Origin: Naegleria gruberi
Taxonomy: Eukaryota
Assembly: GCA_000004985.1 (NCBI GenBank)
Contig: GG738851.1
DNA: 64,000 bases
Reading direction: 5' to 3' (one strand)
Shown: piece by piece, positions 1 through 64,000 of the stretch
How positions within the stretch are numbered: the stretch's first letter is position 1
How the letters are laid out: the number at the start of each line of letters is the position of its first letter
Made by a program: the position numbers and the translations under genes
The notes under the pieces: model-generated
What the model was told of the DNA's origin: nothing
Databases searched by the model: none
Seen by the model: only the letters and a program-made list of their open reading frames with translations

Positions 1-175
1 TCTATTTACAATCAATAGATTCGTTGCATTCACTGTTCAAACATTCAAAGACTGTAGCGGGATAGTCGCCATATTCCTGGCAGGCTTCTGGTCTTAATTG
101 TAAAATGAAATAACAAATATTTATTCTGATGTTTAATTAATTTTTAAAAGCAAAACTGATTCAAAAATTTAGACT

Positions 176-622
176 TTAAGAAATTGATTTCTGTTTCAAT
201 TTACGCTTGTAAATATCAACTTTCTTATTCTTCTTGCCACCTCTTCTATTCTTTCTATTCTTTCTATTCTTCTTTCTGTAAGTGTCAATTCTTCTCTTCT
301 TATTAAATCTTCTCTTCTTTCCATAAACATCAATCTTCTTTCTGATAATTCCCTTCTTTCCAAATTTCTTCCATCCTCTTCTCTTTCTTCCATAGGTGTC
401 AATGTAGTTGTTGAGCTTTCTATTCTTCTTTCTCTTCTTGAGATTTCTCTTCTTGTTATTCTTTCTAATGAACAAGGAAAGTGTTGAGGCAGCAGTTGAT
501 TCTTCTGCAGAAACTCCAGAAGTGAAAGAAAGTGCAAGAATGGCCAAAGTCAAGGCAATCAATAAGATTGAAACAAATCTTTTCATTTTTTGTTTTTTGA
601 TTGTGTTTGAGAAGTGAAACAT
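176..622 (-). CDS. Small secreted polybasic repeat protein (signal peptide followed by K/R-rich [IV]D[TVI]Y..(K/R)n repeats), 148 aa
   Basis: Complete ORF with a true ATG (revcomp of cat at 620-622). The N-terminal hydrophobic signal peptide is MKRFVSILLIALTLAILALSFTSGVSA. The mature part is about 40% Lys/Arg with four or more repeats of IDTYGRKRR, IDVYGKKRR, IDTYRKKNR and VDIYKRK. Other frames over the same DNA are low-complexity artefacts. Confidence 0.5.
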   Translation of the reverse strand: MFHFSNTIKKQKMKRFVSILLIALTLAILALSFTSGVSAEESTAASTLSLFIRKNNKKRNLKKRKKNRKLNNYIDTYGRKRRGWKKFGKKGIIRKKIDVYGKKRRFNKKRRIDTYRKKNRKNRKNRRGGKKNKKVDIYKRKLKQKSIS

Positions 623-1327
623 GTTTCAACAGTATTTAAATGTTTGAAAAGAATAGTTTGATTAGTATATTGATTTTTATGATTTTCCATAAAGAGAGTA
701 GCCACAGATTTTGGACATTGTACATTTGGTCTTTGTTAATCGGTGCGGATAATTGAACAAGAACAGAATGAAAGAACTTCAATGGTTGGATTGTGCTCAA
801 AGATGTGGAATATCTTGGAATGAAAAAAGTTCCAATATTTAAAGAACGAAAGGACTCTGTAAACTGTTGGTGGACTTTTTGAATTAATCTGATACATCGT
901 ACTTTTTTTATTCTTGTGCTAGTAGTTTCAAGTTGTCCAATGAAGAGTGGGAATCCTCTCTTTAACTTTCGTATATTTTGAAAATGAGATAAACAAGAGG
1001 TGCTTACCACTCTATACCAAGTTATTGTTAGATGAATTTGCACTCGAGTCAAATTTTTGACACTATTGCCAATAATTGAGTTTTGATTTTTTCACCTTAG
1101 GAGTAATGATATCTTAGCTACCTCTCATTTAATTTTAAAGATTTCATCTCTAAAAACCACAGAGAAAATAATAAAAGATTGGACTCTTTCATTTTTTTTT
1201 ACAAAAAACAAGGTAATATACAAGTTATGAGATAGGTTTTGGATATAATAGTATATATTTCTTTGCAAAGAAATTCAATAAACCTTACCAAGTATGTGAG
1301 AACACAAATTAAGGAACAAAGATAAAA

Positions 1328-1446
1328 AGACTACAGCACCACAGGTTCCCAAGTTGTCTCCAACCTCAGTACTGATGTGGCTCGACGATGCTTAACTTCT
1401 CAAATCGGACGGGATGAGGTGCATTCATCGTGATATGGCCATAGCC
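1328..1446 (-). rRNA. 5S ribosomal RNA gene, copy 1
   Basis: Reverse complement reads GGCTATGGCCATATCACGATGAATGCACCTCATCCCGTCCGATTTGAGAAGTTAAGCATCGTCGAGCCACATCAGTACTGAGGTTGGAGACAACTTGGGAACCTGTGGTGCTGTAGTCT, about 119 nt. It carries canonical 5S blocks (ACGGCCATA, CCCGTCCGAT, GAAGTTAAGCA, AGTACT, GGGAAC, GTGCTGTAG). The 5' and 3' ends pair as helix I, and a T-run pol III terminator follows. It is nearly identical to the copies at 20533 and 49890; a C to U change in helix I is compensated by G:U pairing. Confidence 0.85.
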
Positions 1447-1513
1447 ATTCATCTCTCAAATACAATGAATATAAAGAACATTAGTTATTAAAATATTGTA
1501 AACTGGATAAAAA

Positions 1514-2970
1514 ATGTCGCAACATAAGAACGTTGTTATCATTGGTGGAGGAGTGGCCGGTTTGTATGCTGCCAAAACACTTTCGGATAACCAAGTTTCG
1601 AATTTTATAATTTTGGAAGCAAGTTCAAGACTTGGAGGAAGAGTTTGCTCTGATTCCGAAAGAGGTATCGAATTAGGAGGTGTGTTTACAACCAACACAT
1701 TTAAATACTAATATTTAAACTACTTTTAAAACAGCTGAATATGTTCATGGAGAGGAAACTATTTTGTGGGATATTTTGGTCAACCAATTAAATGTGGAAT
1801 TGGAATTTAATCATGACATGACAAAACTAACTCCAAAAGAATGTGGATTGGGATTAGTAGTTGGTGCGTAATTTATCAAATTATTGAAATTGGAATTAAT
1901 GAAATTTCAAAGATGGGAAAATGCTTCAAGCTGACAATCCTATATTTGCAGAATTGGATGAAATTCTTGAAAAGCTAATAAATGATGAAGAGCTAAAATT
2001 TGCAAAAGATATGACACTTAAGGAATGGCTGATTTGGAGGGAAATTCCAGAAAAGTATCACTTGTTAGTTGACTCAACAATTGCCCAGGAAAATGCAACT
2101 TGTATTGATGTGTACAGCGCTAAGGGAGCTCAAGAAGATTTAATTGCTGAGTTTAATAGTGAATTTGGAGATGGGAATTACTTTCTTAAGGGAAAGAATA
2201 CTTTGGAAAATTTGATAATTCCATATTTGGTTAAATCCATCCAACAAGAACAAATTAGATTGGATTATGCTGTGGATTCCATTGATTACACTTCCAACCA
2301 AATCAAAATTAATGGAGGCGATATTATTTGTGATAAGATTATCCTCACTGTTCCATTAACAACTTTACAACATAATTTAATTCAATTTACTCCAGATTTA
2401 TCACCAATCAAAAAGCATTTAATTCAAAATCAATTCAACATGAATGGTGGCACCAAGATTATTCTCAATTATAAGAAACCATTTTGGAGAGAACAATTCC
2501 CAAATGTGAATGTTGTTTGTGTTGGAGATGATGATCCCTTAATTTCTCAATTCTGGTTTTCGAGCACATCTGAGGAACAATCTGAGAAATTTGGACACGT
2601 AATTACTGGATTTTCAATGAGTAATAGAGCAAATTATGGAATTGTGATGGGAGAGGAGAAGGTTAAGGATCATTTCAGAAAAATGATTCAAAATATTTGT
2701 GGATTAACAAGTGAAAATGATGGATTTATTGGTGGAATGGTAAGGAATTGGCAAGATGTTGAGCACATTTCTGGAGCTTATGCATCGGTCAATACTTCAG
2801 AAGAATCGAGACAAAACTATATTGGAAACCCTAGATTGGCCCTCTCTCAACCTATTGAATCAAAGATTTATTTTGCAGGTGAATTGTTCTGTACTCATTC
2901 GCCTGCTACTATTCATGGAGCAATGGAAACTGGAAGAGATGCTGCTTTGAGAGTAATAGCCGAAATGTAA
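1514..2970 (+). CDS. Flavin-containing amine oxidase family protein (polyamine/monoamine oxidase-like), multi-exon
   Basis: Exon 1 (1514..~1679) encodes a Rossmann FAD motif, VVIIGGGVAGLYAAKTL...ILEASSRLGGRV. Exon 2 (~1735..1863) reads AEYVHGEETILWDIL, and exon 3 (~1913..2970) ends with the amine-oxidase C-terminal FAD motif YFAGELFCTHSPATIHGAMETGRDAAL. The two introns are modelled by frame continuity at about 55 and 49 nt (GT..AG); the exact junctions are inferred, not verified. Confidence 0.75.
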
Positions 2971-3208
2971 AGTTTATTCGAAAGTGTTTGTTTTTACCTT
3001 AGATACTCAGTTGACCAGATTTCAGCTAATTCTTAAGAAATCAAAAAATTTTTAAGAAAGATTTAATTTCTAAATAGCCATCAATCACATGCCAATAAAT
3101 ATGGGGAAATAAAAGTCAAAAAGTCAATGACTAGTCTTGAAAGGTGTTTCCAAAAGTAATGTGAATGGCAACTTTGCACTTATTGAAATTGTTATTTAAA
3201 CCAACCGA

Positions 3209-3946
3209 ATGTTTCTAATAGAAAACAATAACAAAAAAAGAAACAAAATGATTATGCAAGAATTTGAACCAAAGAGAAGAAACACAAAGATTTCAACAAG
3301 TTTTGATGAAAGTCCAATTACTAATATTTCACTTTCGAATAAGAATACTTCAAGTTTCGATGAACAAGTTCCAATTTTCAAAGCAAAGAGACAAACACCA
3401 TTCCCATATTTGAAGAGAAAGTCAATCAGAATTGACTTGGTATTGAAGCAACAAAAACTTGCTCAAAAGAAGAAGAATGAACAAAAGTTATTGGAATCTT
3501 TGAGAAATGACAAGAAACTGTTAGAAAATGAAAACATGACCTTGAAGGGAAGAATTATGCAAATGGAATTTATACTTCAACAATTAAAATCTACCAGACC
3601 TAGCACACAAACTCACTCAACTCAACCAAAGAAATCTAACAAGTCAACTGACTCAATTCAATGCACCAAATGTCAAAAGTGCCTCTCCTCCAAATATTTC
3701 AAATATCATGATAGAATTTGTGGAAACACCAAGCTCAATCGTTTACTTTCAGAAACGGATTTGAAAAGATTACAATTTCTAAGAAAGAATCAAAAAACTG
3801 TATTAAATTTCTCACCAAAGAATGACTGGAGAAGAAAGAGGGAAGAGTTTTTGGCTCAAATTAAGAGCGCCCAAAAGAAGCACTCTTCAAATTGTATTAT
3901 TTTCTTTAGAACACAAGAAAAGAGTTTCTATAAATCAATAAAGTAA
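3209..3946 (+). CDS. Hypothetical basic coiled-coil protein with C-terminal C2HC (UBZ4-like) zinc-finger motif
   Basis: 245-aa ORF starting at ATG 3209. It is Lys/Arg-rich, has a heptad-like central region (LESLRNDKKLLENENMTLKGRIMQMEFILQQLK) and a CTKCQKCLSSKYFKYHDRIC motif of the form C-x2-C-x11-H-x3-C. Confidence 0.5.
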   Translation: MFLIENNNKKRNKMIMQEFEPKRRNTKISTSFDESPITNISLSNKNTSSFDEQVPIFKAKRQTPFPYLKRKSIRIDLVLKQQKLAQKKKNEQKLLESLRNDKKLLENENMTLKGRIMQMEFILQQLKSTRPSTQTHSTQPKKSNKSTDSIQCTKCQKCLSSKYFKYHDRICGNTKLNRLLSETDLKRLQFLRKNQKTVLNFSPKNDWRRKREEFLAQIKSAQKKHSSNCIIFFRTQEKSFYKSIK

Positions 3947-3985
3947 AACACTTGCTCATAAAAAATTGATAAAAGCGTTAAAAGA

Positions 3986-4069
3986 TCCGATGAGACGGAA
4001 TCGAACCGCCGACCACAGGATAACAGTTTCAGCTACAGTCCCATGCTCTACCAGCTGAGCTATCATCGG
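3986..4069 (-). tRNA. tRNA-Tyr (anticodon GUA) with 11-nt intron
   Basis: Reverse complement reads CCGATGATAGCTCAGCTGGTAGAGCATGGGACTGTAG[ctgaaactgtt]ATCCTGTGGTCGGCGGTTCGATTCCGTCTCATCGGA. The cloverleaf is complete: a 7-bp acceptor stem, D-arm GCTC/GAGC, anticodon loop CTGTAGA with GTA at positions 34-36, and T-arm GGCGG-TTCGATT-CCGTC. The intron sits after position 37, as is typical for eukaryotic tRNA-Tyr. Confidence 0.85.
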
Positions 4070-4211
4070 TTACATTAACTTTTCCAAAATATTCTAAATA
4101 AATCAAAAATACGATTCAACATTATGTTTAATATTACCCCTCCATGTGAATTAATACTTACCAATTCTATTACTGTACGTTCCCAATCAAAAACAATAAT
4201 CAAGAAAAAAA

Positions 4212-5279
4212 ATGAATCAATTACTCAGACGTTCTTCTCTCGCCAATTTTTCAAAAATCAAAAATTTCAAAGCCTTCATCATTTCATCAAATTGCTCTGC
4301 ATTGGCTGTGCATTGTAATTTTCCAGTCTTTGGAATGACATCCACTCCACAATATTTCCATTCCTCCCTACAATTAAAATCCAATACAGAAGCCGAAGAA
4401 AAGAGAAGAAGAGAAAAATACGAATCTGTTATTATCGAAGCACGTAATGCCTATTATAATAAGGAATTTGATAAAGCCATCATGATGTGTAGTAATGTTT
4501 TAAAATTGGATAAAGATTATAAGGATGCTATCGGACTTCGTGGACTTTGTTATTATTATGTTGGAAAATATGAAAGTTCTTTGGCTGATTTGGATAAATA
4601 TTTGGAACAGAATGTTATTGATTTTGAAACTACATTACATAGAGCTTATTGTAATTTTAAATTAATGAGATTTGAAGATATGTTAACTGATTTGAATGCT
4701 ATTATTTTCGTTACTTCACCATCTGAATTTCCAAATAGATTTATTGATGCTCGATTAATGAGAGCTAATTATTATTTAATGACCAGGGATGTTGATTTGG
4801 CATTTGCTGATTTACATGCTATTGAAAATAATTTGGGAAATTCAAGTTTTGCCTTGCAAAATGAACAACTTGCTCAATTCTATGAAGGAATTGCTCTTTG
4901 TTATGCTGCCAGATCACAACACGATAAATCAGCATTCTACTTGACTGAATTAATTGAAAAGGGATACAAAAATCAAGGAAAGACACCAGATGCTAATATT
5001 AATTTGAAGAGAGCTCTCTCCTATGTCGAATGTTGCAATTTTGAAAAAGCCATTGAAGATATTGACCTTTACATTTCCTCTAAAGGATTTATGGAAATGC
5101 CAGGTGTCTTTATTTTGAAAGCCAAAGCACTCTTTGGAATGAAACAATACCAAAAAGCACTCGAAGAAGTATCTACCTTTGAAGAATTGGACTTTGTCAA
5201 GAGAAATCCCTTCATGATTGCACCAGAATGGTTAGACGAAGCCAAACACATCAAGGAAGAATGCAAAAAGCATTTATAA
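4212..5279 (+). CDS. TPR-repeat protein (possibly mitochondrial; basic N-terminal presequence-like region)
   Basis: 355-aa ORF with ATG at 4212. It contains several 34-residue TPR-like units (AYYNKEFDKAIMMCSNVLKLDKDYKDAIGLRGLCYYYVGKYESSLADLDKYLE...). The N-terminus MNQLLRRSSLANFSKIKNFKAF is Arg/Ser-rich. Confidence 0.6.
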   Translation: MNQLLRRSSLANFSKIKNFKAFIISSNCSALAVHCNFPVFGMTSTPQYFHSSLQLKSNTEAEEKRRREKYESVIIEARNAYYNKEFDKAIMMCSNVLKLDKDYKDAIGLRGLCYYYVGKYESSLADLDKYLEQNVIDFETTLHRAYCNFKLMRFEDMLTDLNAIIFVTSPSEFPNRFIDARLMRANYYLMTRDVDLAFADLHAIENNLGNSSFALQNEQLAQFYEGIALCYAARSQHDKSAFYLTELIEKGYKNQGKTPDANINLKRALSYVECCNFEKAIEDIDLYISSKGFMEMPGVFILKAKALFGMKQYQKALEEVSTFEELDFVKRNPFMIAPEWLDEAKHIKEECKKHL

Positions 5280-5439
5280 ATCAAAATAATCACTTCCACA
5301 CAACCCACTTTCCTCAAATAATAATAATACTTGAACAATTGCCACATCAACCACAACCAATAGGTGAATTGTACTTGTGTGTGAAACTTTTCACACAAAC
5401 TGTTGTTATCCAACCCATCAAAGAACTTCAATTAAAAAA

Positions 5440-6815
5440 ATGAGCAGCAGCAACAAGTTCTTCCGTGTGTTGCATCAATCAAAGAAGAGCAAAGCACGTG
5501 TTGGTCAAATCATTACACAGCACGGAATTATCGAAACTCCAAACTTTGTACCAGTTGGAACGAATGGAACACTCAAAGGAATTGATAATCACTCACTTTC
5601 ATCATTGGATGTTCAGTTAATGTTTTCCAATACCTATCACTTGTTGATTCATCCGGGAGTTGAGGCAATTGAACAAGCAGGAGGATTACACAAGTATGTC
5701 TCTTGATTTTTATGTTAAACATATTCACATTCATATTCACATCCACATGAAAATATTAAATATTGAATGTGATGATGATTGAATATTTCAGATTTATTTC
5801 AAGGAAACATCCAATTATTACTGATTCGGGAGGTTTTCAAGTTTTTTCACTTCAATCAACACCAACAGAGGAAGGAGTTTTTGAAGGAGAATCACCGAGG
5901 AAATTGATTGAATTGAAAGGACAATCGAAGAATAAGGCACATTCAGAAAGTTTAGTTGAGAGAGTTTCTGAGGATGGTGTGACTTTTAGATCGTATAGGG
6001 ATGGTAAATTACTTCAGCTCACTCCTGAAACATCTGTCACTGCTCAACATAAATTTGGATCTGATATTATAATTCCATTTGATGAGCTGTTACCTGAACA
6101 TGTACCAATGACTGTTATTGAAGAATCTCTGGAAAGAACTCATAGATGGGAATTACGTTCATTGAAATGTCATTTGGAATTATCAAAACAATGTAACAAA
6201 CATCAACATATGTATTGTGTTTTACATGGTGGAACTAATTTGGATTTGAGAAAGAAATCAATGGATACTCTGCTGGATCCTTCATGTTTCCAATTTAGAG
6301 ATACTGAAGATGGTTTACCAAATGGATTTGAAGGAATTGCTATTGGAGGAAGTTTAGGATCGAATAGAGAGGAAATGTTGGATGTGTTAAAATTTACCTA
6401 CAATTATTTGGAAGAGAAGATTCCACAAGATTGTTTCGTACCTAATCATATCTTAGGCATTGGTGATATTGCCTCAATGAAATCATTTATTGAACTTGGA
6501 TTTGATACATGTGATTCGGCCTATCCAACTAGATTGGCAAGACATGGTAATTTAATTGTTGGTGCTGCCTCTGGAAATCCAACAACATTATCTATTAAGA
6601 GCTCAGCCTCTCTCGGAATGCACGATAGACCAATTGATACAACTTGTGATTGTCCAGTTTGTTCTGGGCCAGATGCCTACTCTGTGGCCTACTTGCACCA
6701 TCTATTCAAGATGAGTGAACCAACTTATATAACCCTCTCAACCATTCACAACGTTAGACAAATGATGATTTGGATGAAGACGATAAGAGAGAGAATAAAG
6801 AATGATGAATTGTAA
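5440..6815 (+). CDS. QTRT1: Queuine tRNA-ribosyltransferase catalytic subunit (tRNA-guanine transglycosylase), 2 exons
   Basis: Exon 1 (5440..5693) encodes ARVGQIITQHGIIETPNFVPVGTNGTLKG...NTYHLLIHPG. A GTATGT donor and TTTCAG acceptor define a 98-nt intron. Exon 2 (5792..6815) encodes PIITDSGGFQVFSL (catalytic Asp) and the Zn site CDCPVCS...AYLHHLF. Confidence 0.85.
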
Positions 6816-6822
6816 TGTTGTT

Positions 6823-8847
6823 CTACTGTGAATTGACAGATCTTTTTTCAAACATTTCATTCTCGATTCTTGCCTTTCTCAATAAATCATCCAGTTTGTC
6901 TCTACCGAGTGGAATTACTGGAAGCTCTCTCAGATGATTCAAACGATCCTCAATGTCATTTAACTTGTTTTTGTGCTCTCTTTCAAGTCTTGCCTCCCTT
7001 ACATAGTCTCCCTTCTCAGCTTTTTCCTCTTGTTTGGTTACCTGAACAGTTTTGTTCAGAGAGGTCCATCCTCCTTGCTCATAGCTTTCATGGATTTCAA
7101 ATAAATACCTTCTCTCTACAGGCACAATTGATTTTAGCTTTTCATCTATTGATTCTAATTTTTGAATTTCATCCTTTGATGGTTCAAAACCCATTCCATA
7201 TGGAATCCCTTCTGGAGGATCATCTTCTTTGATAATTTCAATAAGTCTCTTTTCTTCCTCATCAGTCAAGGTAAAGTAAACAGCATCGTCTTTCATTTCT
7301 TGATTTTTCTTCAAAAACGTATTTTCTTCAGCTCTTGGTGTAAGCTTTTTTCTTGTTATACCAGATTTGGCAGAGTCTCCTCTTATGAGGGAATGGTTTG
7401 ATGAGATTTTTCGTCTCGAGGAATCAAGAGCTTCTGTGGGATTTTTGTTTGATTCTCTTACAAATTTCATTAAACTGGTTTTCTTTAGAATTTCCTTCTC
7501 AGATTTATGCCTTTCCACAATAATCCTTATGCTTTCATTCAATGGCTTTCCCTTAACTTCTTTCTGTTGGAGTAATAAGTCTAATTTATGTATCTTCTTC
7601 ATGTAATCTGAAGAAATGTCTCCTTCCTTAATTTCCTCGTAAGCTTCTTCAGTGGTGATAGCACTAGCTTGAGCTAAATGGAAAATGACATCATCTCTCA
7701 TCTCAAAAATTTCAGTGTTTACAGATTTTGTTAAAATATCCAAGTCAGGTGGAAGAATCACATCCACTTGTCCGTCTTCTGTGTCAATAACTATTTTTCT
7801 TGAGGTTACCTCTTGAACAAATTCTTCTAATTCCTTCCTAATTTCATCCTTTTTAATTTCAGTAATGTCTACATCAGAAGAGTCACCAACGGAACCAGCA
7901 ACTGAACTAGGTCTAGAAGAATATCTGTTGGTCAACATGTCATAGACTGTTCCAATATTTACAAATTCACTTCTAGAGATATCACCCTCTGTTGCTTCCG
8001 ATACCATATTACTTTCTTTGGATCTTGCTGAGAGGGCTGTTATTTCTGAAATCATGTCATTAATTTCTTCAGTGTTTGTAGCTTCTTGTTCCATCGATTC
8101 ATTCTTATCACTAGAACTGATAAAAGAAGTAATTGATGCATCTGTTGAAATAGTTTCATTCATACAAACAACATCCATCAGCTCATCATTAGTATTCAAA
8201 ATATCATCCAACTCCAATTCATCCCCAATTTGAGTCTGTTCAAGATCAATATTAAAGTTGGGAATTATATTTTTGAGGTTTTGCAAACTCTCCCTTAAAT
8301 CGAAAAAATCACTGTCTTCCATTCTATCCTTCATATCTTCAATGCATGAATCGCTACACATCGAAAGATTGTCATCCTCAATAAACTTAGTAACTGGTGT
8401 TGAGACTTCCGATCGGCTAACTCCAACATTATTACTCAATGGAATTTGTTCCAAGCTAGTAAGAGATGAATTAAGAGAGGAATTGAGAGAGGATGGTATT
8501 GATTCAACTCCACTCAATTTCTTTGTAGTACCACCAGATGAGACTGCCCTCTTTCTCAACTTTGAGGAAGGCAACGATGTAAGGAAGGTACCAATTGTCT
8601 GATCTTGGCTACCATTGGATGAAGAACTCTTAACAGAAGAAACAGATTCCGACAATGATATTGTTGAATCTACACTGCCAGGTCTTGTCCTACTTGAATT
8701 AATTCCCTGAGAGGTTGAAGATCTCTTATGAATAGGAGGAAATTTAAGGGAAGGAGAAGATGAAATACTACTACCAATAGAAGGCTCCTTTTTAAGAGAA
8801 GAGGCAGATGATGGCTTCTTTCTCGAAGGGGTTGATAGCATCGACAT
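6823..8847 (-). CDS. Hypothetical Ser-rich / acidic / coiled-coil protein (~674 aa)
   Basis: Long ORF. The position 8922 given by the ORF finder is a TTG; the first in-frame ATG is at 8845-8847 (MSMLSTPSRKK...). The protein has a Ser-rich N-terminus, an acidic central region and a C-terminal heptad-rich region (LEREHKNKLNDIEDRLNHLRELP). No recognisable catalytic domain. Confidence 0.55.
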   Translation of the reverse strand: MSMLSTPSRKKPSSASSLKKEPSIGSSISSSPSLKFPPIHKRSSTSQGINSSRTRPGSVDSTISLSESVSSVKSSSSNGSQDQTIGTFLTSLPSSKLRKRAVSSGGTTKKLSGVESIPSSLNSSLNSSLTSLEQIPLSNNVGVSRSEVSTPVTKFIEDDNLSMCSDSCIEDMKDRMEDSDFFDLRESLQNLKNIIPNFNIDLEQTQIGDELELDDILNTNDELMDVVCMNETISTDASITSFISSSDKNESMEQEATNTEEINDMISEITALSARSKESNMVSEATEGDISRSEFVNIGTVYDMLTNRYSSRPSSVAGSVGDSSDVDITEIKKDEIRKELEEFVQEVTSRKIVIDTEDGQVDVILPPDLDILTKSVNTEIFEMRDDVIFHLAQASAITTEEAYEEIKEGDISSDYMKKIHKLDLLLQQKEVKGKPLNESIRIIVERHKSEKEILKKTSLMKFVRESNKNPTEALDSSRRKISSNHSLIRGDSAKSGITRKKLTPRAEENTFLKKNQEMKDDAVYFTLTDEEEKRLIEIIKEDDPPEGIPYGMGFEPSKDEIQKLESIDEKLKSIVPVERRYLFEIHESYEQGGWTSLNKTVQVTKQEEKAEKGDYVREARLEREHKNKLNDIEDRLNHLRELPVIPLGRDKLDDLLRKARIENEMFEKRSVNSQ

Positions 8848-9156
8848 CAAAGACTTTTTTTTGTAGTTTGAAAAGAAGAGAAATTGGCGCCATTTTAAGA
8901 CAGCAGAAAAAACGAAACTCAAGAATTGGTTGTCTAGTCAAATTTTCAGATTGTCATGCAACAAATATCATTGGAAAGATAATAGTTTTCTTGATCCTAT
9001 CCAAAATGTTTCAAGCAAGTATTATCTTCTTCCTCTTGATGAAATAAAATTGATTAAAATTATTTTAAAGTTTTTTTGTTATTTTGTGATTGTTGTTGTT
9101 GTGAATTTTCTTCATCGTTAATAAATTAATTCCCTCTAGTATATATTTACTAAAAT

Positions 9157-9375
9157 TTAGTGATGTTTATCATCGTGACCATGTCCGTGGTTTCCGTGAT
9201 GTCCACCAGATGAAGGAATAACGCCAACTTTTTCAAGTCCAAGATAAAGAACAAAAGCAGCAATACCCCAAGAAGCTCCAGGCCAAACAAGACCCCAATT
9301 ACGTGGGCTACGGATAGCTTTGCTAAAGTTGAGTTTTGGGTGTTCTCTCCAAGTATCGTATTTTTCAAAGACCAT
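9157..9375 (-). CDS. NADH dehydrogenase (complex I) beta-subcomplex subunit 3 (NDUFB3/B12)-like small His-rich single-TM protein
   Basis: 72-aa ORF from ATG 9373-9375: MVFEKYDTWREHPKLNFSKAIRSPRNWGLVWPGASWGIAAFVLYLGLEKV...HHGNHGHGHDDKHH. It aligns to human NDUFB3 in RDPWGRNEAW, FKWGFAAFVVAVGAEYYL and the C-terminal KKHH, and carries a His-rich tract. The overlapping ORF 9150..9368 is an out-of-frame artefact. Confidence 0.5.
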   Translation of the reverse strand: MVFEKYDTWREHPKLNFSKAIRSPRNWGLVWPGASWGIAAFVLYLGLEKVGVIPSSGGHHGNHGHGHDDKHH

Positions 9376-9672
9376 TTTTTTAAAATATTTATTTTTAAAA
9401 TTTGGAATTGATTTTATTGTTTTCTTTGTTTGATAATCAACAAAACAGAAAGTGAAAACACTTGTGCTAAGCTTACTTGAAACAACAAGAAAAGATATCA
9501 AATTTATAATATTTAAAGACCCAGTTGTATTGTTTAGGATTGAAATAATTTAAAGAAAATAAATACATGATATTCTCAATGTGTGTTGAAAATTATAGCA
9601 TCATATTCAATTCTTGTCCATTAGTTCATGTCGGAATGTGTGTTTGATTATTCTTATTTTCTCTCGGTGTAT

Positions 9673-10191
9673 TTATTGTTGTGGTTGTTGAGCAGCAGCT
9701 TGCATTTGTTTCACTTCTTCTGGTGTAAATTCAGTTTCATAAACACCATTCCATTGTAAGAACTTCATCTTTGGTGGAATGTGGTCCTTTGGTATATCAC
9801 AGTCATATTCAAGAGTAATAGCTTCATCCTTTTCATATTTGACATCATCAGCGTCAATTTCCCAAGCTCTCCATTCGGCAACCTTTGGAATTAAATCAAG
9901 TTGATCTTCCAATAAAACAATAATTTCTTCAACTTGTCCTCTGTTCAAAGTGTCTTCAACAACTTGATAATCATCAGTTGATCTACAAACTTGACTAATA
10001 TATTTAAAGTTATTTTCGTTTGATGTTCTGAAAAAGGTTCCCTTTGGAATGTTGCATGAATCCAACTTGTTCAATCCGTCATCACAGAGCATTAAAATCA
10101 TTTCTCTCCATCTTGGTTGGGCAGGGAAACCGACGATACCAGTCATGGTCTTGACTCTTGGAGCCAATAATTTGGAGCAAGCACGAAACAT
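9673..10191 (-). CDS. NDUFA5: NADH dehydrogenase (complex I) alpha-subcomplex subunit 5 (NDUFA5/B13)
   Basis: 172-aa ORF with ATG at 10189-10191. MTGIVGFPAQPRWREMILMLC matches the NDUFA5 block TTGLVGL...L..LY..IL, and LEDTLNRGQVEEIIVLLEDQLDLIPKVAEWRAWE matches [35 protein letters not shown]. Confidence 0.75.
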   Translation of the reverse strand: MFRACSKLLAPRVKTMTGIVGFPAQPRWREMILMLCDDGLNKLDSCNIPKGTFFRTSNENNFKYISQVCRSTDDYQVVEDTLNRGQVEEIIVLLEDQLDLIPKVAEWRAWEIDADDVKYEKDEAITLEYDCDIPKDHIPPKMKFLQWNGVYETEFTPEEVKQMQAAAQQPQQ

Positions 10192-10865
10192 TTTTTGTTT
10201 GATGATTTTAAAAATATTTTAATTTTATTAAATTTTGCTTTTCTCTTCTTCCGTGGTGGTACAAGGTGTTGTAGTTAAACATATTTGATATATCATTGAA
10301 TTTCTTATTGGAATGAATGGTCAGTTTATTGGAATGAATTGTATTCCAATTATGTTTTGTTAAAATTTTAAATAATTGTAGAGTTATTCTATTTGATTGT
10401 AGTTATACTATATGATAATTTTAAGAATTAATTTTCTTCTGTTATCTTTCTCTTGTACATTTACGAGAATAGAGTGATTAGCCATTGATGATTGATTCTA
10501 ATTCCATTATTATTTAATTATTAGAATATGCTCCACCTCCGAGATGGTATTCCAAAAAATCAAAAAGATATGAATATCTGCTTTATTCATCCAATACATT
10601 TAATCTTTCCATAGATCATCTATTCCAACAAATATTACATTAATTTCATCCAATCCAGTCTGTATGCTGTTCCTCATCATTTTAATACCATCGATTTTTT
10701 TTACTCATTTCTTGCTTGCCAAACTTCCATTGTAAAAATACTGTCAACCCTAAGTTTTATAAAAATTTGTTGAAAAAAAAATAATCAAAGGTAATGTCGT
10801 CAATATCATCATCATTTTTTACTAACTAATTTCCTCTAAATTATTTTCTTGTTGCAACACAGACA

Positions 10866-11288
10866 ATGGTCAGAAACGCTGCTACACCAGTTGTTGGTAA
10901 GAAGGTTAAGGGAGTCAAGAAGACTAGACAAATTACCTACAAGTTCCACGTTGATGCTCACATCCCAGTTCAAGATGGTATCCTTGATTTGGATCACTTC
11001 GAACAATACATTAGAGATAAGTTCAAGGTTGACGGAAAGGCTGGTAACTTGAAGGATAAGGTCAGATTCCACAAGAAGTTGAACAGACTCTATGTTTTCA
11101 CTGAAGTTAAGACATCCAAGAGATATTTGAAGTATCTTACCAAGAAGTACCTCAAGAAGCACAGTTTGAGAGATTGGTTGCACGTTGTCTCCAAGCAAAA
11201 CCAAAGAGCTTATGAATTGAGATACTACAATATTGCCGGTGATCAAGAAGAAGCTGCTGAACAAGAAGAAGAAGAAACCAAGCAATAA
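10866..11288 (+). CDS. RPL22: 60S ribosomal protein L22e
   Basis: 140-aa ORF with ATG at 10866. KFHVDAHIPVQDGILDLDHFEQYIRDKFKVDGKAGNL...SKRYLKYLTKKYLKKHSLRDWLHVVSKQNQRAYELRYYNI is highly conserved eL22, followed by an acidic tail. The antisense ORF 10836..11324 is an artefact. Confidence 0.9.
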   Translation: MVRNAATPVVGKKVKGVKKTRQITYKFHVDAHIPVQDGILDLDHFEQYIRDKFKVDGKAGNLKDKVRFHKKLNRLYVFTEVKTSKRYLKYLTKKYLKKHSLRDWLHVVSKQNQRAYELRYYNIAGDQEEAAEQEEEETKQ

Positions 11289-11920
11289 ATTTATCAAAAA
11301 ACCATTTAAAATTATTAAATTCAATTCTCTATTATTTTTTGCAGTATTAAGTTGGTAAGATAATCAATGAATTTCCGAAGTTGTTCACTTTTCCACCATC
11401 CACTTGAATCCTTTCAAGTTGGTTGATAAAAAGAAAATAATATTAAGATAAAGATTTTTGAGAGTCATGAAGCCTGCAGCGTGTATTGAAAGGAGCTGGA
11501 GGAGAACAAACAATCTAGGCTATATGAGGTAGTTCGAGCAGGTCAAAGGTCGAAATCAATGACCCGCAGATACGTACCCAATGGTAGTAATCATTTTCAC
11601 CAATTATCAACCTTTCCTTCACACTTTTCATTTTATCGAGAACAACATTTTGGTTTATTAATTTGTTTATTTCTAAAAAATTAATCACCCAAATATTTCA
11701 AATTATCTTTGAACAATTAATGTAGCATTGTTTTATTAGCAAAATTTGTGGTCCTAGTAGCATCTTAGCTGAAAAAACTCCTCAATGATAAAAACATGAT
11801 GATTCTCTCTAAAAATTAACACCCAAACAAATGAAAGTACTCTTTTCCAAACTCTCAAAACTTGAAATCAAGCCCATCATCTTTTGTCAGGTATTCTCAC
11901 ACTCACTTGATATATCTGTT

Positions 11921-12691
11921 TATCTATCTCAATCTATCAACAAGTGTTTCAAAAATCAAATCCAAATTTAATCCCTGTTTGGCACTCGTCTCAAAATATT
12001 GCATATCATTGTCCATTGCAAATTCACGAGCAATCTTTTCTGAAATGACTCTCTTATCGGTGAGATCTACCTTATTTCCAACTAGAATGGAAACAACATT
12101 GGGTGCTGAGAACTTTTTCACTTCTCTATGAATTTCACATGTATTGAATTAATTGAATTTCATTTGAATTTTACACAAATTATTCATCAATATTTGAATA
12201 ATTTAACAGAATTGCAAATTATTTAATGACATTGAGGTTAATTTATCCAATTAAAATAGTAAATCTTACTTACTTGATCCATTTTTGAACATTTGCCAAT
12301 GCCCTATCATCAGTCAAATCAAAAACCACAATTACAGCAGGTATTCCTCTATAATATGAATTTGTAATCTGTTATTAAAATCAATTTTTCCAAATAAAAT
12401 TGCAAAATTCCAAAAATCCCCAAATTTTCATTCCACTTACAGTTCTATATCTTTCCTATTTGTAATTTCAATGAATTTATAATAAATAAATGGGGTTTAA
12501 AAAATACAAACCTGTCCAGCAGTATCCCATATTTGTATTGCTATTGTTTTATCTCCTTTTTTCAAATACTTTAGTTTAAAATCGACTCCGATAGTAGAAA
12601 CTAATCCTTCATCAAATTTTCCTTCTGTATATTTCAAAACAAGTGAACTTTTACCACAATTCGAATCTCCAATGACCAACATTTTGACCAT
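11921..12691 (-). CDS. Rab-family small GTPase, 4 exons including a 15-nt micro-exon
   Basis: Exon 1 (12512..12691) encodes MVKMLVIGDSNCGKSSLV...TIGVDFKL...IWDTAGQ and ends at a GTTTGT donor. The micro-exon (12441..12455) encodes ERYRT and is flanked by an AAATAG acceptor and GTAAGT donor. Exon 3 (12274..12368) encodes ITNSYYRGIPAVIVVFDLTDDRALANVQKWI. Exon 4 (12125..~11924, stop 11921-11923) encodes KEVKKFSAPNVVSILVGNKVDL...ETSAKQG... It carries the Rab motifs IGVDF, WDTAGQE, YYRG, NKxD and SAK. I found no C-terminal Cys prenylation motif, so a further 3' exon or a Rab-like non-prenylated form is possible. Confidence 0.8.
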
Positions 12692-13206
12692 TTCATCACT
12701 GAAATTTGTTAGAAAGCATGAAAACTAAGTCGAAACTTACTATTTTTGTTTCTCGTTGTTGTTCGAATCAAGTGTGATGATAGTATTATTGTGCACCGGA
12801 TTAGATAGAATTAAATCATTACTGGCCGAATAATTATTCGGACGAGAAACTTCACTGTTCGAAGAAGGGACATTAGTTTGGTTTCTTCCATGATGATTGC
12901 AATTTCCCATTATTTCCACTTTCTTTAAGATAATTGTGATGATAACTTGTAAAACAGAGAATAGTTTGTGTCCTGTGTATGTGTGGTTTCGAAAAGAACA
13001 ATTCGAACTAGTGTATTTTTTTTATGCGAAACGAAATGTGACAAATAAACTAAACTGGCTAATTAACTTTGATATCCACTAAAGTGAATACAATTCTCTA
13101 TTGCAATCCATCATTTCAGTTCTACAAAACCTTTTCTAAATTCATTAAAGTTCGTCAGCTTTACAATTTTATTTACATTTAATACTTTAACTATTTACAA
13201 AAAATT

Positions 13207-13857
13207 TTACAAGGCAAGTGCCAAAATTAATGCAATCACACCAATAATTACCAAACCAGTTACCACTACAGCTGCAGAAATGTAAATCCATCTCTTTGCC
13301 ATGGCCCATTTGAGCTTTCTTCCTCCACGTTGGAAAATTTCTGCTTGTTCTCTCAGCGAATCAGTTTCAACAATTAATTCGTGCATCTTTTTCTGATTAT
13401 CCAAAATTTTATCAATGTTGATAATCATGACATTCTTGACTTCATCTACTGCATTTTGTAATTTGGAGATCTTGTCATTGTTTGTATCGTTGTGGAATTG
13501 CATGAGCTTGGTCAAGTTGACTTGTTTCTTGTGTTGATGATATTCTGTGGACATGGATTCAATCATATTCCAACAGATACGTTGCTTGCCATCTTGTGTA
13601 CTAATGACAACATAGAATAAATCACCAAGAGATGATCTTTCTCTCTTGATGAAGAAATTGAACATTTCATGAGTGAGAATGAGCTTGTCATAATTTGACA
13701 TATTTTCCTTATTGACCATTTTTGGAATGACTTTTTGTTCAATGACCATTCTCAAAGTCTTTTGGCAAGATGTTTCAGCAATGACTGAAATATTGACGGA
13801 ATTATCCATTGTACTCTTGATAATTCCTTCAGCAATCAATGCATAAGTAATTGACAT
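13207..13857 (-). CDS. Longin-domain R-SNARE-type protein (VAMP7/Sec22-like) with C-terminal TM anchor
   Basis: 216 aa with ATG at 13855-13857. An N-terminal longin-like region is followed by the SNARE motif LQNAVDEVKNVMIINIDKILDNQKKMHELIVETDSLREQAEIFQRGGRKLKWAMAKRW. This aligns with VAMP7 [35 protein letters not shown]...ARAM. The C-terminus has a TM helix (IYISAAVVVTGLVIIGVIALILALAL). Confidence 0.75.
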   Translation of the reverse strand: MSITYALIAEGIIKSTMDNSVNISVIAETSCQKTLRMVIEQKVIPKMVNKENMSNYDKLILTHEMFNFFIKRERSSLGDLFYVVISTQDGKQRICWNMIESMSTEYHQHKKQVNLTKLMQFHNDTNNDKISKLQNAVDEVKNVMIINIDKILDNQKKMHELIVETDSLREQAEIFQRGGRKLKWAMAKRWIYISAAVVVTGLVIIGVIALILALAL

Positions 13858-14576
13858 TTTTCGATATTTATTTGATAGAAAAGAAACTAAAAAAACGTTA
13901 TATTCGATTAGTAGACAATCTCTAGTTTGAATTTATGTTGTTTTTTTCATTGTTTCCATTCAACTTTGCTCTTAAATAATTAAATTCTTTACTAGTATTG
14001 ACAAGAATTTTTTATTTTTAGCTGCACGGTTCAATGTTAAACGTTTTTCCTTTTTACTGAAATGTTGAATGGATTCTAGAAGGCAACGGTCAAGTGATGA
14101 CGAAAGCAATTATCATCGTACCTCCAACGTTAATTTGTTAATTCTGAAAAACTGTTCTTGCAATGTTCTATTTACAAGATTTTCAATGATTTTCTGAAAG
14201 TGTTGTTGATCCGAATGTGATTTAGAATGCAGTAATTGACAAGTTATTTGAAAACATGGTTAGATAATTGATCTTTCAGGTTCCTTTTCAATTTGAATGT
14301 GTGTTTCTAAAAGGTGTGAGTGGGCCCCAGCGTTTTACTTTTATTAGAAACCAAATAAGATTCAAAAACTATTGACGTAATTTACCTTTTTATTTAAATT
14401 GGACAAGAACATGGAAATTCTAACTCCTTTTGAATAATAGAAGATCTATAGGAATAGAATTTCCTCAAACCTAAATTAACCTTTTTTGGAAATTGGTCCT
14501 ATTGAGATATTTGATCAACTCACTTTTATTGGCCCTTGCATTGCTTTTCATCAAACCAAACAAGAAAAAAAGAATA

Positions 14577-15845
14577 ATGCGATCCAGAGTTAAATTTTGC
14601 CTATCATTGTTTGTTATTTTGATGTTTTTGTTTGTTGTCTATTGTCAAGTAGACGAAAGTCCAACACCAGAGTTTTCATTAGAAACACCAACACCTGAAG
14701 AATCCTCAGCTCCTGAGCAACCTACTCCAGAACAATCAGTTAGTCAACCAACACCTGAAGAGTCAAGTCCAAATGAGCAGCCTACACCTGAAGTATCAGA
14801 TACACCAATTCCAGAAGAATCTACTAGTCAACCAACACCTGAAACCTCAAGTGAACAACCTGAGCCTGAAGCTTCTACTGAGCAACCAACACCTGAATCA
14901 TCAACAGAAACTCCAATTCCAGAAGAATCTTCAAGTCAACCAACACCTGAAACTTCAAGTGAGCAACCAACACCAGAAGAATCAACTAGTCAACCAACAC
15001 CAGAAGTATCTGAAACTCCATTTCCAGAAGAATCTACTAGTCAACCTACTCCTGAGACATCTAGTGAACAGCCAACACCTGAATCATCAACTGAACAACC
15101 AACACCAGAAACATCTGATGTGCCAACACCTGAAACATCAAGTGAACAACCTGTTCCAGAAGAATCTACTAGTCAACCAACACCTGAAACTTCAAGTGAA
15201 CAACCAACACCAGAAGTGTCAGATCCACCAGTTCCAGAAGATTCTAATAGTCAACCAACACCTGAAACATCTGTAGATCAACCAACTCCAGAAGTATCTG
15301 AAACTCCAATTCCAGAGGAATCAATTTCACCTGAAACATCTGAAACTCCACAACCAGAAAGCTCAACTGAAACACCAACACCTGAAGAATCAATTGCTCC
15401 TGAACCTTCTGAACCAACAACTCCAGAAACATCAAGTGAACAACCAACTCCAGAGGAATCTTCCACCACTCAACCAGAAACATCTTCAACAACTAGTCCA
15501 GAAACTTCTCAAGAAACCACTCAACCAGAATCATCCACTGCATCAGAAAATCCAACCACTCCAGAATCATCAAGTCAATCCACTGATTCCACTGACTCAA
15601 CTGATGATACAAGCTCACAAACAGAAGATTTTGAAAATACCCTCTTCTCAGCAGAAGAAGATGAAGACGATTCAATTATCGGAGCTCAAGTATTAAGCAA
15701 TGCACCAAGTTTCAAGATTAGAGTTAAGAATCAAGCAAGATGTAAACGTTCCTTGCAGGGATGTGTTGCCTTGATGAAGAATTGTAAGCAAGAACCTAAA
15801 TTCTTCTTGGATGGAAATGGATGTATTCTATGTGAATGTCATTGA
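14577..15845 (+). CDS. Secreted Pro/Thr/Glu/Ser-rich (mucin-like) repeat protein with C-terminal 6-Cys domain
   Basis: The true ATG is at 14577 (MRSRVKFCLSLFVILMFLFVVYCQVDE, a signal peptide); the 14493 start in the ORF table is a TTG. About 30 tandem copies of PTPE(E/T)S(T/S)SQ / PTPETSSEQ-like nonamers follow. The C-terminus is CKRSLQGCVALMKNCKQEPKFFLDGNGCILCEC. Confidence 0.7.
   Translation: MRSRVKFCLSLFVILMFLFVVYCQVDESPTPEFSLETPTPEESSAPEQPTPEQSVSQPTPEESSPNEQPTPEVSDTPIPEESTSQPTPETSSEQPEPEASTEQPTPESSTETPIPEESSSQPTPETSSEQPTPEESTSQPTPEVSETPFPEESTSQPTPETSSEQPTPESSTEQPTPETSDVPTPETSSEQPVPEESTSQPTPETSSEQPTPEVSDPPVPEDSNSQPTPETSVDQPTPEVSETPIPEESISPETSETPQPESSTETPTPEESIAPEPSEPTTPETSSEQPTPEESSTTQPETSSTTSPETSQETTQPESSTASENPTTPESSSQSTDSTDSTDDTSSQTEDFENTLFSAEEDEDDSIIGAQVLSNAPSFKIRVKNQARCKRSLQGCVALMKNCKQEPKFFLDGNGCILCECH
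14690..15560 (+). repeat. Coding tandem repeat array (27-nt / 9-aa PTPExSxxQ units, higher-order ~105 nt)
   Basis: Repeated DNA of the form ccaacacctgaaacttcaagtgaacaa / ccaacaccagaagaatctactagtcaa. Several spurious overlapping ORFs on both strands (14773..15276, 15244..15492, 15394..15696) arise from this low-complexity region. Confidence 0.8.
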
Positions 15846-16093
15846 TAGGAGATTTAATATTATTATTTATTATTATTATTATCTATTTGTAAACATATAT
15901 ATTTAAATAAATTGTGAGAGTTAAAGAATTAAAAATAATTTTACATATTCTTAATTTACATCTAAAGTAGCATGATCCGATTATTAAATAATTAAATATT
16001 TAATATTTAATATTGAATTTAATTTAGTGTGATGAGAAACATTTTTAGGCTTTGGGAATTAAAATCTAAAAAAAAATATTATACAACAAGACA

Positions 16094-17050
16094 ATGAAAT
16101 TCTTCCCATTCCATTCTTCTTCTACTGGTGATGTATCATCGGATGTTGAGATCAAACAATTGTTACAACAAGCTGAGTTTTGTATGATCTCCGTACCTAG
16201 TATCGGAAATGTTGGACAATTGGCTATGGATTTTATGATTTCAACTTTTTATAATTCGAAATGTGCTCATATTAGTAAATTGGGATATTTAGAGACAGGA
16301 TTCTTGTTGCATTGTGTTGGTAATGATCCATATGTTCATCATAGAGATAATCATGTTGGAGAGGTGCACTCTGCTCTTGAAGTTTACTCTTTGCAATTCC
16401 ACACTCCTGGAAAACCAGAAGAAAAAGTTGGATCAAATATTGTTTTGATTCACTGTCGTTCTATTATAATTTATCCAACACTTTTTGTCAGAGATCTTAA
16501 TGAGTGGTTAGCTCAAGGAAATGATGATTACTTTTTGAAGAGTTTGCAAAATCTCATTATTTTGAGCTCTGCTAATGCAGGATTGCAAGATGATAGCTTT
16601 ATTCAATTTTTACAAGAAAAGCCACTTGAATTTGGTTTGGCAACTCTCTCATGTGATGTAAATGTAGTAGATGAAACAACCTTCCCACATGATCAATATC
16701 TTTCAAATATTCCAAAACTCGACAGACAAAAGTATCCACTATTTGTTTCAGGTGTAAATGCTAAATTAATGGAAAATCAAGAAACTTTTGGAAAGAATGG
16801 TGAAAGTAATGGACAAGTTAGAAAGTTGAACAGAGCTATTGTCTTTATGATTTGTAATGAAGGAGAAAACTCAATTCATGGTACTGCATTATGTAGAGTT
16901 GTGACTGGAGAAATTATTTTACCATTTATCAAGAACAATAATAAGGGAACACTTCCATTTGAAACATTGGACTCTATTGAATGGAAGATTCCACACAGTT
17001 GGAGACATTTCTATGGTAATCCAATTTCTGATTTAAATTTGTACAATTAA
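16094..17050 (+). CDS. PSMG2: Proteasome assembly chaperone 2 (PAC2/PSMG2)
   Basis: 318 aa with ATG at 16094. ISVPSIGNVGQLAMDFMISTF...GNDPY matches PSMG2 AVSVGNVGQLAMDLIISTL...GNNPY. The C-terminal WKIPHSWRHFYGN matches WKIPSSWRLLFG. Confidence 0.8.
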   Translation: MKFFPFHSSSTGDVSSDVEIKQLLQQAEFCMISVPSIGNVGQLAMDFMISTFYNSKCAHISKLGYLETGFLLHCVGNDPYVHHRDNHVGEVHSALEVYSLQFHTPGKPEEKVGSNIVLIHCRSIIIYPTLFVRDLNEWLAQGNDDYFLKSLQNLIILSSANAGLQDDSFIQFLQEKPLEFGLATLSCDVNVVDETTFPHDQYLSNIPKLDRQKYPLFVSGVNAKLMENQETFGKNGESNGQVRKLNRAIVFMICNEGENSIHGTALCRVVTGEIILPFIKNNNKGTLPFETLDSIEWKIPHSWRHFYGNPISDLNLYN

Positions 17051-17074
17051 TCCTATAAATAAGGTATTCCACAC

Positions 17075-20000
17075 TCAATTTATACTCAAATTCATCAAGA
17101 CAATTACAATTACTATCCAATTCAGATGCACTTTTTTAGAGCTATTAATCGTCAAGTTTCCCAAGTGTGAGGACTTAATTGGTGAAGGTATTGGCTTGTT
17201 GACAGGGTAACTGGAATGTGTTGGAGATGGCGTTGGCACATTGGTTGAGTTGTTGGCTGTGCTATTTGAAATTGGTTGAGGAGAAGATATTGGGTTTAGC
17301 TGTTCCACAATATTCCACTTGAATGGAATGGATATTAATTGTGAAATTCCATTCAATCCAACACCTTTCATTACCTTTTCCATTGGAATGCCCAATCTCA
17401 AAACTGAACAATTGGTTGTTGAATTGTGAACCAAGACAGGAAAGGTAATATTGTCAAATACCATATTTGCTTCTAATCCAGTGCAATTCACACTCGATAA
17501 TGGAATATCTTCCCTCAGCACTCTTCTAGTATCAATCTCAATACTCACATTACTATTTCCAGTTAAGGAAAGACTAAAGAATGAAGTGAGAAGTAGAGTT
17601 TGGGGCCATGTTGAATATCTCTCAACTATAACACTTGGTGTCGATTCAGAAACCACTGGTCCATCAACGTCTACATTTTCCACGTAAATTCTAACTCCAT
17701 TATCTGGTTCCCATCCATTTTCGTTTAGTTTCTTAATGAGAGGAATGTACTTTTTAAAGAGCTCTCTGTGTGGGTTATACAACAATGGATTATCCCAATA
17801 TCTTGAATTCATGGCATCTGCAGAGAAGAATGATGGATAAATGGCATAGAATGCACAATGTCTGAAATATGTTTCCACAAATTCCAAATTAATCATTGAG
17901 AATTTCACATTAAGGATAGTACTATATGGTTTCTTATAGGCCAAAGTTCGTATAAAACTCAACTTGGCTTCAGAATAAGGTGCATACTTAGCATTATTAT
18001 AATTAATCCAAACTACTTCTGTTCCCAAATTGTCAATCATGTTAAATCCGAAAAAGTATTCAGAAAGAACTCCATTACTCATTCCCAATCCACCATGTTC
18101 ATGCAAGAATTTGGTGATCATATCTACATAATCTATGGAAGAGAACCATTCAACCATTCCTACTCTAGAGTTGTAATATGTGAAGCACAGATGTGATTGA
18201 TTGAGGACTGACAAGTGATCTTGACTGAAATCCAATTCGTAGCCATTACTACCCCATGAATCAAAGAATTCTCCACTCAAATTATGAAACTTATGTTGAG
18301 GATTGAGGTAGATATTCCTTGCATCCTCATTCCATTCAGATTCTTCCTTACTCAGATAATTCAATGGAATTGGTGGCTTGGCTCTAATTCCTGGCTGTGA
18401 GTTTACAATGAAGACAGCACAAGGTTTTGTACACCACGGATAGTCAACATCCTGATAATTGTAAAACCCATTCTTGTTCTTAATTCCACTCACTAGCGCT
18501 GTCTGACACTGAACTCTATCGTATTCAATGAGTGCTGAATTATTTCCACAATCAATTGTTGCCTGAATTACTTGCGTGTAATTGGAAGGATCTGTTTGAG
18601 GTGAAAATCTTTGAAGATGAATATAAGCAGATGAAGATTCTGTCAAATATCTGAAGGTTCTAATATTGTGTTGCGCTCCAAATGGAATATCTCTATCTGA
18701 ATCTCCAATTTGATGAACACCAATTCCAAAATCTTCTATCTTTTCAATTTGTGTTAAATCACTGAAAGCTACCCATAATCCTTGTTGTGAATTTGGAATT
18801 CTTACTTTAAAGTAATCTGGGAATATCAAGGAGTAATCATCAATGGCTGATCTGAAAGGATAAGCCAATGGTTTTCCAAATGAATCCTCAGTTTTTGACA
18901 ATTTAAATAAACTCAACTGAACAGTTGCCTTATTAGGCGATAGAGTTTGAAGAGCACTTAACCCAATGTCAAATGCCACATATAATAATCTAGTGCCAGG
19001 ATTGAATGCCAATCTGAATATTCTTGGCTTGTCTGCTGGCACTCCAATTCCTATTCCAACATTTGAAGAGTTAACCATTCGAGTAGCCAAAGCTGCTAAA
19101 GGATACAAACCAATAAGACCATTATTGGATCCAAGATTTCCAAAGGTTGTCAAAGAGGAAAATTCAGAGCTTGTTTCTTTTACAGATCTTGACATTCTAA
19201 TAAAATCTCCCCATAACCAATTCATGGAAAAATCAGAGATTGGAATGCCAATATAAACAGTCAAAGCTCTTTCTGATTGTTGTGAATCAATATTCTCAAT
19301 AATACACTCAATATCAATGGAAAGATTTGTTGCCCTGTATGTGGTTTTTGTTGATAACATCAGTTCACTATTTCTTGAATTCACCTCAAGTGTTGACGAA
19401 TCTGAATTATTCAAAACTGAACCAGTCATTAAAATGAAAGAAGCATTATTTGATTGCTGACTATTGAAATCTTTCACAAACACTCCACCAACATAGAAAT
19501 CCGAAAGTGGTGACAATTCAGTCCCATTAATACTTGTTCCAATAATACTTCCATATTCAGAATCGAATGAAAGAGCCAATCCATTCCCACTCTCAATCTT
19601 TCTAATCCGTTTGCTTAAATCTATTGGTGGTAACGATTCTGGAACTCTTGCCACAGTGAAAGATTTATCAAATTTAGTAACCAAATTAGTCTTGAGCTCA
19701 CCAACAAAGATATCATCAAAATAGACAGTTCCAGTATGACCCCACCTAAATATACAATAAATAGTTAAGAATAGAATGGGTTTCTCTGGAAATATCACAC
19801 CATACTTATATTCCCAATCATGACTTCCAACAGAGAAGTGAACTTGCTGACCCCACAATGATTTCCAATCCGTATAGGTCACATCAATATAGAAACTGTA
19901 ACCATCATCCCCCACACCTGTAACATTCACTGCCTTAGACCAAGCAGAAAAGAACATGGCCTTTGGTTCTGTGTGAAATAAATTCATATACTGATAGGCA

Positions 20001-20347
20001 ACCATTCCTTCCATGGTTTCATTCTTGAACATTTTAAGGGCATATCCTTGAGTTTCATTCAACCGATCATTCAATACCCTCTCATAATCCCAATACTCTT
20101 GATGGTTCTCACTCATGGATCCCCAATTATCGGCATGACCAGTTGGAATACCTTGTTGGATGGATGGATTTTTCACAAGGTTCGGGCTGAGCCATCTCTG
20201 ATAGACATCCTCTGCCCGATTGAGGATTTGATAAGCTTGGACATGAGGAAAACAAATTATTTCATGATTATTTAATATTAATAGTGAAATAAGAGGAAGA
20301 ATGATGAAGATGATGAAATATTTAGGGAATGGAGAGGATTTGATCAT
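17075..20347 (-). CDS. Large (1090 aa) secreted/surface glycoprotein, unknown family; N-terminal jelly-roll/CBM-like region, C-terminal Pro/Ser/Thr stalk plus hydrophobic tail
   Basis: Single uninterrupted ORF with ATG at 20345-20347. It has a signal peptide (MIKSSPFPKYFIIFIILPLISLLILN), many N-x-S/T sites and the segment YSFYIDVTYTDWKSLWGQQVHFSVGSHDWEY...GTVYFDDIFVGEL, which resembles a carbohydrate-binding jelly roll. The C-terminus has SPQPISNSTANNSTNVPTPSPTHSS followed by the hydrophobic WIVIVIVLM. Confidence 0.65.
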   Translation of the reverse strand: MIKSSPFPKYFIIFIILPLISLLILNNHEIICFPHVQAYQILNRAEDVYQRWLSPNLVKNPSIQQGIPTGHADNWGSMSENHQEYWDYERVLNDRLNETQGYALKMFKNETMEGMVAYQYMNLFHTEPKAMFFSAWSKAVNVTGVGDDGYSFYIDVTYTDWKSLWGQQVHFSVGSHDWEYKYGVIFPEKPILFLTIYCIFRWGHTGTVYFDDIFVGELKTNLVTKFDKSFTVARVPESLPPIDLSKRIRKIESGNGLALSFDSEYGSIIGTSINGTELSPLSDFYVGGVFVKDFNSQQSNNASFILMTGSVLNNSDSSTLEVNSRNSELMLSTKTTYRATNLSIDIECIIENIDSQQSERALTVYIGIPISDFSMNWLWGDFIRMSRSVKETSSEFSSLTTFGNLGSNNGLIGLYPLAALATRMVNSSNVGIGIGVPADKPRIFRLAFNPGTRLLYVAFDIGLSALQTLSPNKATVQLSLFKLSKTEDSFGKPLAYPFRSAIDDYSLIFPDYFKVRIPNSQQGLWVAFSDLTQIEKIEDFGIGVHQIGDSDRDIPFGAQHNIRTFRYLTESSSAYIHLQRFSPQTDPSNYTQVIQATIDCGNNSALIEYDRVQCQTALVSGIKNKNGFYNYQDVDYPWCTKPCAVFIVNSQPGIRAKPPIPLNYLSKEESEWNEDARNIYLNPQHKFHNLSGEFFDSWGSNGYELDFSQDHLSVLNQSHLCFTYYNSRVGMVEWFSSIDYVDMITKFLHEHGGLGMSNGVLSEYFFGFNMIDNLGTEVVWINYNNAKYAPYSEAKLSFIRTLAYKKPYSTILNVKFSMINLEFVETYFRHCAFYAIYPSFFSADAMNSRYWDNPLLYNPHRELFKKYIPLIKKLNENGWEPDNGVRIYVENVDVDGPVVSESTPSVIVERYSTWPQTLLLTSFFSLSLTGNSNVSIEIDTRRVLREDIPLSSVNCTGLEANMVFDNITFPVLVHNSTTNCSVLRLGIPMEKVMKGVGLNGISQLISIPFKWNIVEQLNPISSPQPISNSTANNSTNVPTPSPTHSSYPVNKPIPSPIKSSHLGNLTINSSKKVHLNWIVIVIVLMNLSIN

Positions 20348-20532
20348 CGGAGGAAGAAGAATTGAAGTTGGAGAGGTGTCCTCTATAAATCTTTTTTTAC
20401 TGTTGTTTTTGAATTGTTATGATTGTTCAATTAAGGAAATTTACATTCCCGCCAAATATTAAATTCTCATTGTAAAGATCTTGAATCGAACAAAAAATTT
20501 GAGTTAAAGTGATATTTGTTGAAGAAAACAAA

Positions 20533-20651
20533 AGACTACAGCACCACAGGTTCCCAAGTTGTCTCCAACCTCAGTACTGATGTGGCTCGACGATGCTTAA
20601 CTTCTCAAATCGGACGGGATGAGGTGCATTCATCGTGATATGGCCGTAGCC
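20533..20651 (-). rRNA. 5S ribosomal RNA gene, copy 2
   Basis: Same ~119-nt 5S sequence as copy 1 (GGCTACGGCC variant), with an oligo-T terminator on the sense strand. The 16 bp immediately upstream of +1 (TTAAGAAAGTGAATGG) are shared with copy 3. Confidence 0.85.
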
Positions 20652-20742
20652 ATTCACTTTCTTAATCATTCACTCTTCAACTCTATCAGAAATCTAGTTA
20701 ACAATTTACAAAACACAAACTTTCTAATAATCTACTATTTAT

Positions 20743-21288
20743 TTAAACAAAGAATGAAACAATAATCATCAATGCAATCAAAATGCTTGATCCAATCATC
20801 TTTTCAGCACCAGAACAAACATATTTAGTTCCAGAAAGACAAACTCCATTATATGCAGAATAATCAACAGTTTGTTTAACACTTGAACAGGCACTATCAT
20901 AATAAACAGTCAAATATCTACAGGCAGTACTCTTATAAGAACCAGCACCTGGAATAACAACACAAGTATCCAATGGGAAGATTTGTGAGACAACTAAATT
21001 GGAAGTAGCACAAGTAGTGTCAGAATAAATTGATAATTGTAAAGTATTCTTGGAACCAATGGAAGGAACAGTTGAAGTACATTGACTAGTGGTATAGAGT
21101 GAGGTGGTGTTACTACCAGTACAGGTTGGGTTGGAAGTACAGTTAGAAGTTGGAGTGTAGAGATCCAACATTGGGAGAGAGCTTGAACACTTGGAGTCAG
21201 TGAAGAGGGAAGATCTGATGTATTGACCACTGACTGATGTGATGGCAATGAGAGCAAAGAGGACAATGGAGAGAATGATAGTTTTCAT
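20743..21288 (-). CDS. Small secreted Cys-rich surface protein with predicted GPI anchor (signal peptide + C-terminal hydrophobic tail), paralog A
   Basis: 181 aa. It has a signal peptide (MKTIILSIVLFALIAITSVSGQY), about 14 Cys and a C-terminal hydrophobic tail (SSILIALMIIVSFFV). It shares the pattern QY.R..L..DS.C...LD.Y..T.NC...KNTLQ..IY.D.TC...SQI.P.DTC...KST.C...Y.D..C..VK.TVDY.A.NGVC..GTKY.C with the gene at 22345. Confidence 0.7.
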   Translation of the reverse strand: MKTIILSIVLFALIAITSVSGQYIRSSLFTDSKCSSSLPMLDLYTPTSNCTSNPTCTGSNTTSLYTTSQCTSTVPSIGSKNTLQLSIYSDTTCATSNLVVSQIFPLDTCVVIPGAGSYKSTACRYLTVYYDSACSSVKQTVDYSAYNGVCLSGTKYVCSGAEKMIGSSILIALMIIVSFFV

Positions 21289-22344
21289 TTTCTTGAGATT
21301 GTTTGTTTTTTTGAGTGAAGAAATGAGTTGAAAGTTTTGTTGAATTTATTCGAAAGTGCAAGTTCATTAATTTCATGTGGCTTCACTAATGTGACAAGTG
21401 GTTACAACGAGTGTAAGATGCAATTATTGAAATAAAATGTAAAAGGAAACTTTTCCAACTCAATTCCTACATGAAATGTGACAACTCGAAGAAATTTAGG
21501 TTTCGAATATTTCCTTCCTTACATTTCGTTCAGTGAAAAAGGTTGTAAATTCATTCAATACACAAATTACAATATCTCATCCAATTCTTTACAAAATTAA
21601 AGGTAACCCACAGCTGGCAATTTCTAGCTGGTTTGTTTGCTTGTGTGGTTAACGTTCACTAGATTCAAAATTTACCCATCAGTTGAGGAAAAAATTTATT
21701 TCCCACTTTCCAGCTTGCTTCCAACCCACAAAAATAAAACAAGAATTTTTAACAACAACAAGCTAAATTTTTATTTGTCTTATATTCGTGTTGGTTGAAA
21801 GCCAACTCTAACCCATAGGTTAAAGTACTGTAATTCTAACACCAATCCATATTCTCCAAAACCTACATGAAACCATCCTAAAGAGGTGGTTTTAGTATGT
21901 TAGTACTACTATGTTTTGGATTTTGATGTTGTGGACTAATTTTCGAGTTATTTCCCCAAGTTTCAAAGGCCAAATTTCATTCGCACCTGTCATCGCACTG
22001 GTTTGACGGATTCTTGAATCTTCTCACACAGATTCTCATGCACCAATACAATTGAAAAAACACCAGCGTAAAAACCGAGCTGTGGGCAGTTTTAATTTTG
22101 TAAAGAATTACATACCACCATTCACAATTATTTTGAGCAACTGAAATACGTACCACGTAATCCATCTCCATTTACACTTCACTTGTTACTAACAACATGT
22201 CAACACCATTCAAAAACCTCAAAAAGGAAAGCAATATTCACCCTTTAATATAACTACATATCAAACAACAACAACTACAGTAAAGCATAGGGAAAAGTTG
22301 TGAAAAAACATGTTCATATAATATATTTAAGGCATTTAATTTAT

Positions 22345-22881
22345 TTAAAAAACAATGGAAAGCAAAGCAGCAACCATCATTACAACAGTGGTAAGACCAA
22401 TCTTTTGAGCATTGTTACACAAGTACTTGGTACCCAAATTACAGACACCATTGAAAGCAGCATAATCAACAGTGTTCTTAACAGTCTTACAGTCAGCATC
22501 AGAGTAGAGAGTCATAGTCTTACATCCAGTACTCTTCATGCTTGAACCATCAGTAGATGAAATACATGTGTCAATTGGCAAGATTTGTGAGATGGAGATG
22601 GCTCCACAGGTGTTATCAGCATAAATGTTGACTTGCAAAGTGTTCTTACCACCAACTGGGACAGCAGAAGCACATGCAAGAGAGGTGTAAACAGATGTGG
22701 AATTGACACAAGTCACTGGAACAATCGAGCTGGCGCAATTGTCAGTTTTAACATACATATCCAAGTAAGCTGGAGAAGCAGTACATGTTGAATCCTTGTA
22801 CAAGGTGGTTCTCATGTATTGAGCATTGACGCTAGCAAGAGCAGCAATGAGTAAGGCAGCAATAATGAAGATGGATTTCAT
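22345..22881 (-). CDS. Small secreted Cys-rich surface protein with predicted GPI anchor, paralog B (tandem duplicate of 20743..21288)
   Basis: 178 aa (MKSIFIIAALLIAALASVNAQY...GLTTVVMMVAALLSIVF). It has the same Cys spacing and architecture as paralog A, lies 1 kb upstream and is in the same orientation. Confidence 0.7.
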   Translation of the reverse strand: MKSIFIIAALLIAALASVNAQYMRTTLYKDSTCTASPAYLDMYVKTDNCASSIVPVTCVNSTSVYTSLACASAVPVGGKNTLQVNIYADNTCGAISISQILPIDTCISSTDGSSMKSTGCKTMTLYSDADCKTVKNTVDYAAFNGVCNLGTKYLCNNAQKIGLTTVVMMVAALLSIVF

Positions 22882-23128
22882 ATTGTTGAGTGTTTTGTTT
22901 TTTTAAGGCATCTTTAATATTCACAGACTTTGTGCATGTTTATTGCCTTAAAAAAACAAAACACGATTCTGCACTACGGCTCCTTACTGCGGCTGTTGAG
23001 CAGTTGATGAACCTTCAAACACTACAAGCAAATGAAGCTTTTGGTCGTAACAAATTAGTCTTGCCTACCCTAGTACAGGTCGCGTTTAGTGTTTTTTAGA
23101 ACAGATAATTTACAGAAAGTATAATAAT

Positions 23129-25280
23129 TTATCGATGTTTGAGTTTGTGTTTCAATTGTCTCTTGTCTGAGAGTGCCTTCTTCCACTTCTTTTCGTTTTG
23201 ACCCATGGTATTCTTGTGTCTGACGTTTCTGGACATCTTCAACATCATGTATGGCTTGTTCTTCTTCTTTTGCTTTTGAGTTTCTCCAGGTTGTTCCCAC
23301 TTTCTTCTGTTGAATTTCTTCTTTTCTGGTTCAAATTCATTGTCTGAATCGTCACCCTTAGAAATGTCACCAATATCATCTTCGTCAACATTTTCATTGC
23401 TAAAGATTGGGGTTTCTCTCTTTCTCTTCTTACCCATAAGCTTTTCCATTTCCTTGCTCTTTTTGAGTTTCTTAATCAACTCAAAGTCTTCTTGTGTAAG
23501 AATTCTGGTTTGATCAATTCTTGGGCCCTTTGGTTCCTCTGAAGCTTGTTCACCATCTTCAATGACTTCTTCTTCTTCACTGTCCAATTCGAAAACATCT
23601 TCCAAGTTCAACAATTCACCACCTTCCTCGTTATCAGATCCCTCAGAATCATCAGAGTCATCCATAGCAATATTGACATCATCTTCACCGTCGCTTGGAA
23701 CATCAATCCATTCACCTTCTTCATCAGAATCTTCACCATCAACAGCCATGAGATCCTTTTCAGATTCCTTTCTCTTATTGTATTCTTCCAATAATTCAAT
23801 GCCATCAACACCTTCAGCAACTCTTTGAGTACCAAATTCTGGAATGACTGCTTCAGGATCGTGATCTTTACCTCTGTCTTTCTTGTTCAACATCTTTGGA
23901 GAAAGTTCTCTGAAGAGTGTTATAATACCTCTAGCAGCATGGAAAACTTGTTTATCCTTATGTTTAGAATATTGAGATAAATCTCTCAAGAGGGTCTTGG
24001 TCATAACTCTTGGTTGTCTTGAACAAATAACTCTAATTGTATTCAAACCAGCTGCAATAACTTCTGGTTTGGAATGGTCATTAGCAAAATTGTTAGCAAT
24101 AGTCATGACGACTGGATGAATAACATCAGGAGGAACAAAATCGTGAACTGATTGGGCAGTAATGGCAAGAATCTTGGTAACATCTAAAAAATTGAAATAT
24201 ATCAGAAATTAAAATGTCACAAAACTTACTGGCTTGGGCAGGGAGTAAATATTTTTGAATGAAAGGATAAAAATTGAGAAGAACTAATTGATTTGAGGAA
24301 ACACATCTTGAAATAACGTCCAACATTAAAATTCTTACTTCAAATTTGTCATTTGAACTCTTCAATTTAGCAAAGAGTTTTTCAGAGAAACCTTGTGGAT
24401 CATTCAACATGTTGAGAACGTTCAATGATTCAATTTCCATACCCTTTTCCTTATGTTTATCCTTCTTTTTAAGTTGTTTGAGAGCTTTCTTAAATTTGTT
24501 TTCCTTTTTCTTTGTCTTTTTAGAGTGAATATTGTTAACTTTAAACTTTAAATCTCTAATCAAGTGACCAAGATCTCTATCATCTGATTTTTGTTTTGTT
24601 CCGTCTTCATCTTCTTCAGCTTCATCAACTAATTCACCCAAGAAGAATTTAAGTGCAATAACAACAAGAGCAGTATCTTCAGCAAAACATGATTGGGAAA
24701 TAACATTGACACATCTATCATCATTCCAAATACCTCTTCTATAAAGTGTAATTAAAAGTTGCAAACTCTTCTTTGCAGCAATACGGAATGAATCTTTCAA
24801 CATGGAAAAGACAAAGTTTTGCAATGATCTATTTACATTAGGATTCTTCTTCTTCATATTGATTTTAGTAATATCGGAGAGAATGTGTTTATAAACCATA
24901 CTTCTAAGAGTCTTATCATGTACTCGGAAAAGTTTAAATAATACTGGTATTAAAGTTTTAGAGTCAAGAATGTCGTTATTACGGAAAGCAATGAGTGTGA
25001 TAGCAAGTTGTCTTCTCAATTTTGGTTCTAATTCTAATTGTTTTGTTTCCAACAAATCCAAAATCATTGGTGCTGCAGTTTTGGTTTCTGCTTTATAAAC
25101 TTTGCAAGCAACACTCAAAAATTGCAACAATTTGACAAAATATTTAGCATCATCGGCTGGTCTCAATTTTGCAACTTCGGTTTGATTTTCCAAGTGTTTC
25201 AATTGAAGGAGGAAATCATCTTTATAAGCCTTTGGATCTTTAAAAACTTGTTCTTGAAGATGAAGGAGATCGATACTCAT
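23129..25280 (-). CDS. SDA1: SDA1 homolog (pre-60S ribosome export / actin organisation protein), 2 exons
   Basis: Exon 1 (24230..25280) encodes MSIDLLHLQEQVFKDPKAYKDDFLLQLKHL...VLLNFYPFIQKYLLPAQA and ends at a GTAAGT donor. A 46-nt intron (24184..24229) ends at a TTTAG acceptor. Exon 2 (23129..24183) encodes VTKILAITAQSVHDFVPPDVIHPVVMTIANNFANDHSKPEVIAAGLNTIRVICSRQP..., then an acidic region and a basic C-terminus. Confidence 0.8.
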
Positions 25281-25504
25281 TTTTTTTGAAGGTCAAAAAT
25301 AAAAATATTTTTGTTGAACAAGACAAAATTCGGATCGAGAGAATATTCATTATTTGATGAGAAATATTTGAATATTTCAAATATAATGATGAGAAGAGCT
25401 TTTTCACCATCGTTGGACCAGATTACATGATAAATTAAATTTGTTCGGAATAATGACTATTTGATGAAGAATTTAATATCAAATTTCTAATAAGAAAAAA
25501 AATA

Positions 25505-27135
25505 ATGAAAAAGTTGTTGCTTTCTCATCGAATTCAGCTTCTTCTTCGGTATTATCTAGAAGAGGAGTTCAACATATAGAAAGTAGTATTAGGAAGGGAA
25601 GTGGAGCATTAGGATTTTCTCTATTGAATTCTTCAAAGAATAGAGATTTTCATGGGAACTCTTATAAGCGAGGATACAATTTTAAAGGAACAGAATTGGT
25701 CAGAGATTTCATTCATGATTCATTATATAATCCAGAATATGGATACTTCAACAAGAGTCATGAATTAATTATCAGTCATCCATTGTTTGAAGGAAAGGAA
25801 AATGTGGGAGAAATTTCATCATCCGAAGCCTTTGAAGAATTACTTTTAAATAATACTCTTCCAAGAGAAGAACAAACAATTTTACCATTTACTGAATTAG
25901 AAGATCATTTGGATTACTTGGAAAATTTATCTGAATTGTATCAAAGAGGTCCACAAAGTTGGGGTACTCCAATCGAAATATTTCAACCTTACTATGGTAT
26001 TGCAGTGGCAGAACACATTTTGAAAACACAATATGGATCATCTATTAATCAATCTTTGGATAGACCTTTGAAGATTTATGAAATGGGTGGCGGTATGGGC
26101 ACTTGTTGCAGAAATATTTTGGATTATTTGGAGACTGATTATCCAGAAATTTACAAGAATACAGAATATCACATTATTGAAATTTCTTCACAATTACACG
26201 AGCAACAGAAAATCAGATGTGCTCATCATGTAACCAATGGAAAACTCAAATTACATCACGACTCGTTTATGGATTGGAAACAAGTGGAGCAGGATGAATG
26301 CCACGTTATTGCTATGGAAGTTTTGGACAATTGTGCTCACGATAAGATTTCAATTGATGCTGATGGAAATGTTAAGGAATGTCATGTATTTTTCGATAAG
26401 GGTAAAAATTACTATGAGGAAGTTTACCTTGATTGTAGAGACGAGTTAATTATTAGATATTTGACGCTGGCTGGGGTTATTGAGACTTCTAACACAAAAA
26501 CCAAATTTTCTCCTAATTTTACCTACACCTCTCTGCAGGATAAGACTAAAGGAGCATTTACCAAACTGATTCAATCATTCTCTTCCAAATCCACAAATGG
26601 GATGAGATCACTCCTCATGAACTCCATTGGAGGAGACCATGTATTTTACATCCCAACAGTACAATTACAAATTATTGAAAAATTACAACAAAATTTCCCA
26701 AAACACCACTTTATTTGTGCCGATTTTGACTACTTGGGAACAGATGAATCTGGAGAAAGCAACAGACCACTCGTACAAAAGAAATTCAAATTCATGAAAA
26801 CCTCTAATTTATTAAGAAAGATCAGAGAGAAACGAACACTCTTTCTAAGTCCTGAAGATATCTCATCAGAGGACAATTTCTCCATAGAGTCACATGCATT
26901 CAGATCGTATCTAGTTCCAAAAGGAGAGTGTGATATTTTCTTTGCCACCGACTTCAATATCATGCAACAAGTTTACAGCAAAGTTTGTCAAGATCAAGGT
27001 GGCCTAAGAGGATCACTCGTCATGAAATCATCTCAATTCATGAAAGAATATGCAGAGTATGAAAATTTTACTACAAAATCAGGATACAATCCATTATTGA
27101 AAGATTACACAAACTTTTCATTCTTCCTCAGTTAA
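25505..27135 (+). CDS. NDUFAF7: NDUFAF7 / MidA-family mitochondrial protein arginine methyltransferase (complex I assembly factor)
   Basis: The main exon (~25593..27135) encodes ELVRDFIHDSLYNPEYGYFNK...PIEIFQPYYGIAVAEHIL...KIYEMGGGMGTCCRNILDYL...HIIEISSQL, the DUF185/MidA methyltransferase fold. The reported start at 25624 is a TTG. A short 5' exon (25505..25548) encoding MKKLLLSHRIQLLLR, a mitochondrial presequence, probably joins via a ~44-nt intron with a GTATTA donor. That junction is inferred from frame only. Confidence 0.7.
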
Positions 27136-27221
27136 ATTGATTTAAAAATACAAGTCAATCACGTTTTGTTCACCACCATAATTATGGCGCGTCTACTTTT
27201 TATGGAATTACATAAGAAAAA

Positions 27222-28763
27222 ATGTACACCAAGCACATTGTGGCCTTGTTTTGTTTCGTCTTGTTGTGTGATGTTGTTGCTGTCAATGCAGCAGCAGACA
27301 TTCTCTCACAAATGATGGAACAAATTCAACAAGTAAAATCATCATCGTGCAGGTACACTGCCACAGGTGTTGATTTCTCACAATGTAACGGTTATTCTAA
27401 AGGCATACTTCCTCCCATGTATGCAATGTTAGGATATAATCCAACCTCGACCGATCTATTCACCCTTCCTATCACCGAACCGAGTACAAACATTATTGTT
27501 GAGGGATATTTTAACCCTCAGGATGTTCTGCCGAATGTATGCGAATTCGAAAGTGGCTATTCTACACTCTTCCAAAATTCAACACCTAATAACTCTGAAT
27601 TTACACCAAATTTATTTTGGAATTTCAATACTAATGACTATTCAAATATATTTGGAAATGTTCTTGACATTCAACATTCGTGTTCACTTCAAAGTGAAAC
27701 CTTTGTTGCGTACAAAACTAATTCAGCAAATCTTGATTCTAATTTCAAGAAAATTATTTCACTACTTCCTATGGAGTATAATGAACAAGTTTATTCTTTA
27801 TTTTACAATAGTTATGGACCTTTAGTTTCAAAAGGTAAATATGGAGGAAGTAGAATTGAGACAATTGTAAAATCTTCAAATTTAGGTGTGAATAGAGATA
27901 GTTCAAAAGTGAAAATTGTTGGTGGTTATTCTGAAAAGGATAAACAGAGTTGGTCTTATTCTGTCTATAGGAATCCAACTATGGTTGATGTTGAGTTGAT
28001 TAGGATGAGTGATTTTATTAGAAATTTGAATTTGGCCTCTAGTAAGGTGATCAAAAACATGATTAGATTTGAAAAATCATTGTTAACAAGTATTTCTAGT
28101 AGAGATGTATACCAATCGATCTTGGAGCAAAACCGTCCTTGTAAGAATATTATACTTTCTAATATGTATGAAATCTATATACACTATGCATGCTATGTTC
28201 CAAACGTGTACACAAATGACTTAATTTCAAGAACCTATGGTTATCAAACCAAATCAGAAAACATTTTCAAATATGGGGTTATGGGAAAGGTTTGGAATTT
28301 AGATTTAAAATGTGGTCCTTCAGAAACAATGAATTTTGACAGAAATCATAAATCAAAATTCTTTTCATTGCGTTCCAATAATGAGCCACCTCAATACCCT
28401 TTCACTAGACCAGTATATTTTGATTTGAATGAATTTAATAGCCAAAACAAAAATGACTACCGACATTTCAGAGAGGCAGCACCCTATTGGAAATCAGATA
28501 TTGGAAGTAGGACACCTTTAGGAATTTTGGGTTACTGCTCTCCAGTCAAGTTAAAAGGTATGAAGCCATTGAATTTATACAAGTATAGCATCAATGAAGG
28601 GTTTGGACATTATTTGAGTATTTATTCACCTTCAACACCACCTTTAGAATACAATATTGGTTATACATATCCTCCAGATACTGGTATTGTACAGAAACAA
28701 ATCGAATCAGGAGATCCTGATTTGATATATTTCAAAGTTTGTGTGGAATTGGAAACAGATTAA
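27222..28763 (+). CDS. Secreted protein with MACPF-like signature (YGPLVSKGKYGG), 513 aa; paralog of convergent neighbour
   Basis: ATG at 27222 and a signal peptide (MYTKHIVALFCFVLLCDVVAVNAAAD). The internal block LFYNSYGPLVSKGKYGGSRIETIVKSS resembles the MACPF motif Y-x6-[FY]-G-T-H-[FY]-x6-G-G. Its stop codon overlaps the stop of the minus-strand paralog (TTAA at 28760-28763). Confidence 0.6.
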   Translation: MYTKHIVALFCFVLLCDVVAVNAAADILSQMMEQIQQVKSSSCRYTATGVDFSQCNGYSKGILPPMYAMLGYNPTSTDLFTLPITEPSTNIIVEGYFNPQDVLPNVCEFESGYSTLFQNSTPNNSEFTPNLFWNFNTNDYSNIFGNVLDIQHSCSLQSETFVAYKTNSANLDSNFKKIISLLPMEYNEQVYSLFYNSYGPLVSKGKYGGSRIETIVKSSNLGVNRDSSKVKIVGGYSEKDKQSWSYSVYRNPTMVDVELIRMSDFIRNLNLASSKVIKNMIRFEKSLLTSISSRDVYQSILEQNRPCKNIILSNMYEIYIHYACYVPNVYTNDLISRTYGYQTKSENIFKYGVMGKVWNLDLKCGPSETMNFDRNHKSKFFSLRSNNEPPQYPFTRPVYFDLNEFNSQNKNDYRHFREAAPYWKSDIGSRTPLGILGYCSPVKLKGMKPLNLYKYSINEGFGHYLSIYSPSTPPLEYNIGYTYPPDTGIVQKQIESGDPDLIYFKVCVELETD

Positions 28764-30079
28764 GAGGCAGGATAAATATAACACATAAAATATTCTTTTT
28801 TGAATTGTGAGGGTGCTGTGCTTCCATAATAATGATAATAATTAAAATACCTATTAAGCTCAATCATTCCCGCATATTGCTTTGAAGAACAGTATCCTAT
28901 TGGATAAACATATGTGTTTGAGTCTTTTGCCACCTTGTCAACTTCTGCTTTGGAACCAGTCACAAATGATTCATAAGCTATCTTTTGGTATTGAATTTTG
29001 TAATTTTGAGCCAAATAAATTGGCAAATCATACTTGTCAGATTTTTCGTGAGAAAGAATTCCAATAGCCCTTTTTCTTAAAATTCTATAATTCATAAAAT
29101 TAATATAGTTTAAACTCTCTGAAAATGGAACCAATTTGTAAAACCATTTGTAATAACTTAAATATTGAGATTGATCCTTATTCGATTCAGCTGTGATTTC
29201 GCCAAACATGAATAAATTATTCGTGCAACTATCTGAAAGTGAGTACCAATTATCAAAGGATTGATCAATGTAATTTGTGTCCAGAAGTGGTAAATTTGAC
29301 TGGCTCAACATTTGTAATACTCTTTCATTGGTTAGTTCATACTTTTTAAGATATTCACTCAAAGTCATAATTGAAAAACCGGCTTTTCCTGGATATTGAA
29401 TTATATCTTGTTCGAAAGTTGTCGAATTTCCTTTCCCTCCTATTAATATTTCATCTTGATTACTAATTATTTGCGAAGAAGCACAAGAACTACTACTATA
29501 ATTAGCAAACAATCGAATTCCTCCATATTTGATATTTGTCACAACATAGGGACCATAAATTTGAAAGAAATTATTGAAAATTTTCTCATCTGTACTTCTT
29601 TCAAGAGCTGCAAGAGCACTCATCATTTCACTATTGTGTGAAATTGACATTTTCTCATCTGCTTCACTTGTAATGTAGTACTGAGCACTAATTGTGCACG
29701 ATAACTTTAGTTTCAATACATTAGAATAGAAACTCTTGTATCTATTCATTGTAAAAGGCCATAGTGGTGAATGTGGACTCATACTTTCTGATAATACTTT
29801 GTTTAGTCCATTCGTAGTGATTGTAGAGGAAAGTAACGTTTCACCCAACAAGGAAGTGTTACCTACCCCCTGATCACACACTCCATCTACAGTGTATTCC
29901 ACTGGTTTCGGCAATGAATATTTGGTTTTGTAATTTGTGAAGGCAATATTCTTGGAGAATGTGATTCCACCATTTTGTGAATATTTTGCAGTGACAGAGA
30001 AGGGTCTTGTTTGTTGTTGATGAGTTGGATGACCACACAGAAGGAGAAGATGCAACAACAGAATGACTGCAAGTCTCAT
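28760..30079 (-). CDS. Secreted paralog with MACPF-like signature (YGPYVVTNIKYGG), ~440 aa
   Basis: The ORF runs to 30124. The hydrophobic signal peptide MRLAVILLLHLLLLCG begins at ATG 30077-30079, with an alternative ATG at 30124. FFQIYGPYVVTNIKYGGIRLFANYSSS aligns to LFYNSYGPLVSKGKYGGSRIETIVKSS of the plus-strand neighbour. Confidence 0.6.
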   Translation of the reverse strand: MRLAVILLLHLLLLCGHPTHQQQTRPFSVTAKYSQNGGITFSKNIAFTNYKTKYSLPKPVEYTVDGVCDQGVGNTSLLGETLLSSTITTNGLNKVLSESMSPHSPLWPFTMNRYKSFYSNVLKLKLSCTISAQYYITSEADEKMSISHNSEMMSALAALERSTDEKIFNNFFQIYGPYVVTNIKYGGIRLFANYSSSSCASSQIISNQDEILIGGKGNSTTFEQDIIQYPGKAGFSIMTLSEYLKKYELTNERVLQMLSQSNLPLLDTNYIDQSFDNWYSLSDSCTNNLFMFGEITAESNKDQSQYLSYYKWFYKLVPFSESLNYINFMNYRILRKRAIGILSHEKSDKYDLPIYLAQNYKIQYQKIAYESFVTGSKAEVDKVAKDSNTYVYPIGYCSSKQYAGMIELNRYFNYYHYYGSTAPSQFKKEYFMCYIYPAS

Positions 30080-30175
30080 TACACATTCTCTTTCCATTTT
30101 TTCATGTTTTAAAACATATCGCATTAGTTATTGGAAAATGGCCGAAACGTGATTAAAGGTCAATATGAGAAAAAA

Positions 30176-33100
30176 ATGAAACAGCTTCAGAGGAAATACA
30201 TTGCTCACCAAGTGCTTATTCTATTGTTTGTCTTTTTAGCATTGTTTTCAAAAAGAACAATGTGTAACAAAGCTCTTGGGATCTCAACAATTGTTGTGGG
30301 AAACTTGACTAATCCGTTTGGCCTCTCCATAACCAATCAATCACTACTAGTGGCCAATACCATTGGTCAGACAATCCTCTATGTAGATTTGAATAATTAC
30401 TTTAATTATAGTGTCATTGTGGGTGTGAAAGATGTTGCTGGATTTAACGGAGATGGTCAATTGACATATTTAAATATTACACTTGCCAATCCACAAAAAG
30501 CTTTTAAATATAATTCATTGATTTATGTGGCCGACACTTGGAATCAGAGAATTAGAGTTATTGATGGGAATTTTATGTATACTTTAATTGGTGATGGTGA
30601 ATGTGGTGATTCCAAGAATGGAAATGATTTAAAATCTTTTCAATTATGTAATCCAACGGATATATTCGTATTGGATGATATAATTTATATATGTGATTCT
30701 AATAATCATAAAATAAGAAAGATACAAAATGGAACTGTTGAAACCATATGTGGAAATGGTGACAATGGATTTAATGGAGATGATATCAAGGCAGTTGACG
30801 CAAGTTTGAATGAGCCTCAATCTATATACGTTACCAGAAACACTAAAGGAACAGACCATATATTATATATAGCCGATACAAGCAATCATCGAATTAGGAA
30901 AGTGGAAAACGGAATTATTTCAACTATTTGTGGAAATGGTGAAAGTAAATATAATGGGGATTTGATTCCTGCTAAAGAAGCTTCTCTAAACAATCCAAAA
31001 TCTGTATTGGTAACATCTGTTGGTGAGGTTTATTTCAGATTTTTCAAATAATAGAATTAGAAAAATTTTGACAAATCAAACAATAATGACAGTAACAGAT
31101 TTAATAGATTCTCCAACAGGAATGAGTTTGGATGAAAAGAATAGCACTTTATATGTTTCTGAATTTCTTAAAGGTCAAGTGAAAAAGATTAGTTTTCAAT
31201 GTTCATATGGATATAAGATAGATTCGTATTTCAATTGTGAACCATTCTGCGAAAATGAATGTAAACATGATGGAATATGTATTGCACCAAACAAATGTGA
31301 TTGCTACTCTAAATATGATGGAGATTATTGTCAATATCCTATTTGCTATGGAATTCCAAGTAATATTAATTCCACATGTTCCAAAAATGGGGAATGTCAA
31401 GATTTTAACAAATGCCAATGTTATGATGGATATTTTGGAGATGATTGTACAGGAATACTTTGCTTTGGAAAGAACACAACAGATGCAACTGTTTGTTCTG
31501 GGCATGGTAAATGCATTGCCAAGAATCAGTGTTCCTGTACAGATGACATGTTTGGAGGATTGGAGTGTCAATATCCTAAATGCAGGGGAATAGAATCTGA
31601 TAAGAAAGAAGTATGCTCATCACATGGTAAATGTGAAGCTCCAAATACGTGTTCATGCTTTGAAAACTATGTTGGAGAGGACTGCCAGTTTATTTCTTGC
31701 TTTGGAAAATATTCGAATGATTCTAATGTGTGCTTTGGAAATGGCAATTGTTCTTCACCAGATTTTTGCGCGTGTAGAAAAGGTTATACAGGAACTGAGT
31801 GTGAATATACTACTTGCTTTTGGAAAGTTTCAAACGATTCCTCTGTTTGTTCAGGACATGGCAAGTGTGTGAAACCTGACACTTGTGAATGTTCCAATCA
31901 TGATCAGTTTACCGGTATTCAATGTGAAATACCAATCTGTTATGGTGTTCCAGCAAATAATAACAGTGTTTGCTCTTCACAAGGTACTTGTATTGATGTA
32001 GAAAGTTGCCAATGTAACTTGGGATATCATGGACCTATGTGTAATGTAATTGAATGTTTTAATCAATATTCCAATCAGAGTAGTGCCTGCAGTGGTCACG
32101 GGCAGTGCATTCTACCAAATCTATGCCAATGTCATGAGAATTCTTTCACTGGACTTGAATGTGAACTTCCAGTATGTAACAATATTACACAAACTGATCC
32201 AAGAGTATGTTCTGCTAATGGAGAATGCAAAGCAATCAATGATACTACGATATGTGATTGTAGGAATGGATATGCAGGAACTGATTGCGAATTTCCAACT
32301 TGTCTTGGAATTCCTTCATCTGATGTCGACAGAGTTTGTGGTGGAAAGGGAGATTGCTTGGCCCCTAATTTGTGTAAATGCAAAGATGGACTATATGATG
32401 GATTATATTGTGAATTTCCAACATGTAGTGGAAAATCAATGAGAAATAATACGGCATGTAGCGGTTTGAATCAAGGAATTTGTGAATCTCTAAACAATTG
32501 TGTCTGTAAACATGGATATACAGGAAACGAATGTCAAATTCCAATATGTTTTTCTGAATTGTCATCGTCACCTCTTGTATGCAGTGGACGTGGTACTTGT
32601 ACATCAGCTGACCGTTGCAAATGTAAGAACGGCTATTCAGGAAAGAATTGTGAAGTTCCTCATTGTTTTGGTATCAGTGCTAATCTTTCAAGAGTTTGTA
32701 ACTGGAGAAATGGTACCTGTGTTGATAAGGATCGATGTGAATGTAATTTAGGATATCATGGCAATAATTGTCAAGTTCCAACTTGTAATGGAATTCTCTC
32801 TACTGAGCCGTCATGTTGTGGAGGACCATTGCGAGGTCAATGTTTGGCTCACAACTCTTGCTCATGTGCCCATGGTAAATATGGTGGACCAAATTGTGAG
32901 TTTTCCTATTGCTTTGGAATACTTTCGAGTGAGGCAAATGTTTGTAAGGGAACGGGAACTTGTATTTATCATGACAAGTGCGAATGCCATCTTGGTTACG
33001 CTGGTAGTGATTGTGGAGTCCCTTTAGAGGCAGTGTATATTGCCTCATCGATTGGCGGAGTTATTGTCTTGGCCTTATTAGTCATTCTCCTTGTTGTTTG

Positions 33101-34316
33101 TTCCTTGTATTTGAGAAAAGTTATTAAGGCAAAGCAAAATTTGAAAAGAATGGAGAATCTTGTCGATGATAGGGAAATGTATACATCATTGGTAGAAACC
33201 AGTTTTCACAGCACATCCTCGAAGGATTTGTTTTTAAATCCGAGTGACTTTCAACCAATTCAGGGACAATACAGAGCCATGGAAGGTGGGCAAGGAAAAG
33301 TCTACGTCGCCAATTATATTGGTATCAAAGTTGCACTTAAAAAGTTCCATAACAATGTTCCAAATGATGACATGGACGAATTGTCAAATGGAATTTCTGA
33401 AGACATTGAAAAGGAAATGAGAATGTTAAACGGTCTAAGACATCCAAGTATTGTTACATTTTATGGATATACTCTCTATAATGGATCTCCTTCCATGGTT
33501 ATGGGATACGTTCCTCACGCCCTAAATTCAATCATTTACAAAATAAGGAGAGGTCAGAAAATGAGTTTGGATTTGAAAATTCAAATAATTTACAATGTTA
33601 GTCAAGGATTGGAACATTGTCATACAAGATCTCCTCCAGTGATTCACAGAGATATAAAATCAGCAAATATTTTACTGGATGTCAAGTCTGAAGAGGAAAA
33701 TATTATTTCAGAAGTAACAGAAGTCAAGATTTGTGATTTTGGATTAAGTACTAAAGCGGATAGAGCTGAAACAAAGGTTATAGGTACTCCACATTATATG
33801 GCACCTGAGCTATTTACTTTGAGAAATATGTACACTGACCTGTTTGTAAATGATGATGAAGATGAAGATGAAATTACAGATGGCAGCTTTGATGATTCAG
33901 TGGATTATGACACATCTTCCGATGTATATTCTTTAGCTATTGTTATGTGGGAGCTATTCTTTGAATTACCACCGTATGACATGTCCGTTTATGATCAATG
34001 TCATCCTTCACTTTTTAGAAAAATTGCCAAACATCGAAAAATGTCTGCCCAAGCCTCCAAAGATTTACTTTCAAGAGGTATTCTCCTGAGTAAGGCTAAT
34101 TTCAGACCATTCATCCCATTCGATGATAGCAACACTCAAGATTGGTTATTGAATTACAGAACCTTTGATGTTAAATTATTTGGAATTGACCAACTTGAAA
34201 CCTTAACTAAACAATTCATAAATCTCATGAAAGAATGTTGGAAGACAGATCCATATCAAAGACCTCAATCTTCCAAACTCAAAGAACAACTCCAAAAGAT
34301 GCTGAATAAGAAATAA
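30176..34316 (+). CDS. Receptor-like Ser/Thr kinase: extracellular NHL-repeat beta-propeller + ~25 EGF-like (tenascin/integrin-beta type) repeats + TM + TKL-type kinase domain; apparent 1-nt frameshift near 31030-31045
   Basis: ATG at 30176 (MKQLQRKY..., a signal anchor). The NHL motifs are YVADTWNQRIRVI, YICDSNNHKIRKI, YIADTSNHRIRKV and FISDFSNNRIRKI. The fourth NHL unit straddles the switch from ORF 30131..31051 to ORF 31020..34316, which lie in different frames. The cysteine repeats are about 31 aa each (C..G.C.....C.C..G..G..C). The TM helix is IASSIGGVIVLALLVILLVVCSLYL. Kinase motifs are VALKKF, HRDIKSANILLD, DFGLS and GTPHYMAPE. Confidence 0.75.
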
Positions 34317-34518
34317 ATAACTTGACATTTGAATGGTAATTGAAAAAATCCAATCGACAAGCATTTAAAGACAATAAAATTCAATTTTCTTCAACCTCTG
34401 AGAATATTAACATTTGAATTTCTTGTAAAGCAAAGACCTGTCCTCTTGTCTTACCCTTCAGCCGTCACAATTTTACTTCACACATCAAAACTTCTAAAAA
34501 AAATAATACTAAAACAAA

Positions 34519-35020
34519 ATGCCTAACGACGCCTACGATTACTCAGTCAAATTAAAGACAGAATTCGAACCAGTTCTCAAATTCTTCGAAGTAAAACCAA
34601 CAGGAAATCTCTTCAAAGATTTAACACTTTTAGCAGAAGCCATCGAAGGCGCCAAAATTGATGAAAAATTGACAAAATTCTTTTTCGATTTTTATGATCG
34701 TGACGGCAATGGAACAATAAGTCGTGACGAGTTATCAGTTCTTGTTCGGGATATTGGTGAAGCTATGGGTGATGATTCTATGAAGAATATTACTGATAGT
34801 CAATTAGATGATGCTATGGCAATTTTGGATGAAGATGGATCAGGTGAAATTGAATGGAATGAATTTAAGAATTGGTTTGATGAATTGATGGTATGTTTTT
34901 ATATATTTATAATATTTAATTATAATATTTAAATATTATTAAATATAATGATGATGATGATATTTAACATTGCCTGTTTCGGAATAATTATAGCAAAATG
35001 ATGATGGTGAACAAAAGTAA
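34519..35020 (+). CDS. EF-hand calcium-binding protein (2 canonical EF loops), 2 exons
   Basis: Exon 1 (34519..34890) contains DRDGNGTISRDEL and DEDGSGEIEWNEF loops and ends ...NWFDELM at a GTATGT donor. The acceptor TTATAG sits at 34992-34993. Exon 2 (34994..35020) encodes QNDDGEQK*. The terminal exon is inferred. Confidence 0.6.
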
Positions 35021-35977
35021 AAAACCAAATACATCACCACACCCATGATGATTCATTCCCTTTTCTCTTTCCATATATATTTATAAATTATGATTCTAAC
35101 ACATCATTCAAACAAAAAAAAAATTGTATAAAACTTCGAAATTATTTTCATTTGGTGCGGAATATTATTTTCTATTAGATTATCTAAAAACTTGAATTTT
35201 CACATCAATTTTAGAAGAAGTGTCATCTTCAGATCAATTTACAAAATATTTTACTATTGACATTTTAGAAAAAATTCTCTTCTCTTTAACTTTTACTAAA
35301 GCTTACTCGGTGGCAAACTTGTTCTTCATCGGAAAAGATGAAATCACTTGGATGGCCCAAAGATACCACTCACTGTGGGCAAAGATACCATTTTGTTGAT
35401 ATTTTTATGAGTAAAGAACGGAGAAGATTAAACACTTTAGAGTGGCAATTATGTTGAAAATATTGACTTGAATGTAATTGATGAGAATAGTCCTGGATGA
35501 CAATCATACAAGGAAATGAAACAAGAGTGGTATTTATCACATTGTGATATTCTTGACAACAGGTTTTTGAATGATGATCATATCACTTTACAACATCATC
35601 AAGACATCACCAAATAACCTATGAGATAGTCCAAAAAGAGAAAATTCAAAAACAGGGCAATGAACAACCAGAAGACATTAGCAAATGAATCATACCATTA
35701 ATATTGACAAGATGCAAAGGTTTGACGTGTTAAGAAGGGATTATTTATGCAAATTTCGCTTCTTGTTTGAATATTGTCACTTTCCATCAAATATTGCAAT
35801 ACAACATCAAGAGGCATTAACTTATAATAGGGCCATGCGAAAATAATCGTTGGCTCCATATTCAGACTAGTGTTCTTATTCATTTTGTGCTCATCAGAAA
35901 ATGTACTGTCCTAGAAATCTCTGATCATCAAACGATATGGCAGCTAATAGCTCAAAAATCAAAATCAAAAAAACATA

Positions 35978-38900
35978 ATGACGTCCAGAGTGTTTCCTCA
36001 ATCACAAAACACAGCTAGAGTCGCAGGAAGTGTAGTACTAAACGATGCAGAAACTTCCTCTCAATTTGGAGCAGGAACTTCTACCACTTCAAGCTCATTT
36101 GCTTCATCATTGGGTGGGAAAAGTGTTGTAAACAATGCAGGAATAAGTATTTTCTCACTGATAACAACTCTAAGACCTAAAGATACACTAGTTGGTGACG
36201 AGAATACTTACATGTTCCTAGGAATGATATTCTATCATATCTACTTGATATACAACTCTGTAATACTCTCATCACTTTCAACACCAATGATTAGAGATGA
36301 CGATACTAGAACATTGTGGGGAGTTATACCTGGTTGGATATGGAGAGCTTTGTATTTTCCAATCAATTGGGCATCTGAATTCTATCCTTACTTTCTAATT
36401 ATTTCACTATCAATAGCGTTTCTAATTTTACAATTTTCAACTTGTTTTGGAATTTATTATTGTAAATGGGCTTCAAGAAAGGGAGGAAAATTATTTGGAA
36501 GGATCAAGACATTTCTGCTGAATTCATTGTTATTCCAAAGAACTTTTACTTTATTCATCTTGTCTATTCATGCAATTTTGTTATCTCCAAATCTGGATTC
36601 CCAAAATGGAACTTTATATTATTTTCCAAGTCAATCTTTCAGCTCAGTGATACAAATAGTTTGTACCGTAATAGGATGTGTTGGAATATTGTTGAATATT
36701 GGTTTGACGGCTATTGCAACACTTTTAACTGCTGAAACGAGCCCTAAATTGAGCAAAAGAATTTGGTTTTCATTGTATTCAATTTCGCCTTTCATGTTCT
36801 TTAATTTTGTGAATCAAATTAGTTTAGTTTCAACTATTATTTGTACAGGACCTTATACCTATGTTGCTTCTATTGTGAAGATTGTAATGAACGTATTCCT
36901 GCTTATAGTAACGATGAAATCCTTACCATTCTTTAGAAAATGGGAGAATTGCTTTTATTTGGCATTGGTTAGTTTGAAAGTTTTTACTCCAATCCCAACT
37001 TTAATTTTGCAATTTCTTTCCTCGAATCAATTGAATCAACAAGAGATTGGTGGAATAATGACTGGTGTTACTTTTGCAACGGCAGTCATTTCTTTTGGAT
37101 CTGGCTTTATTATTTCTTACGTTTGGTTAGTAATTGAAATGAAATCAGTCAGAAATATGATTTCTAATAAGGAAGACAGTTCCGCAGCATTGCTTCTTCT
37201 TGAGAAATCAAAAAAGAAACAAGATAGTCTTTCACTATTCCTAAGATTTGCAAGCAATAGTGCTCCAGAAATGAAAGTGAGGGAAGGAAGCGATTTTGAC
37301 TTGGCCAAACATGCTGTAAACACACTAGTCAAACCAATTGAAAATGTTGAACTGTTAATTGTCAGTTCCTTATTTGTATCATTTGGTGGTATTCCAGATT
37401 ATGATAGTTCTCAATCATTTAGTATTGGATTGGCTCTATTACAAAAATCTCAACGAATTTCACCATCACTAGCTCAGGTATTCAATATCATGTTAAGAAA
37501 TGAAGAAATAGAATATCATGCCTTTCATGGAAATAATCTTGAAGTTTTAAGAAAACTTGTAATGGTTGAAAAGAAAGTGAAATCATTGTCTAGATGCCAC
37601 AAGTCATTCTTTAAAGAATTATTGAATGATAAACCATCTATTGGTAAATTAGAACAGATTAATAGTGCCAGTTGTTCAATTTATAACGAATGCGACACAA
37701 TTTATGATAATTTACTGGCTTCTAATAGATCCAACAAGACTCTGTTGAGATCGTATGCTTCCTATTTGGAAAAATACAAGTGGGAAATCCAGTTAGCAAA
37801 ACAATTATTTGAGGAAGCTCAAGACAATGATGAAGATAAGAATAAGCAACCGTTTAAGGCATACGAATCCTCATTCCATAAAGGGAACACCTCTAGGTTT
37901 AGTATAGATTCACAAAGAGCTAATATGGATGGTTGGGATTCAGTAAGTGTTGCTGGTGTAGAAGAGAATGACGAAGAAAGAAAAGATCATGTTTTGAGAA
38001 TGGCAATCAACTCTCCTATGTCAACAATTGTATATTCCACATTGTTTTTCCTATTCTGTGCTCTCTCAGTACTAACTATTTGTATCGTTGCTCCCGTTTC
38101 ACTTGTATTTTCTCAGAGTATCAATGAGAGAATGACCATGCAAGAGAAGGTATGCCTAATGACCTCAGTTCCATACAAATTATTAGCTCAGATTCAAGCA
38201 CTTCAAACAGAATATAATTTGAGAGGAAATAATACTGAAAAGCTACTTAATTCTACCATTGATTATACTAATAACTTGTTGGATACTGTTAAAACAGTGG
38301 TATCGGCTGGAGACAATAATATGCTAATGCCAGAAGTTGCCAGAGAATATTTGAAAAATCAATACGAACTTCAACTTCCAATTACAAATGATTCATTAAT
38401 TGGAAAGGAAATTCCTGCATATACAGCCACCAACGCCTCTATTCAATTCTATTTATCTGCTATGTACACTCATGGAAAGACCTTGTTAAATGAATTTAAT
38501 GCTATGGACGGACTGGTTTCGAATACCGATGAGAATTATGCTTTCTTATTTATTTTCTACAATAGAATTCCAATGACTTTAGCTTTCAATAGCTTGTGCT
38601 CTAAATTTGTTGAAGAAAGTGTATCTTCAATTGAAACAAATTTTGAACGCTTGTGGATAATCACAGTTTCCACTCTGGTAACTTATTTGAGTATTTCACT
38701 AATTTTCTTTACAATATTATTCACACACTCGAGAAGACTTGTTGTTGAGCTCAAAGAAATATTTAGAAGAATAACCAAAGATGAAATAGGGAAAGTTTAT
38801 CACAATTTCGAAAAGAAAATAGATGATTCTATTAGCTCTTCAAATAACCTTTTGAAAATGAGCAATATCCTAATGATTGGAAGTTTCCTCTTTGTAATCA

Positions 38901-40804
38901 TCATCTGCCTATGTTCCTTACTAGTCATTGTAGAGCTCAACAGCAACACCAAACAAAGTGCTCAATCCATGAATATTGTCGGTTCAATCAATGCAGTTTC
39001 ATTAAGAACTGCAAGAACCAACTTTAGATTACTCTGGTATATTGATAGGATAAAGTATTTAACCTTGGAACCTTCATTTGTTAACCAAGAAAATAAGCAA
39101 GATTTACTAGATTTGAGAACTTATTGGAATTATGTTGTGGTAGGCGATGAATCAACTTCTTACACATCTGCCATTTATGGAAAATATGATGATGTTGATT
39201 ATATATTATCTGATCTTTGTAATGATACTATTTCAATGGCTGATCCTTGTCACAGTTTAACTGCTGCCTTGACTGATTACATTACAAAAGCTCTTGATTA
39301 CAATGAAGTGTTCTATTACCAAAAAAAGAGTCAGACATTTATGGTAAATGAATATTTTGGGAAGATATTCTATGTTACGCAGACAATTACTTCCAATTTA
39401 CAAACTTTAATCTCTGCTCTTGTCACTCATGAAAAGGTTTCAAGTGTTGGGATAACAGCTTCTATGATTAGCTTATGTTTTATTTCCGCAATTTTATATG
39501 CTGTCATATGTTATTCATCCTTGAATAGGTATTGGAAAGAAAGAGCTTGTTTGAGAATGATGTTGAATTATATCAATTTAGATCTCATTGAAAGCAATTT
39601 GATATTGAGAGAATATGTCATGTCAAATGTTGTTCCTTCCTCAAAGATTTCCTCTAAAATAGTGCCATCTTTTGAAAGTGAGAAAGAAAAGGATGAAAAG
39701 ATTGAAATGGTCAAGACCATATTGAATGGAGGCGTAGATTCTGCAATTATTTGTGATAAGGATGGAAATATTACAATTTTCAATAATTCTGCTGAGGAAA
39801 TGTTTGGCTATTCCAGATCACAAGTTTTAGGTTTACCAATTCAAACTCTATTCACTTCTGAATATTCTGAGAGAATCATGAAATTGGTTTCTACTGGTGA
39901 ATCGCATGATTCATTCGAAGCAATGTCTCAGAGACGAAACAAGACTCATTTCTCTTCAAAGGTTTCAGTTTCCATTTCCATTCATGAAAAGAAACAAATT
40001 TTGATTGTCTTTATTCGTGATATTACTCCAGAAAAGAAACAGAGTTTATTAATTGCTGAGGAAAAGAAGAAGAGTGAAGATTTACTTTTGAATATTTTGC
40101 CAATGTCCATGGCTTCAAAATTGAAGAATGGTGAGGAGCATTTATATGAAAAAGTGAATGATATTACTGTTTTCTTTAGTGATATGGTTGGATTTACTGC
40201 ATGGAGTTCAAAACTGCAACCTAGTGAACTAGTTCATATCCTAAACTCGATTGTTACTGGATTTGATAAGCTGACTGAAATTCACTTGATTGATAAGATT
40301 AAAACTATTGGAGATGCCTATTTTTGTGTAAGTGGATTACACTCATGTAAATCTTCCGATCACCCAGAAAGAATGTTAAAGTTTGCCATTGAAATTATGT
40401 CCTTTTTAAAGAATATCAACACATCAAATCAAACATTAATTAATGTGAGAATTGGCATGCACACAGGCGATGCTGTTGGAGGAGTCATTGGATTTAAAAA
40501 GTTTGCCTACGATCTGTGGGGTGATACCATCAATACTGCCTCTCGTATGGAATCAACATCACTTCCAGGTAGAATTCAAATTTCCAGATCTACCTATGGA
40601 AGAGTTTATGACCTATTCGAATTTGAAGAGAGATTAATTGAAGTGAAAGGAAAAGGAGAATGTCAGACTTATCTACTGAAAGAGAAACATCATGAGAATC
40701 CAATAGCTCTTAATAACATGGCACAAGTGGAAGATAATGATCATTTAGAAGTTTCACAAGGACCATTTTCAAGCCATAAAGAAGATGAGCAACAGCAACA
40801 GTAA
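35978..40804 (+). CDS. Multi-pass membrane, PAS-domain-containing class III adenylyl cyclase (1608 aa)
   Basis: Single ORF with ATG at 35978. The N-terminal polytopic domain has about 8 TM helices. Further TM pairs bracket two exoplasmic loops of about 150-180 aa. The PAS domain is ILNGGVDSAIICDKDGNITIFNNSAEEMFGYSRSQVLGLPIQTLF. The cyclase core carries FSDMVGFT, KIKTIGDAYFCVSGL, IGMHTGD, AYDLWGDTINTASRMES and PGRIQIS. The Lys in KIKTIGD and the Asp in DLWG are the adenine-specifying residues, so this is predicted to be an adenylyl cyclase. Confidence 0.85.
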   Translation: MTSRVFPQSQNTARVAGSVVLNDAETSSQFGAGTSTTSSSFASSLGGKSVVNNAGISIFSLITTLRPKDTLVGDENTYMFLGMIFYHIYLIYNSVILSSLSTPMIRDDDTRTLWGVIPGWIWRALYFPINWASEFYPYFLIISLSIAFLILQFSTCFGIYYCKWASRKGGKLFGRIKTFLLNSLLFQRTFTLFILSIHAILLSPNLDSQNGTLYYFPSQSFSSVIQIVCTVIGCVGILLNIGLTAIATLLTAETSPKLSKRIWFSLYSISPFMFFNFVNQISLVSTIICTGPYTYVASIVKIVMNVFLLIVTMKSLPFFRKWENCFYLALVSLKVFTPIPTLILQFLSSNQLNQQEIGGIMTGVTFATAVISFGSGFIISYVWLVIEMKSVRNMISNKEDSSAALLLLEKSKKKQDSLSLFLRFASNSAPEMKVREGSDFDLAKHAVNTLVKPIENVELLIVSSLFVSFGGIPDYDSSQSFSIGLALLQKSQRISPSLAQVFNIMLRNEEIEYHAFHGNNLEVLRKLVMVEKKVKSLSRCHKSFFKELLNDKPSIGKLEQINSASCSIYNECDTIYDNLLASNRSNKTLLRSYASYLEKYKWEIQLAKQLFEEAQDNDEDKNKQPFKAYESSFHKGNTSRFSIDSQRANMDGWDSVSVAGVEENDEERKDHVLRMAINSPMSTIVYSTLFFLFCALSVLTICIVAPVSLVFSQSINERMTMQEKVCLMTSVPYKLLAQIQALQTEYNLRGNNTEKLLNSTIDYTNNLLDTVKTVVSAGDNNMLMPEVAREYLKNQYELQLPITNDSLIGKEIPAYTATNASIQFYLSAMYTHGKTLLNEFNAMDGLVSNTDENYAFLFIFYNRIPMTLAFNSLCSKFVEESVSSIETNFERLWIITVSTLVTYLSISLIFFTILFTHSRRLVVELKEIFRRITKDEIGKVYHNFEKKIDDSISSSNNLLKMSNILMIGSFLFVIIICLCSLLVIVELNSNTKQSAQSMNIVGSINAVSLRTARTNFRLLWYIDRIKYLTLEPSFVNQENKQDLLDLRTYWNYVVVGDESTSYTSAIYGKYDDVDYILSDLCNDTISMADPCHSLTAALTDYITKALDYNEVFYYQKKSQTFMVNEYFGKIFYVTQTITSNLQTLISALVTHEKVSSVGITASMISLCFISAILYAVICYSSLNRYWKERACLRMMLNYINLDLIESNLILREYVMSNVVPSSKISSKIVPSFESEKEKDEKIEMVKTILNGGVDSAIICDKDGNITIFNNSAEEMFGYSRSQVLGLPIQTLFTSEYSERIMKLVSTGESHDSFEAMSQRRNKTHFSSKVSVSISIHEKKQILIVFIRDITPEKKQSLLIAEEKKKSEDLLLNILPMSMASKLKNGEEHLYEKVNDITVFFSDMVGFTAWSSKLQPSELVHILNSIVTGFDKLTEIHLIDKIKTIGDAYFCVSGLHSCKSSDHPERMLKFAIEIMSFLKNINTSNQTLINVRIGMHTGDAVGGVIGFKKFAYDLWGDTINTASRMESTSLPGRIQISRSTYGRVYDLFEFEERLIEVKGKGECQTYLLKEKHHENPIALNNMAQVEDNDHLEVSQGPFSSHKEDEQQQQ

Positions 40805-40989
40805 AAGTAAATTGATTTTACATCTTAAAATTGTTTCATACATCCAAATCCAATAAGGTATGGATAAAATGCTCCAATTAGAACGTTGAATATCGAAAAT
40901 CAAACTCTGCAACACAGTAAAAATCAATGAAAAACTTGATTTTCCTCCCGTAACTCGAAAATGACAAGTGGAAAAAAGAGCGAAAACAC

Positions 40990-43989
40990 ATGTCCCAAGC
41001 AAATTCATTGAGCAATGAAGGTGGTGGTATCAGCAAAGATGTTAATCCACCTGTTGAAGATTTTCCGTCTGCCGAGGTGGAAGAGGAAGAATTTTACAAT
41101 TCATCATTTGATGATAGAAAACAAGTGAGTGGGAGAATTGAAGAACAACAACAACATGATGACGATAATCCAATTTTGATGACTATTCCATCATCAAATT
41201 ATGGATATTCCATCAATGATAATTCCGTTTCGCAACTACACCAACAACAACAAGGAGAAGAACAACAATTTAATTCTTCTTCGGCTACCATCCATGCCAA
41301 TAGTTGGAAAGAGAAAATTCAAGCTATGAGAGGAGGTGGTTGGAGAGAGTATTTCAATATTGTTTCGATTTGTTCCTTTCTGACTGTAACATTGTGTTTC
41401 GCTGCTGTTTCGTTTATTTTCTTGATTTATCCATTTGTGTATGTGAGAGATTTTTCACACACTTTGGTAGAAAGTTCACAAATCAAATTGCAACCATACT
41501 ATCCACTCGGTTATAAACCAAAAGGATATGTACCAAAGTTTTCTCAAGCAACCACCAAATTGACAGTTCCAGGAAATGCAAGATTCATAATGTTATCTTT
41601 TGTAGCAAATGCATCAGTGGAAGCTGTCGTTTTCAGAAATACTCTCACTTACTATAATCAATTCATTGATGCAACAGCTTTGAGTGCCTACTATACGAAT
41701 CAGACACAATTCATATTCGATAATCCTTTGGAAAGAAGCTTTTTTGTAATTTCAGAAAATTACTATGCAACCAGATTCTTTGCAACAAAGATTATGAATC
41801 ATACGAGTTTGGAGTTTGATAATTCTCCATTGAATAATGAAAACAAAACTGTGCTGTACATTGTTTGGAGAAATGAAAATTTAACTCCTCTCGAAAATAC
41901 CATTGTAATCGATTATTGGTACAGACTTGAATATGATGATTATAGGGAGACTACAAGTTTCACATTTGCCATGATTTCATTTGGTGCTTTTGTTCTTGCA
42001 GCTAGTTGTGTCTTGTTAAATACTCCAACAGTTTCTGGAATTTTCTCAATAGTTTACAATTTCTTGAGAAATTTACTATCATTCAAAAAACCTCTACCTG
42101 AAAATGGAGAGTGGAGTATTGATAATACTTTAGCACGAGGAGCTGACATTATTTTCCAAGATTTGTCATTTGTCTCATTCACAGATAAGGTAATTTTATA
42201 TCCAACAACTGGAATTTTGAAAGCTGGCAAGTTAACAGCAGTTATGGGTCAATCTGGTTCTTCAAAATCAACTTTTTGTAATGTTCTTTGTGGAAGAGCT
42301 TCCCATGGTATTCAGAAAGGAAAAGTCCTAATCAATGGAAATTCATTCTCTGGAAATACTAACAATTTAGTTGGATTTGTTACACAAGATGACATTATGT
42401 CTCCTCATTTAACTGTCAAGGAAACTTTGGAGTTTTCATGTAAGATTAGAAAGAATAAGAAGAATTCTGAAAAGGTCGAAGGTGTAATGCAAAAGTTAGG
42501 AATTACAAAAGTTCAAAATTCACAAACTTCAGTAATCAGTGGAGGTGAAAAAAGAAGAACATCAATTGGTATTGAAATGGTTGCAGACACACCAATTTAT
42601 ATTCTAGATGAACCTAGTTCTGGACTCGATTCAGAATCTGCTCTCTCCCTTTGTAAAACCCTTAGAGAAATAGCAGAAGAAAACAACTCGAATATTATTT
42701 GTGTTATCCATCAACCTTCATATGAAATATTGGAACAATTTCATGATATAATGCTGTTCAGGGAAGGTAGATTACTATTCCACAGTCCTGTACCAACTGT
42801 AATCCAATCACTCAAAGAGCATATCCCTTCTCATATTATTCGTAGCAATCCTGCTGATGAGATTTTGAGAACTCTTTCAACAGATTCTGTTGAAATTGTT
42901 AATTCCATTATCAAAAATACTGATCCAGCCATTCATTCCATTTCGAGAAAGCTCGAATTAGATTGGAAAGATATGAAAACTTCACCATTTTACATTCATT
43001 TCTATGCATGTTTTGTGAGAGCTGTCAAACAATTCTACAGAGATTGGAGAAATTTGATATTTGAAATTCTCATTTCCTTTGTTGTTGGTTTGCTTATTGG
43101 AGTATTATTTAATGGTCTTGAATTTATTGGAAGTGTTTCAAGTTCAAAATATAGCAAATGTCCAATAGAAATCAGAGCTGGTTGCATGCTTCCTCAATCG
43201 GATACGATTGCTCCATACTCATCTTTCCTCGTTTTGGCCATTGCATTGATATCTATAATGAGAGGTTTGAGAGTTTTTGGATTTGAAATTGAGAATTTCA
43301 AAAGAGAATCTCATGTAGGTCTCAATTCTTGGATGTACTTTTTATCGAAGGATTTGATTTCAATTTTTGTGATTGCTGTCATTTCTTTCAGTACTACATT
43401 TGGCATGTTATCTGCATTACCACATACTAACTTTTTCATTCTCTATGCCATTGTATTTCTAACAATTATGGCTGGTTTTCCAATTGGTTATACATTGTCA
43501 TTCTTCTTTGATCCACAAATAGCTCAATTGGCAGCTGCCTTAGTAGTTGTAGTATTTTACAGTTTTGGAGGAAATAATCCAACCATTCCTGAAATTGAAA
43601 AGCTTTCTCCAGTTCTTGCCTACAGTCACGTTATCACCTATTTTAGATATATTAGAGGTTTAATTTATATGGAAGAACTTATTACAAGAAGAGAAGATAA
43701 CGACATTGCATCAGCTCTTAAGGTGAATGGATATGAAATTGAAGCAATTTCATTCTACTTTTATGCTCTCTTCTTTTGGATTGTAGTTTTCAGGTATATG
43801 GCAGTATATTGTATGTGGGCTTGGAAACCTCGTTCTCTGTTCAGTAAGATTAATTTCCTATCAAGGAGATTGACTGGACGATTCTCTACCTGGTTTTCAA
43901 ATAAGATTGTTCAACCATTGAGAATGAAAATGAAAAGAAATAAGTATAAGGAAGTTGATAACTCTGAAGTAAATCCTTTCAAGCAATAA
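40990..43989 (+). CDS. ABCG-type half transporter (NBD-TMD) with ~350-aa N-terminal extension
   Basis: Walker A is MGQSGSSKST, the signature is VISGGEKRRTSIG and Walker B is IYILDEPSSGLD. These are followed by six TM helices of the ABC2 type. The N-terminal extension is low-complexity (QQQQ, SS) with two hydrophobic helices. Confidence 0.85.
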   Translation: MSQANSLSNEGGGISKDVNPPVEDFPSAEVEEEEFYNSSFDDRKQVSGRIEEQQQHDDDNPILMTIPSSNYGYSINDNSVSQLHQQQQGEEQQFNSSSATIHANSWKEKIQAMRGGGWREYFNIVSICSFLTVTLCFAAVSFIFLIYPFVYVRDFSHTLVESSQIKLQPYYPLGYKPKGYVPKFSQATTKLTVPGNARFIMLSFVANASVEAVVFRNTLTYYNQFIDATALSAYYTNQTQFIFDNPLERSFFVISENYYATRFFATKIMNHTSLEFDNSPLNNENKTVLYIVWRNENLTPLENTIVIDYWYRLEYDDYRETTSFTFAMISFGAFVLAASCVLLNTPTVSGIFSIVYNFLRNLLSFKKPLPENGEWSIDNTLARGADIIFQDLSFVSFTDKVILYPTTGILKAGKLTAVMGQSGSSKSTFCNVLCGRASHGIQKGKVLINGNSFSGNTNNLVGFVTQDDIMSPHLTVKETLEFSCKIRKNKKNSEKVEGVMQKLGITKVQNSQTSVISGGEKRRTSIGIEMVADTPIYILDEPSSGLDSESALSLCKTLREIAEENNSNIICVIHQPSYEILEQFHDIMLFREGRLLFHSPVPTVIQSLKEHIPSHIIRSNPADEILRTLSTDSVEIVNSIIKNTDPAIHSISRKLELDWKDMKTSPFYIHFYACFVRAVKQFYRDWRNLIFEILISFVVGLLIGVLFNGLEFIGSVSSSKYSKCPIEIRAGCMLPQSDTIAPYSSFLVLAIALISIMRGLRVFGFEIENFKRESHVGLNSWMYFLSKDLISIFVIAVISFSTTFGMLSALPHTNFFILYAIVFLTIMAGFPIGYTLSFFFDPQIAQLAAALVVVVFYSFGGNNPTIPEIEKLSPVLAYSHVITYFRYIRGLIYMEELITRREDNDIASALKVNGYEIEAISFYFYALFFWIVVFRYMAVYCMWAWKPRSLFSKINFLSRRLTGRFSTWFSNKIVQPLRMKMKRNKYKEVDNSEVNPFKQ

Positions 43990-44040
43990 ATCTCAAATTA
44001 CTTATTAATGGTTCAACTTGATTAGTAAATTTAAACCTTA

Positions 44041-46485
44041 TCATTTATTGTTGAAAAATTTAAAGAAATTCCAAGATTTGTTGTCTTTACAGTTTTTGTT
44101 AATGTATGTAATTAAATGTTGTTTACCCTTTTCCGTTGCATACTTTTGAACGAATTCTATGGATGCCCCTTTTTTAATGAGATTTTGAGCCCACTCGGCA
44201 CTGCCATTAATATCAGCCACAGTCACCAATGCACTGCTCAACACATTACTTGATAAATTGCAATTATTGAATATCCACTCAAAAATAATAGTATTTCTAT
44301 TCTCAATCGCAATCTCTAAAGGATAACCACAATCAATGCCTTGTTCTTCGTGAAAATGTGGATAGTTATTCGAATACCATTGAATTGCTGGAAGATATTC
44401 AAGGACACAAGCTCTATGAAGAGGACCATCAATATAGTACATGTCTTTTGTTAAGGATATTTTCTGGCCATCTATGTTAATAGTTTCTAATTTTGGAGTT
44501 GACTTCAAGGCATCAATTATTTTTCCATTTTCCTCAATAATAGCAATAAAATACAAGTATTTTAAATTATTTGATAATACTGAATTAGTATTTTTCACAT
44601 TAATATCTTCAAAATATTCCAATAAATTTGAATAATCAACATTGTCCAGTACGTCCAATAACTCTAAAACAGAAAATGATTTTACAGAAAATTCTTTAGC
44701 AATTCTGGTTAAATGTTCTGGTTCTTCTGATTTTTGTTGGTTGTAAGTAGTTGTGGCAATTTCAAACATTTGGTTATCATCCAATAGAGATGCAAAAGTC
44801 ACTTGTCTGATATAATTCTGTTGATATTGTTTTCTACACCAATTGATTCCAATTAGTGTTGTAGTAGAAGGAGCATTTTCAATCTTCAACTGATTCCTTA
44901 TTGAATCCAAGTCTATTGAAGGTCCATCACTAAAGGCAATAAATATAGTCTTTAAATGAGAGGGGAAATAGTTATTTGCTACCTGCAAACATGAATCTAG
45001 TAATGCTGGTTTCGAACAATCAATCAATAATATCATTGCTTTTGCATTTCTCATGTATGTTTCAAAAATAATTTTAAATCTTTCTTGTTCTGCTAAAAAC
45101 CAGCATATAAACTTATGATCAAAGCAACTAACTAACCTAAAATCAACACCAATCAGTGAGTGAGAATTCCTATAAATATTTAACGATTTTGTAATGTTTG
45201 TATGTGCCGGTGATCCATAGAATGTTGCCAAACATAAATGGTACACAGGTAATTCAATTGGCTTTTCGATAATGGTCTGATTTGCTTGTTGAATTAATTG
45301 TTCAATAGAGGGACGATCATTTGGTTGCAAGCTCATCATTTTCAATATTAGCTCAATGAGATGATCAGAATATTTCATACGTTGATATTTTACAAAATAA
45401 TCCTTCAATAACTTTGGATGTTTACACATTGAATTACATAGAGTTGATAAATCACGTGTCATTAAGTAATATAACGTGACACCTAATGCAAAAATGTCAG
45501 ATTGAGTAGAATATGGTTGTTTGATATCCAATATTTCATAATCAATAATTTCAGGTGCTAAATATTTAAATGTCCCACTCAATTGTGAAATTTCTGTTGA
45601 ACTATTGGTGTTAGTTTTTGCAAATCCAAAATCACTCAAACAAACTTGAATATTATCTTGTTTGGTATTAATGGATTTGATTAAAATGTTTGCAGGTTTA
45701 ATATCTTTGTGTATGATATTAAATTTTTGAATATGTTTTAATGCATTTCCCATTTGTTCTATAATTAGTAATATCATTTTTTCAGATGGAATGTTATTTG
45801 GATTTTTAATGAAATAATCGAATAAGTTTCCAAATTCTAAACAATCCATTTCAATACATAAAAAAGATTGATTGTTGCTAATGAAAGCAGTATGCACACG
45901 AATAATATTCTCATGTGATACCTTAACTGTTTGTATAGCCTCATGTAATGCTTGATTCATGTCAAATTCCAAAGATGGATATATTACTTTGACAGCTGCA
46001 ATACTTTGATTTTTTCTTTTCACTTGATAAACAATTCCGAATGCTCCACTTCCTAACTCGTTTATAATTGTTGAGTATCTATTTAATAATTCTTCTTTTA
46101 CATTTTTGCTATTATTATTCAAACTATTAATATTATTATTCAAACTATTAATATTATTATTCAAAGTATTATTATTATTAATATTAATATTATTTGAAGT
46201 ATTAGTAGTAGTTGTTGTATTTTCAAATTTCTTTATATTCTTGATCAAATTACAAATAGAATGAGCATGAATTGGTTTAATACCTAATTGAATAAGAGCC
46301 TGTTCATCGGAATAGAGAAGTGTAAAGCCTGTACATTCTTGTTCAATTAGTACTTATTGAAGTTATTAACTTGGATGAATAATTGTGAAAAACATACTGT
46401 CAACTACACTCTTGGGGCAACCATTCCGAAGTAGCCAATTACCCACCCGTTCTGTTGACCAAGAGGTAAAGTCATTGTCGTCCAT
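44041..46485 (-). CDS. Ser/Thr protein kinase fused to a degenerate Rab-like pseudo-GTPase domain and C-terminal ANK-like region; 2 exons
   Basis: The main exon (44041..46283) has a poly-Asn tract and a kinase domain (LGSGAFGIVYQV...AAVKVI, HKDIKPANILI, DFGFAK, APE). Next is a Rab-like block, HLCLATFYGSPAHTN...SLIGVDFRL...ICWFLAEQERF...MILLIDCS...IFIAFSD, aligning to Rab G1, IGVDF, WDTAGQERF and NKxD with the P-loop and NKxD degenerate. The ORF-table start at 46248 is a TTG. A putative 5' exon (46398..46485) encodes MDDNDFTSWSTERVGNWLLRNGCPKSVVD with a GTATGT donor. A 114-nt intron ends at acceptor AATTAG at 46284-46285. Confidence 0.7.
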
Positions 46486-46644
46486 TAACGTTATTTTTTT
46501 TTTGTAAAGCCAACAAAAAGTTAATTTTCATTCTATTCGAATCCTTAAAAGAAAAGTTAAAGTTTGATCACTCTTAATCATTGTGTTGTTGAAATTATTA
46601 CAATTTTTAGGTAAAGAAGAATCAAGAAATGTTATTACTATTTG

Positions 46645-47788
46645 TTACAAATCAACTCCAGAATAGAATAAAAACTTGTTCAACAATCTCATGTACCAAT
46701 GATCTATCAGAATGTGTTTCTCATTATTAGATGAGAATAATTGCTCACAAATTACTGAAGAAACTTTTTGAGGAGATTGAGCATTGTCCATCATCTTTTT
46801 AGCCACTTGATAGAGTTCCATATAAGGTTTGTAAAATTGTGAGCTTTCACTGAATGGTTTCATATTCAAAATTTGGGTTTTTGCAAATCCTGGCTCAATA
46901 CCTATTTCAATAATTTATAAATCATTGTAAAATTGAATGAAAACTTACAAGTAACTCTCAATCCTTGAATAGATTTGAATTCTCTTCTCAAACCGTCTGA
47001 AAATCCATAAAGTGCAAACTTGGTGGTACTGTAAAATCCAGTAAATTTAACAGCACTGTAACTTGCAGCAGATGCAACATTAATTACAATTCCTTGATTA
47101 GATTTTGAATCGTTCTCTTGGTTGTTTGAAATCATCATTGGGTAAATACATCTCAACATTCTAATAGGTCCTAAAATATTCACTCCAAATACATCCAACA
47201 TTTCAGTTTCGGATAATTCAGCTAATCCTGCTGTGTTTTTTGTTTTTGGTGATGAAGTAATTCCTTAATTAGACCAAATACTTGAGTGATATTCCATTCC
47301 AACAATTGATTTTGAATTAATTTTGCAGTGTTTTCAACCTGTTCATTATTCGTTATATCACATGCAAATAATTTCAACTTTTCACAATTATCCGAAAGTT
47401 CTTGCTCGAAAACTTGTTGCATTTGTGAGAGAGAATAATCAATTACAATAACCTTTGCATTCCATCTCGAACCCAATAATTCTTTAGCAACCAAAGATCC
47501 TTAATTAATTAAATATTTAATTAATATCATTATCATAAATACTTGAAATATATTTAAAAACCTACCAATCCCACCCGAGCCCCCAGTAATTACAATTACT
47601 CTATCCCGAGATGAAATATCACATTTTGGTGAATTCCTTCTCAACATCCAATACAACACTGAGGTTGCAATTGTTGTTCTCCACGGATTTTCCCTCATGA
47701 CATTCCAAATATCTGCTAAATAATGATAAACACCACTATTTAAAAGCCCAGAAATTATTTGTCCACCACCAATATTAAATTTCTCCAT
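46645..47788 (-). CDS. Short-chain dehydrogenase/reductase (SDR) family protein, multi-exon (>=4 exons)
   Basis: Exon 1 (47566..47788) encodes MEKFN...VIVITGGSGGIG, the TGxxxGxG motif, with a GTAGGT donor. A 66-nt intron follows. Exon 2 starts at ~47499 and encodes LVAKELLGSRWNAKVIVIDYS...ACDITN. Exon 3 (ORF 46902..47201) encodes VNILGPIRML...NVASAAS...YSTTKFAL, with the catalytic YxxxK. Exon 4 (ORF 46645..46869) is the C-terminal tail. The internal junctions are approximate. The canonical NNAG motif was not located. Confidence 0.6.
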
Positions 47789-48787
47789 TCGATTTTTCTT
47801 AAATTTTTTTATAATTTTTAATTTCTTTTTAATTTCCAAAAGATAATAATATTTAGGCGCGGTGATGAAAAACCGTAGTGATGAAGAATTATTATCATTG
47901 TAAATACAATTATCTACGTATTTCCTACAGTAATATCCATTTTTTACCTTTCAATACTTTTTCATTACTCTGCTAACTTTGAACTTGAAAAGGGAGTTGA
48001 AATTTCCAAGCAAATGATCCATAATTTCCAGAATCAGAGAATGCACTAGGGTGTGACCTAAATTGTGAATTCCATAGGTGAGATTCAATTACCTTTGGGC
48101 ATTTTTCATGATTTTTTCACACTTGCAAAATTTGTTTGAAGGTGGTGGTTTCGAATAAAACGCAGGACTTCTTTGAATTCATTGAATAACAAATAAAACT
48201 GAATTCTATTCACTACATTAAGCCATTAATAAGAAAAATAAACATAAGGAATAAAAAGACAATCACTAATTTCGGCCCAACACTAAAAAGGCTTTTTGCA
48301 AACCAAATCAGTTTTGTAAACATTGGTTCAGTGAGAAGATACAGTTTTCCTTTACTGCAAAGTTTGCCGCCAATCAAATTTAAAAAATCCGCCAAGGCTT
48401 GTGGTAATATCGACGACGAGTTTATTTTTAAATCTTTGACTGAAAAAAATATCATCACAACTGCTTCTCTGCTACACCAAAATATCCTACGAATTTGAAA
48501 AATCTTTAATATTCATTTTCGAAGGTGCAGAAGATACTTCTAATCATCAACATCACTCTGATTTTTCACATTGAATTATTGTGTGAATTCAAATTTTGAC
48601 TAGCCTAGTCCACCACCTACTAGTAATAACGATCTACCTAGTAGCAAGTGTATACTTTCGGTTATAACCTCAAGACTACCAACCTCCTCTTGCAGAAACA
48701 CAACAGTATATTGTTGACTCCATCTTCTGTCTAGACTTTTTTGCACATCCCTAACTATTTATTCAATATTTAAACAACAACAACAAC

Positions 48788-49765
48788 ATGATGACTATGA
48801 CTACAACTTCTCCACTGATGGTCTCATCAACAACTGCTAGTAATTCAACAACGACGCCAACGTCTGTATCACGTGCAAAAGACATTTCTACAATACCAAC
48901 AACAACAAACGATGATGATAGCCTGCTGTCCAAAAGTCTGGGACACTACAATCCTGCACAAGGAACAAATATGCCTCGTGGATCTTACCATGATATTAAA
49001 TCTAGATATTTCATGTCATTGAATCTGTCCTCACCACATAACACCACTCCCAAAACTCCTCCACAACAAACATCTCCATCCCTCCCAAATTCATCTGGTG
49101 TCATGAATACATCTGGTTCCCTCCTCACTAACAATATCAATAGAACCCAAAGAACGAGTAGCTTATCCTCCCAAATTACCAGACAAACTTCTCCTGGACA
49201 AAAACCTGAATCCAGAGAAAGAAGACAAACTTCCTATGATTTCAACAGACACTCAGAGGCTATTCCAATTCCTAGCAAAATGGCTGTACCAGTAGCTGCT
49301 GAAAGTCTAATGTATAATAATAATGGAACCTATGACCCATCAGTAGTTCCTAGTTTAATGACTGATGATTCAATGCCAATGATGTTCGATGGTGATTTTA
49401 GTTTTACTGATAGTAGCGAGAGTGGTAGTATTGATTTGTCACCTTTTTTCACTTCAAACACTCAATCCAATACTTCGTCCGTTGCTTCTTCCAAACAAAT
49501 TGCTAAACCAGGCAAATCCAATATGAAAGGAAGTGCCTTGAATCCAAATACTACCAAGAAGAGCGTCTCTATTAAGATAGAGACAACAACTTCTGCAGTT
49601 AAGGATTCATCAGTTTCTTCAACGGATTCTTCAGAATCCTCAGAAGAAAGATCCCCTCTCACGCCAAATAGAACTATCATTCCACCTCACTTAATGAACA
49701 ACCGTTCAGATTTCTCATTGTACAGACAACAACAAAAATATAATACTAAAGTTTATAAAATATAA
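48788..49765 (+). CDS. Hypothetical Ser/Thr-rich low-complexity protein (325 aa)
   Basis: ORF with ATG at 48788. It is about 35% Ser/Thr with no recognisable domain. It may be regulatory or intrinsically disordered. Confidence 0.4.
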   Translation: MMTMTTTSPLMVSSTTASNSTTTPTSVSRAKDISTIPTTTNDDDSLLSKSLGHYNPAQGTNMPRGSYHDIKSRYFMSLNLSSPHNTTPKTPPQQTSPSLPNSSGVMNTSGSLLTNNINRTQRTSSLSSQITRQTSPGQKPESRERRQTSYDFNRHSEAIPIPSKMAVPVAAESLMYNNNGTYDPSVVPSLMTDDSMPMMFDGDFSFTDSSESGSIDLSPFFTSNTQSNTSSVASSKQIAKPGKSNMKGSALNPNTTKKSVSIKIETTTSAVKDSSVSSTDSSESSEERSPLTPNRTIIPPHLMNNRSDFSLYRQQQKYNTKVYKI

Positions 49766-49889
49766 ATAAACAGAGAAAAAGATAAATAATGATTCTAACC
49801 ATTGAGCAGTATTAATTCAAACCTAATCTTTCAATAATGATAAAGTGCATTTGTAGATTTAATATTGAATAGTATTACCAAATAAAAAA

Positions 49890-50008
49890 AGACTACAGCA
49901 CCACAGGTTCCCAAGTTGTCTCCAACCTCAGTACTGATGTGGCTCGACGATGCTTAACTTCTCAAATCGGACGGGATGAGGTGCATTCATCGTGATATGG
50001 CCGTAGCC
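49890..50008 (-). rRNA. 5S ribosomal RNA gene, copy 3
   Basis: Identical to copy 2 across the ~119-nt 5S body, with the same conserved 16-bp upstream element and oligo-T terminator. Confidence 0.85.
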
Positions 50009-50282
50009 ATTCACTTTCTTAAAATATGAAACAAAAAGGACAACGGGCCTACTTTCCAAAGGTTACAGGAGATAGAATTCATCTTAGCAACAAACTTCTT
50101 GAGATTTGCTTTTATTAAGAAAGAACGAAATGAGCAAACTTAAAGTTCGGTTGTCAAAACAATTAGATAATTTCCAGAAAAAACAAATCTAGCCAACATA
50201 TTTGATTTTTGGTTGAAACGAACAAGACTGGCGCCAAAAATCCAAACGTTAAGCGTTATTTTATTTTTTCAAACTACGAAAA

Positions 50283-51812
50283 ATGTCTCGAAAAGCCGTT
50301 GAGGATGTCATGAGAATTGAGGTAGAGATTATGGACGCCACCAGAGGCGTTTCAAATGCTCGACCTTCATCCTCTCATCACTCTACTAAAAACACCAACA
50401 ACAATACGAACAACAACAATAATCAACCTACAACAACAAGCTCTTCAAATCAACAAGCACAACAACAAACCGTTAATAATATTAATAATAATACTAACAA
50501 ACCTAAGGTTGTTCCTCCAAGGCTTGATCTGCAGCAACCTAGTATTACAAATCATCCGATTAATAGCAAATTTAATCAGAAATCACCTGTTCGTTCCTCA
50601 CGATCCTACACAAACTCTAATGAAATATATCCACCAATTGCTTCTAATGTAGATATTGTAACAAAAAAGTATACATATAATAGAAATACTAGTTCTACAT
50701 CACTTTTTGATAAAACACAAGCTCAATCAGCTCGTTTAAAAACTAAGGACACATTCAAGTCACCAAGATCAACGTATCAACAACAATCATCAAGACAACA
50801 AACAACCCAAAAAACTTCTCCTTTGAAATCTAGGTCCCCTCCAAAGGAAAGAAAACAATCATCTAGTATTGTATACTCACCACCAAAATCCAGAGATTCT
50901 TCAAGATCTCGGCCTCATTCAAGTCCTCCAGGAAGAAGATCAACAACTCCTAAACCAGTTAGAGATCATCCAAGCCATATAATCAATACAAATGTTCCTC
51001 TTTTCACACCTGGACCAGGAGCATATGAGGTTGATAAATCAAGCAAATACCTAAGACCATCCACTGCTATCTCAATGTCCAGAAATTCAAGATTCAAGGA
51101 AACCAAATTTGAAACACCTAGTCCTCATACCTATAATCCAGAAAAACCTTTGAAGAGGATGCCTTCTCCAAGATTTGGGTCGAGTAAGCGACCTGATTCT
51201 GCCAAGTCTGTCTCACCAGGCCCAATTTATGATGTTAATGATAATGCTCTCTCTAAAGTCAAAAACACACCTAGGTTCTCATTCCCATTATCTCCAAGAG
51301 ATTTGGATGTAGAAAATAGAACACCATCTCCAGGGACTTACTCACCGAATTATTCGGCAACAATGAGAAAGTCTGTAACTGTTGTCTTTCCAAAATCTCC
51401 AAAACAAGAAAGGACAAAATCAACAACACCTGGACCTGGAATTTATGATGTGCCAAGTGGGAACAAACAAAAGAAAGAACCAGCTTTTTCATTTGCAAAA
51501 TCTGAAAGACATTCTGACAAAAAGTCGGTGGTTGATAACCAATATGATGTTGCTTGGTCGTCGTTTTCACCCAAAGGCGTTTCAAAGTTTGGATCAACAA
51601 AACGTTTTTCATCACAGAAAAAGAATGATGTTCCTTTCCACCAAAGTCAGACAGAATGGAAAAAGACTCAGGCGGGTAAGTTTGGTAAGGACAGAAGGGC
51701 ATTAAATGATATTAACTCATCAAAATTAACTCCTGGGCCAGGATATTATCAACCTAATTATACAGTAACTCTTCCTTCATCCTCTAAACCAGTGCTGTAT
51801 CTGACAGGATAA
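50283..51812 (+). CDS. Sperm-tail PG-rich repeat (STPGR / SHIPPO-repeat, ODF3-like) protein, Pro/Ser-rich, 509 aa
   Basis: ATG at 50283. It carries five or more copies of the [ST]PGPG.Y motif: FTPGPGAYEV, SPGPIYDV, TPSPGTYSPNY, TPGPGIYDVPS, TPGPGYYQPNY. The N-terminal region has poly-N/Q low complexity. Confidence 0.65.
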   Translation: MSRKAVEDVMRIEVEIMDATRGVSNARPSSSHHSTKNTNNNTNNNNNQPTTTSSSNQQAQQQTVNNINNNTNKPKVVPPRLDLQQPSITNHPINSKFNQKSPVRSSRSYTNSNEIYPPIASNVDIVTKKYTYNRNTSSTSLFDKTQAQSARLKTKDTFKSPRSTYQQQSSRQQTTQKTSPLKSRSPPKERKQSSSIVYSPPKSRDSSRSRPHSSPPGRRSTTPKPVRDHPSHIINTNVPLFTPGPGAYEVDKSSKYLRPSTAISMSRNSRFKETKFETPSPHTYNPEKPLKRMPSPRFGSSKRPDSAKSVSPGPIYDVNDNALSKVKNTPRFSFPLSPRDLDVENRTPSPGTYSPNYSATMRKSVTVVFPKSPKQERTKSTTPGPGIYDVPSGNKQKKEPAFSFAKSERHSDKKSVVDNQYDVAWSSFSPKGVSKFGSTKRFSSQKKNDVPFHQSQTEWKKTQAGKFGKDRRALNDINSSKLTPGPGYYQPNYTVTLPSSSKPVLYLTG

Positions 51813-51895
51813 ATGTAATACTAAATAGCTCAATAAATTATTCAAGAATCTAGATTTTTAAAATGTTTGAAATAATTTAAATTGTCAATAGTTTA

Positions 51896-53458
51896 TTAGT
51901 TTTGTTGCTTATAGATATCAGATGTGTCTCTCAACCAAAAAACATCATGAGTATCTACAGAGGTTTTGTAGAGTATTGCGTCTTGTCCTTGTGTAAGATT
52001 TGGTTTATAAACTCCTCTAAAGGCAACTGACATGTTATCACAAATTATGATATCTCCTTGCCTCCATTTATGTCTGAAAATTGGACCATTATCTAAATGA
52101 TTAATAAGACATTGATTGAATTGTTTACAACATGAACAACCCATTGTCTTAATCTTTGTTTCAGGCAAATTAATAGTATTGTTAATATCTGAAGGTGGTA
52201 ATTCACAAGTTTGACCAGAATTACACTCATCTGAGGATACCAAAAACCCTGAAAGAAGGCCAGTGTGCAAATACAAACTTTTCTTGGTTGTTACAGGGTG
52301 TTTTCTAACCAAAGGTTGAATAGCCGTACTTGTTGGTCCTTTGACAATACTGAAAACTTTGCCAGTCTTTTCCTTGACCTTGTCTTCCATTCTTTCATAT
52401 GCCAGTTGTAGGTCAGTAAACAAAATTTCCTCTTCCTTATTACAGAAAGCTGCATTCCAAACTGTAATAGGAGTAGGATGAACCTCATGACGATATGACC
52501 CATCACAATTCCAATAAAAGAAATTGCCTGCAGCAAATGTTGGTTTGTCAATGTTATAAGTTGTCACATTTGGTGGGTTATTAACAAAGGAAGAAGGAGA
52601 CATTGGCATTGGAGAAAAGGCAGAATCTGATTTCATTGGAGAGTATGGTGTTTGATATTGCATTTGATTTTGATTTGGCATTTGATTTTGGTAAGGTTGA
52701 ACGCTTTGGGAAGATGGTGAGTAACTTTGATAATTAGAAGTGAATGAGGATTGGAATGAAGAACCATAGTTTTGATTTTGGTAAGAAGGAGGCGAGTTAA
52801 ACTTTTGAGGAGAATTGTACATATTTTGTTGTGGAAGTTGTTGTGGGAGTTGTTGTGGTATTTGATATGGTGAATATTGTTGCATTTGAGTGTTACTATT
52901 TGGAGGTTGAGGAGAAATATTAGAAGGTTGAGGAGAAACAGGGCAAGCTGACATTAATGCACATTTCGATAACACTCTTTGATTTGCAAGAGAATATGAT
53001 GATGAAACTACTTTCCAAATATCAGGATGTCCAGGAATAATAGTGTCCAGCTCATCATTCCAAATTTTCTCATACTGATTCACAGGATATGGATATCTAC
53101 AAGTTTCTCCAAAAAGTTTTTCACAAAATTGTGTCTGTTCTTTTGGTGAAAGTGGTTTCTGACATCTGAAAAGCAGTAAATGGTGTTCAACCAAAGCTCT
53201 TCTAATTTCAATTATTTCATTATCATTCAAATTAGCACCGCCACAAGTAATATCAACATTCAAAATCTCTCTTCCGAATGGTAATGCTTGTGGATAATTT
53301 GAAGATATTATACTACTAGGATTTGAATTACAGCAACCAGAACCACTAGGAGTAGTACCAGGTGAGCCGTATAATTTTCTATATTGAATTCTACTCTTAC
53401 CATCTTGTTTGTTAAAGATGGATGAAAGTGAACAAAAGCACTGTCCAAGGCAAGGCAT
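51896..53458 (-). CDS. TauD/TfdA-family (2-oxoglutarate/Fe(II) dioxygenase fold) protein lacking both iron-ligand histidines; contains long Q/P/S-rich insert
   Basis: 520 aa with ATG at 53456-53458. GREILNVDITCGGANLNDNEIIEIRRALVEHHLLLFRCQKPLSPKEQTQFCEKLFGE resembles the TauD N-terminus. WNCDGSY...TPITVWNAAF...ILFTDLQLAYERM aligns to TauD WHTDVTF...GGDTLW...AYEAL, placing Asn at the first iron-ligand His (H to N). FRHKWRQGDIIICDNMSVAFRG aligns to YRHEWQPGDLVIWDNRATMHRA, placing Phe at the second iron-ligand His (H to F). Confidence 0.55.
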   Translation of the reverse strand: MPCLGQCFCSLSSIFNKQDGKSRIQYRKLYGSPGTTPSGSGCCNSNPSSIISSNYPQALPFGREILNVDITCGGANLNDNEIIEIRRALVEHHLLLFRCQKPLSPKEQTQFCEKLFGETCRYPYPVNQYEKIWNDELDTIIPGHPDIWKVVSSSYSLANQRVLSKCALMSACPVSPQPSNISPQPPNSNTQMQQYSPYQIPQQLPQQLPQQNMYNSPQKFNSPPSYQNQNYGSSFQSSFTSNYQSYSPSSQSVQPYQNQMPNQNQMQYQTPYSPMKSDSAFSPMPMSPSSFVNNPPNVTTYNIDKPTFAAGNFFYWNCDGSYRHEVHPTPITVWNAAFCNKEEEILFTDLQLAYERMEDKVKEKTGKVFSIVKGPTSTAIQPLVRKHPVTTKKSLYLHTGLLSGFLVSSDECNSGQTCELPPSDINNTINLPETKIKTMGCSCCKQFNQCLINHLDNGPIFRHKWRQGDIIICDNMSVAFRGVYKPNLTQGQDAILYKTSVDTHDVFWLRDTSDIYKQQN

Positions 53459-54219
53459 TTTCCAACTTGTTATATGTTGTTAATTGTTAATCTAGAGCAA
53501 GCCTTTAAAGTCAAATAAAGGCTACAATGATAATAATAATACTATAGTTTGGTGATGAATAAAGTTAAAATGTGATAATTCCAACTGAAAAAACAACACG
53601 TAGTTTGATGATGAGCACTATTCGATGATTCAACTTCAAGAAGAAACACTTGTGAGTTGAGAGAAGATTTAAAGGCGTTTTGTATCTTTTTTTTAATGAT
53701 AAAATAGCATAGAGCCATCGCTCAAACGGTCCGCACGAAGTTTGTACAAATGCGCAAGAAAGCACAAACTTTACACGCGTACCAACAGCACAGGCAGAGA
53801 GAGAAATGGCGCAATCCTAATATTGTGCTGCCTTTGAAAGGCATTAAAATCAAGAATTTCATAACAACAGGGTATTGAATGTAGGAAGAAAAGAGGAGGA
53901 ATAATGTGTAGTGACAAGTGTGATTTTCTCATTAATAGTCTCAAGTGGAGGAGGAAATGGAGTTGAGGAGTATACATTTCTCGCAGTGCAAAATCAAGGA
54001 GAGAAAATATTGAGATTGTACAACCTGTGGAAAATTCATGAACCTTTTACTGGATAATTGATGTATTAAATTGAGAGCGCGAGTATTAATTCAATTCTAG
54101 AACAAATGTTTACAACAGGATATTGGAACCAAATAGAGGATAGTACTATAAAAGAATCTTCTATTACAAACTATTGAGATCGAGTATTATTGATTTCATT
54201 ATTGAAATAGTATACATGT

Positions 54220-55809
54220 TTATTCTTCTCTAATAATTAAATCTTCTCCATCATCATCTTCATCATCACCCAAGTCAATAACAATTCCAGAATTTTCAGA
54301 ATTTGAGGCAGTTTCATTAACGGCAGGAGCCTTTGTGGTATTGGTGGAAAACATTTGATTGGTAATGTAGGATTGAGAGGTATCCTTCATATCAACTTTA
54401 AGTGATGGTAAGAAGTAAATAGCCAACATTATACAGTAAAAATTCAATAATGGGAAAACACCTAAATATTGAACTGCATTATCACTAGTGTTCAAAATTA
54501 AGAATGAGAACATGTTAGCACCCAAAACAACTAAAACTAAGAATGTTAAAATAAAGAAATATTTGAATCTAACGGAGGATTGGTTAGTGTTAGAATAAGA
54601 GATAATATTCATAGCCAATTTGTCCTTCAATTCTTGATTCAATGGTTGAGTATTGTTCAAATTCTCAGCTAATTGAATAAAATCATTACCACCCAAAGTC
54701 TTGAAAATTTGATAAAAGATGTAAAGCAACATTAATCCACCCAAACCAATTACACCAATTCTAATAATACCAAATAATGGGGCATCAATCAAGTAACTAT
54801 ACATTAATCTATCACTAAATGTTTCATATCTTTCAAATAATAAACTAACAGTCAAACAACACCAGAATAATAATGTAAAGATTGACTTCCAAATATAAAA
54901 GTTTACAGTACGAAGCTTTGGATGGGTGTTTGCTGATGCTGTAATTACCATCAAAAATAATAAAAAGAAACTAATAAATGTAGATTGGAAGATAATATTT
55001 AAAAATGGTAAAATCCAATCATTTGCTAACCATTCACCAATAAATAAAGGATTATTGAATAAAATTAATGAAATTAATAAAAATAAAATCCATTTTTGTT
55101 CAGTCTTGGCATATCTGAATGTTTGATATTTAAGAAGAATGAAAGAATAGAAAATGAAAATGATAATACTAATAGCTGCATATAAATATCTCATAACAGA
55201 TTCAAATGTAGTAAAATCAGACCTTATAGTTTCCAATCTATAGAATAATGTATCACTTCTTAATAATGAAGAAACATCCAAATTTTCAATTTGAACTTTG
55301 ATTCTATATGTTGGATATGAAATATATCTTTCACGATAGACAATCACTGGAGCACAGAAATAACTTTTTCCATTATAATCAGCACTTGTACCACATTGTA
55401 ATGCTCTTTGAATTGTAAATTTTTCAGAAACAATAGGATGGAAAGTAGTATCATCATTACTACCTTCAATAGATAAAATATTTAACTTGAGATCCTTCTT
55501 GTTCAATCCACTCACAAAATTTTCGTTTTCTCTAAAAAGTAATGAAATTGTCACTTCTTGATTTGATTTAACTAATCTTGATGTTTGAATAGTAAATTGA
55601 TCTTGGCCTTTTAAAATTTTAGAATAATCATCGGCAGTTGTTATTACTTTGTGTTCAATATGTTGTTTAACTGTTGGAGCAAAGAATAAAATACCAACAC
55701 TTCCGAACACTGACAAGAAGAAGAAGATGAATGTTAAAACGATAGACCAACTAGGTAATGTATCAATCAGTACACTATAATTTGGAGGTGGTGCTTTTTC
55801 GTTTGCCAT
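54220..55809 (-). CDS. Wntless/TMEM181-like multipass membrane protein (N-terminal TM, ~200-aa lumenal domain, 7-8 TM core, acidic C-tail)
   Basis: 529 aa with ATG at 55807-55809. The first TM is WSIVLTFIFFFLSVFGSVGILFF. A lumenal domain follows, then a cluster of seven or more hydrophobic helices. The C-terminus is GDDEDDDGEDLIIREE. The topology resembles the Wntless/TMEM181 family; the call rests on architecture, not strong motif identity. Confidence 0.45.
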   Translation of the reverse strand: MANEKAPPPNYSVLIDTLPSWSIVLTFIFFFLSVFGSVGILFFAPTVKQHIEHKVITTADDYSKILKGQDQFTIQTSRLVKSNQEVTISLLFRENENFVSGLNKKDLKLNILSIEGSNDDTTFHPIVSEKFTIQRALQCGTSADYNGKSYFCAPVIVYRERYISYPTYRIKVQIENLDVSSLLRSDTLFYRLETIRSDFTTFESVMRYLYAAISIIIFIFYSFILLKYQTFRYAKTEQKWILFLLISLILFNNPLFIGEWLANDWILPFLNIIFQSTFISFFLLFLMVITASANTHPKLRTVNFYIWKSIFTLLFWCCLTVSLLFERYETFSDRLMYSYLIDAPLFGIIRIGVIGLGGLMLLYIFYQIFKTLGGNDFIQLAENLNNTQPLNQELKDKLAMNIISYSNTNQSSVRFKYFFILTFLVLVVLGANMFSFLILNTSDNAVQYLGVFPLLNFYCIMLAIYFLPSLKVDMKDTSQSYITNQMFSTNTTKAPAVNETASNSENSGIVIDLGDDEDDDGEDLIIREE

Positions 55810-55963
55810 TTTTTTTAATTTTAAAAATAATTATTTGATGATGCAATAATCAAAAATCCTCCAATTAGATTCTTATTGTCATGTTGGATTTTTTATTGAG
55901 TGATCAGTAATTACGGAAATATCAGTTTTAGAAATATTTTTTTTTATTTATTTTTTACATTTT

Positions 55964-57913
55964 TTACTTTTCCTTGAATTCAGCATCGTTTGGTGATTGA
56001 GTGTTTGGTTGTTGTTGAGTTTGTCTAGAATTGGCTTGTTCCTTGTAGTGTTGTTCAGCCAACTTAGCTTGAGTTTGCTTCAAAGCATCCAAAGAAGTCT
56101 TGAGTTGATCCAAGTTATCAGCTTGCATAGCTTCACGAACAGCTCTAACTTCATTTTCAGCCTTAGTCTTCAAATCAGCAGCGAGCTTTGAACCCAAATC
56201 CTTGATGTGTTGTTCAGCCAAGTGAACAGTAGTATCAGCTTCATTCTTAGCATCAATCAAACTCTTTCTCTTAGCATCTTCTTCAGCGAACTTTTCAGCT
56301 TCATCTTGCATTCTCTTGATGTCAGCATCAGTCAAACCACCAGATGATTGAATAGTAATTTGTTGTTCCTTTCCTGAAGCCTTATCAACAGCACTGACGT
56401 TCAAAATACCGTTAGCATCAATATCGAAAGTAACTTCAATTTGTGGAACACCTCTTGGAGCTGGTGGAACACCAACCAAATCGAATTGACCTAACAATTT
56501 GTTATAAGCAGCAATTTCTCTTTCACCTTGGAAGATCTTAATACCAACTTGAGTTTGGTTATCAGCAGCAGTGGAGAAGATTTGAGACTTCTTGGTTGGA
56601 ATAGTAGTATTACGATTAATCATTCTACTGAAAACACCACCCAAAGTTTCAATACCCAAAGACAATGGAGTAACATCGAGCAAGACAATACCATCAACAT
56701 CACCTCTCAAAACACCACCTTGAATAGCAGCACCAAGAGCAACAACTTCATCAGGGTTAACATTCTTTGATGGCTTTCTTCCGAAGAATTCAGAAACCAA
56801 AGTTTGAACACGAGGCATACGAGTCATACCACCGACAAGAACGACTTCATTGATATCCTTCAAAGTAATACCAGCATCCTTCAAACACTTCTTACATGGT
56901 TCAATAGTACGATTAATCAAATCAGCACACATTTGTTCGAATTTAGATCTAGTCAAATCCATGAGCAAGTTCTTTGGTCCGGAAGCATCAGCACAGATGA
57001 AAGGCAAGTTAATTTCAGATGATTGAGCAGATGACAATTCAATCTTAGCCTTTTCAGCAGCTTCTCTGACACGTTGGAGAGACATTGGATCCTTTGACAA
57101 ATCAACACCTTCCTTTGCCTTGAAATCAGCAATAATCCATTCAACAATCTTGTGATCGAAATCTTCACCACCCAAGAAAGTATCACCATTGGTAGCCTTA
57201 ACTTCAAAGACACCATCTTGAATTTCAAGAATAGAAACGTCGAAAGTACCACCACCCAAATCGTAGACAGCAATGATACCGTGCTTTGATGAATCCAAAC
57301 CATAAGCAAGAGCAGCAGCAGTTGGTTCGTTGATAATTCTTTCAACAGTAAGTCCGGAAATTTGACCAGCATCCTTGGTAGCTTGTCTTTGAGAATCGTT
57401 AAAGTAAGCTGGAACAGTAATGATGGCTTGAGTAATCTTTTCACCTAAATATTGTTCAGCAGTTTCCTTCATCTTTTGCAAAATAAAAGCACCAACTTGG
57501 GATGGTGACAAATCCTTTCCACCAGCTCTAACCCAAGCATCTCCATTTGGTCCACGAATAATATCGTATGGGACAATTTCCATATCACGTTTAGTCATTG
57601 GATCATCGAAACGACGACCAATCAATCTCTTAATAGCAGTGAGTGTATTCTTTGGGTTTGTAACAGCTTGTCTCTTAGCCAAAGCACCTACAAGCAAGTT
57701 ACCATCTTTATCGAAAGCAACAACTGATGGAGTGGTTCTAGCACCAATATCGTTTTCAATAACACGAGCAGACTTGTTAGATTCCATAACAGCAACACAA
57801 CTGTTAGTAGTACCCAAGTCAATACCAATGATCTTGTTTCTTTGTTGTTGTTGAGTAAGACCCATCATTTGGGATTTCTTGATGTTTCGCAGTAATTTGT
57901 TTCCTCTGAACAT
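55964..57913 (-). CDS. HSPA9: Mitochondrial Hsp70 (DnaK-type; HSPA9/SSC1 ortholog)
   Basis: 649 aa with ATG at 57911-57913. An N-terminal presequence is followed by [29 protein letters not shown] and [16 protein letters not shown]. The C-terminal lid ends with a Q/N-rich tail. Confidence 0.95.
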
Positions 57914-58633
57914 TTTGTATATGTTATGGTGTTAGTAGTGTTTATATTTTTTTTCACGACAATATTGAACAAGCTCCTTTTTAAAGCCTCGCTTGCTCGC
58001 TGTGTTTTCTTCAATTAAAAGCACAACCCAATCAACTTGTACACCGCAAAGATTGGTAATTTTGCTTGCCGTCTCACACAAATTGATAGAGTAATGGATT
58101 AAATCCGTTACAGCTTAAAAGTGATTTGCTTTGAAAACTTCCCGTTAGCTACCCAATAAGAACCAGTTGAAACAAATATTTGAATTGGACCGACTTGAAG
58201 TTTTTCCGACTATTGTTTTCCGAGCTCGGAATGTTTAGCTTTACAATAATATCTTTCCGAATCAGCTACAATCAATTTATTTCAATGGGAAAATGACTAA
58301 ACTTGTTTAATGTTTGTTATCAAGGATGTCTTTATGTTGCATAAAGATTTGTACTTCTCTTCAATGATTTGTTTACAGCAAGATTTATCAATATTGTGAA
58401 ACAAAATATTGCTTTTGAAGAAAATTGTCATACAGCTTGTCAACAATTGCAATGCTATTCTCCTCAAAGCGAACAAAAGGAATTCCAAGTAACAGAATTA
58501 TTAGAAAGTTAGCTGGTGTGATAGAGAACATGTTCCAACCATCTCTAACATATAAATAATTTTAAAAAATTAAATTAATTTGCAAAAAAATTTTGAAAGC
58601 TCTCATCATCACATTTATTTGTTTTCATAAAAA

Positions 58634-61495
58634 ATGTTAGGACAAACAATAACGTTGGATGAAATCGAAAGAGTAGATCGTGAATCGATAGGATTTACTA
58701 ATTTAATTGAAGATAGATATATTTCCTACTCTGATTGTAATAATGAATACTTAAATAGTGACCATATTATGAATCACCAACTTTATACAATTTCAAATAC
58801 TCTTGGTCTTATTGCTTTTATTAATAGTGAAGATTGCATTAAAATATCATCAACTTTTGATATTCACGAATACATACAAAAGAGACTTGAGAGTTTACCA
58901 AAAACTATTTATGAATACAAATTAGACTCTACACCTAATTTTATAAAATTTTCAGAGAATGGAATGAACTTAGTATTTTCCGTAAAAGATGAAATTATTA
59001 TCTTTAATTTTACAAAGGATTTAAAATTTAAACAATTGAGACATAAATTCGATTCGGAAATTGTGGAATTTGATTGCAAGCTTGACAATAAGATATTTGT
59101 TTTATTAAGTACAAATAATATCCATTACTTAAACTATGAACAGGATATAGTAGTTAAAAAGTTAGAATGTGTAACTGATTGTTCAACAATTTGTTCAAAC
59201 AACAAAATATTGAACAGCTATTTACTTGTTGGTACAAACACAAGTGATCTAATTCTTGTGAACTTTGATAAGGATTTAGTTTTATTTAAGTGTAAAATTG
59301 ACGATATTCAGAGAGTTCATTGTTTAAATTGGTTTGACAACTTTTATTGTACATTTTCTACTTTTGTACCTTATAATGATGCAGTGGATTTTAAAATTGT
59401 AATTTTACAATTGAATCATGAATGCTTTAAAGGTCAACCATCTAGTGATGTGGAATTAGTAGTAAACGGCGGATCTTGCATGGAATTTTTCCCAGATTAT
59501 CAAAAACCAGTAACAATTGATAATACATGCAGATATCATACAGTTTATTTGGATCATTGGAAGATGCTGTTGTGCTCCACCAGTACTGATAGTAGACTTG
59601 TTGTCTTCCAACAAATCGATGACAAGTTTAACTTATTAGCACTTAATAACAAGTGGTCTATTGATACTTTCCCACTTTATGAGGATAATCCAACTTTCTC
59701 TTTGGGACTAGTTGCCGATTTTGGTTATGACTACCAAATAGACAATATCAAAAGTAAGACTGATGCAGCAAAGCATGAAGCCTCACCTCTCATTCATATA
59801 TATCTGTCCAGTGGGTTTATTGTTACTTATGCATTAACTAATTGTGATGAATTGAAGAAATATCCAGTAGTACACGCATCACAAAGCTTAACTAATTTAA
59901 AGATTGAGGAACTAGCCGAAGAGAAAAAAGAACCAATTGTAGAAAAAGTGGAAATAACTCCAACTATTGAAGAAAAGCCAAAAGATTCACCTGTTCCTGA
60001 ACAAAAAAATATTACAGAGGTTATATCTCCTGTAAAGGAGGAAAAACCTGTAGAAACAATCATTCCAGAGGTGAAGAAGTCTCCAGAAGTTACAAAGCAA
60101 CCATCATTCGAACAACCAAAGATACAATTTAATCCAGTTACCAATAATACTAGTAATTTAGGAGGATTTAGTTTTGGAAATACCAATACATCCAATACTT
60201 TCAATTTTAATGCTGTAACCAAACCAACTCAACCAAACATTACATTTCCAACAGTTGCAGCTCAACCAAAGCCAATTATTCCTCCAACCACACAACCAAC
60301 ATTACCTGAACCTAATATCCAAAAACAACCTTTGGCTCAACCTAGGAGTAATGTTATGGAAAAGATAACACCGAATGTTACAACAGGAATTGTTGACAAG
60401 AATATGATCCAATCACTTAATAATTTTTCTTCCAATTTAACATCAGTTAATGCTGAAAGTGGTGTTTTCAAAAATGATATCAAGCCAATCATTGGTAAAC
60501 CACTAAAACATGAGCCAATTAACCAAATACCACTCATTCCTAAAACCAAACCTTCCCAGAATCCTTCAAAGCCATCATCTTCCATTTCGAGTTTTAAAAA
60601 TGATTTAGCTGTTATTCAGTCAAAGTCTTCAAAGTCTAAGTCCGACGAAAAAATTCAACAATTATCCAAGGATACAGCCAAGAAAGTTCAAGATGCCAGA
60701 GTTAAATTTAGCTTGTTGAAGAATGTTATAGAGAACATCAATAATAACCAGGAAAATGATTTGAAATTTATCAAACAAGATATTTCAACAATTAGATCAA
60801 ATATTGATAAATTGAATGATGAATTAATTAAGAGTGACGAGTCATTAAAACAAAGAGTAGAGAGACTGAACGAATACCTAAATAGAGAATGCTCAATTGT
60901 AGAGTTATTAGGTATGAAAATCCAACAAAATAGAAAAGAGTCAGTGAAAGAAACAGGATTGGATGAGACTGCTCAATATTTCAAAGATATTATTTCTCAC
61001 AAGTTTAATAACATAATAACTAATATTGAAGGGTTGGAAAATCAAGTTAAGCGTAAATTAAACTTGATTCCACAGAAAACTCCAACATTGATTTGCTTAC
61101 AAAATACTTTAAGTTTGCAAAGAAACAGAGCTGTTGAATACAGAAAGTATGTCTTGAGTATTTCTCAAGCATTGCACTCTAAGGAACATACCTCAGCTAC
61201 AGATTTATTTATTCAAAATTTAGCAATGAAAAAGGCTAACCATGAATCAAACCAAAATGGTAGTGCATTGAAAAATATTGAAATGACCAGGATCAAACCA
61301 ATAGTTAATAATTCTTCAATTTTGAAGAAGAAAATAAGTCTTATTCATGAAGATGATACAACTATTTTCCAAGATTATGAAAATATTGATGAAATTTCGG
61401 ATATTTCTTATGAGGATGATGAATCCAAGAACCCACTCAATCAATCTTTTATTCAATCTGAAAATTCATCACTTGATCTCTTAGATGAAGAAGAT

Positions 61496-61530
<35 letters not shown>

Positions 61531-64000
61531 AACAGTGACAAATTCTCCAATCAATTTCAATTCAAACAAACAACAAAATTTTGCAGCAGCCACTACATCG
61601 TTCCCAAATACATTTGTTCCACCAAAACAAACAAATGGAGGCTTCAACTTTGGAGAAACAAAGACAGTACCAGCTACTACAAATACTCCTTTCAATGCAT
61701 CACTTTCTAGTAAGACAACTGCTCCAAACACTCAATTTAATTTAGCCTCTGTCATGGAGCCAAAGAAAGAAGCCACTTCTTCATTGCCAAATTCAGTATC
61801 GACTCCAACTTTAAATTCTGGTTTCAATTTTGGACCTAAAGTCGATGCAACCACTAAGCCTTCTACTGTAAACATACCACCAATTGCTTTTGGGACCACT
61901 CCTGGATTCGATTTTGGAAAGAAGGAGGAATCCACAACAGCTCTTCCTAAACCAGCTACAACTACTGGATTTACATTTACTTCAAAGGAAGAACCAAAAC
62001 ATGCTATCACAACTCCAACAGTAATGCCAATTGCAACTAAAACAGAAACGACACCATTAGTGAGTGTTAATCCATCTGCTGGATTTAGTTTTGGAGCAGA
62101 TACCAAAAAGGAAGTAAATCCAATACCAATGGCTGGTGGATCTTCTGGTTTTAATTTTGGATCAACTAAAATTGATTCACAGAAAGAAGAACCAAAGTCT
62201 GAAACAGCTAAAACAGAGCCAAAATTGGATACAAAGAAAGAAAATTCCTTAGACAGTGAGTCCACAAGTTCTAAGGTTGAAACAAAACCTTTGTCTAATT
62301 CATTTAACACCGCACCTTTCCCGTTAGGAATTAAGAAAGAGGAACCTAAAGTTGAAAATAAGACAGAAGAGCCAAAGAAGGAAACTCCAACCTTAATAGA
62401 AAAGAAAGAAACCAAAGAAGAAACCAAGACAGCAACTACAACAGGATTTAATTTTGGAACAGATACCAAAAAGGAATCAATCCCAACAACTGGCTTCTCT
62501 TTTGGAAAAACAGAATCAACACTAGGTAAAACTGAACAAAAGGAAGAATCCAAGAAATCTGAAGTATCAGAAAAACCAAAAGAAGAACCTAAACCTGTAG
62601 CTTTCGACTTTGGTAAGAAGGAAGAATCAAATATTTCTGATATTTTCCCATCCAAAAAGATTGCAACTTCACCAGTAAGCTCAGAAAGGAGCAGTTTCTT
62701 TGAGTCACCACCACCTGTTACTGATTCAAAAGTTTTACTCACAGGTTTTGCTAATACTATTCCATCAAATGACAAACTTTCATTTAATTTCCCTTCAACC
62801 TCATCTACCTCTTCCACTGAAGCTAAGAATATTCAAGTAGAAGCAAACAAAGAAGAAACAAATAAGGAAGAACCAAAACAAGAAACCAAGAAAGAAGAGC
62901 CAAAGAAGGAAACACCAGTCTTGGTAGAAAAGAAAGAAGAAACAAAGCCTGCAACCACAACTCCAACCACAAGTGGTTTTTCTTTTGCCACTACTTCAGG
63001 TAACAGTGGATTCAGTTTTGCTAACACAAAACTTCCAGAATCCAAACCTGCAGAAGTGACAACACCAAAGGCCGAAGAAACAAAACCTATTGAAACAAAA
63101 TCTAATGCTTTTGGAACTAACCCATTCAACACATTACCAGCTGTCACAAAACCTGCCGAGACCACATCCTTCACCTCATCAAATACTGTATCAAACACTC
63201 CAACCACTACCCCTACTACTAACACTATGGGATTTAACTCTATTCCAACCTCACAACCAATCTCAACACCAAAGGATGAAAATGGTATGGAGGATAATGA
63301 TGATGTTATTATTGGAGCTAGTGGAATGGGATCTCTTTCTTTGGGAGCACCAAATAATAATAATGCAACTCCATCTGGATTCACTTCATTCTTGAATAAT
63401 AATACTGGGTCATCATCAAATATTTCATCTGCTTTCCCATCAAGTAATACTATTACTACTTTTGGTACAGGCAATAATAGTGGAGGCTCTTTCTTTGAGC
63501 CTGTGAATAGCTCTGTAGGAGATTCTCCATTCTCGAATCCATCCTCTAATTCCTCATTACCATTCTCATTCCAAGGTAATTCTTCATTTGGAGCTCAGGG
63601 ATCATTTAGCTTTGATTCTGGTAGAAATTCTGGTATTGGAACATCAACAACTCAACCAAATGGTGGCTTTGGTACTAGTAGTTTTGGAAATACTAATAAT
63701 AATCAAAATTCTGTATTGACAAGTGGTTTTGGTTCAAACACACTCAATACTGATACAACAAAAACATTTGGAACATCATTTGGATCATCTGGATTTGCAA
63801 CTAAATCAAATACTCAACCAGCAACAAGTGGTGGCTTTGGTAGTGGTGGATTTGGCAGTGGAGGCTTTGGATCAGGAGGTTTTGCAAGTAATTCAACCAA
63901 TAATGCACAACCAGTTTCAACCAGTGGTGGATTTGGATCAAGTGGATTTGCAGCTACATCAAACTCTTCTGGATTTGGATCACTTGCAAGTGGTTCTAGC
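58634..64000 (+). CDS. Large FG-repeat nucleoporin (Nup214/Nup159-like architecture: structured N-terminal domain, coiled-coil, >1000 aa of FxFG/GFxFG/SxFG/GGFG repeats); 3'-truncated by window end
   Basis: ATG at 58634. I read an open frame from there through position 64000 (more than 1780 codons) without a stop. It is absent from the ORF table, which is consistent with the missing stop. The N-terminal ~400 aa is structured. The 720-1000 region is a coiled-coil (LNDELIKSDESLKQRVERLNEYL). There are then dozens of GFSFG/GFNFG/GFDFG/GFTFT units, charged KEE spacers, and a terminal GGFGSGGFGSGGFG run. Antisense ORFs 61732..62817 and 62833..63474 are low-complexity artefacts. Confidence 0.75.

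Follow-up and report, generated by a model that had tools for sequence, protein, structure and literature searches.

Dispersed 5S rRNA genes and their candidate promoter elements

Dispersed 5S rRNA genes are well documented in Yarrowia, S. pombe (fission yeast), and others, where individual pol III units, each with its own flanks, lie scattered outside the rDNA unit in tens to hundreds of copies. Yarrowia has 108 copies, 48 of them joined to the 3' side of tRNA genes. Short external promoter sequences are familiar as well: the tRNA and 5S genes of S. pombe have a TATA box at about -30, and the 5S genes of Arabidopsis carry TATA-like, -12, and -1 elements. Dispersed 5S-related sequence can also take the form of 5S-derived SINEs (SINE3, AmnSINE1), which combine a 5S-like head with an unrelated body, a LINE-related tail, and target-site duplications.

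The 18S, 5.8S, and 28S rDNA of Naegleria gruberi is carried on a multicopy extrachromosomal circle (PMC5805870), and Feng et al. 2012 (PLoS One 7:e36878, PMC3369914) report no linkage of the 5S genes to the rDNA unit. The same authors report an internal control region and a TATA box for these genes, whereas their BLAST search detected no N. gruberi TFIIIA. Counted from the published coordinates in their Table S1, there are 279 5S entries on 117 scaffolds. Their Table 1 nevertheless scores the arrangement as 'tandem', a summary that conflicts with the scattering seen in the paper's own coordinates (PMC3369914). The papers on the rDNA circle, for their part, claim that Naegleria has no chromosomal rRNA genes and so overlook the 5S. 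N. gruberi keeps its 5S genes as about 279 solitary or loosely clustered chromosomal copies, apart from the rDNA circle; set against ~4,000 circles, this number leads one to expect strong 5S promoters.

Here we describe three 5S genes in a window of 64 kb (the whole stretch of DNA analyzed), which corresponds to N. gruberi scaffold_7 at about 192001-256000. The genes have been known since 2012, together with their number and their location outside the rDNA, and scattered 5S genes are familiar, so the locus has little weight as a discovery. The only new lead is an upstream box shared with a tRNA gene. In our judgment, it is likely that these are ordinary pol III 5S genes of a scattered family, that the box acts as a general pol III element, and that their placement is due to chance.

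Three full-length 5S rRNA genes

An Rfam scan with RF00001 (gathering threshold 38 bits) agrees exactly with the three minus-strand genes of the preliminary description, at 104-105 bits and with all three copies spanning model positions 1-120 of 120. The genes and the T-runs behind them are as follows.

1328..1446, minus strand: 5S rRNA copy 1, 104.1 bits; U6·G113 wobble variant; Naegr1 scaffold_7:193327-193443 (Table S1, PMC3369914)
20533..20651, minus strand: 5S rRNA copy 2, 105.4 bits; major sequence type; scaffold_7:212532-212648 (Table S1, PMC3369914)
49890..50008, minus strand: 5S rRNA copy 3, 105.4 bits; major sequence type; scaffold_7:241889-242005 (Table S1, PMC3369914)
1324..1327, minus strand: T-run after copy 1, then a second T3; likely pol III terminator, from sequence
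20522..20532, minus strand: TTTGTTTTCTT after copy 2, with a second T4 behind the first; likely pol III terminator
49884..49889, minus strand: T6 after copy 3; likely pol III terminator, from sequence

These are genuine, independent, full-length 5S rRNA genes, and a permissive E-value Rfam scan found no further copy in the 64-kb window. Copies 2 and 3 are identical in sequence, whereas copy 1 departs by a single base (C6 to T). All pairs of the three-domain 5S fold are standard in all three copies, and the sole variant lies in helix I. This change had been described as compensated, which is not the case: only C6 is altered and its partner G113 is the same, so the C6-G113 pair becomes a U6·G113 wobble.

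Each copy is solitary within a short intergenic gap and is followed by a T-run, while the intervals between the copies are filled by long ORFs with Pfam domains. The only other Rfam matches in the 64 kb are one tRNA gene and one sub-threshold snoRNA; no 18S, 5.8S, or 28S rRNA, spliced-leader, or snRNA gene adjoins the 5S copies. Counting the last gene base, the T-runs are T5, T4, and T7, that is, at least four T directly after each gene, our criterion for a terminator. Within the genes, nt 50-64 match the box A consensus exactly, and nt 80-97 resemble box C, with 2 mismatches. The intermediate element was not found at nt 67-72, where the consensus itself is too degenerate. The internal boxes, the T-run terminator, and a short stretch upstream make each copy a self-contained unit.

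All three copies are probably active, judging from their sequence, from which the start site and termination of the transcripts are also predicted. The internal boxes would recruit TFIIIC and TFIIIB. With no TFIIIA detected by Feng et al., these genes may not follow the classical type 1 mechanism in its usual form.

An upstream box shared with a tRNA gene

The upstream regions of the three copies can be set beside that of the tRNA gene at 3986..4069, the sole pol III gene in the window besides the 5S copies.

20652..20665, minus strand: upstream box TTAAGAAAGTGAAT (-14..-1) of copy 2, exact match
20666..20680, minus strand: degenerate tandem second box TTGAAGAGTGAATGA (-29..-15) of copy 2, read from sequence
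50009..50042, minus strand: copy 3 upstream region, a T-rich block (-34..-13) and then box TTAAGAAAGTGAAT (-14..-1)
1447..1480, minus strand: copy 1 upstream region, T-rich TGTTCTTTATATT and then purine-rich TTTGAGAGATGAAT
3986..4069, minus strand: intron-containing tRNA gene, most likely Tyr-GUA, with its own T-run (RF00005 55.1 bits; ARAGORN)
4073..4108, minus strand: tRNA upstream region ending in ATATTTTGGAAAAGTTAAT before a G, architecture as in the 5S upstream regions; AAAGTTAATG at 4073-4082

The preliminary description had reported a 16-mer immediately 5' of +1 in copies 2 and 3. It is indeed shared, but by that description's own coordinates its GG is nt 1-2 of the gene, and the upstream box measures 14 nt. 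Copy 1, said to keep TGAATGG, shares only TGAAT upstream, the one part identical to the box. TTAAGAAAGTGAAT occurs exactly twice in the window (20652-20665 and 50009-50022), directly before copies 2 and 3, and AAAGTGAATG occupies -9..+1 of copy 2. This copy has no T-rich block, the degenerate box TTGAAGAGTGAATGA taking its place. In copy 1 and in the metagenome locus L009, only 8/14 box positions are matched. The flanks, said to be otherwise unrelated, show no general alignment, but the upstream regions of copies 1 and 3 match at 20/35 positions.

The tRNA upstream region is identical to that of copy 3 at 23/35 positions (null probability of at least 23/35 about 0.0006, for a register defined after seeing the data) and to that of copy 1 at 20/35. 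When it is scanned against three independent 5S flanks, a sharp peak appears at one offset (23/35, 20/35, and 18/35), in which the G at 4073, 4 nt before the mature tRNA end, aligns with 5S +1. AAAGTKAATG, a motif likewise defined after the fact, has four matches in the 64 kb against 1.19 expected, three of them directly before pol III genes. Five Naegleria-type upstream regions (four 5S genes and one tRNA gene, with copies 2 and 3 not independent in the box) give the consensus AAGTgAAT followed by G. A permissive Rfam scan of the window found no additional pol III gene in which to look for the motif. Among relatives, the Willaertia tRNA genes have only a loose AATG upstream, and a related heterolobosean tRNA gene (L024) has no such motif.

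Because the tRNA gene has the same upstream architecture, the box is best read as a general, start-site-proximal pol III element; the shared sequence suggests this rather than a 5S-specific signal. The earlier proposal of a pol III promoter element is plausible, therefore, but not in the sense of one peculiar to 5S genes. The upstream ~35 bp (T-rich at -34..-13, then AAGTGAAT at -8..-1) may help to place TFIIIB and pol III and would fix initiation at the G after AAT.

Alternatively, the box may be functionless, a piece of flank carried along in 5S duplication or overwritten by gene-conversion tracts that run past the gene. We regard this as possible, though on balance unlikely. Duplication or conversion would explain why identity to the box decays with distance, copies 2 and 3 being identical for exactly 14 nt before they diverge, and copy 1 (5 nt) and L009 progressively less alike. 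The near-identical gene bodies across loci, and the modal similarity value common to 161 of the 279 Table S1 entries, would also fit ongoing homogenization. A 5S gene cannot convert a tRNA gene, however, and yet the 35 nt upstream of the tRNA match in sharp register; the predominance of pol III genes behind the 10-mer matches points the same way. The functionless-flank and promoter readings are not mutually exclusive, and the exact 14-nt identity of copies 2 and 3 is probably due in part to shared ancestry, or to gene conversion that extended a little beyond the gene.

A more specific version of the general pol III element is that 5S and tRNA genes share an external core promoter of ~35 bp, with a T-rich block and then AAGTGAAT abutting the G start. 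This we put forward tentatively, as a doubtful proposal. If true, transcription may depend on the shared promoter, which could stand in for the undetected TFIIIA, and Naegleria 5S genes would be mechanistically nearer to pol III genes with external promoters than to classical type 1 genes. Like S. pombe and Arabidopsis, Naegleria has, besides internal boxes, a short external sequence lying no more than ~35 bp from the start, and this sequence is common to 5S and tRNA genes. Its best-conserved part differs from a canonical TATA at -30 in being purine-rich and abutting the start (-8..-1, AAGTGAAT), and it is a candidate element.

Feng et al. list the same three loci but describe neither strands nor the AAGTGAAT box nor its sharing with a tRNA gene (PMC3369914), and our literature search found no work on Naegleria pol III promoters and no explicit account of the dispersed 5S genes. 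The box shared with the tRNA gene is a candidate promoter element that is cheap to test, and it gains interest from the scarcity of genetic tools for this organism and from the apparent lack of TFIIIA.

It is improbable that only some of the copies are active and that copy 1 is silent or decaying. Its U6 variant and degenerate box would fit such a fate, as would the many partial or lower-similarity entries in Table S1, but the U·G wobble leaves helix I intact, and copy 1 keeps its T-rich block, TGAAT, and terminator.

Spacing and orientation

The three copies start 19205 and 29357 bp apart, the same distances as between the scaffold_7 entries of Table S1 (193327, 212532, and 241889), which already holds all three (PMC3369914). 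There is no head-to-tail 5S array in the window, the repeated unit being 164 nt. Across the genome, intra-scaffold gaps between Table S1 entries have a median of 34 kb and range from 462 bp to hundreds of kb; most copies stand singly, tens of kb from the next, and some form mini-clusters of 2-3 kb. The dispersed pattern holds throughout the 279 copies, on the understanding that it rests on assembly coordinates, where true arrays could be collapsed, and that Table S1 gives no strands.

The regular dispersal in one orientation that had been singled out as unexplained falls within chance. Three of three copies on one strand has a probability of 0.25, and with a genome-wide median gap of 34 kb, the spacing in the window is typical, not regular. 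Both features are chance properties of a scattered family. A functional higher-order arrangement, for example replication co-orientation or chromatin-domain boundaries, is very unlikely: it could draw on the common minus strand and on the over-dispersion of the family (sixteen 64-kb bins with at least three copies against 6.4 Poisson-expected), but the strand bias is of the size just given, the two gaps (19.2 and 29.4 kb) differ in size and lie near the median of a broad distribution, and the syntenic Hsp70-WLS locus of Willaertia magna carries five tRNA genes but lacks a 5S gene, which means that 5S positions are not conserved.

Boundaries of the repeated unit

Similarity between the copies stops within ~35 nt upstream and ~11 nt downstream of the gene; the repeat family is just 164 nt long and its flanks do not align. 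No tRNA-like or LINE-like part is joined to any of the three copies, and direct repeats in the flanks reach no more than 6 nt, with no longer target-site duplications. These results bear out the earlier view that the copies form neither a tandem array nor a SINE or retroposon. That reverse transcription scattered them as retroposons, SINEs, or processed pseudogenes is scarcely credible. Their dispersal and their near identity as copies of a pol III transcript would suit this reading, but each has its full length, an intact structure, and a terminator of its own; none has the extra body, the A-rich or LINE-like tail, or target-site duplications above 6 nt; and they share sequence upstream of +1 that a retrocopied transcript would not carry.

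The Naegleria copies resemble the dispersed 5S genes of Yarrowia and S. pombe in lying outside the rDNA unit, scattered as individual pol III units whose flanks are unique, and differ from them in lineage (Heterolobosea) and upstream sequence. Unlike the fused Yarrowia genes, each copy in the window stands alone; a dicistronic tRNA-5S gene was rejected, the nearest tRNA gene lying 2.5 kb upstream of copy 1 with its own T-run.

Related contigs

An internal 5S 24-mer had no match in the genome-contig and viral-contig sets and hit 21 loci in a metagenome scan, of which only L009 is Naegleria-type, the others coming from different organisms. Two other contigs, L025 (the best ENA cyclase match) and P0003 (L027), were set aside, their gene content looking bacterial, and the Naegleria-like contig L026 has no RNA gene. 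In the metagenome contig L023, from a 97%-identical environmental strain, the copy 2 locus and its upstream sequence are conserved. After 27 nt of the 5S gene, the assembly of this contig breaks off and turns into the neighboring ORF in inverted copy; we read the break as a repeat-induced assembly artefact rather than a deletion. As for its protein-coding content, the window also encodes a mitochondrial Hsp70 that shares 100% identity with its N. gruberi counterpart.

The 5S rRNA genes and their transcription

The three 5S rRNA genes in the window are real but ordinary, and the core of the finding has already been published for the Naegleria gruberi genome. An Rfam scan of the whole window at gathering threshold returned four matches, namely the three 5S genes and one tRNA gene, and a permissive E-value scan of the same window added only a sub-threshold snoRNA-like match.

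Rfam matches at gathering threshold in the whole window
1328-1446, minus strand: 5S rRNA copy 1, 104.1 bits, complete model (threshold 38)
20533-20651, minus strand: 5S rRNA copy 2, 105.4 bits, complete model (threshold 38)
49890-50008, minus strand: 5S rRNA copy 3, 105.4 bits, complete model (threshold 38)
3986-4069, minus strand: tRNA

The identity and fold of the RNAs are established. The coordinates, strand, spacing, and upstream box of the preliminary description all proved real in the Rfam scan, the repeat spacing, and an exact box search. Copies 2 and 3 are identical at 119/119 nt, and copy 1 differs from them by a single base. This change, at nt 6 in helix I, had been called compensated, but the partner G113 does not vary among the copies, and the C-G pair simply becomes a U·G wobble.

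All three genes end in terminator-like runs of 4-7 T (last gene base included). Internally, nt 50-64 match the box A consensus of Feng et al. (2012; PMC3369914) exactly, and a box C-like sequence at nt 80-97 carries two mismatches to the consensus used by those authors; the intermediate-element consensus in this comparison is very loose. The copies look like normal pol III units. They would be transcribed by pol III via TFIIIC and TFIIIB, with initiation at the G after AAT, assistance from the upstream region, and termination inside the T-run. TFIIIB and TFIIIC subunits have been reported for N. gruberi, and TFIIIA has not (Feng et al., PMC3369914); if TFIIIA is truly missing, an external element would become more important. 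The uniformity of the 5S sequences may be maintained by selection, gene conversion, or both.

Genome-wide arrangement

Feng et al. (PMC3369914) found 279 N. gruberi 5S genes by genome BLAST (their Table S1), including scaffold_7 entries at 193327, 212532, and 241889. The differences among these entries equal exactly the start-to-start spacings of the 164-nt repeat family in the window (19205 and 29357 bp), which places the window at scaffold_7 ~192001-256000, plus orientation. The three genes had therefore been catalogued already, and the similarity value in Table S1 is slightly lower for copy 1, as one substitution would predict.

The 279 entries, 264 of them full-length, are spread over 117 scaffolds, with a median intra-scaffold gap of 34 kb (n=162, minimum 462 bp, 22 below 3 kb), on a map in which the assembly may collapse real arrays and very small scaffolds carry about 40 of the copies. 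At least three copies fall in 16 of the 64-kb bins, against 6.4 expected from Poisson scatter over 41 Mb (genome size as cited in PMC10161547). From these gaps and bin counts, the family is scattered with some mini-clusters of 2-3 kb, such as that on scaffold_41 at 297689, 300171, and 303199. The regular dispersal in one orientation, earlier considered unexplained, dissolves on this map: the 19- and 29-kb gaps are unequal and typical of the genome, and all three copies would share a strand by chance with a probability of 0.25 (Table S1 gives no strands). Neither the spacing nor the orientation looks anomalous to us. The "tandem" score given to N. gruberi in Table 1 of PMC3369914 is not borne out for most copies by the coordinates of the same paper.

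In Naegleria, an extrachromosomal circle of ~14 kb that occurs in thousands of copies carries the 18S, 5.8S, and 28S genes (PMC5805870 and related papers). This leaves the 5S genes as the only rRNA genes on the chromosomes. The statement in papers on the circle that Naegleria is without chromosomal rRNA genes overlooks them.

Surroundings of the copies

Each copy is solitary within a short intergenic gap, measuring 395 bp for copy 2 (a minus-strand ORF on either side) and 517 bp for copy 3 (a plus-strand ORF on either side). The intervals between copies are taken up by long ORFs with eukaryotic Pfam domains, including amine oxidase, SDA1, MACPF, EGF-repeat kinase, PAS-cyclase, ABC transporter, Wntless-like protein, and Hsp70. 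Scattered 5S genes outside rDNA are also found in Neurospora and Acanthamoeba. Yarrowia and S. pombe have them as well (PMC2566860), and protist arrangements are described as highly variable (Drouin and Tsang 2012, as cited in PMC10161547). A Yarrowia-type tRNA-5S arrangement (PMC2566860) is excluded, as none of the three copies is fused to a tRNA. A SINE or retrocopy origin, already rejected in the preliminary description, is excluded because direct repeats in the flanks do not exceed 6 nt and neither tails nor extra body are present. The further claim that the flanks are otherwise unrelated holds in part: 300-nt flanks align without extended homology, but copies 1 and 3 agree at 20/35 upstream positions.

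Some neighboring genes deserve a brief mention. The SDA1 homologue (23129-25280, minus strand) is interrupted, its two ORFs (24126-25280 and 23129-24106) being separated by 19 nt; a short intron fits better than a frameshift, and the split is also present in the metagenome strain. An ORF at 14493-15845 (plus strand) contains ~14 imperfect repeats in 27-nt steps (...CAACCAACACCTGAA...), rich in Pro, Thr, Ser, Glu, and Gln codons, and its product resembles a mucin-like or cell-surface protein. At 61474-61531 and 63657-63951, within coding sequence running past the window end, lie an acidic GAA/GAG (Glu-rich) repeat tract and repeated GGTGGCTTTGG units encoding FG-repeat-like Gly-Gly-Phe-Gly.

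Upstream element shared with a tRNA gene

The window contains TTAAGAAAGTGAAT at just two places, immediately before copy 2 and immediately before copy 3. The shared 16-bp box described earlier is thus exact before these copies, but only 14 nt of it (-14 to -1, with +1 the first 5S nucleotide) lie upstream, since its final GG is gene nt 1-2 in that description's own delimitation. Before copy 2, it is preceded by a degenerate tandem second box, TTGAAGAGTGAATGA. One further Naegleria-type copy was compared (contig L009), whose 5S gene is 99.2% identical and whose upstream sequence ...TTAACATAAGTAGAT matches 8/14 box positions. The consensus of five upstream regions, a sample in which the boxes of copies 2 and 3 do not count as independent and the motif was defined after data inspection, is T-rich from about -34 to -13 (a block absent from copy 2), followed by AAGTgAAT at -8 to -1 and G at +1. 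Common descent or conversion is probably a further reason for the perfect 14-nt identity between copies 2 and 3.

The tRNA gene in the window is preceded by ...ATATTTTGGAAAAGTTAAT, then GTAA and the mature 5' end. A scan of 13 registers against the 5S flanks gave a single sharp peak, aligning 5S +1 with the G at 4073, four nucleotides upstream of the mature end; a 4-nt leader is a normal pre-tRNA length.

Identities between the tRNA upstream region and 5S flanks at the peak register
Copy 3: last 20 nt, 15/20; last 35 nt, 23/35
Copy 1: last 20 nt, 12/20; last 35 nt, 20/35
L009 copy: last 20 nt, 11/20; last 35 nt, 18/35

For copy 3, the probability of at least 23/35 is 0.0006 under a null of intergenic-like window DNA, taking the best of 13 registers. 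The motif AAAGTKAATG occurs four times in the window, where 1.19 occurrences are expected, and three of the four immediately precede pol III genes (5S copies 2 and 3 and the tRNA gene). Because a 5S gene cannot convert the flank of a tRNA gene, this similarity points to shared function and would argue against the box as a mere duplication remnant. We tentatively propose that the box, as AAGTGAAT at -8 to -1 plus the T-rich block, may be a general start-site-proximal pol III promoter element and not a 5S-specific one. Upstream elements aid internally promoted pol III genes elsewhere, as in S. pombe and in Arabidopsis 5S genes. The motif is absent upstream of a more distant heterolobosean tRNA gene (contig L024), and Willaertia tRNA genes have only ...AATG... 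near the mature end. The tRNA-shared motif is the sole addition to published knowledge and remains a lead.

ARAGORN (bacterial settings) called the intron-containing tRNA at 3986-4069 (minus strand) as Thr(TGT). Read by hand, its anticodon loop is C-U-G-U-A-G, an 11-nt intron, then A, which gives the anticodon GUA (Tyr). The gene has a C1-G72 pair and A73, which are typical of eukaryotic tRNA-Tyr, and tRNA-Tyr genes normally contain an intron.

Related strains, genera, and metagenome contigs

Identity to an N. gruberi protein is 100% for the mitochondrial-type Hsp70 (55964-57913), and Willaertia magna follows as the next named relative (80%). N. gruberi and W. magna (JBEGDK010000119.1; comparison covering window 25624-57913) both have the Hsp70 and Wntless-like genes side by side. 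Five tRNA genes but no 5S gene lie in the 22-kb W. magna locus, and the two genera therefore do not share the position of copy 3. Three of these five tRNA genes are near-identical, with common upstream sequence. The distance from Methyltransf_28 to the Hsp70/Wntless-like pair is 7 kb in Willaertia versus 27 kb in N. gruberi, where MACPF, EGF-kinase, cyclase, and ABC-transporter genes and 5S copy 3 lie between them.

A contig of ENA ERZ929261 (L023), 97% identical to window 20625-25691, carries the same upstream sequence before copy 2 and reveals a close N. gruberi relative in this metagenome. At 4663-5377, it departs from the window 27 nt into copy 2, and what follows is the neighboring 181-aa ORF region again, inverted and 89% identical, most likely through repeat-induced misassembly at the 5S sequence.

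A second low-GC organism (33-38% GC) is represented by VFQM/VFQO metagenome contigs (L005-L008, L010, L012-L019), each with one 5S gene ~80% identical to that of Naegleria and with unique flanks. Directly upstream, only a pyrimidine-rich ...TTTC is conserved. These copies vary in helix II (GCATAG, GTGTAG, GCGTAG, GCTGAG), and they look like another scattered, heterogeneous family.

Follow-up and report, generated by a model that had tools for sequence, protein, structure and literature searches.

Members of the MACPF/CDC superfamily are believed to pierce membranes when two helical clusters (TMH1 and TMH2) refold into two hairpins. Perforin and the perforin-like proteins of apicomplexans are secreted proteins with a MACPF domain and a C-terminal targeting domain that eukaryotic cells use against other cells, and they carry both clusters together with defined C2 or APC-beta domains. 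In Naegleria, the membrane-permeabilising effectors known are the naegleriapores, small alpha-helical pore-forming peptides of saposin fold. In the bacterial Bth-MACPF (Bacteroides thetaiotaomicron BT_3439), TMH1 spans 48 residues and TMH2, which sits between beta3 and beta4, spans 57; its signature is degenerate (YGEFV-x6-GG), small lineage-specific domains follow the MACPF domain, and what it does is uncertain, a non-lytic role being possible (PMC2954219). A helix bearing a Trp in the beta4-beta4′ insertion packs against the GG bend (PMC2954219). Finally, the bacterial CDCL-L and CDCL-S form a two-component pair of MACPF/CDC type encoded by adjacent genes (PMC11169675); here, as in C8alpha/C8beta, the partners have unequal domain content, one lacking the binding domain, and their genes are co-regulated and run in the same direction.

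The locus described here lies in a stretch of 64,000 nucleotides of Naegleria gruberi contig GG738851.1 (assembly GCA_000004985.1), hereafter the window. The window also encodes a mitochondrial HSP70 that is 100% identical to the N. gruberi HSP70, a match that dismissed a ciliate with tiny introns, such as Stentor, as the source. Two genes, p1 and p2, face each other on opposite strands, and we read them, with a probability of roughly 0.7, as an ancient convergent pair encoding compact, divergent MACPF proteins that probably lack TMH2 and would be atypical, weakly lytic or non-lytic members of the family. The genes and their junction are as follows:

27222..28763, plus strand: p1 gene, single exon, 513 aa (ORF, exact-sequence look-up, Pfam MACPF match, codon usage of coding type confined to frame 0)
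28760..30124, minus strand: p2 gene, 454 aa when read from its first ATG, a divergent p1 paralogue (ORF, coding-type codon usage)
28760..28763, no strand assigned: TTAA holding both stop codons (sequence; identical junction in an independent metagenome contig)

Both are real genes, having long open frames and gene-like codon usage in frame only; p1 and the junction recur in metagenome contig ERZ929261 (2377 bp, 99.5% identical), which has the same p1 ORF and tail-to-tail arrangement. This contig differs from p1 by four synonymous and three non-synonymous changes, and all three amino-acid differences fall within the C-terminal domain. An exact-sequence look-up identified p1 as XP_002681044.1 / EFC48300.1 / UniProt D2V421, named ‘MAC/Perforin domain-containing protein [Naegleria gruberi NEG-M]’ in NCBI and UniProt, and p1 is thus already known as a MACPF protein from annotation.

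The original prediction of a paralogous pair with both copies intact is borne out. The two proteins are true, ancient paralogues, similar far beyond chance: they share 20% identity (BLASTP E = 4e-10 over 370 aa), and their Smith-Waterman score of 173 compares with 45 ± 7 in 300 shuffles (z = 17.6). Scored separately, both the MACPF part (z = 15.1) and the C-terminal part (z = 6.7) are significant, whereas over the first ~100 residues the score does not significantly exceed that of shuffles. No similarity between p1 and p2 was found at the DNA level, which points to an old duplication and not to a recent inverted repeat, so that the ‘inverted duplication’ first proposed, with its implication of recency, does not suit a pair at this level of protein identity. 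A tblastn search of the window turned up no paralogue besides these two.

Each protein begins with a signal-peptide-like segment:

27222..27293, plus strand: p1 signal-peptide-like N-terminus, residues 1-24, MYTKHIVALFCFVLLCDVVAVNAA (hydropathy, cleavage site by eye)
30020..30079, minus strand: p2 signal-peptide-like segment, residues 16-35, MRLAVILLLHLLLLCGHPTH (judged by eye)

The sole strongly hydrophobic 19-residue window of p1 (KD 2.51) lies at residue 6, the next best reaching 0.66, and that of p2 (KD 2.14) lies at residue 14; the most likely start of p2 is M16, at 30079. Since each protein has a single N-terminal hydrophobic segment and none elsewhere, the N-termini, judged from hydropathy and by eye, fit secretion, as had been proposed.

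Sequence comparisons support p1 and p2 as very divergent MACPF homologues, through these blocks:

27657..27848, plus strand: p1 beta2, helices and degenerate signature, residues 146-209 (C6/C8alpha alignment)
27921..28046, plus strand: p1 conserved Trp-helix block, residues 234-275, GGYSEKDKQSW244SYSVYRNPTMVDVELIRMSDFI...
29519..29743, minus strand: p2 beta2, helices and signature block, residues 128-202 (Pfam MACPF profile)

The Pfam MACPF model (PF01823, gathering score 21.5 bits) scores p1 at 28.1 bits (E = 2.8e-6), above the gathering score, whereas full-length p2 falls just below it at 20.3 bits. A p2 fragment (110-210) reaches 23.4 bits (E = 7.6e-5), with residues 128-202 matching profile positions ~8-88, and a p1 fragment (205-300) reaches 22.5 bits alone, with residues 223-273 matching positions 148-203, so that the two fragments cover collinear, complementary parts of the profile. 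Among structures in the PDB, the p1 core matches best in sequence to the MACPF domains of two complement proteins, C6 and C8alpha (3T5O, 3OJY), with E = 1.4e-5 and 7e-4 and two collinear blocks each: residues 165-209 align with C6 307-352 and C8alpha 276-321 (3ojy), and the Trp-helix block aligns with C6 441-482 and C8alpha 413-447. The likeness runs through the helices and signature (..LP.EYN...Y...F...YG..) to the GG, and again through the Trp-helix block (W.S+..NP.++D.EL.....). No PDB sequence match was obtained with p2, its fragment included, and a p1+p2 profile performed worse against the PDB than p1 alone. Neither perforin nor the apicomplexan perforin-like proteins gave a direct sequence match to p1/p2, no sequence similarity to Bth-MACPF was detected, and the naegleriapores, though from the same genus, are unrelated in fold and sequence. 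AlphaFold2 models had mean pLDDT values of 32.1 (p1 alone) and 25.8 (three-sequence alignment), both too low for a fold search.

The blocks singled out by the original prediction as resembling the MACPF signature are present, at p1 192-209 (SLFYNSYGPLVSKGKYGG) and p2 186-202 (FFQIYGPYVVTNIKYGG), but the resemblance is partial. Measured against the reference signature Y/W-G-T/S-H-F/Y-x6-G-G (PROSITE form Y-x6-[FY]-G-T-H-[FY]), p1 reads Y191-x6-Y198-G-P-L-V-x5-G208-G209 and p2 reads F183-x6-Y190-G-P-Y-V-x6-G201-G202. The YG and GG are retained, whereas T-H-[FY] has become P-L-V in p1 and P-Y-V in p2 (C6 and C8alpha have T-H where p1/p2 have P-L or P-Y), and up to the GG p1 has x5, one residue too few, where p2 has x6. 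Bth-MACPF, whose structure is solved, shows a similar degeneracy. The Trp of the beta4-beta4′ helix is W244 in p1, aligned to that of C6/C8alpha, and Phe237 in p2.

Between the signature and the Trp helix, both copies are short compared with C6, C8alpha and Bth-MACPF:

27849..27920, plus strand: p1 beta3 and beta4 with a short turn between them, residues 210-233, SRIETIVKSSNLGVNRDSSKVKIV, at the place of the ~57-60-residue TMH2 of canonical MACPFs
29435..29518, minus strand: p2 beta3, turn and beta4, residues 203-230, IRLFANYSSSSCASSQIISNQDEILIGG (paralogue alignment; as short as in p1)

From the GG to the Trp-helix position there are 35 residues in both p1 (G209-W244) and p2 (G202-F237), compared with 99 in C6, 97 in C8alpha (3ojy) and 103 in Bth-MACPF (GG237-W340; PMC2954219). 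Between the aligned blocks p1 has 24 residues as against 88 (C6) and 91 (C8alpha), and ~60 Pfam profile positions (88-148) are covered by ~14 residues of p1. Beta-amphipathic stretches lie next to each other on either side of this turn (p1 209-219 and 224-237; p2 200-212 and 223-236). Judged from this spacing and a crude amphipathicity scan, TMH2 is unlikely to be present in p1 or p2: a gap of 35 residues leaves no room for a TMH2 hairpin, which makes canonical pore formation unlikely. Relative to C6 and C8alpha, p1/p2 also lack all flanking modules (TSP1, LDLa, EGF or others), and their C-terminal domain is unrelated.

A first hairpin may be encoded upstream, on the same kind of evidence:

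27513..27656, plus strand: p1 candidate for the TMH1 cluster, residues ~98-145, between putative beta1 (NIIVEGY) and beta2 (inference only)

In both proteins ~48 residues precede beta2 (p1 98-145; p2 ~83-132), with alternating aromatic/polar stretches and outside the Pfam model; in p1 they include a beta-amphipathic stretch at 126-138, EFTPNLFWNFNTN. No p1/p2 similarity was detectable in this region.

Downstream of the MACPF part, the two proteins share a second domain:

28089..28760, plus strand: p1 C-terminal domain, residues ~290-513 (paralogue alignment, z = 6.7)
28763..29287, minus strand: p2 homologue of this C-terminal domain, residues ~280-454

Conserved positions include GYCS, GM..LN.Y, HY, PS and EY..Y.YP. 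The p1 domain has no Pfam or PDB match, leaving it unclassified next to the C2 and APC-beta domains of perforin and its apicomplexan relatives, and a test for an internal repeat was not significant. An FYRN (PF05964) match at p2 402-429 scored 20.5-20.9 bits, where the cut-off is 24; p1 has no FYRN match and the FYRC partner is absent, and this sub-threshold match is probably an artefact of Tyr-rich composition.

Taken as an ancient pair of compact MACPF proteins, p1 and p2 would most likely work as follows. TMH2 would have been lost before the duplication. Each protein would consist of a signal-peptide-like N-terminus, a compact MACPF domain with a short turn between beta3 and beta4 in place of the cluster that supplies the second membrane hairpin, and a lineage-specific C-terminal domain of ~170-220 residues. 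The proteins would be exported or delivered to the phagosome, where the C-terminal domain could dock onto a target surface and the edges of the MACPF sheets could mediate self- or hetero-association, with no more than a single hairpin, that of the candidate TMH1, available for insertion. A canonical barrel with four strands per subunit could not be built if TMH2 is absent. Carried further, this would mean a Naegleria-specific MACPF lineage without TMH2 that has nonetheless endured as two intact secreted paralogues and either forms a barrel with one hairpin per subunit, possibly as a p1/p2 hetero-oligomer, or has a non-perforating role in membrane binding or recognition through the new C-terminal domain. 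Such a mechanism is undescribed for MACPF/CDC proteins, and we put it forward tentatively, with the odds against it.

Querying 1.84 billion cluster representatives with phmmer returned no relatives beyond p1's own cluster and a 99% metagenome allele; a word-indexed search with p1 and a p1+p2 profile search at E<=10 gave the same outcome. Two JGI metagenome scans, viral contigs and prokaryotic genomes likewise held no relatives, leaving a viral or bacterial origin unsupported. Full-text literature searches found no work pairing Naegleria with MACPF or perforin, none among the papers listed pairing MACPF with Heterolobosea, and nothing relevant on MACPFs without TMH2.

The pair had been put forward as perforin-like pore-forming effectors. 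On that account, secreted monomers would bind the membranes of prey or competitors, assemble into rings and insert a beta-barrel made from TMH1 and TMH2. Naegleria is a bacterivorous amoeba, in which lytic effectors make sense, and the MACPF homology and the signal-peptide-like N-termini with no second hydrophobic segment agree with such a role. So does an accessory C-terminal domain at the place where other MACPFs have a membrane-targeting domain (PMC2954219). The spacing speaks against it, as only 24-28 residues separate the GG from the ‘xGG’ of beta4, an interval that is longer by 60-70 residues, the length of TMH2, in C6, C8alpha and Bth-MACPF; the T-H of the signature is moreover replaced in both copies. 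We therefore consider canonical pore formation unlikely.

The arrangement of the two genes bears on a further explanation. They meet tail to tail exactly as originally predicted, the plus-strand TAA at 28761-28763 and the minus-strand TAA at 28762-28760 having two bases in common within the TTAA; their sense codons do not overlap. The overlap itself is not special: gaps between convergent genes in the window are -4, 7, 24, 51 and 83 nt, and towards the next gene there is a divergent spacer of 51-96 nt. The stop overlap is thus the extreme of a general compaction, a by-product of very tight packing and no dedicated device. As the stop codons overlap, each 3′ UTR must extend antisense into the opposite gene. 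This invites comparison with two-component pairs in the manner of C8alpha/C8beta or CDCL-L/CDCL-S, in which one protein would bind the target and nucleate and the other be recruited, the antisense 3′ ends coupling their expression. As in those systems, the genes are paralogues from one superfamily that lie side by side, and both p1 and p2 have stayed intact at 80% divergence; adjacent gene pairs of MACPF/CDC type have precedent (PMC11169675), and the obligatory overlap of the 3′ UTRs would supply a link. Yet p1 and p2 have the same architecture as each other and a convergent orientation that gives no common promoter, 3′ overlap is generic in the window, and antisense overlap would more readily make expression mutually exclusive than coupled. 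A two-component pair accordingly strikes us as a rather improbable explanation.

As for p2, none of the public protein collections searched contains it, and the gene appears to lack annotation: an exact look-up with three start variants did not find it among 15 billion proteins, and the p1+p2 profile search did not return it although the profile included p2. An exact-gene look-up in the contig index gave no p2 record, and likewise none for p1 or HSP70. That p2 is a decaying, unexpressed duplicate, unannotated for that reason and leaving p1 alone functional, would fit its absence from these sets, its full-length score below the Pfam cut-off and the change of the helix Trp to Phe, but is very improbable. 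In DNA of 33% GC, a frame that stays open for 454 codons is hardly expected without constraint; codon usage is gene-like in that frame only (0.241 bits per codon against -0.48 and -0.62 out of frame); and p2 retains its signal peptide, a YG..GG at the canonical x6 spacing and the motifs of the C-terminal domain.

Should the absence of TMH2 not hold, what is left is a known, automatically annotated MACPF-domain gene and an overlooked neighbour, a 454-codon gene apparently missing from the N. gruberi annotation. If it does hold, a natural pair without one of the two helical clusters would test how much of the machinery is needed, and what the MACPF scaffold does without TMH2. For the Naegleria model system, p1 and p2 would supply candidate membrane-active effectors of a second kind.

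The ORF listing places the two convergent long ORFs exactly at the coordinates of the original prediction, and the sequence confirms that their stop codons overlap in TTAA (28760-28763), the + strand reading ...GAT TAA:

27222-28763, + strand: ORF of p1, 513 aa
28760-30124, - strand: ORF of p2, 454 aa
28761-28763, + strand: stop codon of p1
complement of 28760-28762, - strand: stop codon of p2

Because of these positions the stops have two bases in common, and no sense codon of one gene overlaps one of the other. The stop overlap is not special, as the convergent gaps in the window are all small. Its five convergent long-ORF pairs are separated by -4, 7, 24, 51 and 83 nt (the other four, at 6815/6823, 17050/17075, 43989/44041 and 51812/51896, lie 7-83 nt apart), and p2 is divided from its divergent neighbour (30124-30176) by a spacer of merely 51-96 nt. 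As a rule, then, convergent 3′ ends in the window abut or overlap; 3′ UTR overlap and very short bidirectional promoters seem widespread there. Within the convergent-gap distribution the TTAA overlap is the most extreme case and no designed element. The overlap places the 3′ UTR of each mRNA antisense to the coding region of its partner, an effect probably common to the other convergent pairs of the window.

The neighbours are ordinary eukaryotic genes (NDUFAF7-type methyltransferase, SDA1, NHL/teneurin-EGF receptor kinase, PAS adenylate cyclase, ABC transporter, SHIPPO flagellar protein, Wntless, HSP70) in DNA of ~33% GC. Across 649 aa the mitochondrial-type HSP70 shows 100% identity to 'HSP70 family protein [Naegleria gruberi]', with Willaertia magna (80%) and Acrasis kona (67%) as next matches, so the window comes from N. 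gruberi. Three 5S rRNA genes with near-equal Rfam scores (104-105 bits) are dispersed over the 64 kb, all of them intergenic with protein-coding genes on either side; a tRNA-Thr(TGT) gene is listed with them:

1328-1446, - strand: 5S rRNA
3986-4069, - strand: tRNA-Thr(TGT)
20533-20651, - strand: 5S rRNA
49890-50008, - strand: 5S rRNA

The receptor-like gene at 30131-34316 (+) combines NHL repeats and teneurin-type EGF repeats with a TM segment and a protein kinase, and near 31028-31040 it is broken into two overlapping ORFs. One added T in a T-run repairs the NHL register (VYFSDFSNNRIRKI, cf. IYICDSNNHKIRKI), a better fit than a GT..AG intron of 16 nt, so the break is an assembly indel or else a genuine frameshift. 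The SDA1 homologue likewise lies in two ORFs in different frames (23129-24106 and 24126-25280, -); the correct frame is already open upstream of 24180, which places an intron or indel further 5′.

The MACPF reading is supported. Against Pfam PF01823, p1 scores 28.1 bits (E 2.8e-6), above the gathering score of 21.5 bits, and p2 scores 20.3 bits (E 6.7e-4). Scanned alone, p2 128-202 aligns to model positions 8-87 (23.4 bits) and p1 223-273 to positions 148-203 (22.5 bits); these matches are independent, collinear and complementary, in proteins homologous to each other. Among PDB sequences, the p1 core (131-290) matches two complement proteins, C6 at E 1.4e-5 and C8alpha at E 7e-4, and both alignments consist of the same two blocks: the helices and signature up to GG, and the Trp-helix block. 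On these matches we regard MACPF homology of the pair as established with high confidence. The two quoted blocks were found at p1 192-209 (SLFYNSYGPLVSKGKYGG) and p2 186-202 (FFQIYGPYVVTNIKYGG). Judged from the sequences, the signature is degenerate in both p1 (Y-x6-Y-G-P-L-V-x5-G-G) and p2 (F-x6-Y-G-P-Y-V-x6-G-G), comparably to YGEFV-x6-GG in Bth-MACPF, a Bacteroides thetaiotaomicron protein of solved structure (PMC2954219).

In MACPF domains the signature lies on strand 3, the TMH2 helical cluster is inserted between beta3 and beta4, and the conserved Trp helix comes next, inside the beta4-beta4′ insertion; TMH2 of Bth-MACPF has 57 residues, and the same paper gives ~60 residues as the general TMH length in C8alpha, C9 and perforin (PMC2954219).

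Interval from the signature GG to the conserved Trp or the equivalent position
C6: G352 to W451, 99 residues
C8alpha (3ojy): G319 to W416, 97 residues
Bth-MACPF: G237 to W340, 103 residues
p1: G209 to W244, 35 residues
p2: G202 to F237, 35 residues

Whereas the interval spans 97-103 residues in the reference proteins, it is 35 in p1 and p2, a shortfall of 62-68 residues, or one TMH2; Pfam match states 88-148 (~60) are covered by ~14 residues. The p1 segment between the blocks (SRIETIVKSS-NLGVNRDSS-KVKIVGG) reads as a strand, a short turn and a strand, and a simple scan gives two adjacent beta-amphipathicity peaks there in both proteins. An unrecognised intron could not restore the missing segment because both ORFs are continuous. 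It is quite probable that TMH2 is absent from both paralogues, through a loss older than their duplication. That p1 and p2 are canonical pore formers is unlikely, as the GG-to-Trp spacing speaks against it. Candidate TMH1 regions (p1 ~98-145, p2 ~83-132), outside the Pfam model, are suitable in position and length with some aromatic/polar alternation; comparison of the paralogues found no conservation there. AlphaFold2 mean confidence was unusably low (pLDDT 32.1 with one sequence, 25.8 with three).

BLASTP aligns p1 132-485 with p2 121-453 at 20% identity (E 4e-10). The Smith-Waterman score is 173 against 45 ± 7 for shuffles (n=300; z 17.6), and each half is significant when taken alone (MACPF z 15.1, C-terminal z 6.7); by the shuffle test the first ~100 residues have no significant similarity. 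At the DNA level the genes share nothing above 13-nt chance-level matches, and the sole exact one (29518-29530 versus 27837-27849, at the signature KYGG codons) is probably chance (E 0.07). The duplication is ancient, with the entire architecture common to both copies, and no third paralogue was found in the window. That p1 and p2 would work as two components of one system, in the manner of C8alpha/beta or CDCL-L/S (PMC11169675), is improbable. That p2 is a dead copy is most improbable given its open reading frame and its codon usage: with twelve genes of the window as Pfam-supported references (0.27-0.42 bits per codon in the six shown), usage is gene-like solely in frame 0 (p1 0.279, p2 0.241) and negative in every other frame and on both antisense strands.

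A 2377-bp ENA metagenome contig (ERZ929261, PRJEB11402) matches window 26617-28994 at 99.5% identity (10 mismatches and 1 intergenic indel), and therefore a strain near-identical to NEG-M was in that environmental sample. It contains the 513-codon ORF of p1 and the p1/p2 junction; the p1 ORF differs at 4 synonymous and 3 non-synonymous sites, all three of the latter in the C-terminal domain. That domain had no family or PDB match in either protein and no internal repeat was found; an FYRN match was sub-threshold in Pfam. Exhaustive phmmer over 1.84 billion representatives and two word-indexed searches returned only p1's own cluster, and metagenome, viral and prokaryotic scans gave no relatives, so the pair has no alignment depth. 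Evidently the annotated proteomes of other heteroloboseans hold no orthologue detectable at the protein level.

By exact look-up p1 is EFC48300.1 / XP_002681044.1 / UniProt D2V421, 'MAC/Perforin domain-containing protein [Naegleria gruberi strain NEG-M]', and thus its family assignment is already public. Three start variants of p2 were absent from a 15-billion-sequence collection, no exact gene record was found, and a profile search did not retrieve p2 although the profile included it; nor do the NCBI, UniRef and EukProt protein sets contain p2, as far as the searched collections cover them. The gene therefore appears unannotated, and its 454 codons look like a gene model missed in the N. gruberi annotation. 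Three points are new here: this overlooked paralogue, an architecture that both copies share and that includes an unclassified C-terminal domain, and the apparent absence of TMH2. We know of no further TMH2-less MACPF; the literature searched yielded none, nor any paper combining Naegleria with MACPF.

Each protein has one strongly hydrophobic segment, at the N-terminus only, which fits a cleaved signal peptide; the likely p2 start is M16 (30079), the N-terminus then being MRLAVILLLHLLLLCG.... Our preferred reading (probability about 0.7), drawn from sequence features, is that p1 and p2 would be exported from the cell as MACPF-fold proteins. Their common C-terminal domain would attach them to a target, a task that falls to accessory domains in other MACPFs, and they would associate at the edges of the sheet. 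Without TMH2, each subunit would insert a single hairpin, or there may be no perforation whatever.

What the first reader, a model, noticed from the sequence alone, without database searches (positions are those of the whole stretch)
30176..34316. NHL-propeller + 25 EGF-like repeats + TKL kinase receptor, interrupted by an apparent 1-nt frameshift
The domain combination is unusual for a protist receptor kinase. It pairs an extracellular NHL six-blade-type propeller with about 25 tenascin- or integrin-beta-type EGF repeats and an intracellular HRDIKSANILLD kinase. The fourth NHL blade is split between two reading frames at about 31030-31045. The transition from ...VTSVGEVYF to SDFSNNRIRKI requires a shift of one nucleotide. 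That could be a homopolymer sequencing error, a recent pseudogenisation of an otherwise intact 1.3-k-aa gene, or much less likely recoding. An 11-nt GTTTATTTCAG segment at the junction has GT..AG ends but does not restore frame.
Basis: seen in the sequence. Interest (0 to 1): 0.55.

Follow-up and report, generated by a model that had tools for sequence, protein, structure and literature searches.

The report
Frameshifted NHL–EGF receptor kinase gene
This is one Naegleria gruberi gene for a cell-surface receptor kinase, with a six-bladed NHL propeller, 15 EGF repeats, one membrane span and a kinase. A small indel breaks its reading frame, the public annotation has split it into two "predicted proteins", and the break is either a very young null mutation or a consensus error rather than exotic biology.

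Summary
The window is Naegleria gruberi NEG-M. The reading-frame break is real in the sequence. Frame A runs from ATG 30176 to stop 31049-51, and frame B is open from 31014 to stop 34314-16. RefSeq annotates the two halves as adjacent genes, NAEGRDRAFT_63568 (263 aa) and NAEGRDRAFT_63569 (1064 aa). They belong to one type I receptor: signal peptide, six-bladed NHL propeller, 15 six-cysteine EGF units (not about 25), one transmembrane helix, and a kinase with all catalytic motifs whose closest solved relatives are TKL kinases. The break lies at 31034-31038, inside a beta-strand of blade 5. Homology fits a 2-nt deficit best (GEVYF-[S/T]-DFSNNRIRKI, 76-80 bits), then a 1-nt excess (at most 69 bits). 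I reject it as an intron because it scores 56 bits, deletes a strand, and the two real introns examined in this window are 46 and about 103 nt. A +1 shift at AAA-TAA is rejected as well (59 bits). No other lesion exists in 1,380 codons, so the break is very recent or an artefact, and the tools cannot tell which. The architecture is rare but not unique: three uninterrupted NHL-EGF-kinase proteins occur in metagenomes, and NHL-EGF ectodomains are common in Naegleria. Low interest.

The parts
30176..30253 (+). Start codon and signal peptide (MKQLQRKYIAHQVLILLFVFLALFSK...). The RefSeq model starts at the second ATG (30260) and lacks it.
   Evidence: Hydropathy peak at residues 7-26; sequence; P0001 sequence.
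30266..31036 (+). NHL beta-propeller, blades 1 to mid-5, read in frame A (positions = 2 mod 3).
   Evidence: Pfam NHL 1.2e-12 and TEN_NHL 2.8e-11; blade HMM hits; AlphaFold2 model with pLDDT 91.2.
31034..31038 (+). Frame-break site (tat ttc a|gat). The best repair is 2 inserted nt, giving GEVYF-[S/T/A]-DFSNNRIRKI. It lies inside model strand 255-259 of blade 5.
   Evidence: Exhaustive repair scoring; tblastn frame switch; N. fowleri P0322 has GEIYFTDFNNNRIRKL; strand assignment.
31023..31038 (+). 16-nt GTGAGG...TTTCAG segment. It restores the frame if removed, but I reject it as an intron.
   Evidence: Scores 56.3 bits against 76-80 for the 2-nt repair and deletes the GEVYF strand. The two real introns examined in this window are 46 and about 103 nt.
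31049..31051 (+). Frame-A stop codon TAA (context AAA TAA TAG), which is the end of RefSeq model XP_002681045.1.
31035..31199 (+). Rest of blade 5 and blade 6 of the propeller, read in frame B (positions = 0 mod 3).
   Evidence: RefSeq model XP_002681046.1 starts at ATG 31122, inside blade 6.
31248..33014 (+). 15 tandem six-cysteine EGF-like repeats of tenascin/teneurin type, period 39-41 aa.
   Evidence: Cysteine-pattern count; Pfam EGF_TEN 7.8e-60, EGF_2 5.7e-47, EGF_Teneurin 1.9e-35.
33036..33107 (+). Single transmembrane helix (VYIASSIGGVIVLALLVILLVVCSLY) followed by a basic stop-transfer stretch LRKVIKAKQNLKR.
   Evidence: It is the only internal hydropathy peak.
33282..34286 (+). Protein kinase domain with VALKK, HRDIKSANILLD, DFG, APE, DVYS..WE and the subdomain-XI Arg all present, and an acidic insert after APE.
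   Evidence: Pfam Pkinase 1.7e-39 and PK_Tyr_Ser-Thr 2.2e-28. The best solved relatives are MLK1/MLK4, CTR1, Roco4 and RIPK1.
34314..34316 (+). Stop codon of the gene (frame B).

Best explanation
Positions 30176-34316 are a single Naegleria gruberi gene for a type I receptor-like kinase. Its parts are a signal peptide, a six-bladed NHL propeller, 15 EGF repeats, a transmembrane helix and a cytoplasmic TKL-like Ser/Thr kinase. By analogy with other receptor kinases, the propeller and EGF stalk would bind an extracellular ligand or surface and the kinase would relay the signal. That function is inferred, not shown.

In the sequence as recorded, the gene is broken by a small indel at 31034-31038, most probably two missing nucleotides, in the middle of a beta-strand of blade 5. 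Translation from ATG 30176 therefore ends at 31049-51 and gives a 291-aa secreted fragment that cannot close the propeller. The EGF-TM-kinase part has no signal peptide of its own.

I lean slightly towards the indel being a genuine, very recent mutation: a null allele or young pseudogene of a lineage-specific receptor in the sequenced haplotype of a heterozygous, probably polyploid clonal strain. It is not an intron and it is not recoding.
For: One gene. The homologue alignment and the blade consensus run straight across the break. The repaired N-terminal 329 residues fold in silico as a closed six-bladed propeller (pLDDT 91.2, pTM 0.90). That model matches the NHL propellers of NHLRC2, a teneurin-like protein, teneurins, TRIM71 and PknD. 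RefSeq model 63569 begins inside blade 6 and has no signal peptide. Uninterrupted NHL-EGF-kinase proteins exist elsewhere, and P0349 is one ORF on a 4.9-kb contig.

Indel, not splicing or recoding. Among all repairs, a 2-nt insertion scores 76-80 bits, the best 1-nt deletion 68.9, the 16-nt GT..AG removal 56.3, and a +1 shift at AAA-TAA 59.4. No frame-restoring GT..AG pair up to several hundred nt in length beats the indel repairs.

Recent. There is no other stop or frameshift in 1,380 codons of 33% GC DNA. All 15 EGF units keep six Cys (one unit has a seventh), and all kinase motifs are intact.

Lean towards a real mutation. A 2-nt deficit outside any long homopolymer is an unusual consensus error for an assembly that, as I recall, was Sanger-based (my own knowledge). 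The gene belongs to a fast-evolving family with no relative above about 40% identity, where gene death is expected. No second copy of either half exists in the 15-billion-protein collection, although 3 of 3 neighbouring genes that could be checked have a near-identical ENA twin. This last point is weak.
Against: A single lesion in an otherwise perfect 4.1-kb ORF is also what a consensus error looks like, and draft Sanger assemblies do contain such errors. The preference for 2 nt over 1 nt rests on about 9-10 bits from a small HMM built from 17 distinct blades of two paralogues. No reads, ESTs, RNA-seq or second genomic copy covering 31030 could be reached. The missing ENA twin may only reflect fragmentary 2-kb metagenome contigs.
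Confidence: 0.48

Rival explanations
1. The gene is intact in the organism, and the frameshift is a base-calling or consensus error in the draft N. gruberi NEG-M assembly that was carried into RefSeq as two gene models.
For: There is one lesion only. Everything else is intact, including 15 EGF units that each keep six Cys, the kinase motifs, the signal peptide and the TM helix. A scan of the 64-kb window for overlapping or abutting long ORFs in different frames gave three pairs: this one, a pair explained by a real 46-nt intron, and a third pair at 176-1091 that was not resolved. One unexplained break in 64 kb is compatible with a low background error rate.
Against: The best-fitting repair needs two bases, and the site is not a long homopolymer (TTT) or a GC compression. 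No independent sequence shows the intact version.
Confidence: 0.42
2. A tiny 16-nt spliceosomal intron (GTGAGGTTTATTTCAG, 31023-31038) is removed, which restores the frame.
For: It has GT..AG ends, a GTGAG-like donor and a T-rich tract before CAG, and its length of 16 = 1 mod 3 restores the frame.
Against: Splicing would delete GEVYF, a core beta-strand of blade 5 that is conserved in every paralogue blade. It scores 56.3 bits against 76-80. The two real introns examined in this window are 46 nt (GTAAGT..TTTTTAG) and about 103 nt (GTATGT..TATAG). No longer GT..AG pair does better.
Confidence: 0.02
3. Programmed recoding joins the frames: a +1 or -2 ribosomal frameshift, or transcriptional slippage. 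One candidate is the AAA-TAA at the end of frame A, which resembles the Euplotes +1 motif.
For: Frame A ends in AAA TAA (31046-51), the Euplotes-type +1 context, and the downstream ORF is fully intact.
Against: Homology puts the switch about 10 nt upstream, before the conserved Asp. The AAA-TAA product ...FRFFKNRIRKI scores 59.4 bits against 76-80. At the homology-defined site (UAU UUC A GAU) there is no slippery re-pairing, no stop codon and, to my knowledge, no rare codon (own knowledge, codon usage not checked). The T runs are only 3 and 5 nt, too short for polymerase slippage. I know of no frameshifting of this kind reported for Naegleria nuclear genes (own knowledge), and the ORF scan of this window turned up no further candidate.
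Confidence: 0.02
4. The two ORFs are two genuine separate genes, as annotated: a secreted NHL protein and an EGF-kinase protein.
For: RefSeq lists them as NAEGRDRAFT_63568 and NAEGRDRAFT_63569.
Against: Model 63568 ends in the middle of a strand of blade 5, and model 63569 starts inside blade 6. The ORFs overlap by 38 nt, so there is no intergenic space. ORF B has no signal peptide, so about 620 aa of disulfide-rich EGF repeats would have to cross the membrane without one. Homologues carry both parts in one chain.
Confidence: 0.03

Closest known systems
Heterolobosean receptor-like kinases (N. lovaniensis C9374_004390, C9374_014406, C9374_001521; N. fowleri FDP41_007123; Willaertia magna ABK040_003088)
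   Same: They have the same overall plan: a large ectodomain, one TM helix and a C-terminal TKL-like kinase, 1,000-1,200 aa in total. They are the closest kinase domains found, at 29-34% identity over the whole domain. One of them (P0188) also has teneurin-type EGF repeats.
   Different: None of the eight scanned has an NHL propeller. No ortholog is above about 40% identity, so this is a lineage-specific member. All of them are uninterrupted ORFs.
Uncultured-eukaryote NHL-EGF-kinase proteins from JGI metagenomes (P0338, P0341, P0349; contig Ga0506608_001328)
   Same: The domain order is identical, NHL then EGF then kinase. P0349 is encoded by a single uninterrupted 4.4-kb ORF in 36% GC DNA.
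   Different: The kinase domains are only 24-26% identical, which is more distant than the Naegleria RLKs. The shared architecture may therefore come from independent domain shuffling. They also have more NHL blades and fewer EGF units.
Naegleria NHL-EGF surface proteins without kinase (N. fowleri FDP41_011322 = P0322; N. lovaniensis C9374_010972 and C9374_003885; N. gruberi P0342, P0360, P0383)
   Same: These are the best matches to the ectodomain, at 32-36% identity over 850-1,000 aa in one HSP running through the break. P0322 has GEIYFTDFNNNRIRKL at the homologous position.
   Different: Pfam detects no kinase domain in P0322 and P0360, and none is listed in the precomputed Pfam domains of the others.
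Mycobacterium tuberculosis PknD (PDB 1rwl sensor domain)
   Same: It is a receptor Ser/Thr kinase whose extracellular sensor is a six-bladed NHL beta-propeller. The model matches 1rwl at E = 4.5e-12 with target-normalised TM-score 0.79.
   Different: PknD is bacterial and has the opposite topology, with the kinase N-terminal and the propeller C-terminal. It has no EGF stalk and its Hanks-type kinase is not close in sequence. The resemblance is analogy, not membership.
Teneurins and the teneurin-like protein 9ifo
   Same: They combine tenascin-type EGF repeats with an NHL propeller in one ectodomain. Pfam TEN_NHL, EGF_TEN and EGF_Teneurin all hit, and 9ifo_A is the best structural match (E = 2.2e-20, query-normalised TM-score 0.81).
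   Different: Teneurins are type II proteins with EGF before NHL and a YD-shell/Tox-GHH region, and they have no kinase. Here the order is NHL then EGF, the topology is type I, and there is a kinase.
TKL-group kinases (MLK1/MLK4, CTR1, Dictyostelium Roco4, RIPK1)
   Same: They are the closest solved kinase domains by sequence, at E = 6e-23 to 1e-14. The HRDIKSANILLD catalytic loop is of the TKL/RLK-Pelle type.
   Different: Similarity is only about 30% and covers mainly the N-lobe through the activation segment. There is a large acidic insert after APE. No phylogeny was done, so the group assignment is provisional.

Membership tests
NHL-repeat six-bladed beta-propeller | NHL repeat profile matches above the curated threshold | tested here: met
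   PF01436 scores 47.6 bits (cut-off 20) and PF25021 scores 43.5 bits (cut-off 27.1). The paralogue blade HMM gives 4 strong hits and 1 weak hit, and there is also a degenerate N-terminal blade.
NHL-repeat six-bladed beta-propeller | Six four-stranded blades closing into a ring | tested here: met
The AlphaFold2 model has pLDDT 91.2, pTM 0.90 and 24 strands. Foldseek matches NHLRC2, the teneurin-like protein, Pizza6, TRIM71 and PknD at E = 1e-12 to 1e-20. The alignment behind the model has only 10 sequences.
NHL-repeat six-bladed beta-propeller | Encoded by one continuous reading frame | tested here: not met
   The frame switches at 31034-38, inside strand 255-259 of the model. Frame A stops at 31049-51.
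EGF-like repeat array (tenascin/teneurin type) | Tandem units with six conserved cysteines, and profile hits above threshold | tested here: met
   There are 15 units of 39-41 aa, all keeping six Cys (one has a seventh). EGF_TEN scores 202.8 bits, EGF_2 158.2 and EGF_Teneurin 121.
Eukaryotic protein kinase, TKL-like | Catalytic residues: VAIK Lys, alpha-C Glu, HRD, DFG, APE and the subdomain-XI Arg | tested here: met
   VALKK, EKEMRML, HRDIKSANILLD, DFG, APE and YQRP are all read directly from the translation. The third glycine of the G-loop is replaced (GGQGKVY).
Eukaryotic protein kinase, TKL-like | Groups with TKL kinases rather than other kinase groups | tested here: inconclusive
   The top PDB sequence hits are MLK1, CTR1, MLK4, Roco4 and RIPK1, but WNK and Aurora follow closely. 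No phylogeny was built.
Type I single-pass receptor kinase | N-terminal signal peptide, a single TM helix and a cytoplasmic kinase with a positive-inside flank | tested here: met
   There are only two hydrophobic segments, residues 7-26 and about 955-978, and the second is followed by LRKVIKAKQNLKR. Hydropathy was the only test; no dedicated predictor was available.
Spliceosomal intron at the junction | GT..AG ends, frame restoration, a length typical for the genome, and preservation of the conserved protein | tested here: not met
   The 16-nt candidate has the right ends and phase. However, it is about 3 to 6 times shorter than the two introns examined locally (46 and about 103 nt), and it removes a conserved strand (56.3 against 76-80 bits).
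Programmed +1 ribosomal frameshift (Euplotes AAA-TAR, Ty1 CUU-AGG-C, antizyme UCC-UGA types) | A shift-prone motif located where the frames must switch | tested here: not met
   AAA-TAA exists, but it lies downstream of the homology-defined switch and its product fits poorly (59.4 bits). No known motif is present at UAU-UUC-A-GAU.
Old, decayed pseudogene | Multiple disabling lesions, loss of conserved motifs | tested here: not met
   There is a single lesion and all motifs and cysteines are retained. The finding is compatible only with a very young pseudogene or null allele.
Young pseudogene or null allele | The lesion is present in genomic reads, and the transcript is absent or degraded by NMD | not testable with these tools
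   No reads or transcripts were reachable. Exact-protein look-ups and metagenome scans found no second copy.

The most novel reading that the evidence does not exclude
The frameshift is real and fixed in N. gruberi, and the cell still makes the full receptor by a non-standard +1 or -2 decoding event at UAU-UUC-A-GAU, or at the AAA-TAA a few codons on. To my knowledge this would be the first programmed frameshift reported in a heterolobosean nuclear gene.
Probability: 0.02. Interest if true: 0.7.

Novelty: new member of a known kind. Interest (0 to 1): 0.2.

Why it matters
The main value is for annotation. RefSeq XP_002681045.1 and XP_002681046.1 should be merged, or flagged as one disrupted gene, and the start should move to ATG 30176 so the signal peptide is included. 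This matters for counts of Naegleria receptor kinases and for domain-architecture surveys, which at present see an orphan 263-aa NHL protein and an EGF-kinase with no leader.

Biologically, the locus adds an NHL-EGF-TKL receptor to the poorly described heterolobosean receptor-kinase repertoire. It also shows that teneurin-style NHL and EGF modules are joined to kinases in free-living amoeboflagellates. If the lesion is real, it is a small example of receptor-gene turnover in a heterozygous clonal protist. None of this opens a long-standing question.

Tried and rejected
- **Stentor-like tiny intron or Euplotes-like +1 frameshift.** I considered both at first sight and rejected them on homology scoring and on local intron lengths. 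The 1,098-codon ORF B (about 95 Cys codons) has no in-frame TGA, so a UGA=Cys code is not in play.
- **All GT..AG pairs with length = 1 mod 3, up to several hundred nt.** None beats the indel repairs.
- **Word-indexed homology search with the C-terminal 510 aa.** It missed even the 100% self hit P0141, so I discarded the apparent lack of Naegleria relatives. The exhaustive search and an exact look-up corrected this.
- **Independent DNA over the junction.** Exact-protein look-ups gave nothing on record for P0001, ORF B, ORF A from ATG 30176, ORF A from TTG 30131, and the downstream EF-hand ORF. A gapped DNA pattern spanning the junction had 0 hits in JGI metagenomes. A protein-guided scan of the same collection found only relatives at 38% identity or less.
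- **ENA metagenome contig.** One contig is 99.54% identical to window 26617-28994, but it stops 2 kb short of the junction, and I could not reach neighbouring contigs.
- **Literature.** There were no hits for the locus tags, for Naegleria with NHL repeat, for Naegleria gruberi with receptor kinase and EGF, or for PRJEB11402. The N. gruberi genome paper is not held in the library.
Full report
**Identity of the window.** A search with the repaired N-terminal 430 aa returned a 99%-identical 263-aa "predicted protein [Naegleria gruberi]" on a 693,645-bp scaffold (P0001). Exact look-ups showed that RefSeq annotates two adjacent models here. XP_002681045.1 / NAEGRDRAFT_63568 (263 aa) runs from ATG 30260 to the frame-A stop. 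XP_002681046.1 / NAEGRDRAFT_63569 (P0141, 1064 aa) runs from ATG 31122 to 34316. The frame break is therefore part of the public NEG-M assembly and has been handled by splitting the gene. The window has 28-39% GC per 2-kb block (about 33% overall) and is very gene-dense.

**Checking the observation.** Frame A (positions = 2 mod 3) is open from 30128 to the TAA at 31049-51. Its first ATG is at 30176 and gives a typical signal peptide. Frame B (0 mod 3) is open from 31014 to 34316, so the two overlap by 38 nt.
- Pfam finds NHL and TEN_NHL in ORF A. In ORF B it finds EGF_TEN, EGF_2, EGF_Teneurin, Pkinase and PK_Tyr_Ser-Thr.
- tblastn with the N. fowleri homologue P0322 follows frame 2 up to ...SVGEVYF and then resumes in frame 3 at FISDFSNNRIRKI.
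- The core observation is correct, with three corrections. The EGF array has 15 six-cysteine units of 39-41 aa, not about 25. The interrupted repeat is the fourth that an NHL HMM recognises but is blade 5 of 6 in the fold.

**Where and what the lesion is.** I built an HMM from 17 distinct NHL blades of two N. gruberi paralogues, P0018 and P0044. With it I scored every single-nt deletion, every 2-nt insertion and every 3n+1 deletion in 31005-31052.

| Repair | Score (bits) |
|---|---|
| 2-nt insertion between about 31029 and 31038 (GEVY[FI][SAT]DFSNNRIRKI) | 76-80 |
| Best 1-nt deletion | 68.9 |
| Removal of the 16-nt GT..AG | 56.3 |
| +1 shift at the terminal AAA-TAA | 59.4 |
| Frame A alone | 54.9 |

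- N. fowleri P0322 reads GEIYFTDFNNNRIRKL at the homologous place, just before its EGF array. This matches GEVYF-x-DFSNNRIRKI exactly in length.
- The sequence tat ttc a|gat therefore lacks two bases of one codon. The ancestral form could have been TTC ACN GAT, TTC TCA GAT or TTT TCA GAT. A single extra T is a less good fit.
- The site is not in the T5 run.
- No frame-restoring GT..AG pair of any length tested, up to several hundred nt, beats the indel repairs.

**Introns in this genome.** A scan of the window for long same-strand ORFs that overlap or abut in different frames gave three cases.
- One is this gene.
- The second, an SDA1 homologue on the minus strand, is joined by a canonical 46-nt intron (24229->24184, GTAAGT...TTTTTAG). 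The Pfam profile coordinates are continuous across it, 1-289 and 289-364.
- The third pair, at 176-1091, was not resolved.
- The EF-hand gene downstream has an intron of about 103 nt, GTATGT...TATAG.

A 16-nt intron would be far outside this range and would delete a core strand, so splicing is rejected.

**One gene, one protein.** With the two bases restored, residues 31-359 give a high-confidence AlphaFold2 model (pLDDT 91.2, pTM 0.90, 24 strands).
- Its best structural matches are six-bladed NHL propellers: the teneurin-like protein 9ifo, the quenching-protein lumenal domain 7djj-m, NHLRC2, Pizza6, TRIM71, and the M. tuberculosis PknD sensor 1rwl.
- The break falls in model strand 255-259 of blade 5.
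- RefSeq model 63569 starts inside blade 6 and has no leader peptide.
- The whole protein has only two hydrophobic segments: the N-terminal signal and a TM helix at about 955-978, which is followed by LRKVIKAKQNLKR.
- Read separately, the halves make no structural sense. Read together, they form a standard type I receptor.

**The kinase.** VALKK, the alpha-C Glu, HRDIKSANILLD, DFG, APE, DVYS..WE and the subdomain-XI Arg are all present. The third G-loop glycine is replaced, and there is an acidic insert after APE. The closest solved kinases are MLK1/MLK4, CTR1, Roco4 and RIPK1, all of the TKL group. "TKL-like" is therefore reasonable, but no tree was made.

**How unusual is the architecture?** An exhaustive HMMER search with the TM-plus-kinase segment found nothing closer than 33-40% identity apart from the protein itself.
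- The best full-length matches are 1,000-1,200-aa receptor-like kinases of N. lovaniensis, N. fowleri and Willaertia magna.
- Their ectodomains mostly have no Pfam family. One has EGF repeats and none has NHL.
- A search with P0141 showed that NHL plus EGF ectodomains without a kinase are common in Naegleria: P0301, P0313, P0322, P0342, P0360, P0383 and P0399.
- The same search found three JGI metagenome proteins (P0338, P0341, P0349) with the same order, NHL then EGF then kinase. P0349 is a single uninterrupted ORF on a 4.9-kb contig.
- The kinases of those three are only 24-26% identical to this one, more distant than the Naegleria RLKs at 29-34%. The shared architecture may be convergent shuffling of modules that are common in these organisms.
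- The combination is uncommon but not unique.

**Real mutation or sequencing error?** The rest of the gene is flawless: 1,380 codons without a stop in AT-rich DNA, and all cysteines and catalytic residues retained. The lesion is therefore either an artefact or very young.
- I looked for independent sequence and found none over the junction. Exact-protein look-ups found nothing. A gapped 39-mer pattern had no hit in JGI metagenomes. A protein-guided scan found only relatives at 38% identity or less.
- A second N. gruberi-like source does exist. ENA metagenome contig ERZ929261 k127_204444 is 99.54% identical to window 26617-28994, with 10 SNPs and 1 indel at a stop codon. All three neighbouring genes that could be checked have such an ENA twin, whereas neither half of this gene does. 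With contigs of about 2 kb this is weak evidence.
- A 2-nt deficit away from long homopolymers is not a typical Sanger consensus error (own knowledge). Lineage-specific receptor families also lose members readily.
- On the other side, a single lesion in a perfect ORF in a draft assembly is the classic signature of an error.
- I put a real, recent null allele or young pseudogene at about 0.48 and an assembly error at about 0.42. An intron, recoding and "two genes" together get less than 0.1.

**Mechanism.** What is shown is the domain composition, the topology signals, the in-silico fold, the position of the break and its nature as an indel. What is inferred is that the intact protein would be a ligand- or surface-binding receptor that signals through a TKL-like Ser/Thr kinase, and that the recorded allele would yield only a 291-aa secreted propeller fragment that cannot close.

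**Verdict.** This is an ordinary disrupted or mis-assembled gene of a lineage-specific receptor-kinase family. The finding is useful as an annotation correction, is of low general interest, and its open question can be settled by inspecting reads.

Noticed in passing
window 24184-24229 (- strand): An SDA1-homologue gene is split into ORFs 24126-25292 and 23129-24208 by a canonical 46-nt intron (GTAAGT...TTTTTAG). The Pfam SDA1_HEAT profile is continuous across it. It is the shorter of the two real introns I examined in this window and a useful yardstick.
   Followed up: yes
window 26617-28994; locus L002: ENA metagenome contig ERZ929261 (ERR1078381, PRJEB11402) k127_204444 is 99.54% identical to the window, with 10 SNPs and 1 indel at 27134 at the stop codon of the methyltransferase gene. 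A second N. gruberi-like strain or haplotype is therefore present in a public metagenome. Its reads could settle the frameshift question.
   Followed up: partly
window 30124-30176 and 28760-28763: Gene packing is extremely tight. The start codon of the minus-strand MACPF-like gene (30124) and that of the receptor (30176) are 51 nt apart, head to head. The two weakly MACPF-like genes 27222-28763 (+) and 28760-30124 (-) overlap tail to tail by 4 nt.
   Followed up: no
window 30176-30260: RefSeq XP_002681045.1 starts at the second ATG (30260) and so omits the signal peptide that is encoded from ATG 30176.
   Followed up: yes
window 35978-40804 (+): A 1,608-aa uninterrupted ORF carries a TmcB-like TPR region, a PAS domain and an adenylate/guanylate cyclase catalytic domain. 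Naegleria is reported to contain at least 81 cyclases (PMC9928731), so this is probably one of them. The exact ORF sequence is not in the protein collection, so the RefSeq model probably differs.
   Followed up: no
window 176-1091 (- strand): Two ORFs of about 150 codons (636-1091 and 176-625) lie in different frames and are separated by 10 nt. Neither has a Pfam hit. This could be another short intron, a frameshift or chance.
   Followed up: no
window 17075-20347 (- strand): A 1,090-aa ATG-initiated ORF has no Pfam family at E <= 1e-3.
   Followed up: no
(tool behaviour): The word-indexed protein search with an EGF-plus-kinase query missed the 100%-identical database entry P0141, apparently because its 8,000-candidate limit was swamped. 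Negative results from that tool for repeat-rich queries should not be trusted.
   Followed up: yes

What the first reader, a model, noticed from the sequence alone, without database searches (positions are those of the whole stretch)
35978..40804. 1608-aa multi-sensor adenylyl cyclase: polytopic N-domain, two TM-bracketed exoplasmic loops, PAS, homodimeric class III catalytic domain
The catalytic domain keeps both metal-binding Asp (FSDMVGFT, IGDAY), the transition-state N...R (NTASR), and the adenine-specifying Lys (KIKTIGD) and Asp (DLWG). This points to an active adenylyl cyclase that would work as a homodimer. It is fused to a PAS domain and to a very large membrane-embedded portion with two extracytoplasmic loops of 150-180 aa that could be ligand sensors. 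The architecture is bacterial-style rather than the 2x6TM animal type.
Basis: partly seen in the sequence, partly recalled or inferred. Interest (0 to 1): 0.55.

Follow-up and report, generated by a model that had tools for sequence, protein, structure and literature searches.

The report
Naegleria receptor-type membrane adenylyl cyclase
This is an intact gene of a Naegleria amoeba for a 12-helix membrane adenylyl cyclase whose two outside-facing loops are predicted to look like bacterial chemoreceptor sensor bundles; it belongs to a large, already catalogued but never studied gene family, so it is a solid yet fairly ordinary find.

Summary
Window 35978-40804 (+) is one uninterrupted 1608-codon ORF. 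It encodes Pfam Guanylate_cyc, PAS_9 and a TPR_TmcB domain, with all six canonical class III residues (D1402, D1446, K1442, D1512, N1519, R1523). That residue set indicates an ATP-specific cyclase that must dimerise.

The window is eukaryotic, from a Naegleria species. The N. gruberi ortholog (NAEGRDRAFT_68774, "FM180") is 72% identical. About 90 cluster representatives were found; every named one checked is from Naegleria or Willaertia. Most of the 32 long ones aligned carry TPR_TmcB, PAS and cyclase domains.

Topology is 8 TM, a cytosolic TPR-like domain, then TM-loop-TM twice, then PAS, a coiled coil and the cyclase domain. It is supported by hydropathy, the positive-inside rule, and Cys pairs and N-glycosylation sequons conserved in both loops.

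Verdict: a receptor-type class IIIa adenylyl cyclase, and an undescribed architectural variant. Ligands and activity are untested. Interest is moderate to low.

The parts
35978..40804 (+). Complete single-exon gene, 1608 aa plus stop: membrane adenylyl cyclase
   Evidence: The ORF is listed and translated. It is collinear over 100% of its length with N. gruberi NAEGRDRAFT_68774, including the start (MTSRV.. vs MASRV..). dN/dS is 0.135 against metagenome copy L001.
36197..37141 (+). N-terminal polytopic domain, 8 predicted TM helices (aa 74-388), N-in/C-in
   Evidence: Hydropathy peaks and K+R counts alternate as the positive-inside rule predicts. Loop 163-178 has 6 K/R, while loops 204-218 and 348-359 have 0. 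The AF2 model has helices at these positions with pLDDT mostly above 90. There is no Pfam hit and no solved fold match.
37178..37846 (+). Cytosolic all-helical TPR-like domain (aa 401-623), containing Pfam TPR_TmcB (aa 522-623)
   Evidence: Pfam PF25474 scores 39.2 bits against a cut-off of 27 and is found in 31 of 32 family members. AF2 predicts a helix-turn-helix array. The only Foldseek hits are weak matches to TPR proteins such as TTC7B, Tom71 and APC subunits, with E above 0.1.
38030..38113 (+). TM9 (aa 685-712), continuing as a long extracellular helix
   Evidence: Hydropathy score is 2.67. AF2 predicts one continuous helix over aa 684-749.
38126..38647 (+). Extracytoplasmic loop 1 (aa 717-890): four-helix-bundle-like module with a beta-hairpin insert
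38654..38725 (+). TM10 (aa 893-916)
   Evidence: Hydropathy and the AF2 helix.
38732..38845 (+). Short cytosolic connector (aa 919-956) with the conserved motif IPKDxxGKxYHxL
   Evidence: It contains 9 K/R. K934 and G938 are nearly invariant, and the motif appears in the family consensus.
38861..38941 (+). TM11 (aa 962-988)
   Evidence: Hydropathy score 3.1, the strongest in the protein, and an AF2 helix.
38954..39436 (+). Extracytoplasmic loop 2 (aa 993-1153): second four-helix-bundle-like module
39446..39520 (+). TM12 (aa 1157-1181)
   Evidence: Hydropathy and an AF2 helix over aa 1158-1198.
39545..39625 (+). Conserved juxtamembrane segment (aa 1190-1216; consensus LRxMLNYxPxExxDxNExL)
   Evidence: R1193 is nearly invariant and the motif appears in the family consensus.
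39707..40033 (+). Cytosolic PAS domain (aa 1244-1352)
   Evidence: Pfam PAS_9 E 1.2e-15 and PAS E 8.5e-11. It is 88% identical to the N. gruberi ortholog. The nearest solved sequences are DosP and FixL, weakly.
40034..40147 (+). Helical linker / cyclase-transducer-like element (aa 1353-1390; ..EEKKKSEDLLLNILPMSMASKLK..)
   Evidence: It aligns with the helical segment that precedes C1 and C2 in AC5, AC8 and AC9. It is 92% identical to the ortholog and averages 59% identity among paralogs.
40148..40681 (+). Class III cyclase homology domain (aa 1391-1568) with D1402, D1446, K1442, D1512, N1519 and R1523
   Evidence: Pfam PF00211 E 2.3e-53. Residue-by-residue alignment to solved ACs, motif positions, and the DDKDNR set conserved in nearly all paralogs whose catalytic domain is complete.

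Best explanation
What it is. The ORF is a functional nuclear gene of a Naegleria species (Heterolobosea). It encodes a receptor-type class IIIa adenylyl cyclase.

Shown. The ORF is intact and under purifying selection. It carries a complete catalytic domain with both metal-binding Asp, the adenine-specifying Lys and Asp, and the transition-state Asn and Arg on one chain. This residue set points to ATP as substrate and to activity only as a dimer with two symmetric active sites. The partner would be another copy of itself or possibly a paralog.

Topology. The predicted chain runs in this order:
- cytosolic N-tail
- 8-TM domain
- cytosolic TPR-like (TmcB-type) domain
- TM9, extracytoplasmic helical bundle 1, TM10
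- short conserved cytosolic connector
- TM11, extracytoplasmic helical bundle 2, TM12
- conserved juxtamembrane segment
- PAS domain
- helical transducer
- cyclase domain.

Inferred mechanism. The two glycosylated, disulfide-containing ectodomain bundles resemble bacterial four-helix-bundle chemoreceptor and histidine-kinase sensors. They would bind an extracellular cue, possibly at the interface of the two bundles, which could act as an intramolecular pseudo-dimer. Displacement of TM12, and perhaps TM10/TM11, would pass through the juxtamembrane helix and the PAS domain into the coiled-coil transducer. That would change the register of the two catalytic domains and hence cAMP output. The PAS domain and the TPR-like domain offer additional cytosolic inputs, from a small ligand and from a protein partner respectively.
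For: Gene reality: the ORF, the 72% identical full-length ortholog, and dN/dS of 0.135.

Catalysis and specificity: Pfam hit of 181 bits. The six residues align to C1 and C2 of solved AC5, AC8 and AC9. The DDKDNR set is kept in nearly all complete paralogs.

Class IIIa affinity: the best solved-structure matches are mammalian tmACs (E 4.5e-60), mycobacterial Cya (E about 1e-44) and receptor guanylyl cyclases. The alignments extend into the pre-catalytic helix.

Topology: hydropathy and K+R distribution. Cys pair C726/C874 in 31/32 members. Sequon N819-x-S in 30/32, and a loop-2 C..NxS/T..C motif in 32/32.

Constraint on the loops: 72-76% identity to the ortholog, as high as or higher than the TM domain at 61%.

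Family context: about 90 cluster representatives; the named ones checked are all from Naegleria or Willaertia. Of 32 aligned long members, 31 have TPR_TmcB, 29 PAS_9 and 26 Guanylate_cyc.
Against: There is no enzymatic, localisation or ligand data for this protein or for any family member.

Model coordinates could not be inspected, so the side-by-side packing of the two bundles is not verified. It is only suggested by the pTM of 0.83.

No cofactor or ligand can be assigned to the PAS domain. The best alignment is to the non-heme PAS-B of DosP, and no His is conserved across the family.

The role of the 8-TM domain is unknown.
Confidence: 0.7

Rival explanations
1. The loops are not ligand sensors. 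They would be structural or dimerisation scaffolds, or glycosylated spacers. Regulation would then come from the cytosolic side only, through the PAS ligand or redox state, TPR-mediated protein partners, or phosphorylation.
Confidence: 0.3
2. The 8-TM N-terminal domain is a transporter or channel and the cyclase is a fused regulator or reporter. Precedents would be the alveolate K+-channel/adenylyl cyclase and P4-ATPase/guanylyl cyclase fusions.
For: There is a large polytopic domain of unknown function, conserved across the family. Protist cyclases fused to transport modules exist: P4-ATPase-type cyclases appeared among the catalytic-domain hits P0003 and P0004.
Confidence: 0.1
3. It is a guanylyl or dual-specificity cyclase, or a catalytically dead pseudo-enzyme.
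For: Pfam PF00211 covers both adenylyl and guanylyl cyclases. Receptor guanylyl cyclases are among the significant structural relatives (ANP receptor, E 2.6e-40).
Against: The specificity pair is Lys/Asp (K1442/D1512), as in AC C2 domains, not the Glu/Cys pair of guanylyl cyclases (plus established knowledge of class III cyclases). All catalytic residues are intact, and the catalytic domain shows no non-synonymous change against the metagenome copy.
Confidence: 0.05

Closest known systems
N. gruberi NAEGRDRAFT_68774 ('FM180') and the Naegleria/Willaertia TmcB-PAS-cyclase paralog family (uncharacterised database entries)
   Same: It is 72% identical over the full length, with the same Pfam domains (PF25474, PAS, PF00211). 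Paralogs such as FM179, NAEGRDRAFT_71437, N. fowleri FDP41_007173 and Willaertia ABK040_006139 share the whole 1-1200 aa architecture.
   Different: It is a different species or lineage. The exact protein is not on record; only a 99% identical metagenome copy is. No member has been studied experimentally as far as the literature searches show.
Mycobacterial Rv1625c/Cya-type and mammalian membrane adenylyl cyclases (class IIIa)
   Same: They share the catalytic-domain sequence, the six catalytic residues and the pre-catalytic helical transducer (E 4.5e-60 to AC5, about 1e-44 to M. intracellulare Cya). Like Cya, this protein has a single CHD per chain and must homodimerise. Like mammalian ACs, it has 12 TM helices in total.
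   Different: Mammalian enzymes have 2x6 TM and two complementary half-domains (C1/C2) in one chain. Cya has 6 TM with minimal loops. This protein has 8+2+2 TM, two ectodomains of about 170 aa each, a TPR-like domain and a PAS domain.
Bacterial four-helix-bundle sensor domains of chemoreceptors and histidine kinases (Tar/Tsr, PcaY, PilJ/McpN, NarX/NarQ, TorS)
   Different: There is no detectable sequence homology. Here two such modules sit in tandem in one chain, in a eukaryote, with Cys pairs and N-glycosylation sequons and a beta-hairpin insert in module 1. The output is a PAS-cyclase rather than a HAMP-kinase or an MCP.
Other protist receptor-type single-CHD cyclases: trypanosome ESAG4/GRESAG4 cyclases, Dictyostelium ACG, Trichomonas TMACs
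   Same: They follow the same logic: an extracellular or membrane sensor plus one cytosolic CHD that dimerises, in lineage-specific gene expansions. Trichomonas has about 123 TMACs, with N-terminal TM helices, a conserved cytosolic domain and a C-terminal cyclase (PMC2914791). Naegleria has at least 81 cyclases (PMC9928731).
   Different: From general knowledge, not tested here: trypanosome enzymes have one TM and a periplasmic-binding-protein-like ectodomain, and ACG has two TM with one sensor. The Trichomonas paper does not mention a PAS domain or large ectodomains.
Dictyostelium TmcB/TmcC ('tiny macrocysts' proteins; the name is recalled from memory)
   Same: They share the Pfam TPR_TmcB domain (PF25474), here above the curated cut-off.
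   Different: It could not be tested whether TmcB shares the TM domains and loops, because no TmcB sequence could be retrieved. It was not determined whether TmcB has a cyclase domain.

Membership tests
Class III nucleotidyl cyclase (Pfam PF00211) | Profile match above the curated threshold | tested here: met
   181 bits against a cut-off of 21.9, covering profile positions 4-182 of 183.
Class III nucleotidyl cyclase (Pfam PF00211) | Two metal-binding Asp plus transition-state Asn and Arg | tested here: met
   D1402 and D1446 align to the C1 Asp residues. N1519 and R1523 align to the C2 Asn and Arg of AC5, AC8 and AC9.
Adenylyl (not guanylyl) cyclase specificity | Lys and Asp at the purine-recognising positions (Glu and Cys in guanylyl cyclases) | tested here: met
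   K1442 aligns with the Lys of C2 'KIKTIGSTY' and D1512 with the Asp of 'YDIWG'. Product specificity itself was not assayed.
Homodimeric (single-CHD) cyclase | One CHD per chain that carries both half-site residue sets | tested here: met
   There is a single PF00211 stretch with all six residues present. Dimerisation itself is not testable with these tools.
Class IIIa subclass | Closest relatives are mammalian tmACs, receptor GCs and Rv1625c-type Cya; a conserved helical transducer lies directly upstream of the CHD | tested here: met
   The top PDB hits are exactly these proteins. The alignments start 30-35 residues before the CHD (query LLLNILPMSMASKLK against AC5 LLLSVLPRHVAMEMK).
Mammalian-type tmAC (2x6TM, C1+C2) | Two CHDs in one chain forming a pseudo-heterodimer | tested here: not met
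   Only one CHD is present, and the TM arrangement is 8+2+2.
PAS domain | Profile match above threshold | tested here: met
   PAS_9 scores 58 bits against 27, and PAS scores 42.3 against 22.6.
Heme- or flavin-binding PAS (FixL/DosP, LOV) | Conserved proximal His (heme) or the NCRFLQ Cys motif (LOV) | tested here: inconclusive
   There is no NCRFL motif in the sequence. The best DosP alignment is to the second PAS, not to the heme-binding first PAS. No His is conserved in the family consensus. The FixL residue-level alignment was not inspected.
4HB_MCP / TarH-type four-helix-bundle sensor | Sequence-profile membership | tested here: not met
   No Pfam family matches either loop at E <= 10, and there is no PDB sequence hit.
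4HB_MCP / TarH-type four-helix-bundle sensor | TM-flanked extracytoplasmic antiparallel four-helix bundle | tested here: met
4HB_MCP / TarH-type four-helix-bundle sensor | Ligand binding that modulates output | not testable with these tools
   Needs biochemistry.
TmcB/TmcC family | TPR_TmcB domain (PF25474) | tested here: met
   39.2 bits against a cut-off of 27, and 31 of 32 family members match.
TmcB/TmcC family | Full-length collinearity with Dictyostelium TmcB | not tested
   No TmcB sequence could be obtained. The profile search with the TPR region returned nothing.

The most novel reading that the evidence does not exclude
The family would be a eukaryotic chemoreceptor-cyclase. Two tandem four-helix-bundle modules, possibly derived from an internal duplication (hhalign probability 60-79%), would form an intramolecular pseudo-dimeric ligand pocket like the Tar dimer interface. 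This would drive a PAS-gated homodimeric adenylyl cyclase. The dozens of paralogs with diverged ectodomains would then be Naegleria's repertoire of environmental or prey chemosensors, and possibly flagellum-associated, given the 'FM' gene names.
Probability: 0.3. Interest if true: 0.6.

Novelty: new variant of a known kind. Interest (0 to 1): 0.35.

Why it matters
Whether the membrane anchors of class III adenylyl cyclases act as receptors is an old question in the field. This family offers a eukaryotic enzyme whose membrane portion carries two sizeable, confidently modelled, glycosylated ectodomains of chemoreceptor-like fold. They are wired through a PAS domain and the conserved transducer helix to a canonical catalytic domain.

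Because the paralogs differ mainly in the ectodomains, loop-swap chimeras could test receptor function directly. The family may also explain part of the very large cyclase repertoire of Naegleria, including the pathogen N. fowleri.

For this particular gene the finding is mainly an annotation improvement. The gene, its ortholog and its Pfam domains are already in public databases.

Tried and rejected
Searches that gave nothing or little:
- The search for homologous proteins with the full protein returned only two family members plus unrelated cyclases, because the word index was swamped.
- The same tool with a profile of aa 1-1240 again returned only those two.
- With a profile of the TPR region it returned nothing. 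Taxonomic spread of the TmcB module outside Heterolobosea could therefore not be established.
- The exhaustive phmmer search supplied the family instead.
- Fold search against afdb50 was unavailable, so predicted-structure relatives such as Dictyostelium TmcB could not be found.
- Foldseek against the PDB gave nothing with E < 0.1.
- A profile of the N-terminal 1240 aa against PDB sequences gave nothing.
- Pfam at E <= 10 on each loop and on the 8-TM domain gave nothing meaningful.

Internal duplication of the loops:
- BLASTP of loop module 1 against module 2 found no significant similarity.
- Profile-profile comparison was only suggestive.

Literature:
- Searches for TmcB or 'tiny macrocysts', FM180 or NAEGRDRAFT_68774, and the JGI id 68774 found nothing relevant.
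- The N. gruberi genome paper (PubMed 20211133) is not held, so the meaning of the 'FM' gene name rests on memory.

Other checks:
- The exact protein is not in the contig index, so the species could not be named.
- No paralog or fragment lies elsewhere in the window (tblastn).
- Rejected readings: bacterial origin of the window, since its neighbours are EGF-repeat kinases, EF-hand, SDA1 and HSP70 genes; pseudogene, given dN/dS of 0.135; guanylyl cyclase, given the K/D pair.
Full report
OBSERVATION. Window 35978-40804 (+) is a single ORF of 1608 codons with an ATG start. The window has about 33% G+C, so an ORF of this length cannot be a chance product. Pfam finds Guanylate_cyc at aa 1391-1568 (E 2.3e-53), PAS_9 at aa 1254-1350 (E 1.2e-15), and TPR_TmcB (PF25474) at aa 522-623, above its curated cut-off.

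ORGANISM AND CONTEXT. The window is eukaryotic. Its neighbours encode an NHL/EGF-repeat protein kinase, an EF-hand protein, an ABCG-type transporter, a protein kinase, SDA1 (split by an intron), HSP70, a SHIPPO-repeat protein and a Wntless-like protein. The cyclase is 72% identical over its whole length to Naegleria gruberi NAEGRDRAFT_68774, named 'Uncharacterized protein FM180' in UniProt. It is 99% identical to a protein from an ENA metagenome assembly. That metagenome contig is 97.7% identical in DNA to window 35740-40968. Within the ORF the two copies differ by 43 synonymous and 22 non-synonymous changes. This gives dN/dS = 0.135, with no amino-acid change in the PAS or catalytic domains. 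The gene is therefore real and under purifying selection. The exact protein is not on record. The window comes from a Naegleria lineage other than the N. gruberi reference strain, and I could not name the species.

CATALYTIC DOMAIN. phmmer against all PDB sequences puts mammalian AC5, AC9 and AC8 (E about 1e-60), mycobacterial Cya (E about 1e-44) and receptor guanylyl cyclases (E about 1e-40) on top. In the printed alignments the query's D1402 and D1446 align with the metal-binding Asp residues of the C1 domains (FADIEGFT, LGDCYYC). Its K1442, D1512, N1519 and R1523 align with the Lys, Asp, Asn and Arg of the C2 domains (KIKTIGSTY, YDIWGNTVNVASRM). One chain thus carries both half-sites. Established knowledge of class III cyclases says such an enzyme works as a head-to-tail homodimer with two active sites, and that the Lys/Asp pair specifies ATP. 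The alignments extend about 30 residues upstream of the catalytic domain (query LLLNILPMSMASKLK against AC5 LLLSVLPRHVAMEMK). This is the helical transducer, or coiled-coil segment, typical of class IIIa and IIIb enzymes; the 'cyclase transducer element' of Ziegler et al. 2017 is cited from memory. This linker is the most conserved non-catalytic part of the family.

FAMILY. An exhaustive phmmer search with aa 1-1200 (everything upstream of PAS) against 1.84 billion cluster representatives found 93 proteins with E < 1e-3 and 26 with E < 1e-30. Many are 1400-1800 aa long and match along the full 1-1199. Every named protein among the 30 clusters looked up is from N. gruberi, N. fowleri, N. lovaniensis or Willaertia magna. 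Of 32 aligned long members, 31 have TPR_TmcB, 29 have PAS_9 and 26 have Guanylate_cyc; the exceptions are mostly truncated gene models. Nearly all members with a complete catalytic domain keep the D-D-K-D-N-R set. This is a large heterolobosean paralog family of uncharacterised 'predicted proteins'. It forms part of the known expansion of cyclases in Naegleria, which has at least 81 cyclases according to PMC9928731. No other copy lies in this window.

TOPOLOGY. Kyte-Doolittle analysis gives eight hydrophobic helices between aa 74 and 388. It gives four very strong ones at about 685-712, 893-916, 962-988 and 1157-1181. Lys+Arg counts alternate as the positive-inside rule predicts. The proposed cytosolic loops 163-178, 254-291, 389-680 and 919-956 hold 6, 3, 40 and 9 K/R. 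The proposed outside loops 204-218 and 348-359 hold none. With PAS and the cyclase necessarily cytosolic, loops 717-890 (174 aa) and 993-1153 (161 aa) must be extracytoplasmic.

Independent support comes from conservation.
- C726 and C874 are present in 31/32 members.
- An N-x-S/T sequon at N819 is present in 30/32.
- A C...N-x-S/T...C motif in loop 2 (C1081, N1082-D-T, C1091) is present in 32/32.

Conserved cysteine pairs and glycosylation sequons are expected only on the lumenal or extracellular side. One refinement applies: aa 401-623 is a folded cytosolic helical-repeat domain, not membrane.

STRUCTURE OF THE NON-CATALYTIC PART. Two AlphaFold2 runs used alignments of 62 and 45 family members. 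They gave confident models: aa 60-1240 with pLDDT 87.9 and pTM 0.68, and aa 670-1200 with pLDDT 88.8 and pTM 0.83. Both loops are helical. TM9 continues as a helix of about 65 residues reaching far outside. It is followed by a return helix, a short helix, a beta-hairpin (aa 796-820, carrying the invariant P801 and the conserved sequon), and two to three more helices. The last of these runs back through the membrane as TM10. Loop 2 repeats the pattern without the hairpin.

BLASTP sees no similarity between the two TM-loop-TM modules. Profile-profile comparison is collinear over 224 columns with probability 79% (global) or 60% (local, ectodomains only, P 8.7e-5). This suggests an old internal duplication but does not establish it.

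The 8-TM domain has no Pfam match and no solved structural relative. The cytosolic repeat domain gives only weak Foldseek matches to TPR proteins.

PAS. The domain is a clear PAS. Its nearest solved sequences are the DosP and FixL PAS domains, at weak E-values (5e-7 to 1e-3). The longer DosP alignment is to the second, non-heme PAS. There is no LOV motif, and no His is conserved across the family. Its ligand or cofactor is unknown.

MECHANISM (inferred). The protein dimerises through the coiled-coil transducer and the catalytic domains. An extracellular cue bound by the two bundles displaces TM12. The cue may bind at the interface between the bundles, which could mimic the Tar/Tsr dimer within one chain. 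The signal passes through the conserved juxtamembrane segment (LRxMLNYxP, with R1193 nearly invariant), the PAS domain and the transducer helix, and sets the catalytic dimer's activity. The conserved cytosolic connector between TM10 and TM11 (IPKDxxGKxYHxL; K934 and G938 nearly invariant) and the TPR-like domain are candidate docking or regulatory surfaces.

The conservation pattern fits a diversified receptor repertoire. Ectodomains are 72-76% identical between orthologs but only 18-19% between paralogs. The catalytic domain is 91% identical between orthologs and 63% between paralogs.

What is shown: the gene, its domains, its catalytic residues, its topology markers and its family. What is predicted: the folds. 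What is inferred: ligand sensing and the transmission path.

RIVALS. (a) The loops could be scaffolds rather than sensors, with regulation coming only from PAS or TPR; this is plausible (0.3). (b) The 8-TM domain could be a transporter or channel fused to a cyclase, as in alveolates; no fold evidence supports this (0.1). (c) It could be a guanylyl cyclase or a dead enzyme; the residues contradict this (0.05).

COMPARISON WITH THE KNOWN. The catalytic core is an ordinary class IIIa adenylyl cyclase. A single catalytic domain combined with a sensor and a lineage-specific expansion recalls trypanosome receptor cyclases, Dictyostelium ACG and the roughly 123 Trichomonas TMACs (PMC2914791). The particular architecture is not among the characterised cyclase types I know of or could find. 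It consists of 8 TM, a TmcB-type TPR domain, two TM-bracketed 4HB-like ectodomains, PAS and one CHD, giving 12 TM in total as in animal ACs but arranged 8+2+2. It is nevertheless already present, unstudied, in public databases for several Naegleria species. I rate it a new variant of a known kind, with moderate-to-low interest (0.35).

LIMITS. There is no experimental evidence of any kind. Model coordinates and PAE could not be inspected. AFDB fold libraries were unavailable. The word-indexed homology searches failed for this composition-biased protein. The 'FM' label, which I recall as the flagellar-motility-associated set of the N. gruberi genome paper, could not be checked because the paper is not held.

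Noticed in passing
window 30131-31051 (+) and 31020-34316 (+): Two overlapping ORFs in different frames. The first carries NHL repeats (teneurin-type). The second carries many teneurin-like EGF repeats followed by a protein kinase domain. They are probably one receptor-kinase gene interrupted by a short intron. The ectodomain looks unusually animal-like for a protist kinase.
   Followed up: no
window 27222-28763 (+) and 28760-30124 (-): Two convergent ORFs with weak MACPF (perforin-like) hits, E 2.8e-6 and 6.7e-4. They are possible pore-forming proteins, which would be of interest in a Naegleria genome.
   Followed up: no
window 24126-25280 (-) and 23129-24106 (-): The SDA1 HEAT-repeat protein is split across two adjacent ORFs (profile positions 1-289 and 316-364 plus SDA1_dom). 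This shows that the genome has spliceosomal introns, whereas the 4.8-kb cyclase gene has none.
   Followed up: partly
window 40990-43989 (+) and 34519-34932 (+): The cyclase is flanked on the same strand by a 137-aa EF-hand protein upstream and a 999-aa ABCG-type (ABC_tran + ABC2_membrane) transporter 186 bp downstream. It was not tested whether this linkage is conserved in N. gruberi.
   Followed up: no
window 50283-51812 (+): An ORF with a SHIPPO / sperm-tail PG-rich repeat (ODF3-like), a flagellar protein family. This fits an amoeboflagellate host.
   Followed up: no
L001 1-5240 = window 35740-40968: An environmental metagenome contig (ENA ERZ929261, project PRJEB11402) carries the same gene at 97.7% DNA identity, so this Naegleria lineage or a close relative occurs in that sampled environment. 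Most divergence lies in the flanks. dN/dS in the ORF is 0.135, and loop 1 is the fastest-evolving region, with dN 0.017.
   Followed up: yes
window 17075-20347 (-), 6823-8922 (-), 14493-15845 (+): Long ORFs of 1090, 699 and 450 aa with no Pfam match at E <= 1e-3. They are uncharacterised proteins.
   Followed up: no
window 37856-37960 (aa 627-661 of the cyclase): The only long low-confidence (pLDDT < 50) stretch in the model. It is an acidic, Ser-rich linker between the TPR-like domain and TM9, flanked in the family by a conserved 'KKExxxRxAL' motif just before TM9. It may be a phosphoregulatory or flexible tether.
   Followed up: no

Follow-up and report, generated by a model that had tools for sequence, protein, structure and literature searches.

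A Naegleria SAM-kinase protein carries a degenerate Rab-derived module shared with dictyostelids and uncultured bacteria

Whether a Rab-like domain that stands behind a protein kinase can still use guanine nucleotide, and what it might do there if it cannot, are the questions raised by a minus-strand gene (46485..44041) in a 64,000-nucleotide stretch of Naegleria gruberi DNA (contig GG738851.1; the window hereafter). The original prediction, made from the letters and their open reading frames, described a Ser/Thr kinase fused to a degenerate Rab-like pseudo-GTPase, with a hidden 5' exon. The explanation that we favour, with somewhat more confidence than doubt, is that a two-exon gene encodes a 799-aa protein in which domain shuffling would have joined a SAM domain and a kinase to a nucleotide-independent docking or regulatory module composed of a pseudo-Rab, a coiled coil and an ankyrin region (Table 1).

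Table 1. Features of the kinase/pseudo-Rab gene and of the protein deduced from it (positions in the window).
Feature	Position	Strand	Residues	Remarks
Exon 1	46398..46485	(-)		88 nt; ATG at 46485, first 29 codons and 1 nt; first half of SAM domain
Intron	46353..46397	(-)		45 nt; GTATGT...AATAAG; 24% GC; phase 1
Exon 2	44041..46352	(-)		2312 nt including stop at 44043-44041; frame uninterrupted
SAM domain	46231..46464	(-)	8-70	Spans intron; SAM_2 E=4e-9, SAM_1 E=6.8e-7
Asn/Thr-rich low-complexity linker	46066..46230	(-)	about 71-125	Read from translation
Ser/Thr protein kinase domain	45286..46065	(-)	126-385	Pfam Pkinase E=3.4e-45
Rab-derived pseudoGTPase domain	44785..45246	(-)	399-552	
Long helix / coiled coil	44683..44775	(-)	556-586	AlphaFold2 helix, model residues 169-199, pLDDT about 90
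Helical segment ELLDVLDNVDYSNLL and ankyrin-like repeats	44089..44670	(-)	591-784	

The Rab ancestry of the domain is apparent from both its sequence and its modelled fold. Recognizable along the pseudo-Rab are beta1 (VYHLCLATF), a short loop (YGSP), IGVDF at 430-434, WFLAEQE at 447-453, YMRNA at 462-466, GPSID at 506-510 and NWCRKQYQQNYIR at 533-545. When residues ~384-600 were searched against all PDB sequences with phmmer, Rab12 was matched at E=2.4e-5 and the best 60 matches were almost exclusively Rabs. A profile of eight family copies reached Rab30 at 1.5e-10 and Rab1 at about 5e-10, with no protein other than Rab, Ypt or Sec4 among its best 60 PDB matches. An AlphaFold2 model of residues 388-799, computed from a 6-sequence family alignment (mean pLDDT 78, pTM 0.79), predicts for its first ~165 residues the order b1-a1-b2-b3-a2-b4-a3-b5-a4-b6-a5, consistent with a small-GTPase fold. 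Rab and Arf are not separable by structure alone but are separable by sequence, including the intact RabF1 motif IGVDF; the interswitch Trp, ERF and YxRxA are kept as well. The Rab-like block foreseen behind the kinase, on the strength of IGVDF and WFLAEQERF (447-455), thus stands, and the PDB matches and the G-domain order of the model bear out its GTPase fold. We conclude that a Rab GTPase was the ancestor of the pseudo-Rab, which has kept the G-domain fold. That the similarity is due to chance or composition, the region being no G domain, has a negligible probability, although the Pfam Ras, Roc and Arf matches to it all fall below their gathering thresholds (Roc best, with 19.2 bits) and neither the Rab-like segment nor the family alignment found anything in word-index homology searches.

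The pseudo-Rab is not alone behind the kinase. When the post-kinase part was compared exhaustively with 1.84 billion representatives by phmmer, just 13 matches reached E<=1e-3: an N. gruberi fragment, a few true Rabs (E around 1e-4), metagenome or Gammaproteobacteria proteins, and Dictyostelium proteins. Among the relatives are P0122/P0134 from a JGI metagenome (1965 aa full length; P0122 matched at E=5.7e-25, query positions 20-379), P0123 (1936 aa; E=9.7e-25, query positions 13-355), P0124 from a Gammaproteobacteria MAG (2869 aa), which has two tandem pseudo-Rab copies, and three Dictyostelium proteins of about 2100 aa each. In these giants (~2000-2900 aa), the module is C-terminal and LRR-like repeats precede it. 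The Naegleria, Dictyostelium and bacterial versions are collinear, with the pseudo-Rab followed by the YQQxYIR motif, the coiled coil (collinear in all relatives), a 'DYSDL' helix and ankyrin repeats. In the Naegleria protein, the last region gives weak Pfam Ank_5, Ank_3 and Ank_2 matches, can be aligned with the clear ankyrin repeats that the relatives have, and is modelled as a helical-repeat structure (pLDDT 70-95). The pTM of the three-part model suggests that the pseudo-Rab, the coiled coil and the ankyrin region form a compact unit. Judged from these alignments, the post-kinase region is one conserved multi-domain module and not a private relic of the Naegleria gene. Pfam and NCBIfam hold no model for it, the 64-kb window has no second copy, and scans of viral and metagenome contigs found no further members with the module alignment and only generic kinases with the full 799-aa protein. 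The C-terminal coiled coil and ankyrin part had gone unmentioned in the original prediction.

How such a module might have come to stand behind a kinase is suggested by a protein that shares only the other half. P0001 (966 aa, from an ENA metagenome contig) has the same SAM, linker and kinase cassette at 34% identity (E=2e-52), the alignment extending from the SAM domain to the kinase end, and carries Sel1-type repeats behind the kinase, where the Naegleria protein has the pseudo-Rab/ankyrin module. Since the SAM-kinase half is common to two proteins with different C-terminal parts, the Naegleria gene would be a product of domain shuffling, in which a SAM-kinase cassette was combined with a module known otherwise from giant LRR-containing proteins, at whose C-termini it is seen in dictyostelids and a few uncultured Gammaproteobacteria.

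A different history would be a fairly recent horizontal transfer, in which Naegleria gained the module from an intracellular bacterium, or bacteria gained it from amoebae. The bacterial proteins would then be secreted effectors of which the module, as a mimic of the host one, forms a part, and the Naegleria kinase would mark the host pathway being imitated. We regard this as possible but on balance doubtful. It fits the patchy spread of the 13 matches, scattered over Naegleria, Dictyostelium and contigs of metagenomes or uncultured Gammaproteobacteria. With 28-32% identity to the bacterial P0122/P0123 clade and 23-26% to Dictyostelium, the Naegleria copy is also slightly nearer to the former. 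The bacterial members are truly bacterial, as their neighbours (RecR, riboflavin-operon, patatin, flagellar and ATP-synthase genes) indicate; with adjoining patatin genes and with ankyrin and LRR repeats of their own, they resemble Legionella-type effectors, and protist-derived effectors with Rab domains are documented for Legionella (10.1101/350777). However, identities of 23-32% speak against a recent event, and the differences in identity between the clades are small. Furthermore, a scan of GTDB species genomes found the module in one species only, an uncultured Gammaproteobacteria MAG, and no homologue was seen in N. fowleri or other heteroloboseans, an absence that annotation gaps may explain.

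The Legionella precedent also differs in kind. Modular effectors that combine a Rab domain with ankyrin repeats are known there, and these proteins are thought to stem from exchange between bacterium and protist host (10.1101/350777). The reported Legionella Rab domains keep the structural features of eukaryotic Rabs (10.1101/350777), whereas the present module is degenerate in all members, and the species-genome scan did not place it in Legionella genomes.

A broader conjecture, which we hold tentatively and consider rather unlikely, is that the pseudo-Rab/coiled-coil/ankyrin unit is an ancient, hitherto undescribed nucleotide-free signalling module that has moved between amoebae (Naegleria, dictyostelids) and their intracellular bacteria, serving in bacteria as the acting part of giant effectors that are secreted, and being wired to kinases in amoebae. 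If true, the kinase concerned would in Naegleria be a canonical ePK, while the giants would possibly use atypical kinase-like domains of the 'DYKxxN...IDND' kind, and a ROCO-like logic of G-domain plus kinase would operate without any nucleotide cycle. The N-terminal 'GDYKPEN...GIDND' regions of the giants have no sequence match in PDB, Pfam or NCBIfam, and an AlphaFold2 model of that region reached a pLDDT of only 52, with a best Foldseek match at E=0.18. The occurrence of the module in bacterial giant ankyrin/LRR proteins beside patatin genes suggests that it may be one more case of an effector domain that mimics the host.

Returning to the shuffled SAM-kinase protein that we favour, the next question is whether its pseudo-Rab could bind nucleotide. 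The G motifs, read from alignments to canonical Rabs and across the module family, are all replaced. At G1, the canonical GxxxxGK[ST] has given way to a loop of four residues, YGSP, that connects b1 with a short a1. The switch-I Thr of G2 is a Leu. At G3, DxxG reads F-L-A-E, the Gly position being an invariant Glu in all copies (F/E/L/Y-x-x-E across the family). NKxD of G4 has become P-S-I-D, and SAK of G5 is replaced by a family motif, W-x-K-K-x-YQQ-x-YIR. The former switch II region retains an invariant W and E in all 8 copies, and P0123 has the Rab Y-x-R-x-A motif intact (YYRGA). In the AlphaFold2 model the P-loop region is placed with a pLDDT of only 60-67. G1-G5 are missing in all 8 module copies, which come from 7 proteins; with the same losses in every copy, the degeneration appears to be ancestral to the module family, not a decay private to the Naegleria gene. 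Thus, the pseudo-Rab has none of the motifs through which nucleotide and Mg are bound, and nucleotide binding has very probably been lost. All residue classes for guanine nucleotide and Mg2+ being gone, we infer that the domain would be unable to act as a GTP/GDP switch. The original prediction had anticipated the lost P-loop and the probable end of nucleotide binding. Its reading of G4 needs amendment: the motif is degenerate, as it held, but the segment equivalent to GNKxD is GPSID according to both HMMER and MAFFT, not the FSD that directly precedes it.

Nucleotide might nevertheless be bound in a non-canonical manner, the Rab-like domain regulating the kinase intramolecularly. GPSID, the equivalent of NKxD, still has its Asp, Roc gives the best of the weak, sub-threshold matches to GTPase families, and a kinase followed by a G domain and ankyrin repeats recalls the layout of DAPK1 (PMC6337361). 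We consider this reading improbable.

In what follows we keep to a pseudo-Rab that would work without nucleotide. Class i pseudoGTPases, of which AAGAB is an example, neither bind nor hydrolyse nucleotide and act as protein-interaction modules (PMC12490416). The pseudo-Rab combines a GTPase fold with the absence of the conserved G motifs and would be a class i pseudoGTPase by the published definition, if binding is indeed absent (PMC12490416). The AAGAB psGD, p190RhoGAP pG1/pG2 and CENP-M likewise have a GTPase fold without G motifs, and the interaction or regulatory role known for such domains is the one expected for the pseudo-Rab (PMC12490416; PMC5593906). There is no detectable kinship with them, however: the pseudo-Rab is Rab-derived, attached to a kinase and flanked by a coiled coil and ankyrin repeats, and its loss of nucleotide binding is predicted from motifs and from the model.

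Loss of the G motifs contrasts with the conservation of the fold, of the interswitch Trp, of the invariant Glu and of several Rab motifs, a combination that makes an interaction or regulatory unit most plausible. By sequence, model and analogy, such a role is the most likely one for the module. Independently of nucleotide, it would serve constitutively in protein-protein interaction or in regulation, either by docking the kinase to a partner or to a compartment or by keeping the kinase in a defined conformation, while the SAM domain may add oligomerisation or scaffolding. A more specific idea was also considered. LRRK2 phosphorylates the switch-II Thr of Rabs, and by analogy the pseudo-Rab could have been an intramolecular pseudosubstrate; this is unsupported, as the residue aligned with T72 of Rab8a is an Ile.

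Two better-known families need to be set apart from the Naegleria protein. First, the pseudo-Rab shares sequence homology and the G-domain fold with Rabs (Rab1, Rab12, Rab30), and the module family has wholly or partly kept IGVDF, the interswitch Trp, ERF and Y-x-R-x-A. Unlike Rabs, it has no P-loop, switch-I Thr, DxxG, NKxD, SAK or prenylation cysteines; it lies mid-way in a multidomain protein that ends in ...FFKFFNNK, with its family motif in place of G5. Because it has neither G motifs nor a prenylation site, the pseudo-Rab is not a member of the Rab family in a functional sense. Second, ROCO proteins (LRRK1/2, DAPK1, the Dictyostelium Roco kinases) also unite a Ras-superfamily G domain, a kinase and repeats in one polypeptide, the repeats shared with them being ankyrin in the Naegleria protein and LRR in its giant relatives. 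The order of kinase and pseudoGTPase had been called the reverse of that in ROCO/LRRK proteins. This holds for the LRRK type but not for DAPK1, whose kinase precedes RocCOR (PMC6337361) and is likewise ahead of the G domain. Since no COR domain is present, the 799-aa protein is not a ROCO protein; a functional Roc DxxG is also missing, and the likeness is one of analogy only.

PseudoGTPases are few and poorly understood, and here is a Rab-derived family of them that spans two eukaryotic supergroups and bacteria. What is new is a module that lacks a Pfam or NCBIfam model and links amoebae with bacteria; pseudoGTPase domains and G-domain-plus-kinase proteins are kinds already known. Fused to an apparently active kinase, it offers a compact, tractable case of a kinase-attached G domain without a nucleotide switch, and a useful contrast to LRRK2 and DAPK1, in which the task of the G domain remains a matter of debate.

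The architecture described so far depends on the gene model. The long minus-strand ORF is listed as 46248..44041 from a TTG, and its frame stays open up to 46353. As had been noticed, it has no in-frame ATG before the kinase glycine loop, and no in-frame Met is reached until past the VAIK lysine. The Met is supplied, as proposed, by the hidden first exon, whose ATG at 46485 is the first after an in-frame stop. This exon has a GC content of 48%, against 24% in the intron, and a GTATGT donor directly follows 46398; reading through the donor without splicing leads to a stop codon. The acceptor had to be moved. We enumerated 22 in-frame GT..AG combinations and scored candidates with the Pfam SAM models. 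With the GTATGT donor, a last intron base at 46353 (45-nt intron) gave 30.0 bits for SAM_1 and 36.9 for SAM_2; 46338 (60 nt) gave 24.3 and 20.4, 46329 (69 nt) 24.1 and 19.8, and 46284 (114 nt), which corresponds to the predicted junction of 46398 to 46283, only 12.6 bits for SAM_1 and no SAM_2 match. The 45-nt intron thus scored highest among the scored candidates and is the only one with a full-length SAM match above the gathering score. Both profiles are covered in full and without gaps (SAM_2 cut-off 20.5, model 2-64; SAM_1 cut-off 23, model 3-66). In addition, the BLASTP alignment with P0001, the nearest homologue, runs across this junction, VDILIEQECTGFTLL against VKVLLENYVNGEVLL. As only this splice restores the full SAM domain and aligns across the junction with P0001, sequence evidence puts the acceptor at the AG at 46354-46353, 69 nt away from the predicted one, with exon 2 starting at 46352. 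In agreement with a short intron of this kind, two validated introns in the adjacent SDR gene measure 47 and 66 nt and have the ends GTA.GT...AG.

Other gene models, with an intron of 114, 69 or 60 nt or with a non-AUG start within the long ORF, are quite improbable. Each of the acceptors 46338, 46329 and 46284 preserves the frame, but besides lowering the SAM scores they remove the residues ILIEQEC, which align with P0001, and a start within the long ORF would lose a recognizable SAM domain and have its first Met past the VAIK lysine. The 69-nt intron was at one stage the gene model and was dropped after the enumeration and SAM scoring. We therefore retain the 45-nt intron and the 799-aa product. 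Its C-terminal 133 residues are 95% identical to an N. gruberi 'predicted protein' fragment, XP_002668332, which is its sole close relative in the searched collections; no full-length orthologue was found there. The present model corrects this annotation, the 133-aa fragment being the only form in which those collections represent the gene.

The SAM domain, to which the SAM region of P0001 can be aligned, did not figure in the original prediction. The Ser/Thr kinase did, and the Pkinase match (154.9 bits, cut-off 31.7) agrees with it. The kinase has the Gly loop (GSGAFG, 130-135), the VAIK Lys (AAVK151), the alphaC Glu, HxD-x-K-x-x-N (HKDIKPAN, 244-251), DFG (270-272) and APE (295-297), with K151, HKD 244-246 and N251 as catalytic residues. 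With all catalytic motifs present, it is predicted to be active and is probably catalytically competent. The HRD position reads HKD, and a non-RD type is therefore predicted. Its closest PDB sequence matches are CaMK1G, NEK1 and SLK, at about 1e-21, which assigns it to no specific known subfamily.

The window as a whole is compact eukaryotic nuclear DNA of ~33% GC, with long and mostly unbroken ORFs. Its gene density and AT-richness had suggested a giant-virus origin, which we rejected in view of the ciliary, ribosome-biogenesis and Wntless genes, the spliceosomal introns and the 95% N. gruberi match. Among its genes are those for SDA1, Hsp70, a Wntless-like protein, a SHIPPO-repeat protein, a PAS-cyclase and an EGF-repeat kinase, and the neighbours of the kinase gene also include, along with the SDR gene, one for an ABC protein.

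The kinase gene and the intronless ABC transporter gene are convergent, with stop codons approximately 51 nt apart, and the transporter carries a long N-terminal extension ahead of its G-type part. On the other side of the kinase gene lies a short-chain dehydrogenase (SDR) gene, in which removal of a 66-nt intron (47565-47500) and a 47-nt intron (46948-46902) restores the TGGSGGIG and PG motifs. For a possible third intron near 47281-47231, no in-frame placement with GT..AG ends was found.

Features in the window and in the giant relatives of the module
Feature	Position	Strand	Remark
tRNA-Thr, anticodon TGT	window 3986-4069	-	sole tRNA of the window
SDA1 homologue	window 23129-25280	-	two ORFs
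EGF-repeat kinase ORF, 1098 aa	window 31020-34316	+	
TPR region, PAS domain and adenylate/guanylate cyclase catalytic domain protein, 1608 aa	window 35978-40804	+	
ABC transporter, 999 aa, intronless	window 40990-43989	+	G-type half-transporter
Short-chain dehydrogenase gene	window 46645-47700	-	same strand as kinase gene, directly upstream
N-terminal motif regions	P0123 residues ~330-380 and ~915-965		likewise in P0134, P0126, P0127, P0131

Elsewhere in the window, the EGF-repeat ORF joins numerous EGF repeats of the teneurin type to a protein kinase domain at the C-terminus, an architecture that is receptor-kinase-like, here in a heterolobosean. The two ORFs of the SDA1 homologue are in different frames and overlap around 24106-24190; the split is probably due to a short intron with the 3′ end ‘ttttttag’ near 24185.

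Invariant motifs, ‘DYKxxN...GIDND’ and ‘DGxxxNY...IDN[DE]’, mark two N-terminal regions in the giant relatives that carry the module (pseudo-Rab, coiled coil and ankyrin region). These regions have no match in Pfam, NCBIfam or PDB sequences, and the AF2 model is of low confidence; the motifs are reminiscent of the catalytic and Mg-binding loops of kinases.

In a Gammaproteobacteria MAG contig (L001, 7645-9500 and 9572-18181), two patatin-like phospholipase genes are followed immediately downstream by the gene for a 2869-aa module-bearing protein, which has two tandem copies of the pseudo-Rab, as well as pentapeptide repeats and a DUF294-like nucleotidyltransferase match. P0001, the nearest SAM-kinase homologue, a SAM-kinase-Sel1 protein, is encoded on a densely packed contig (L003, ENA k141_360802), where NADAR and PARP genes adjoin it.
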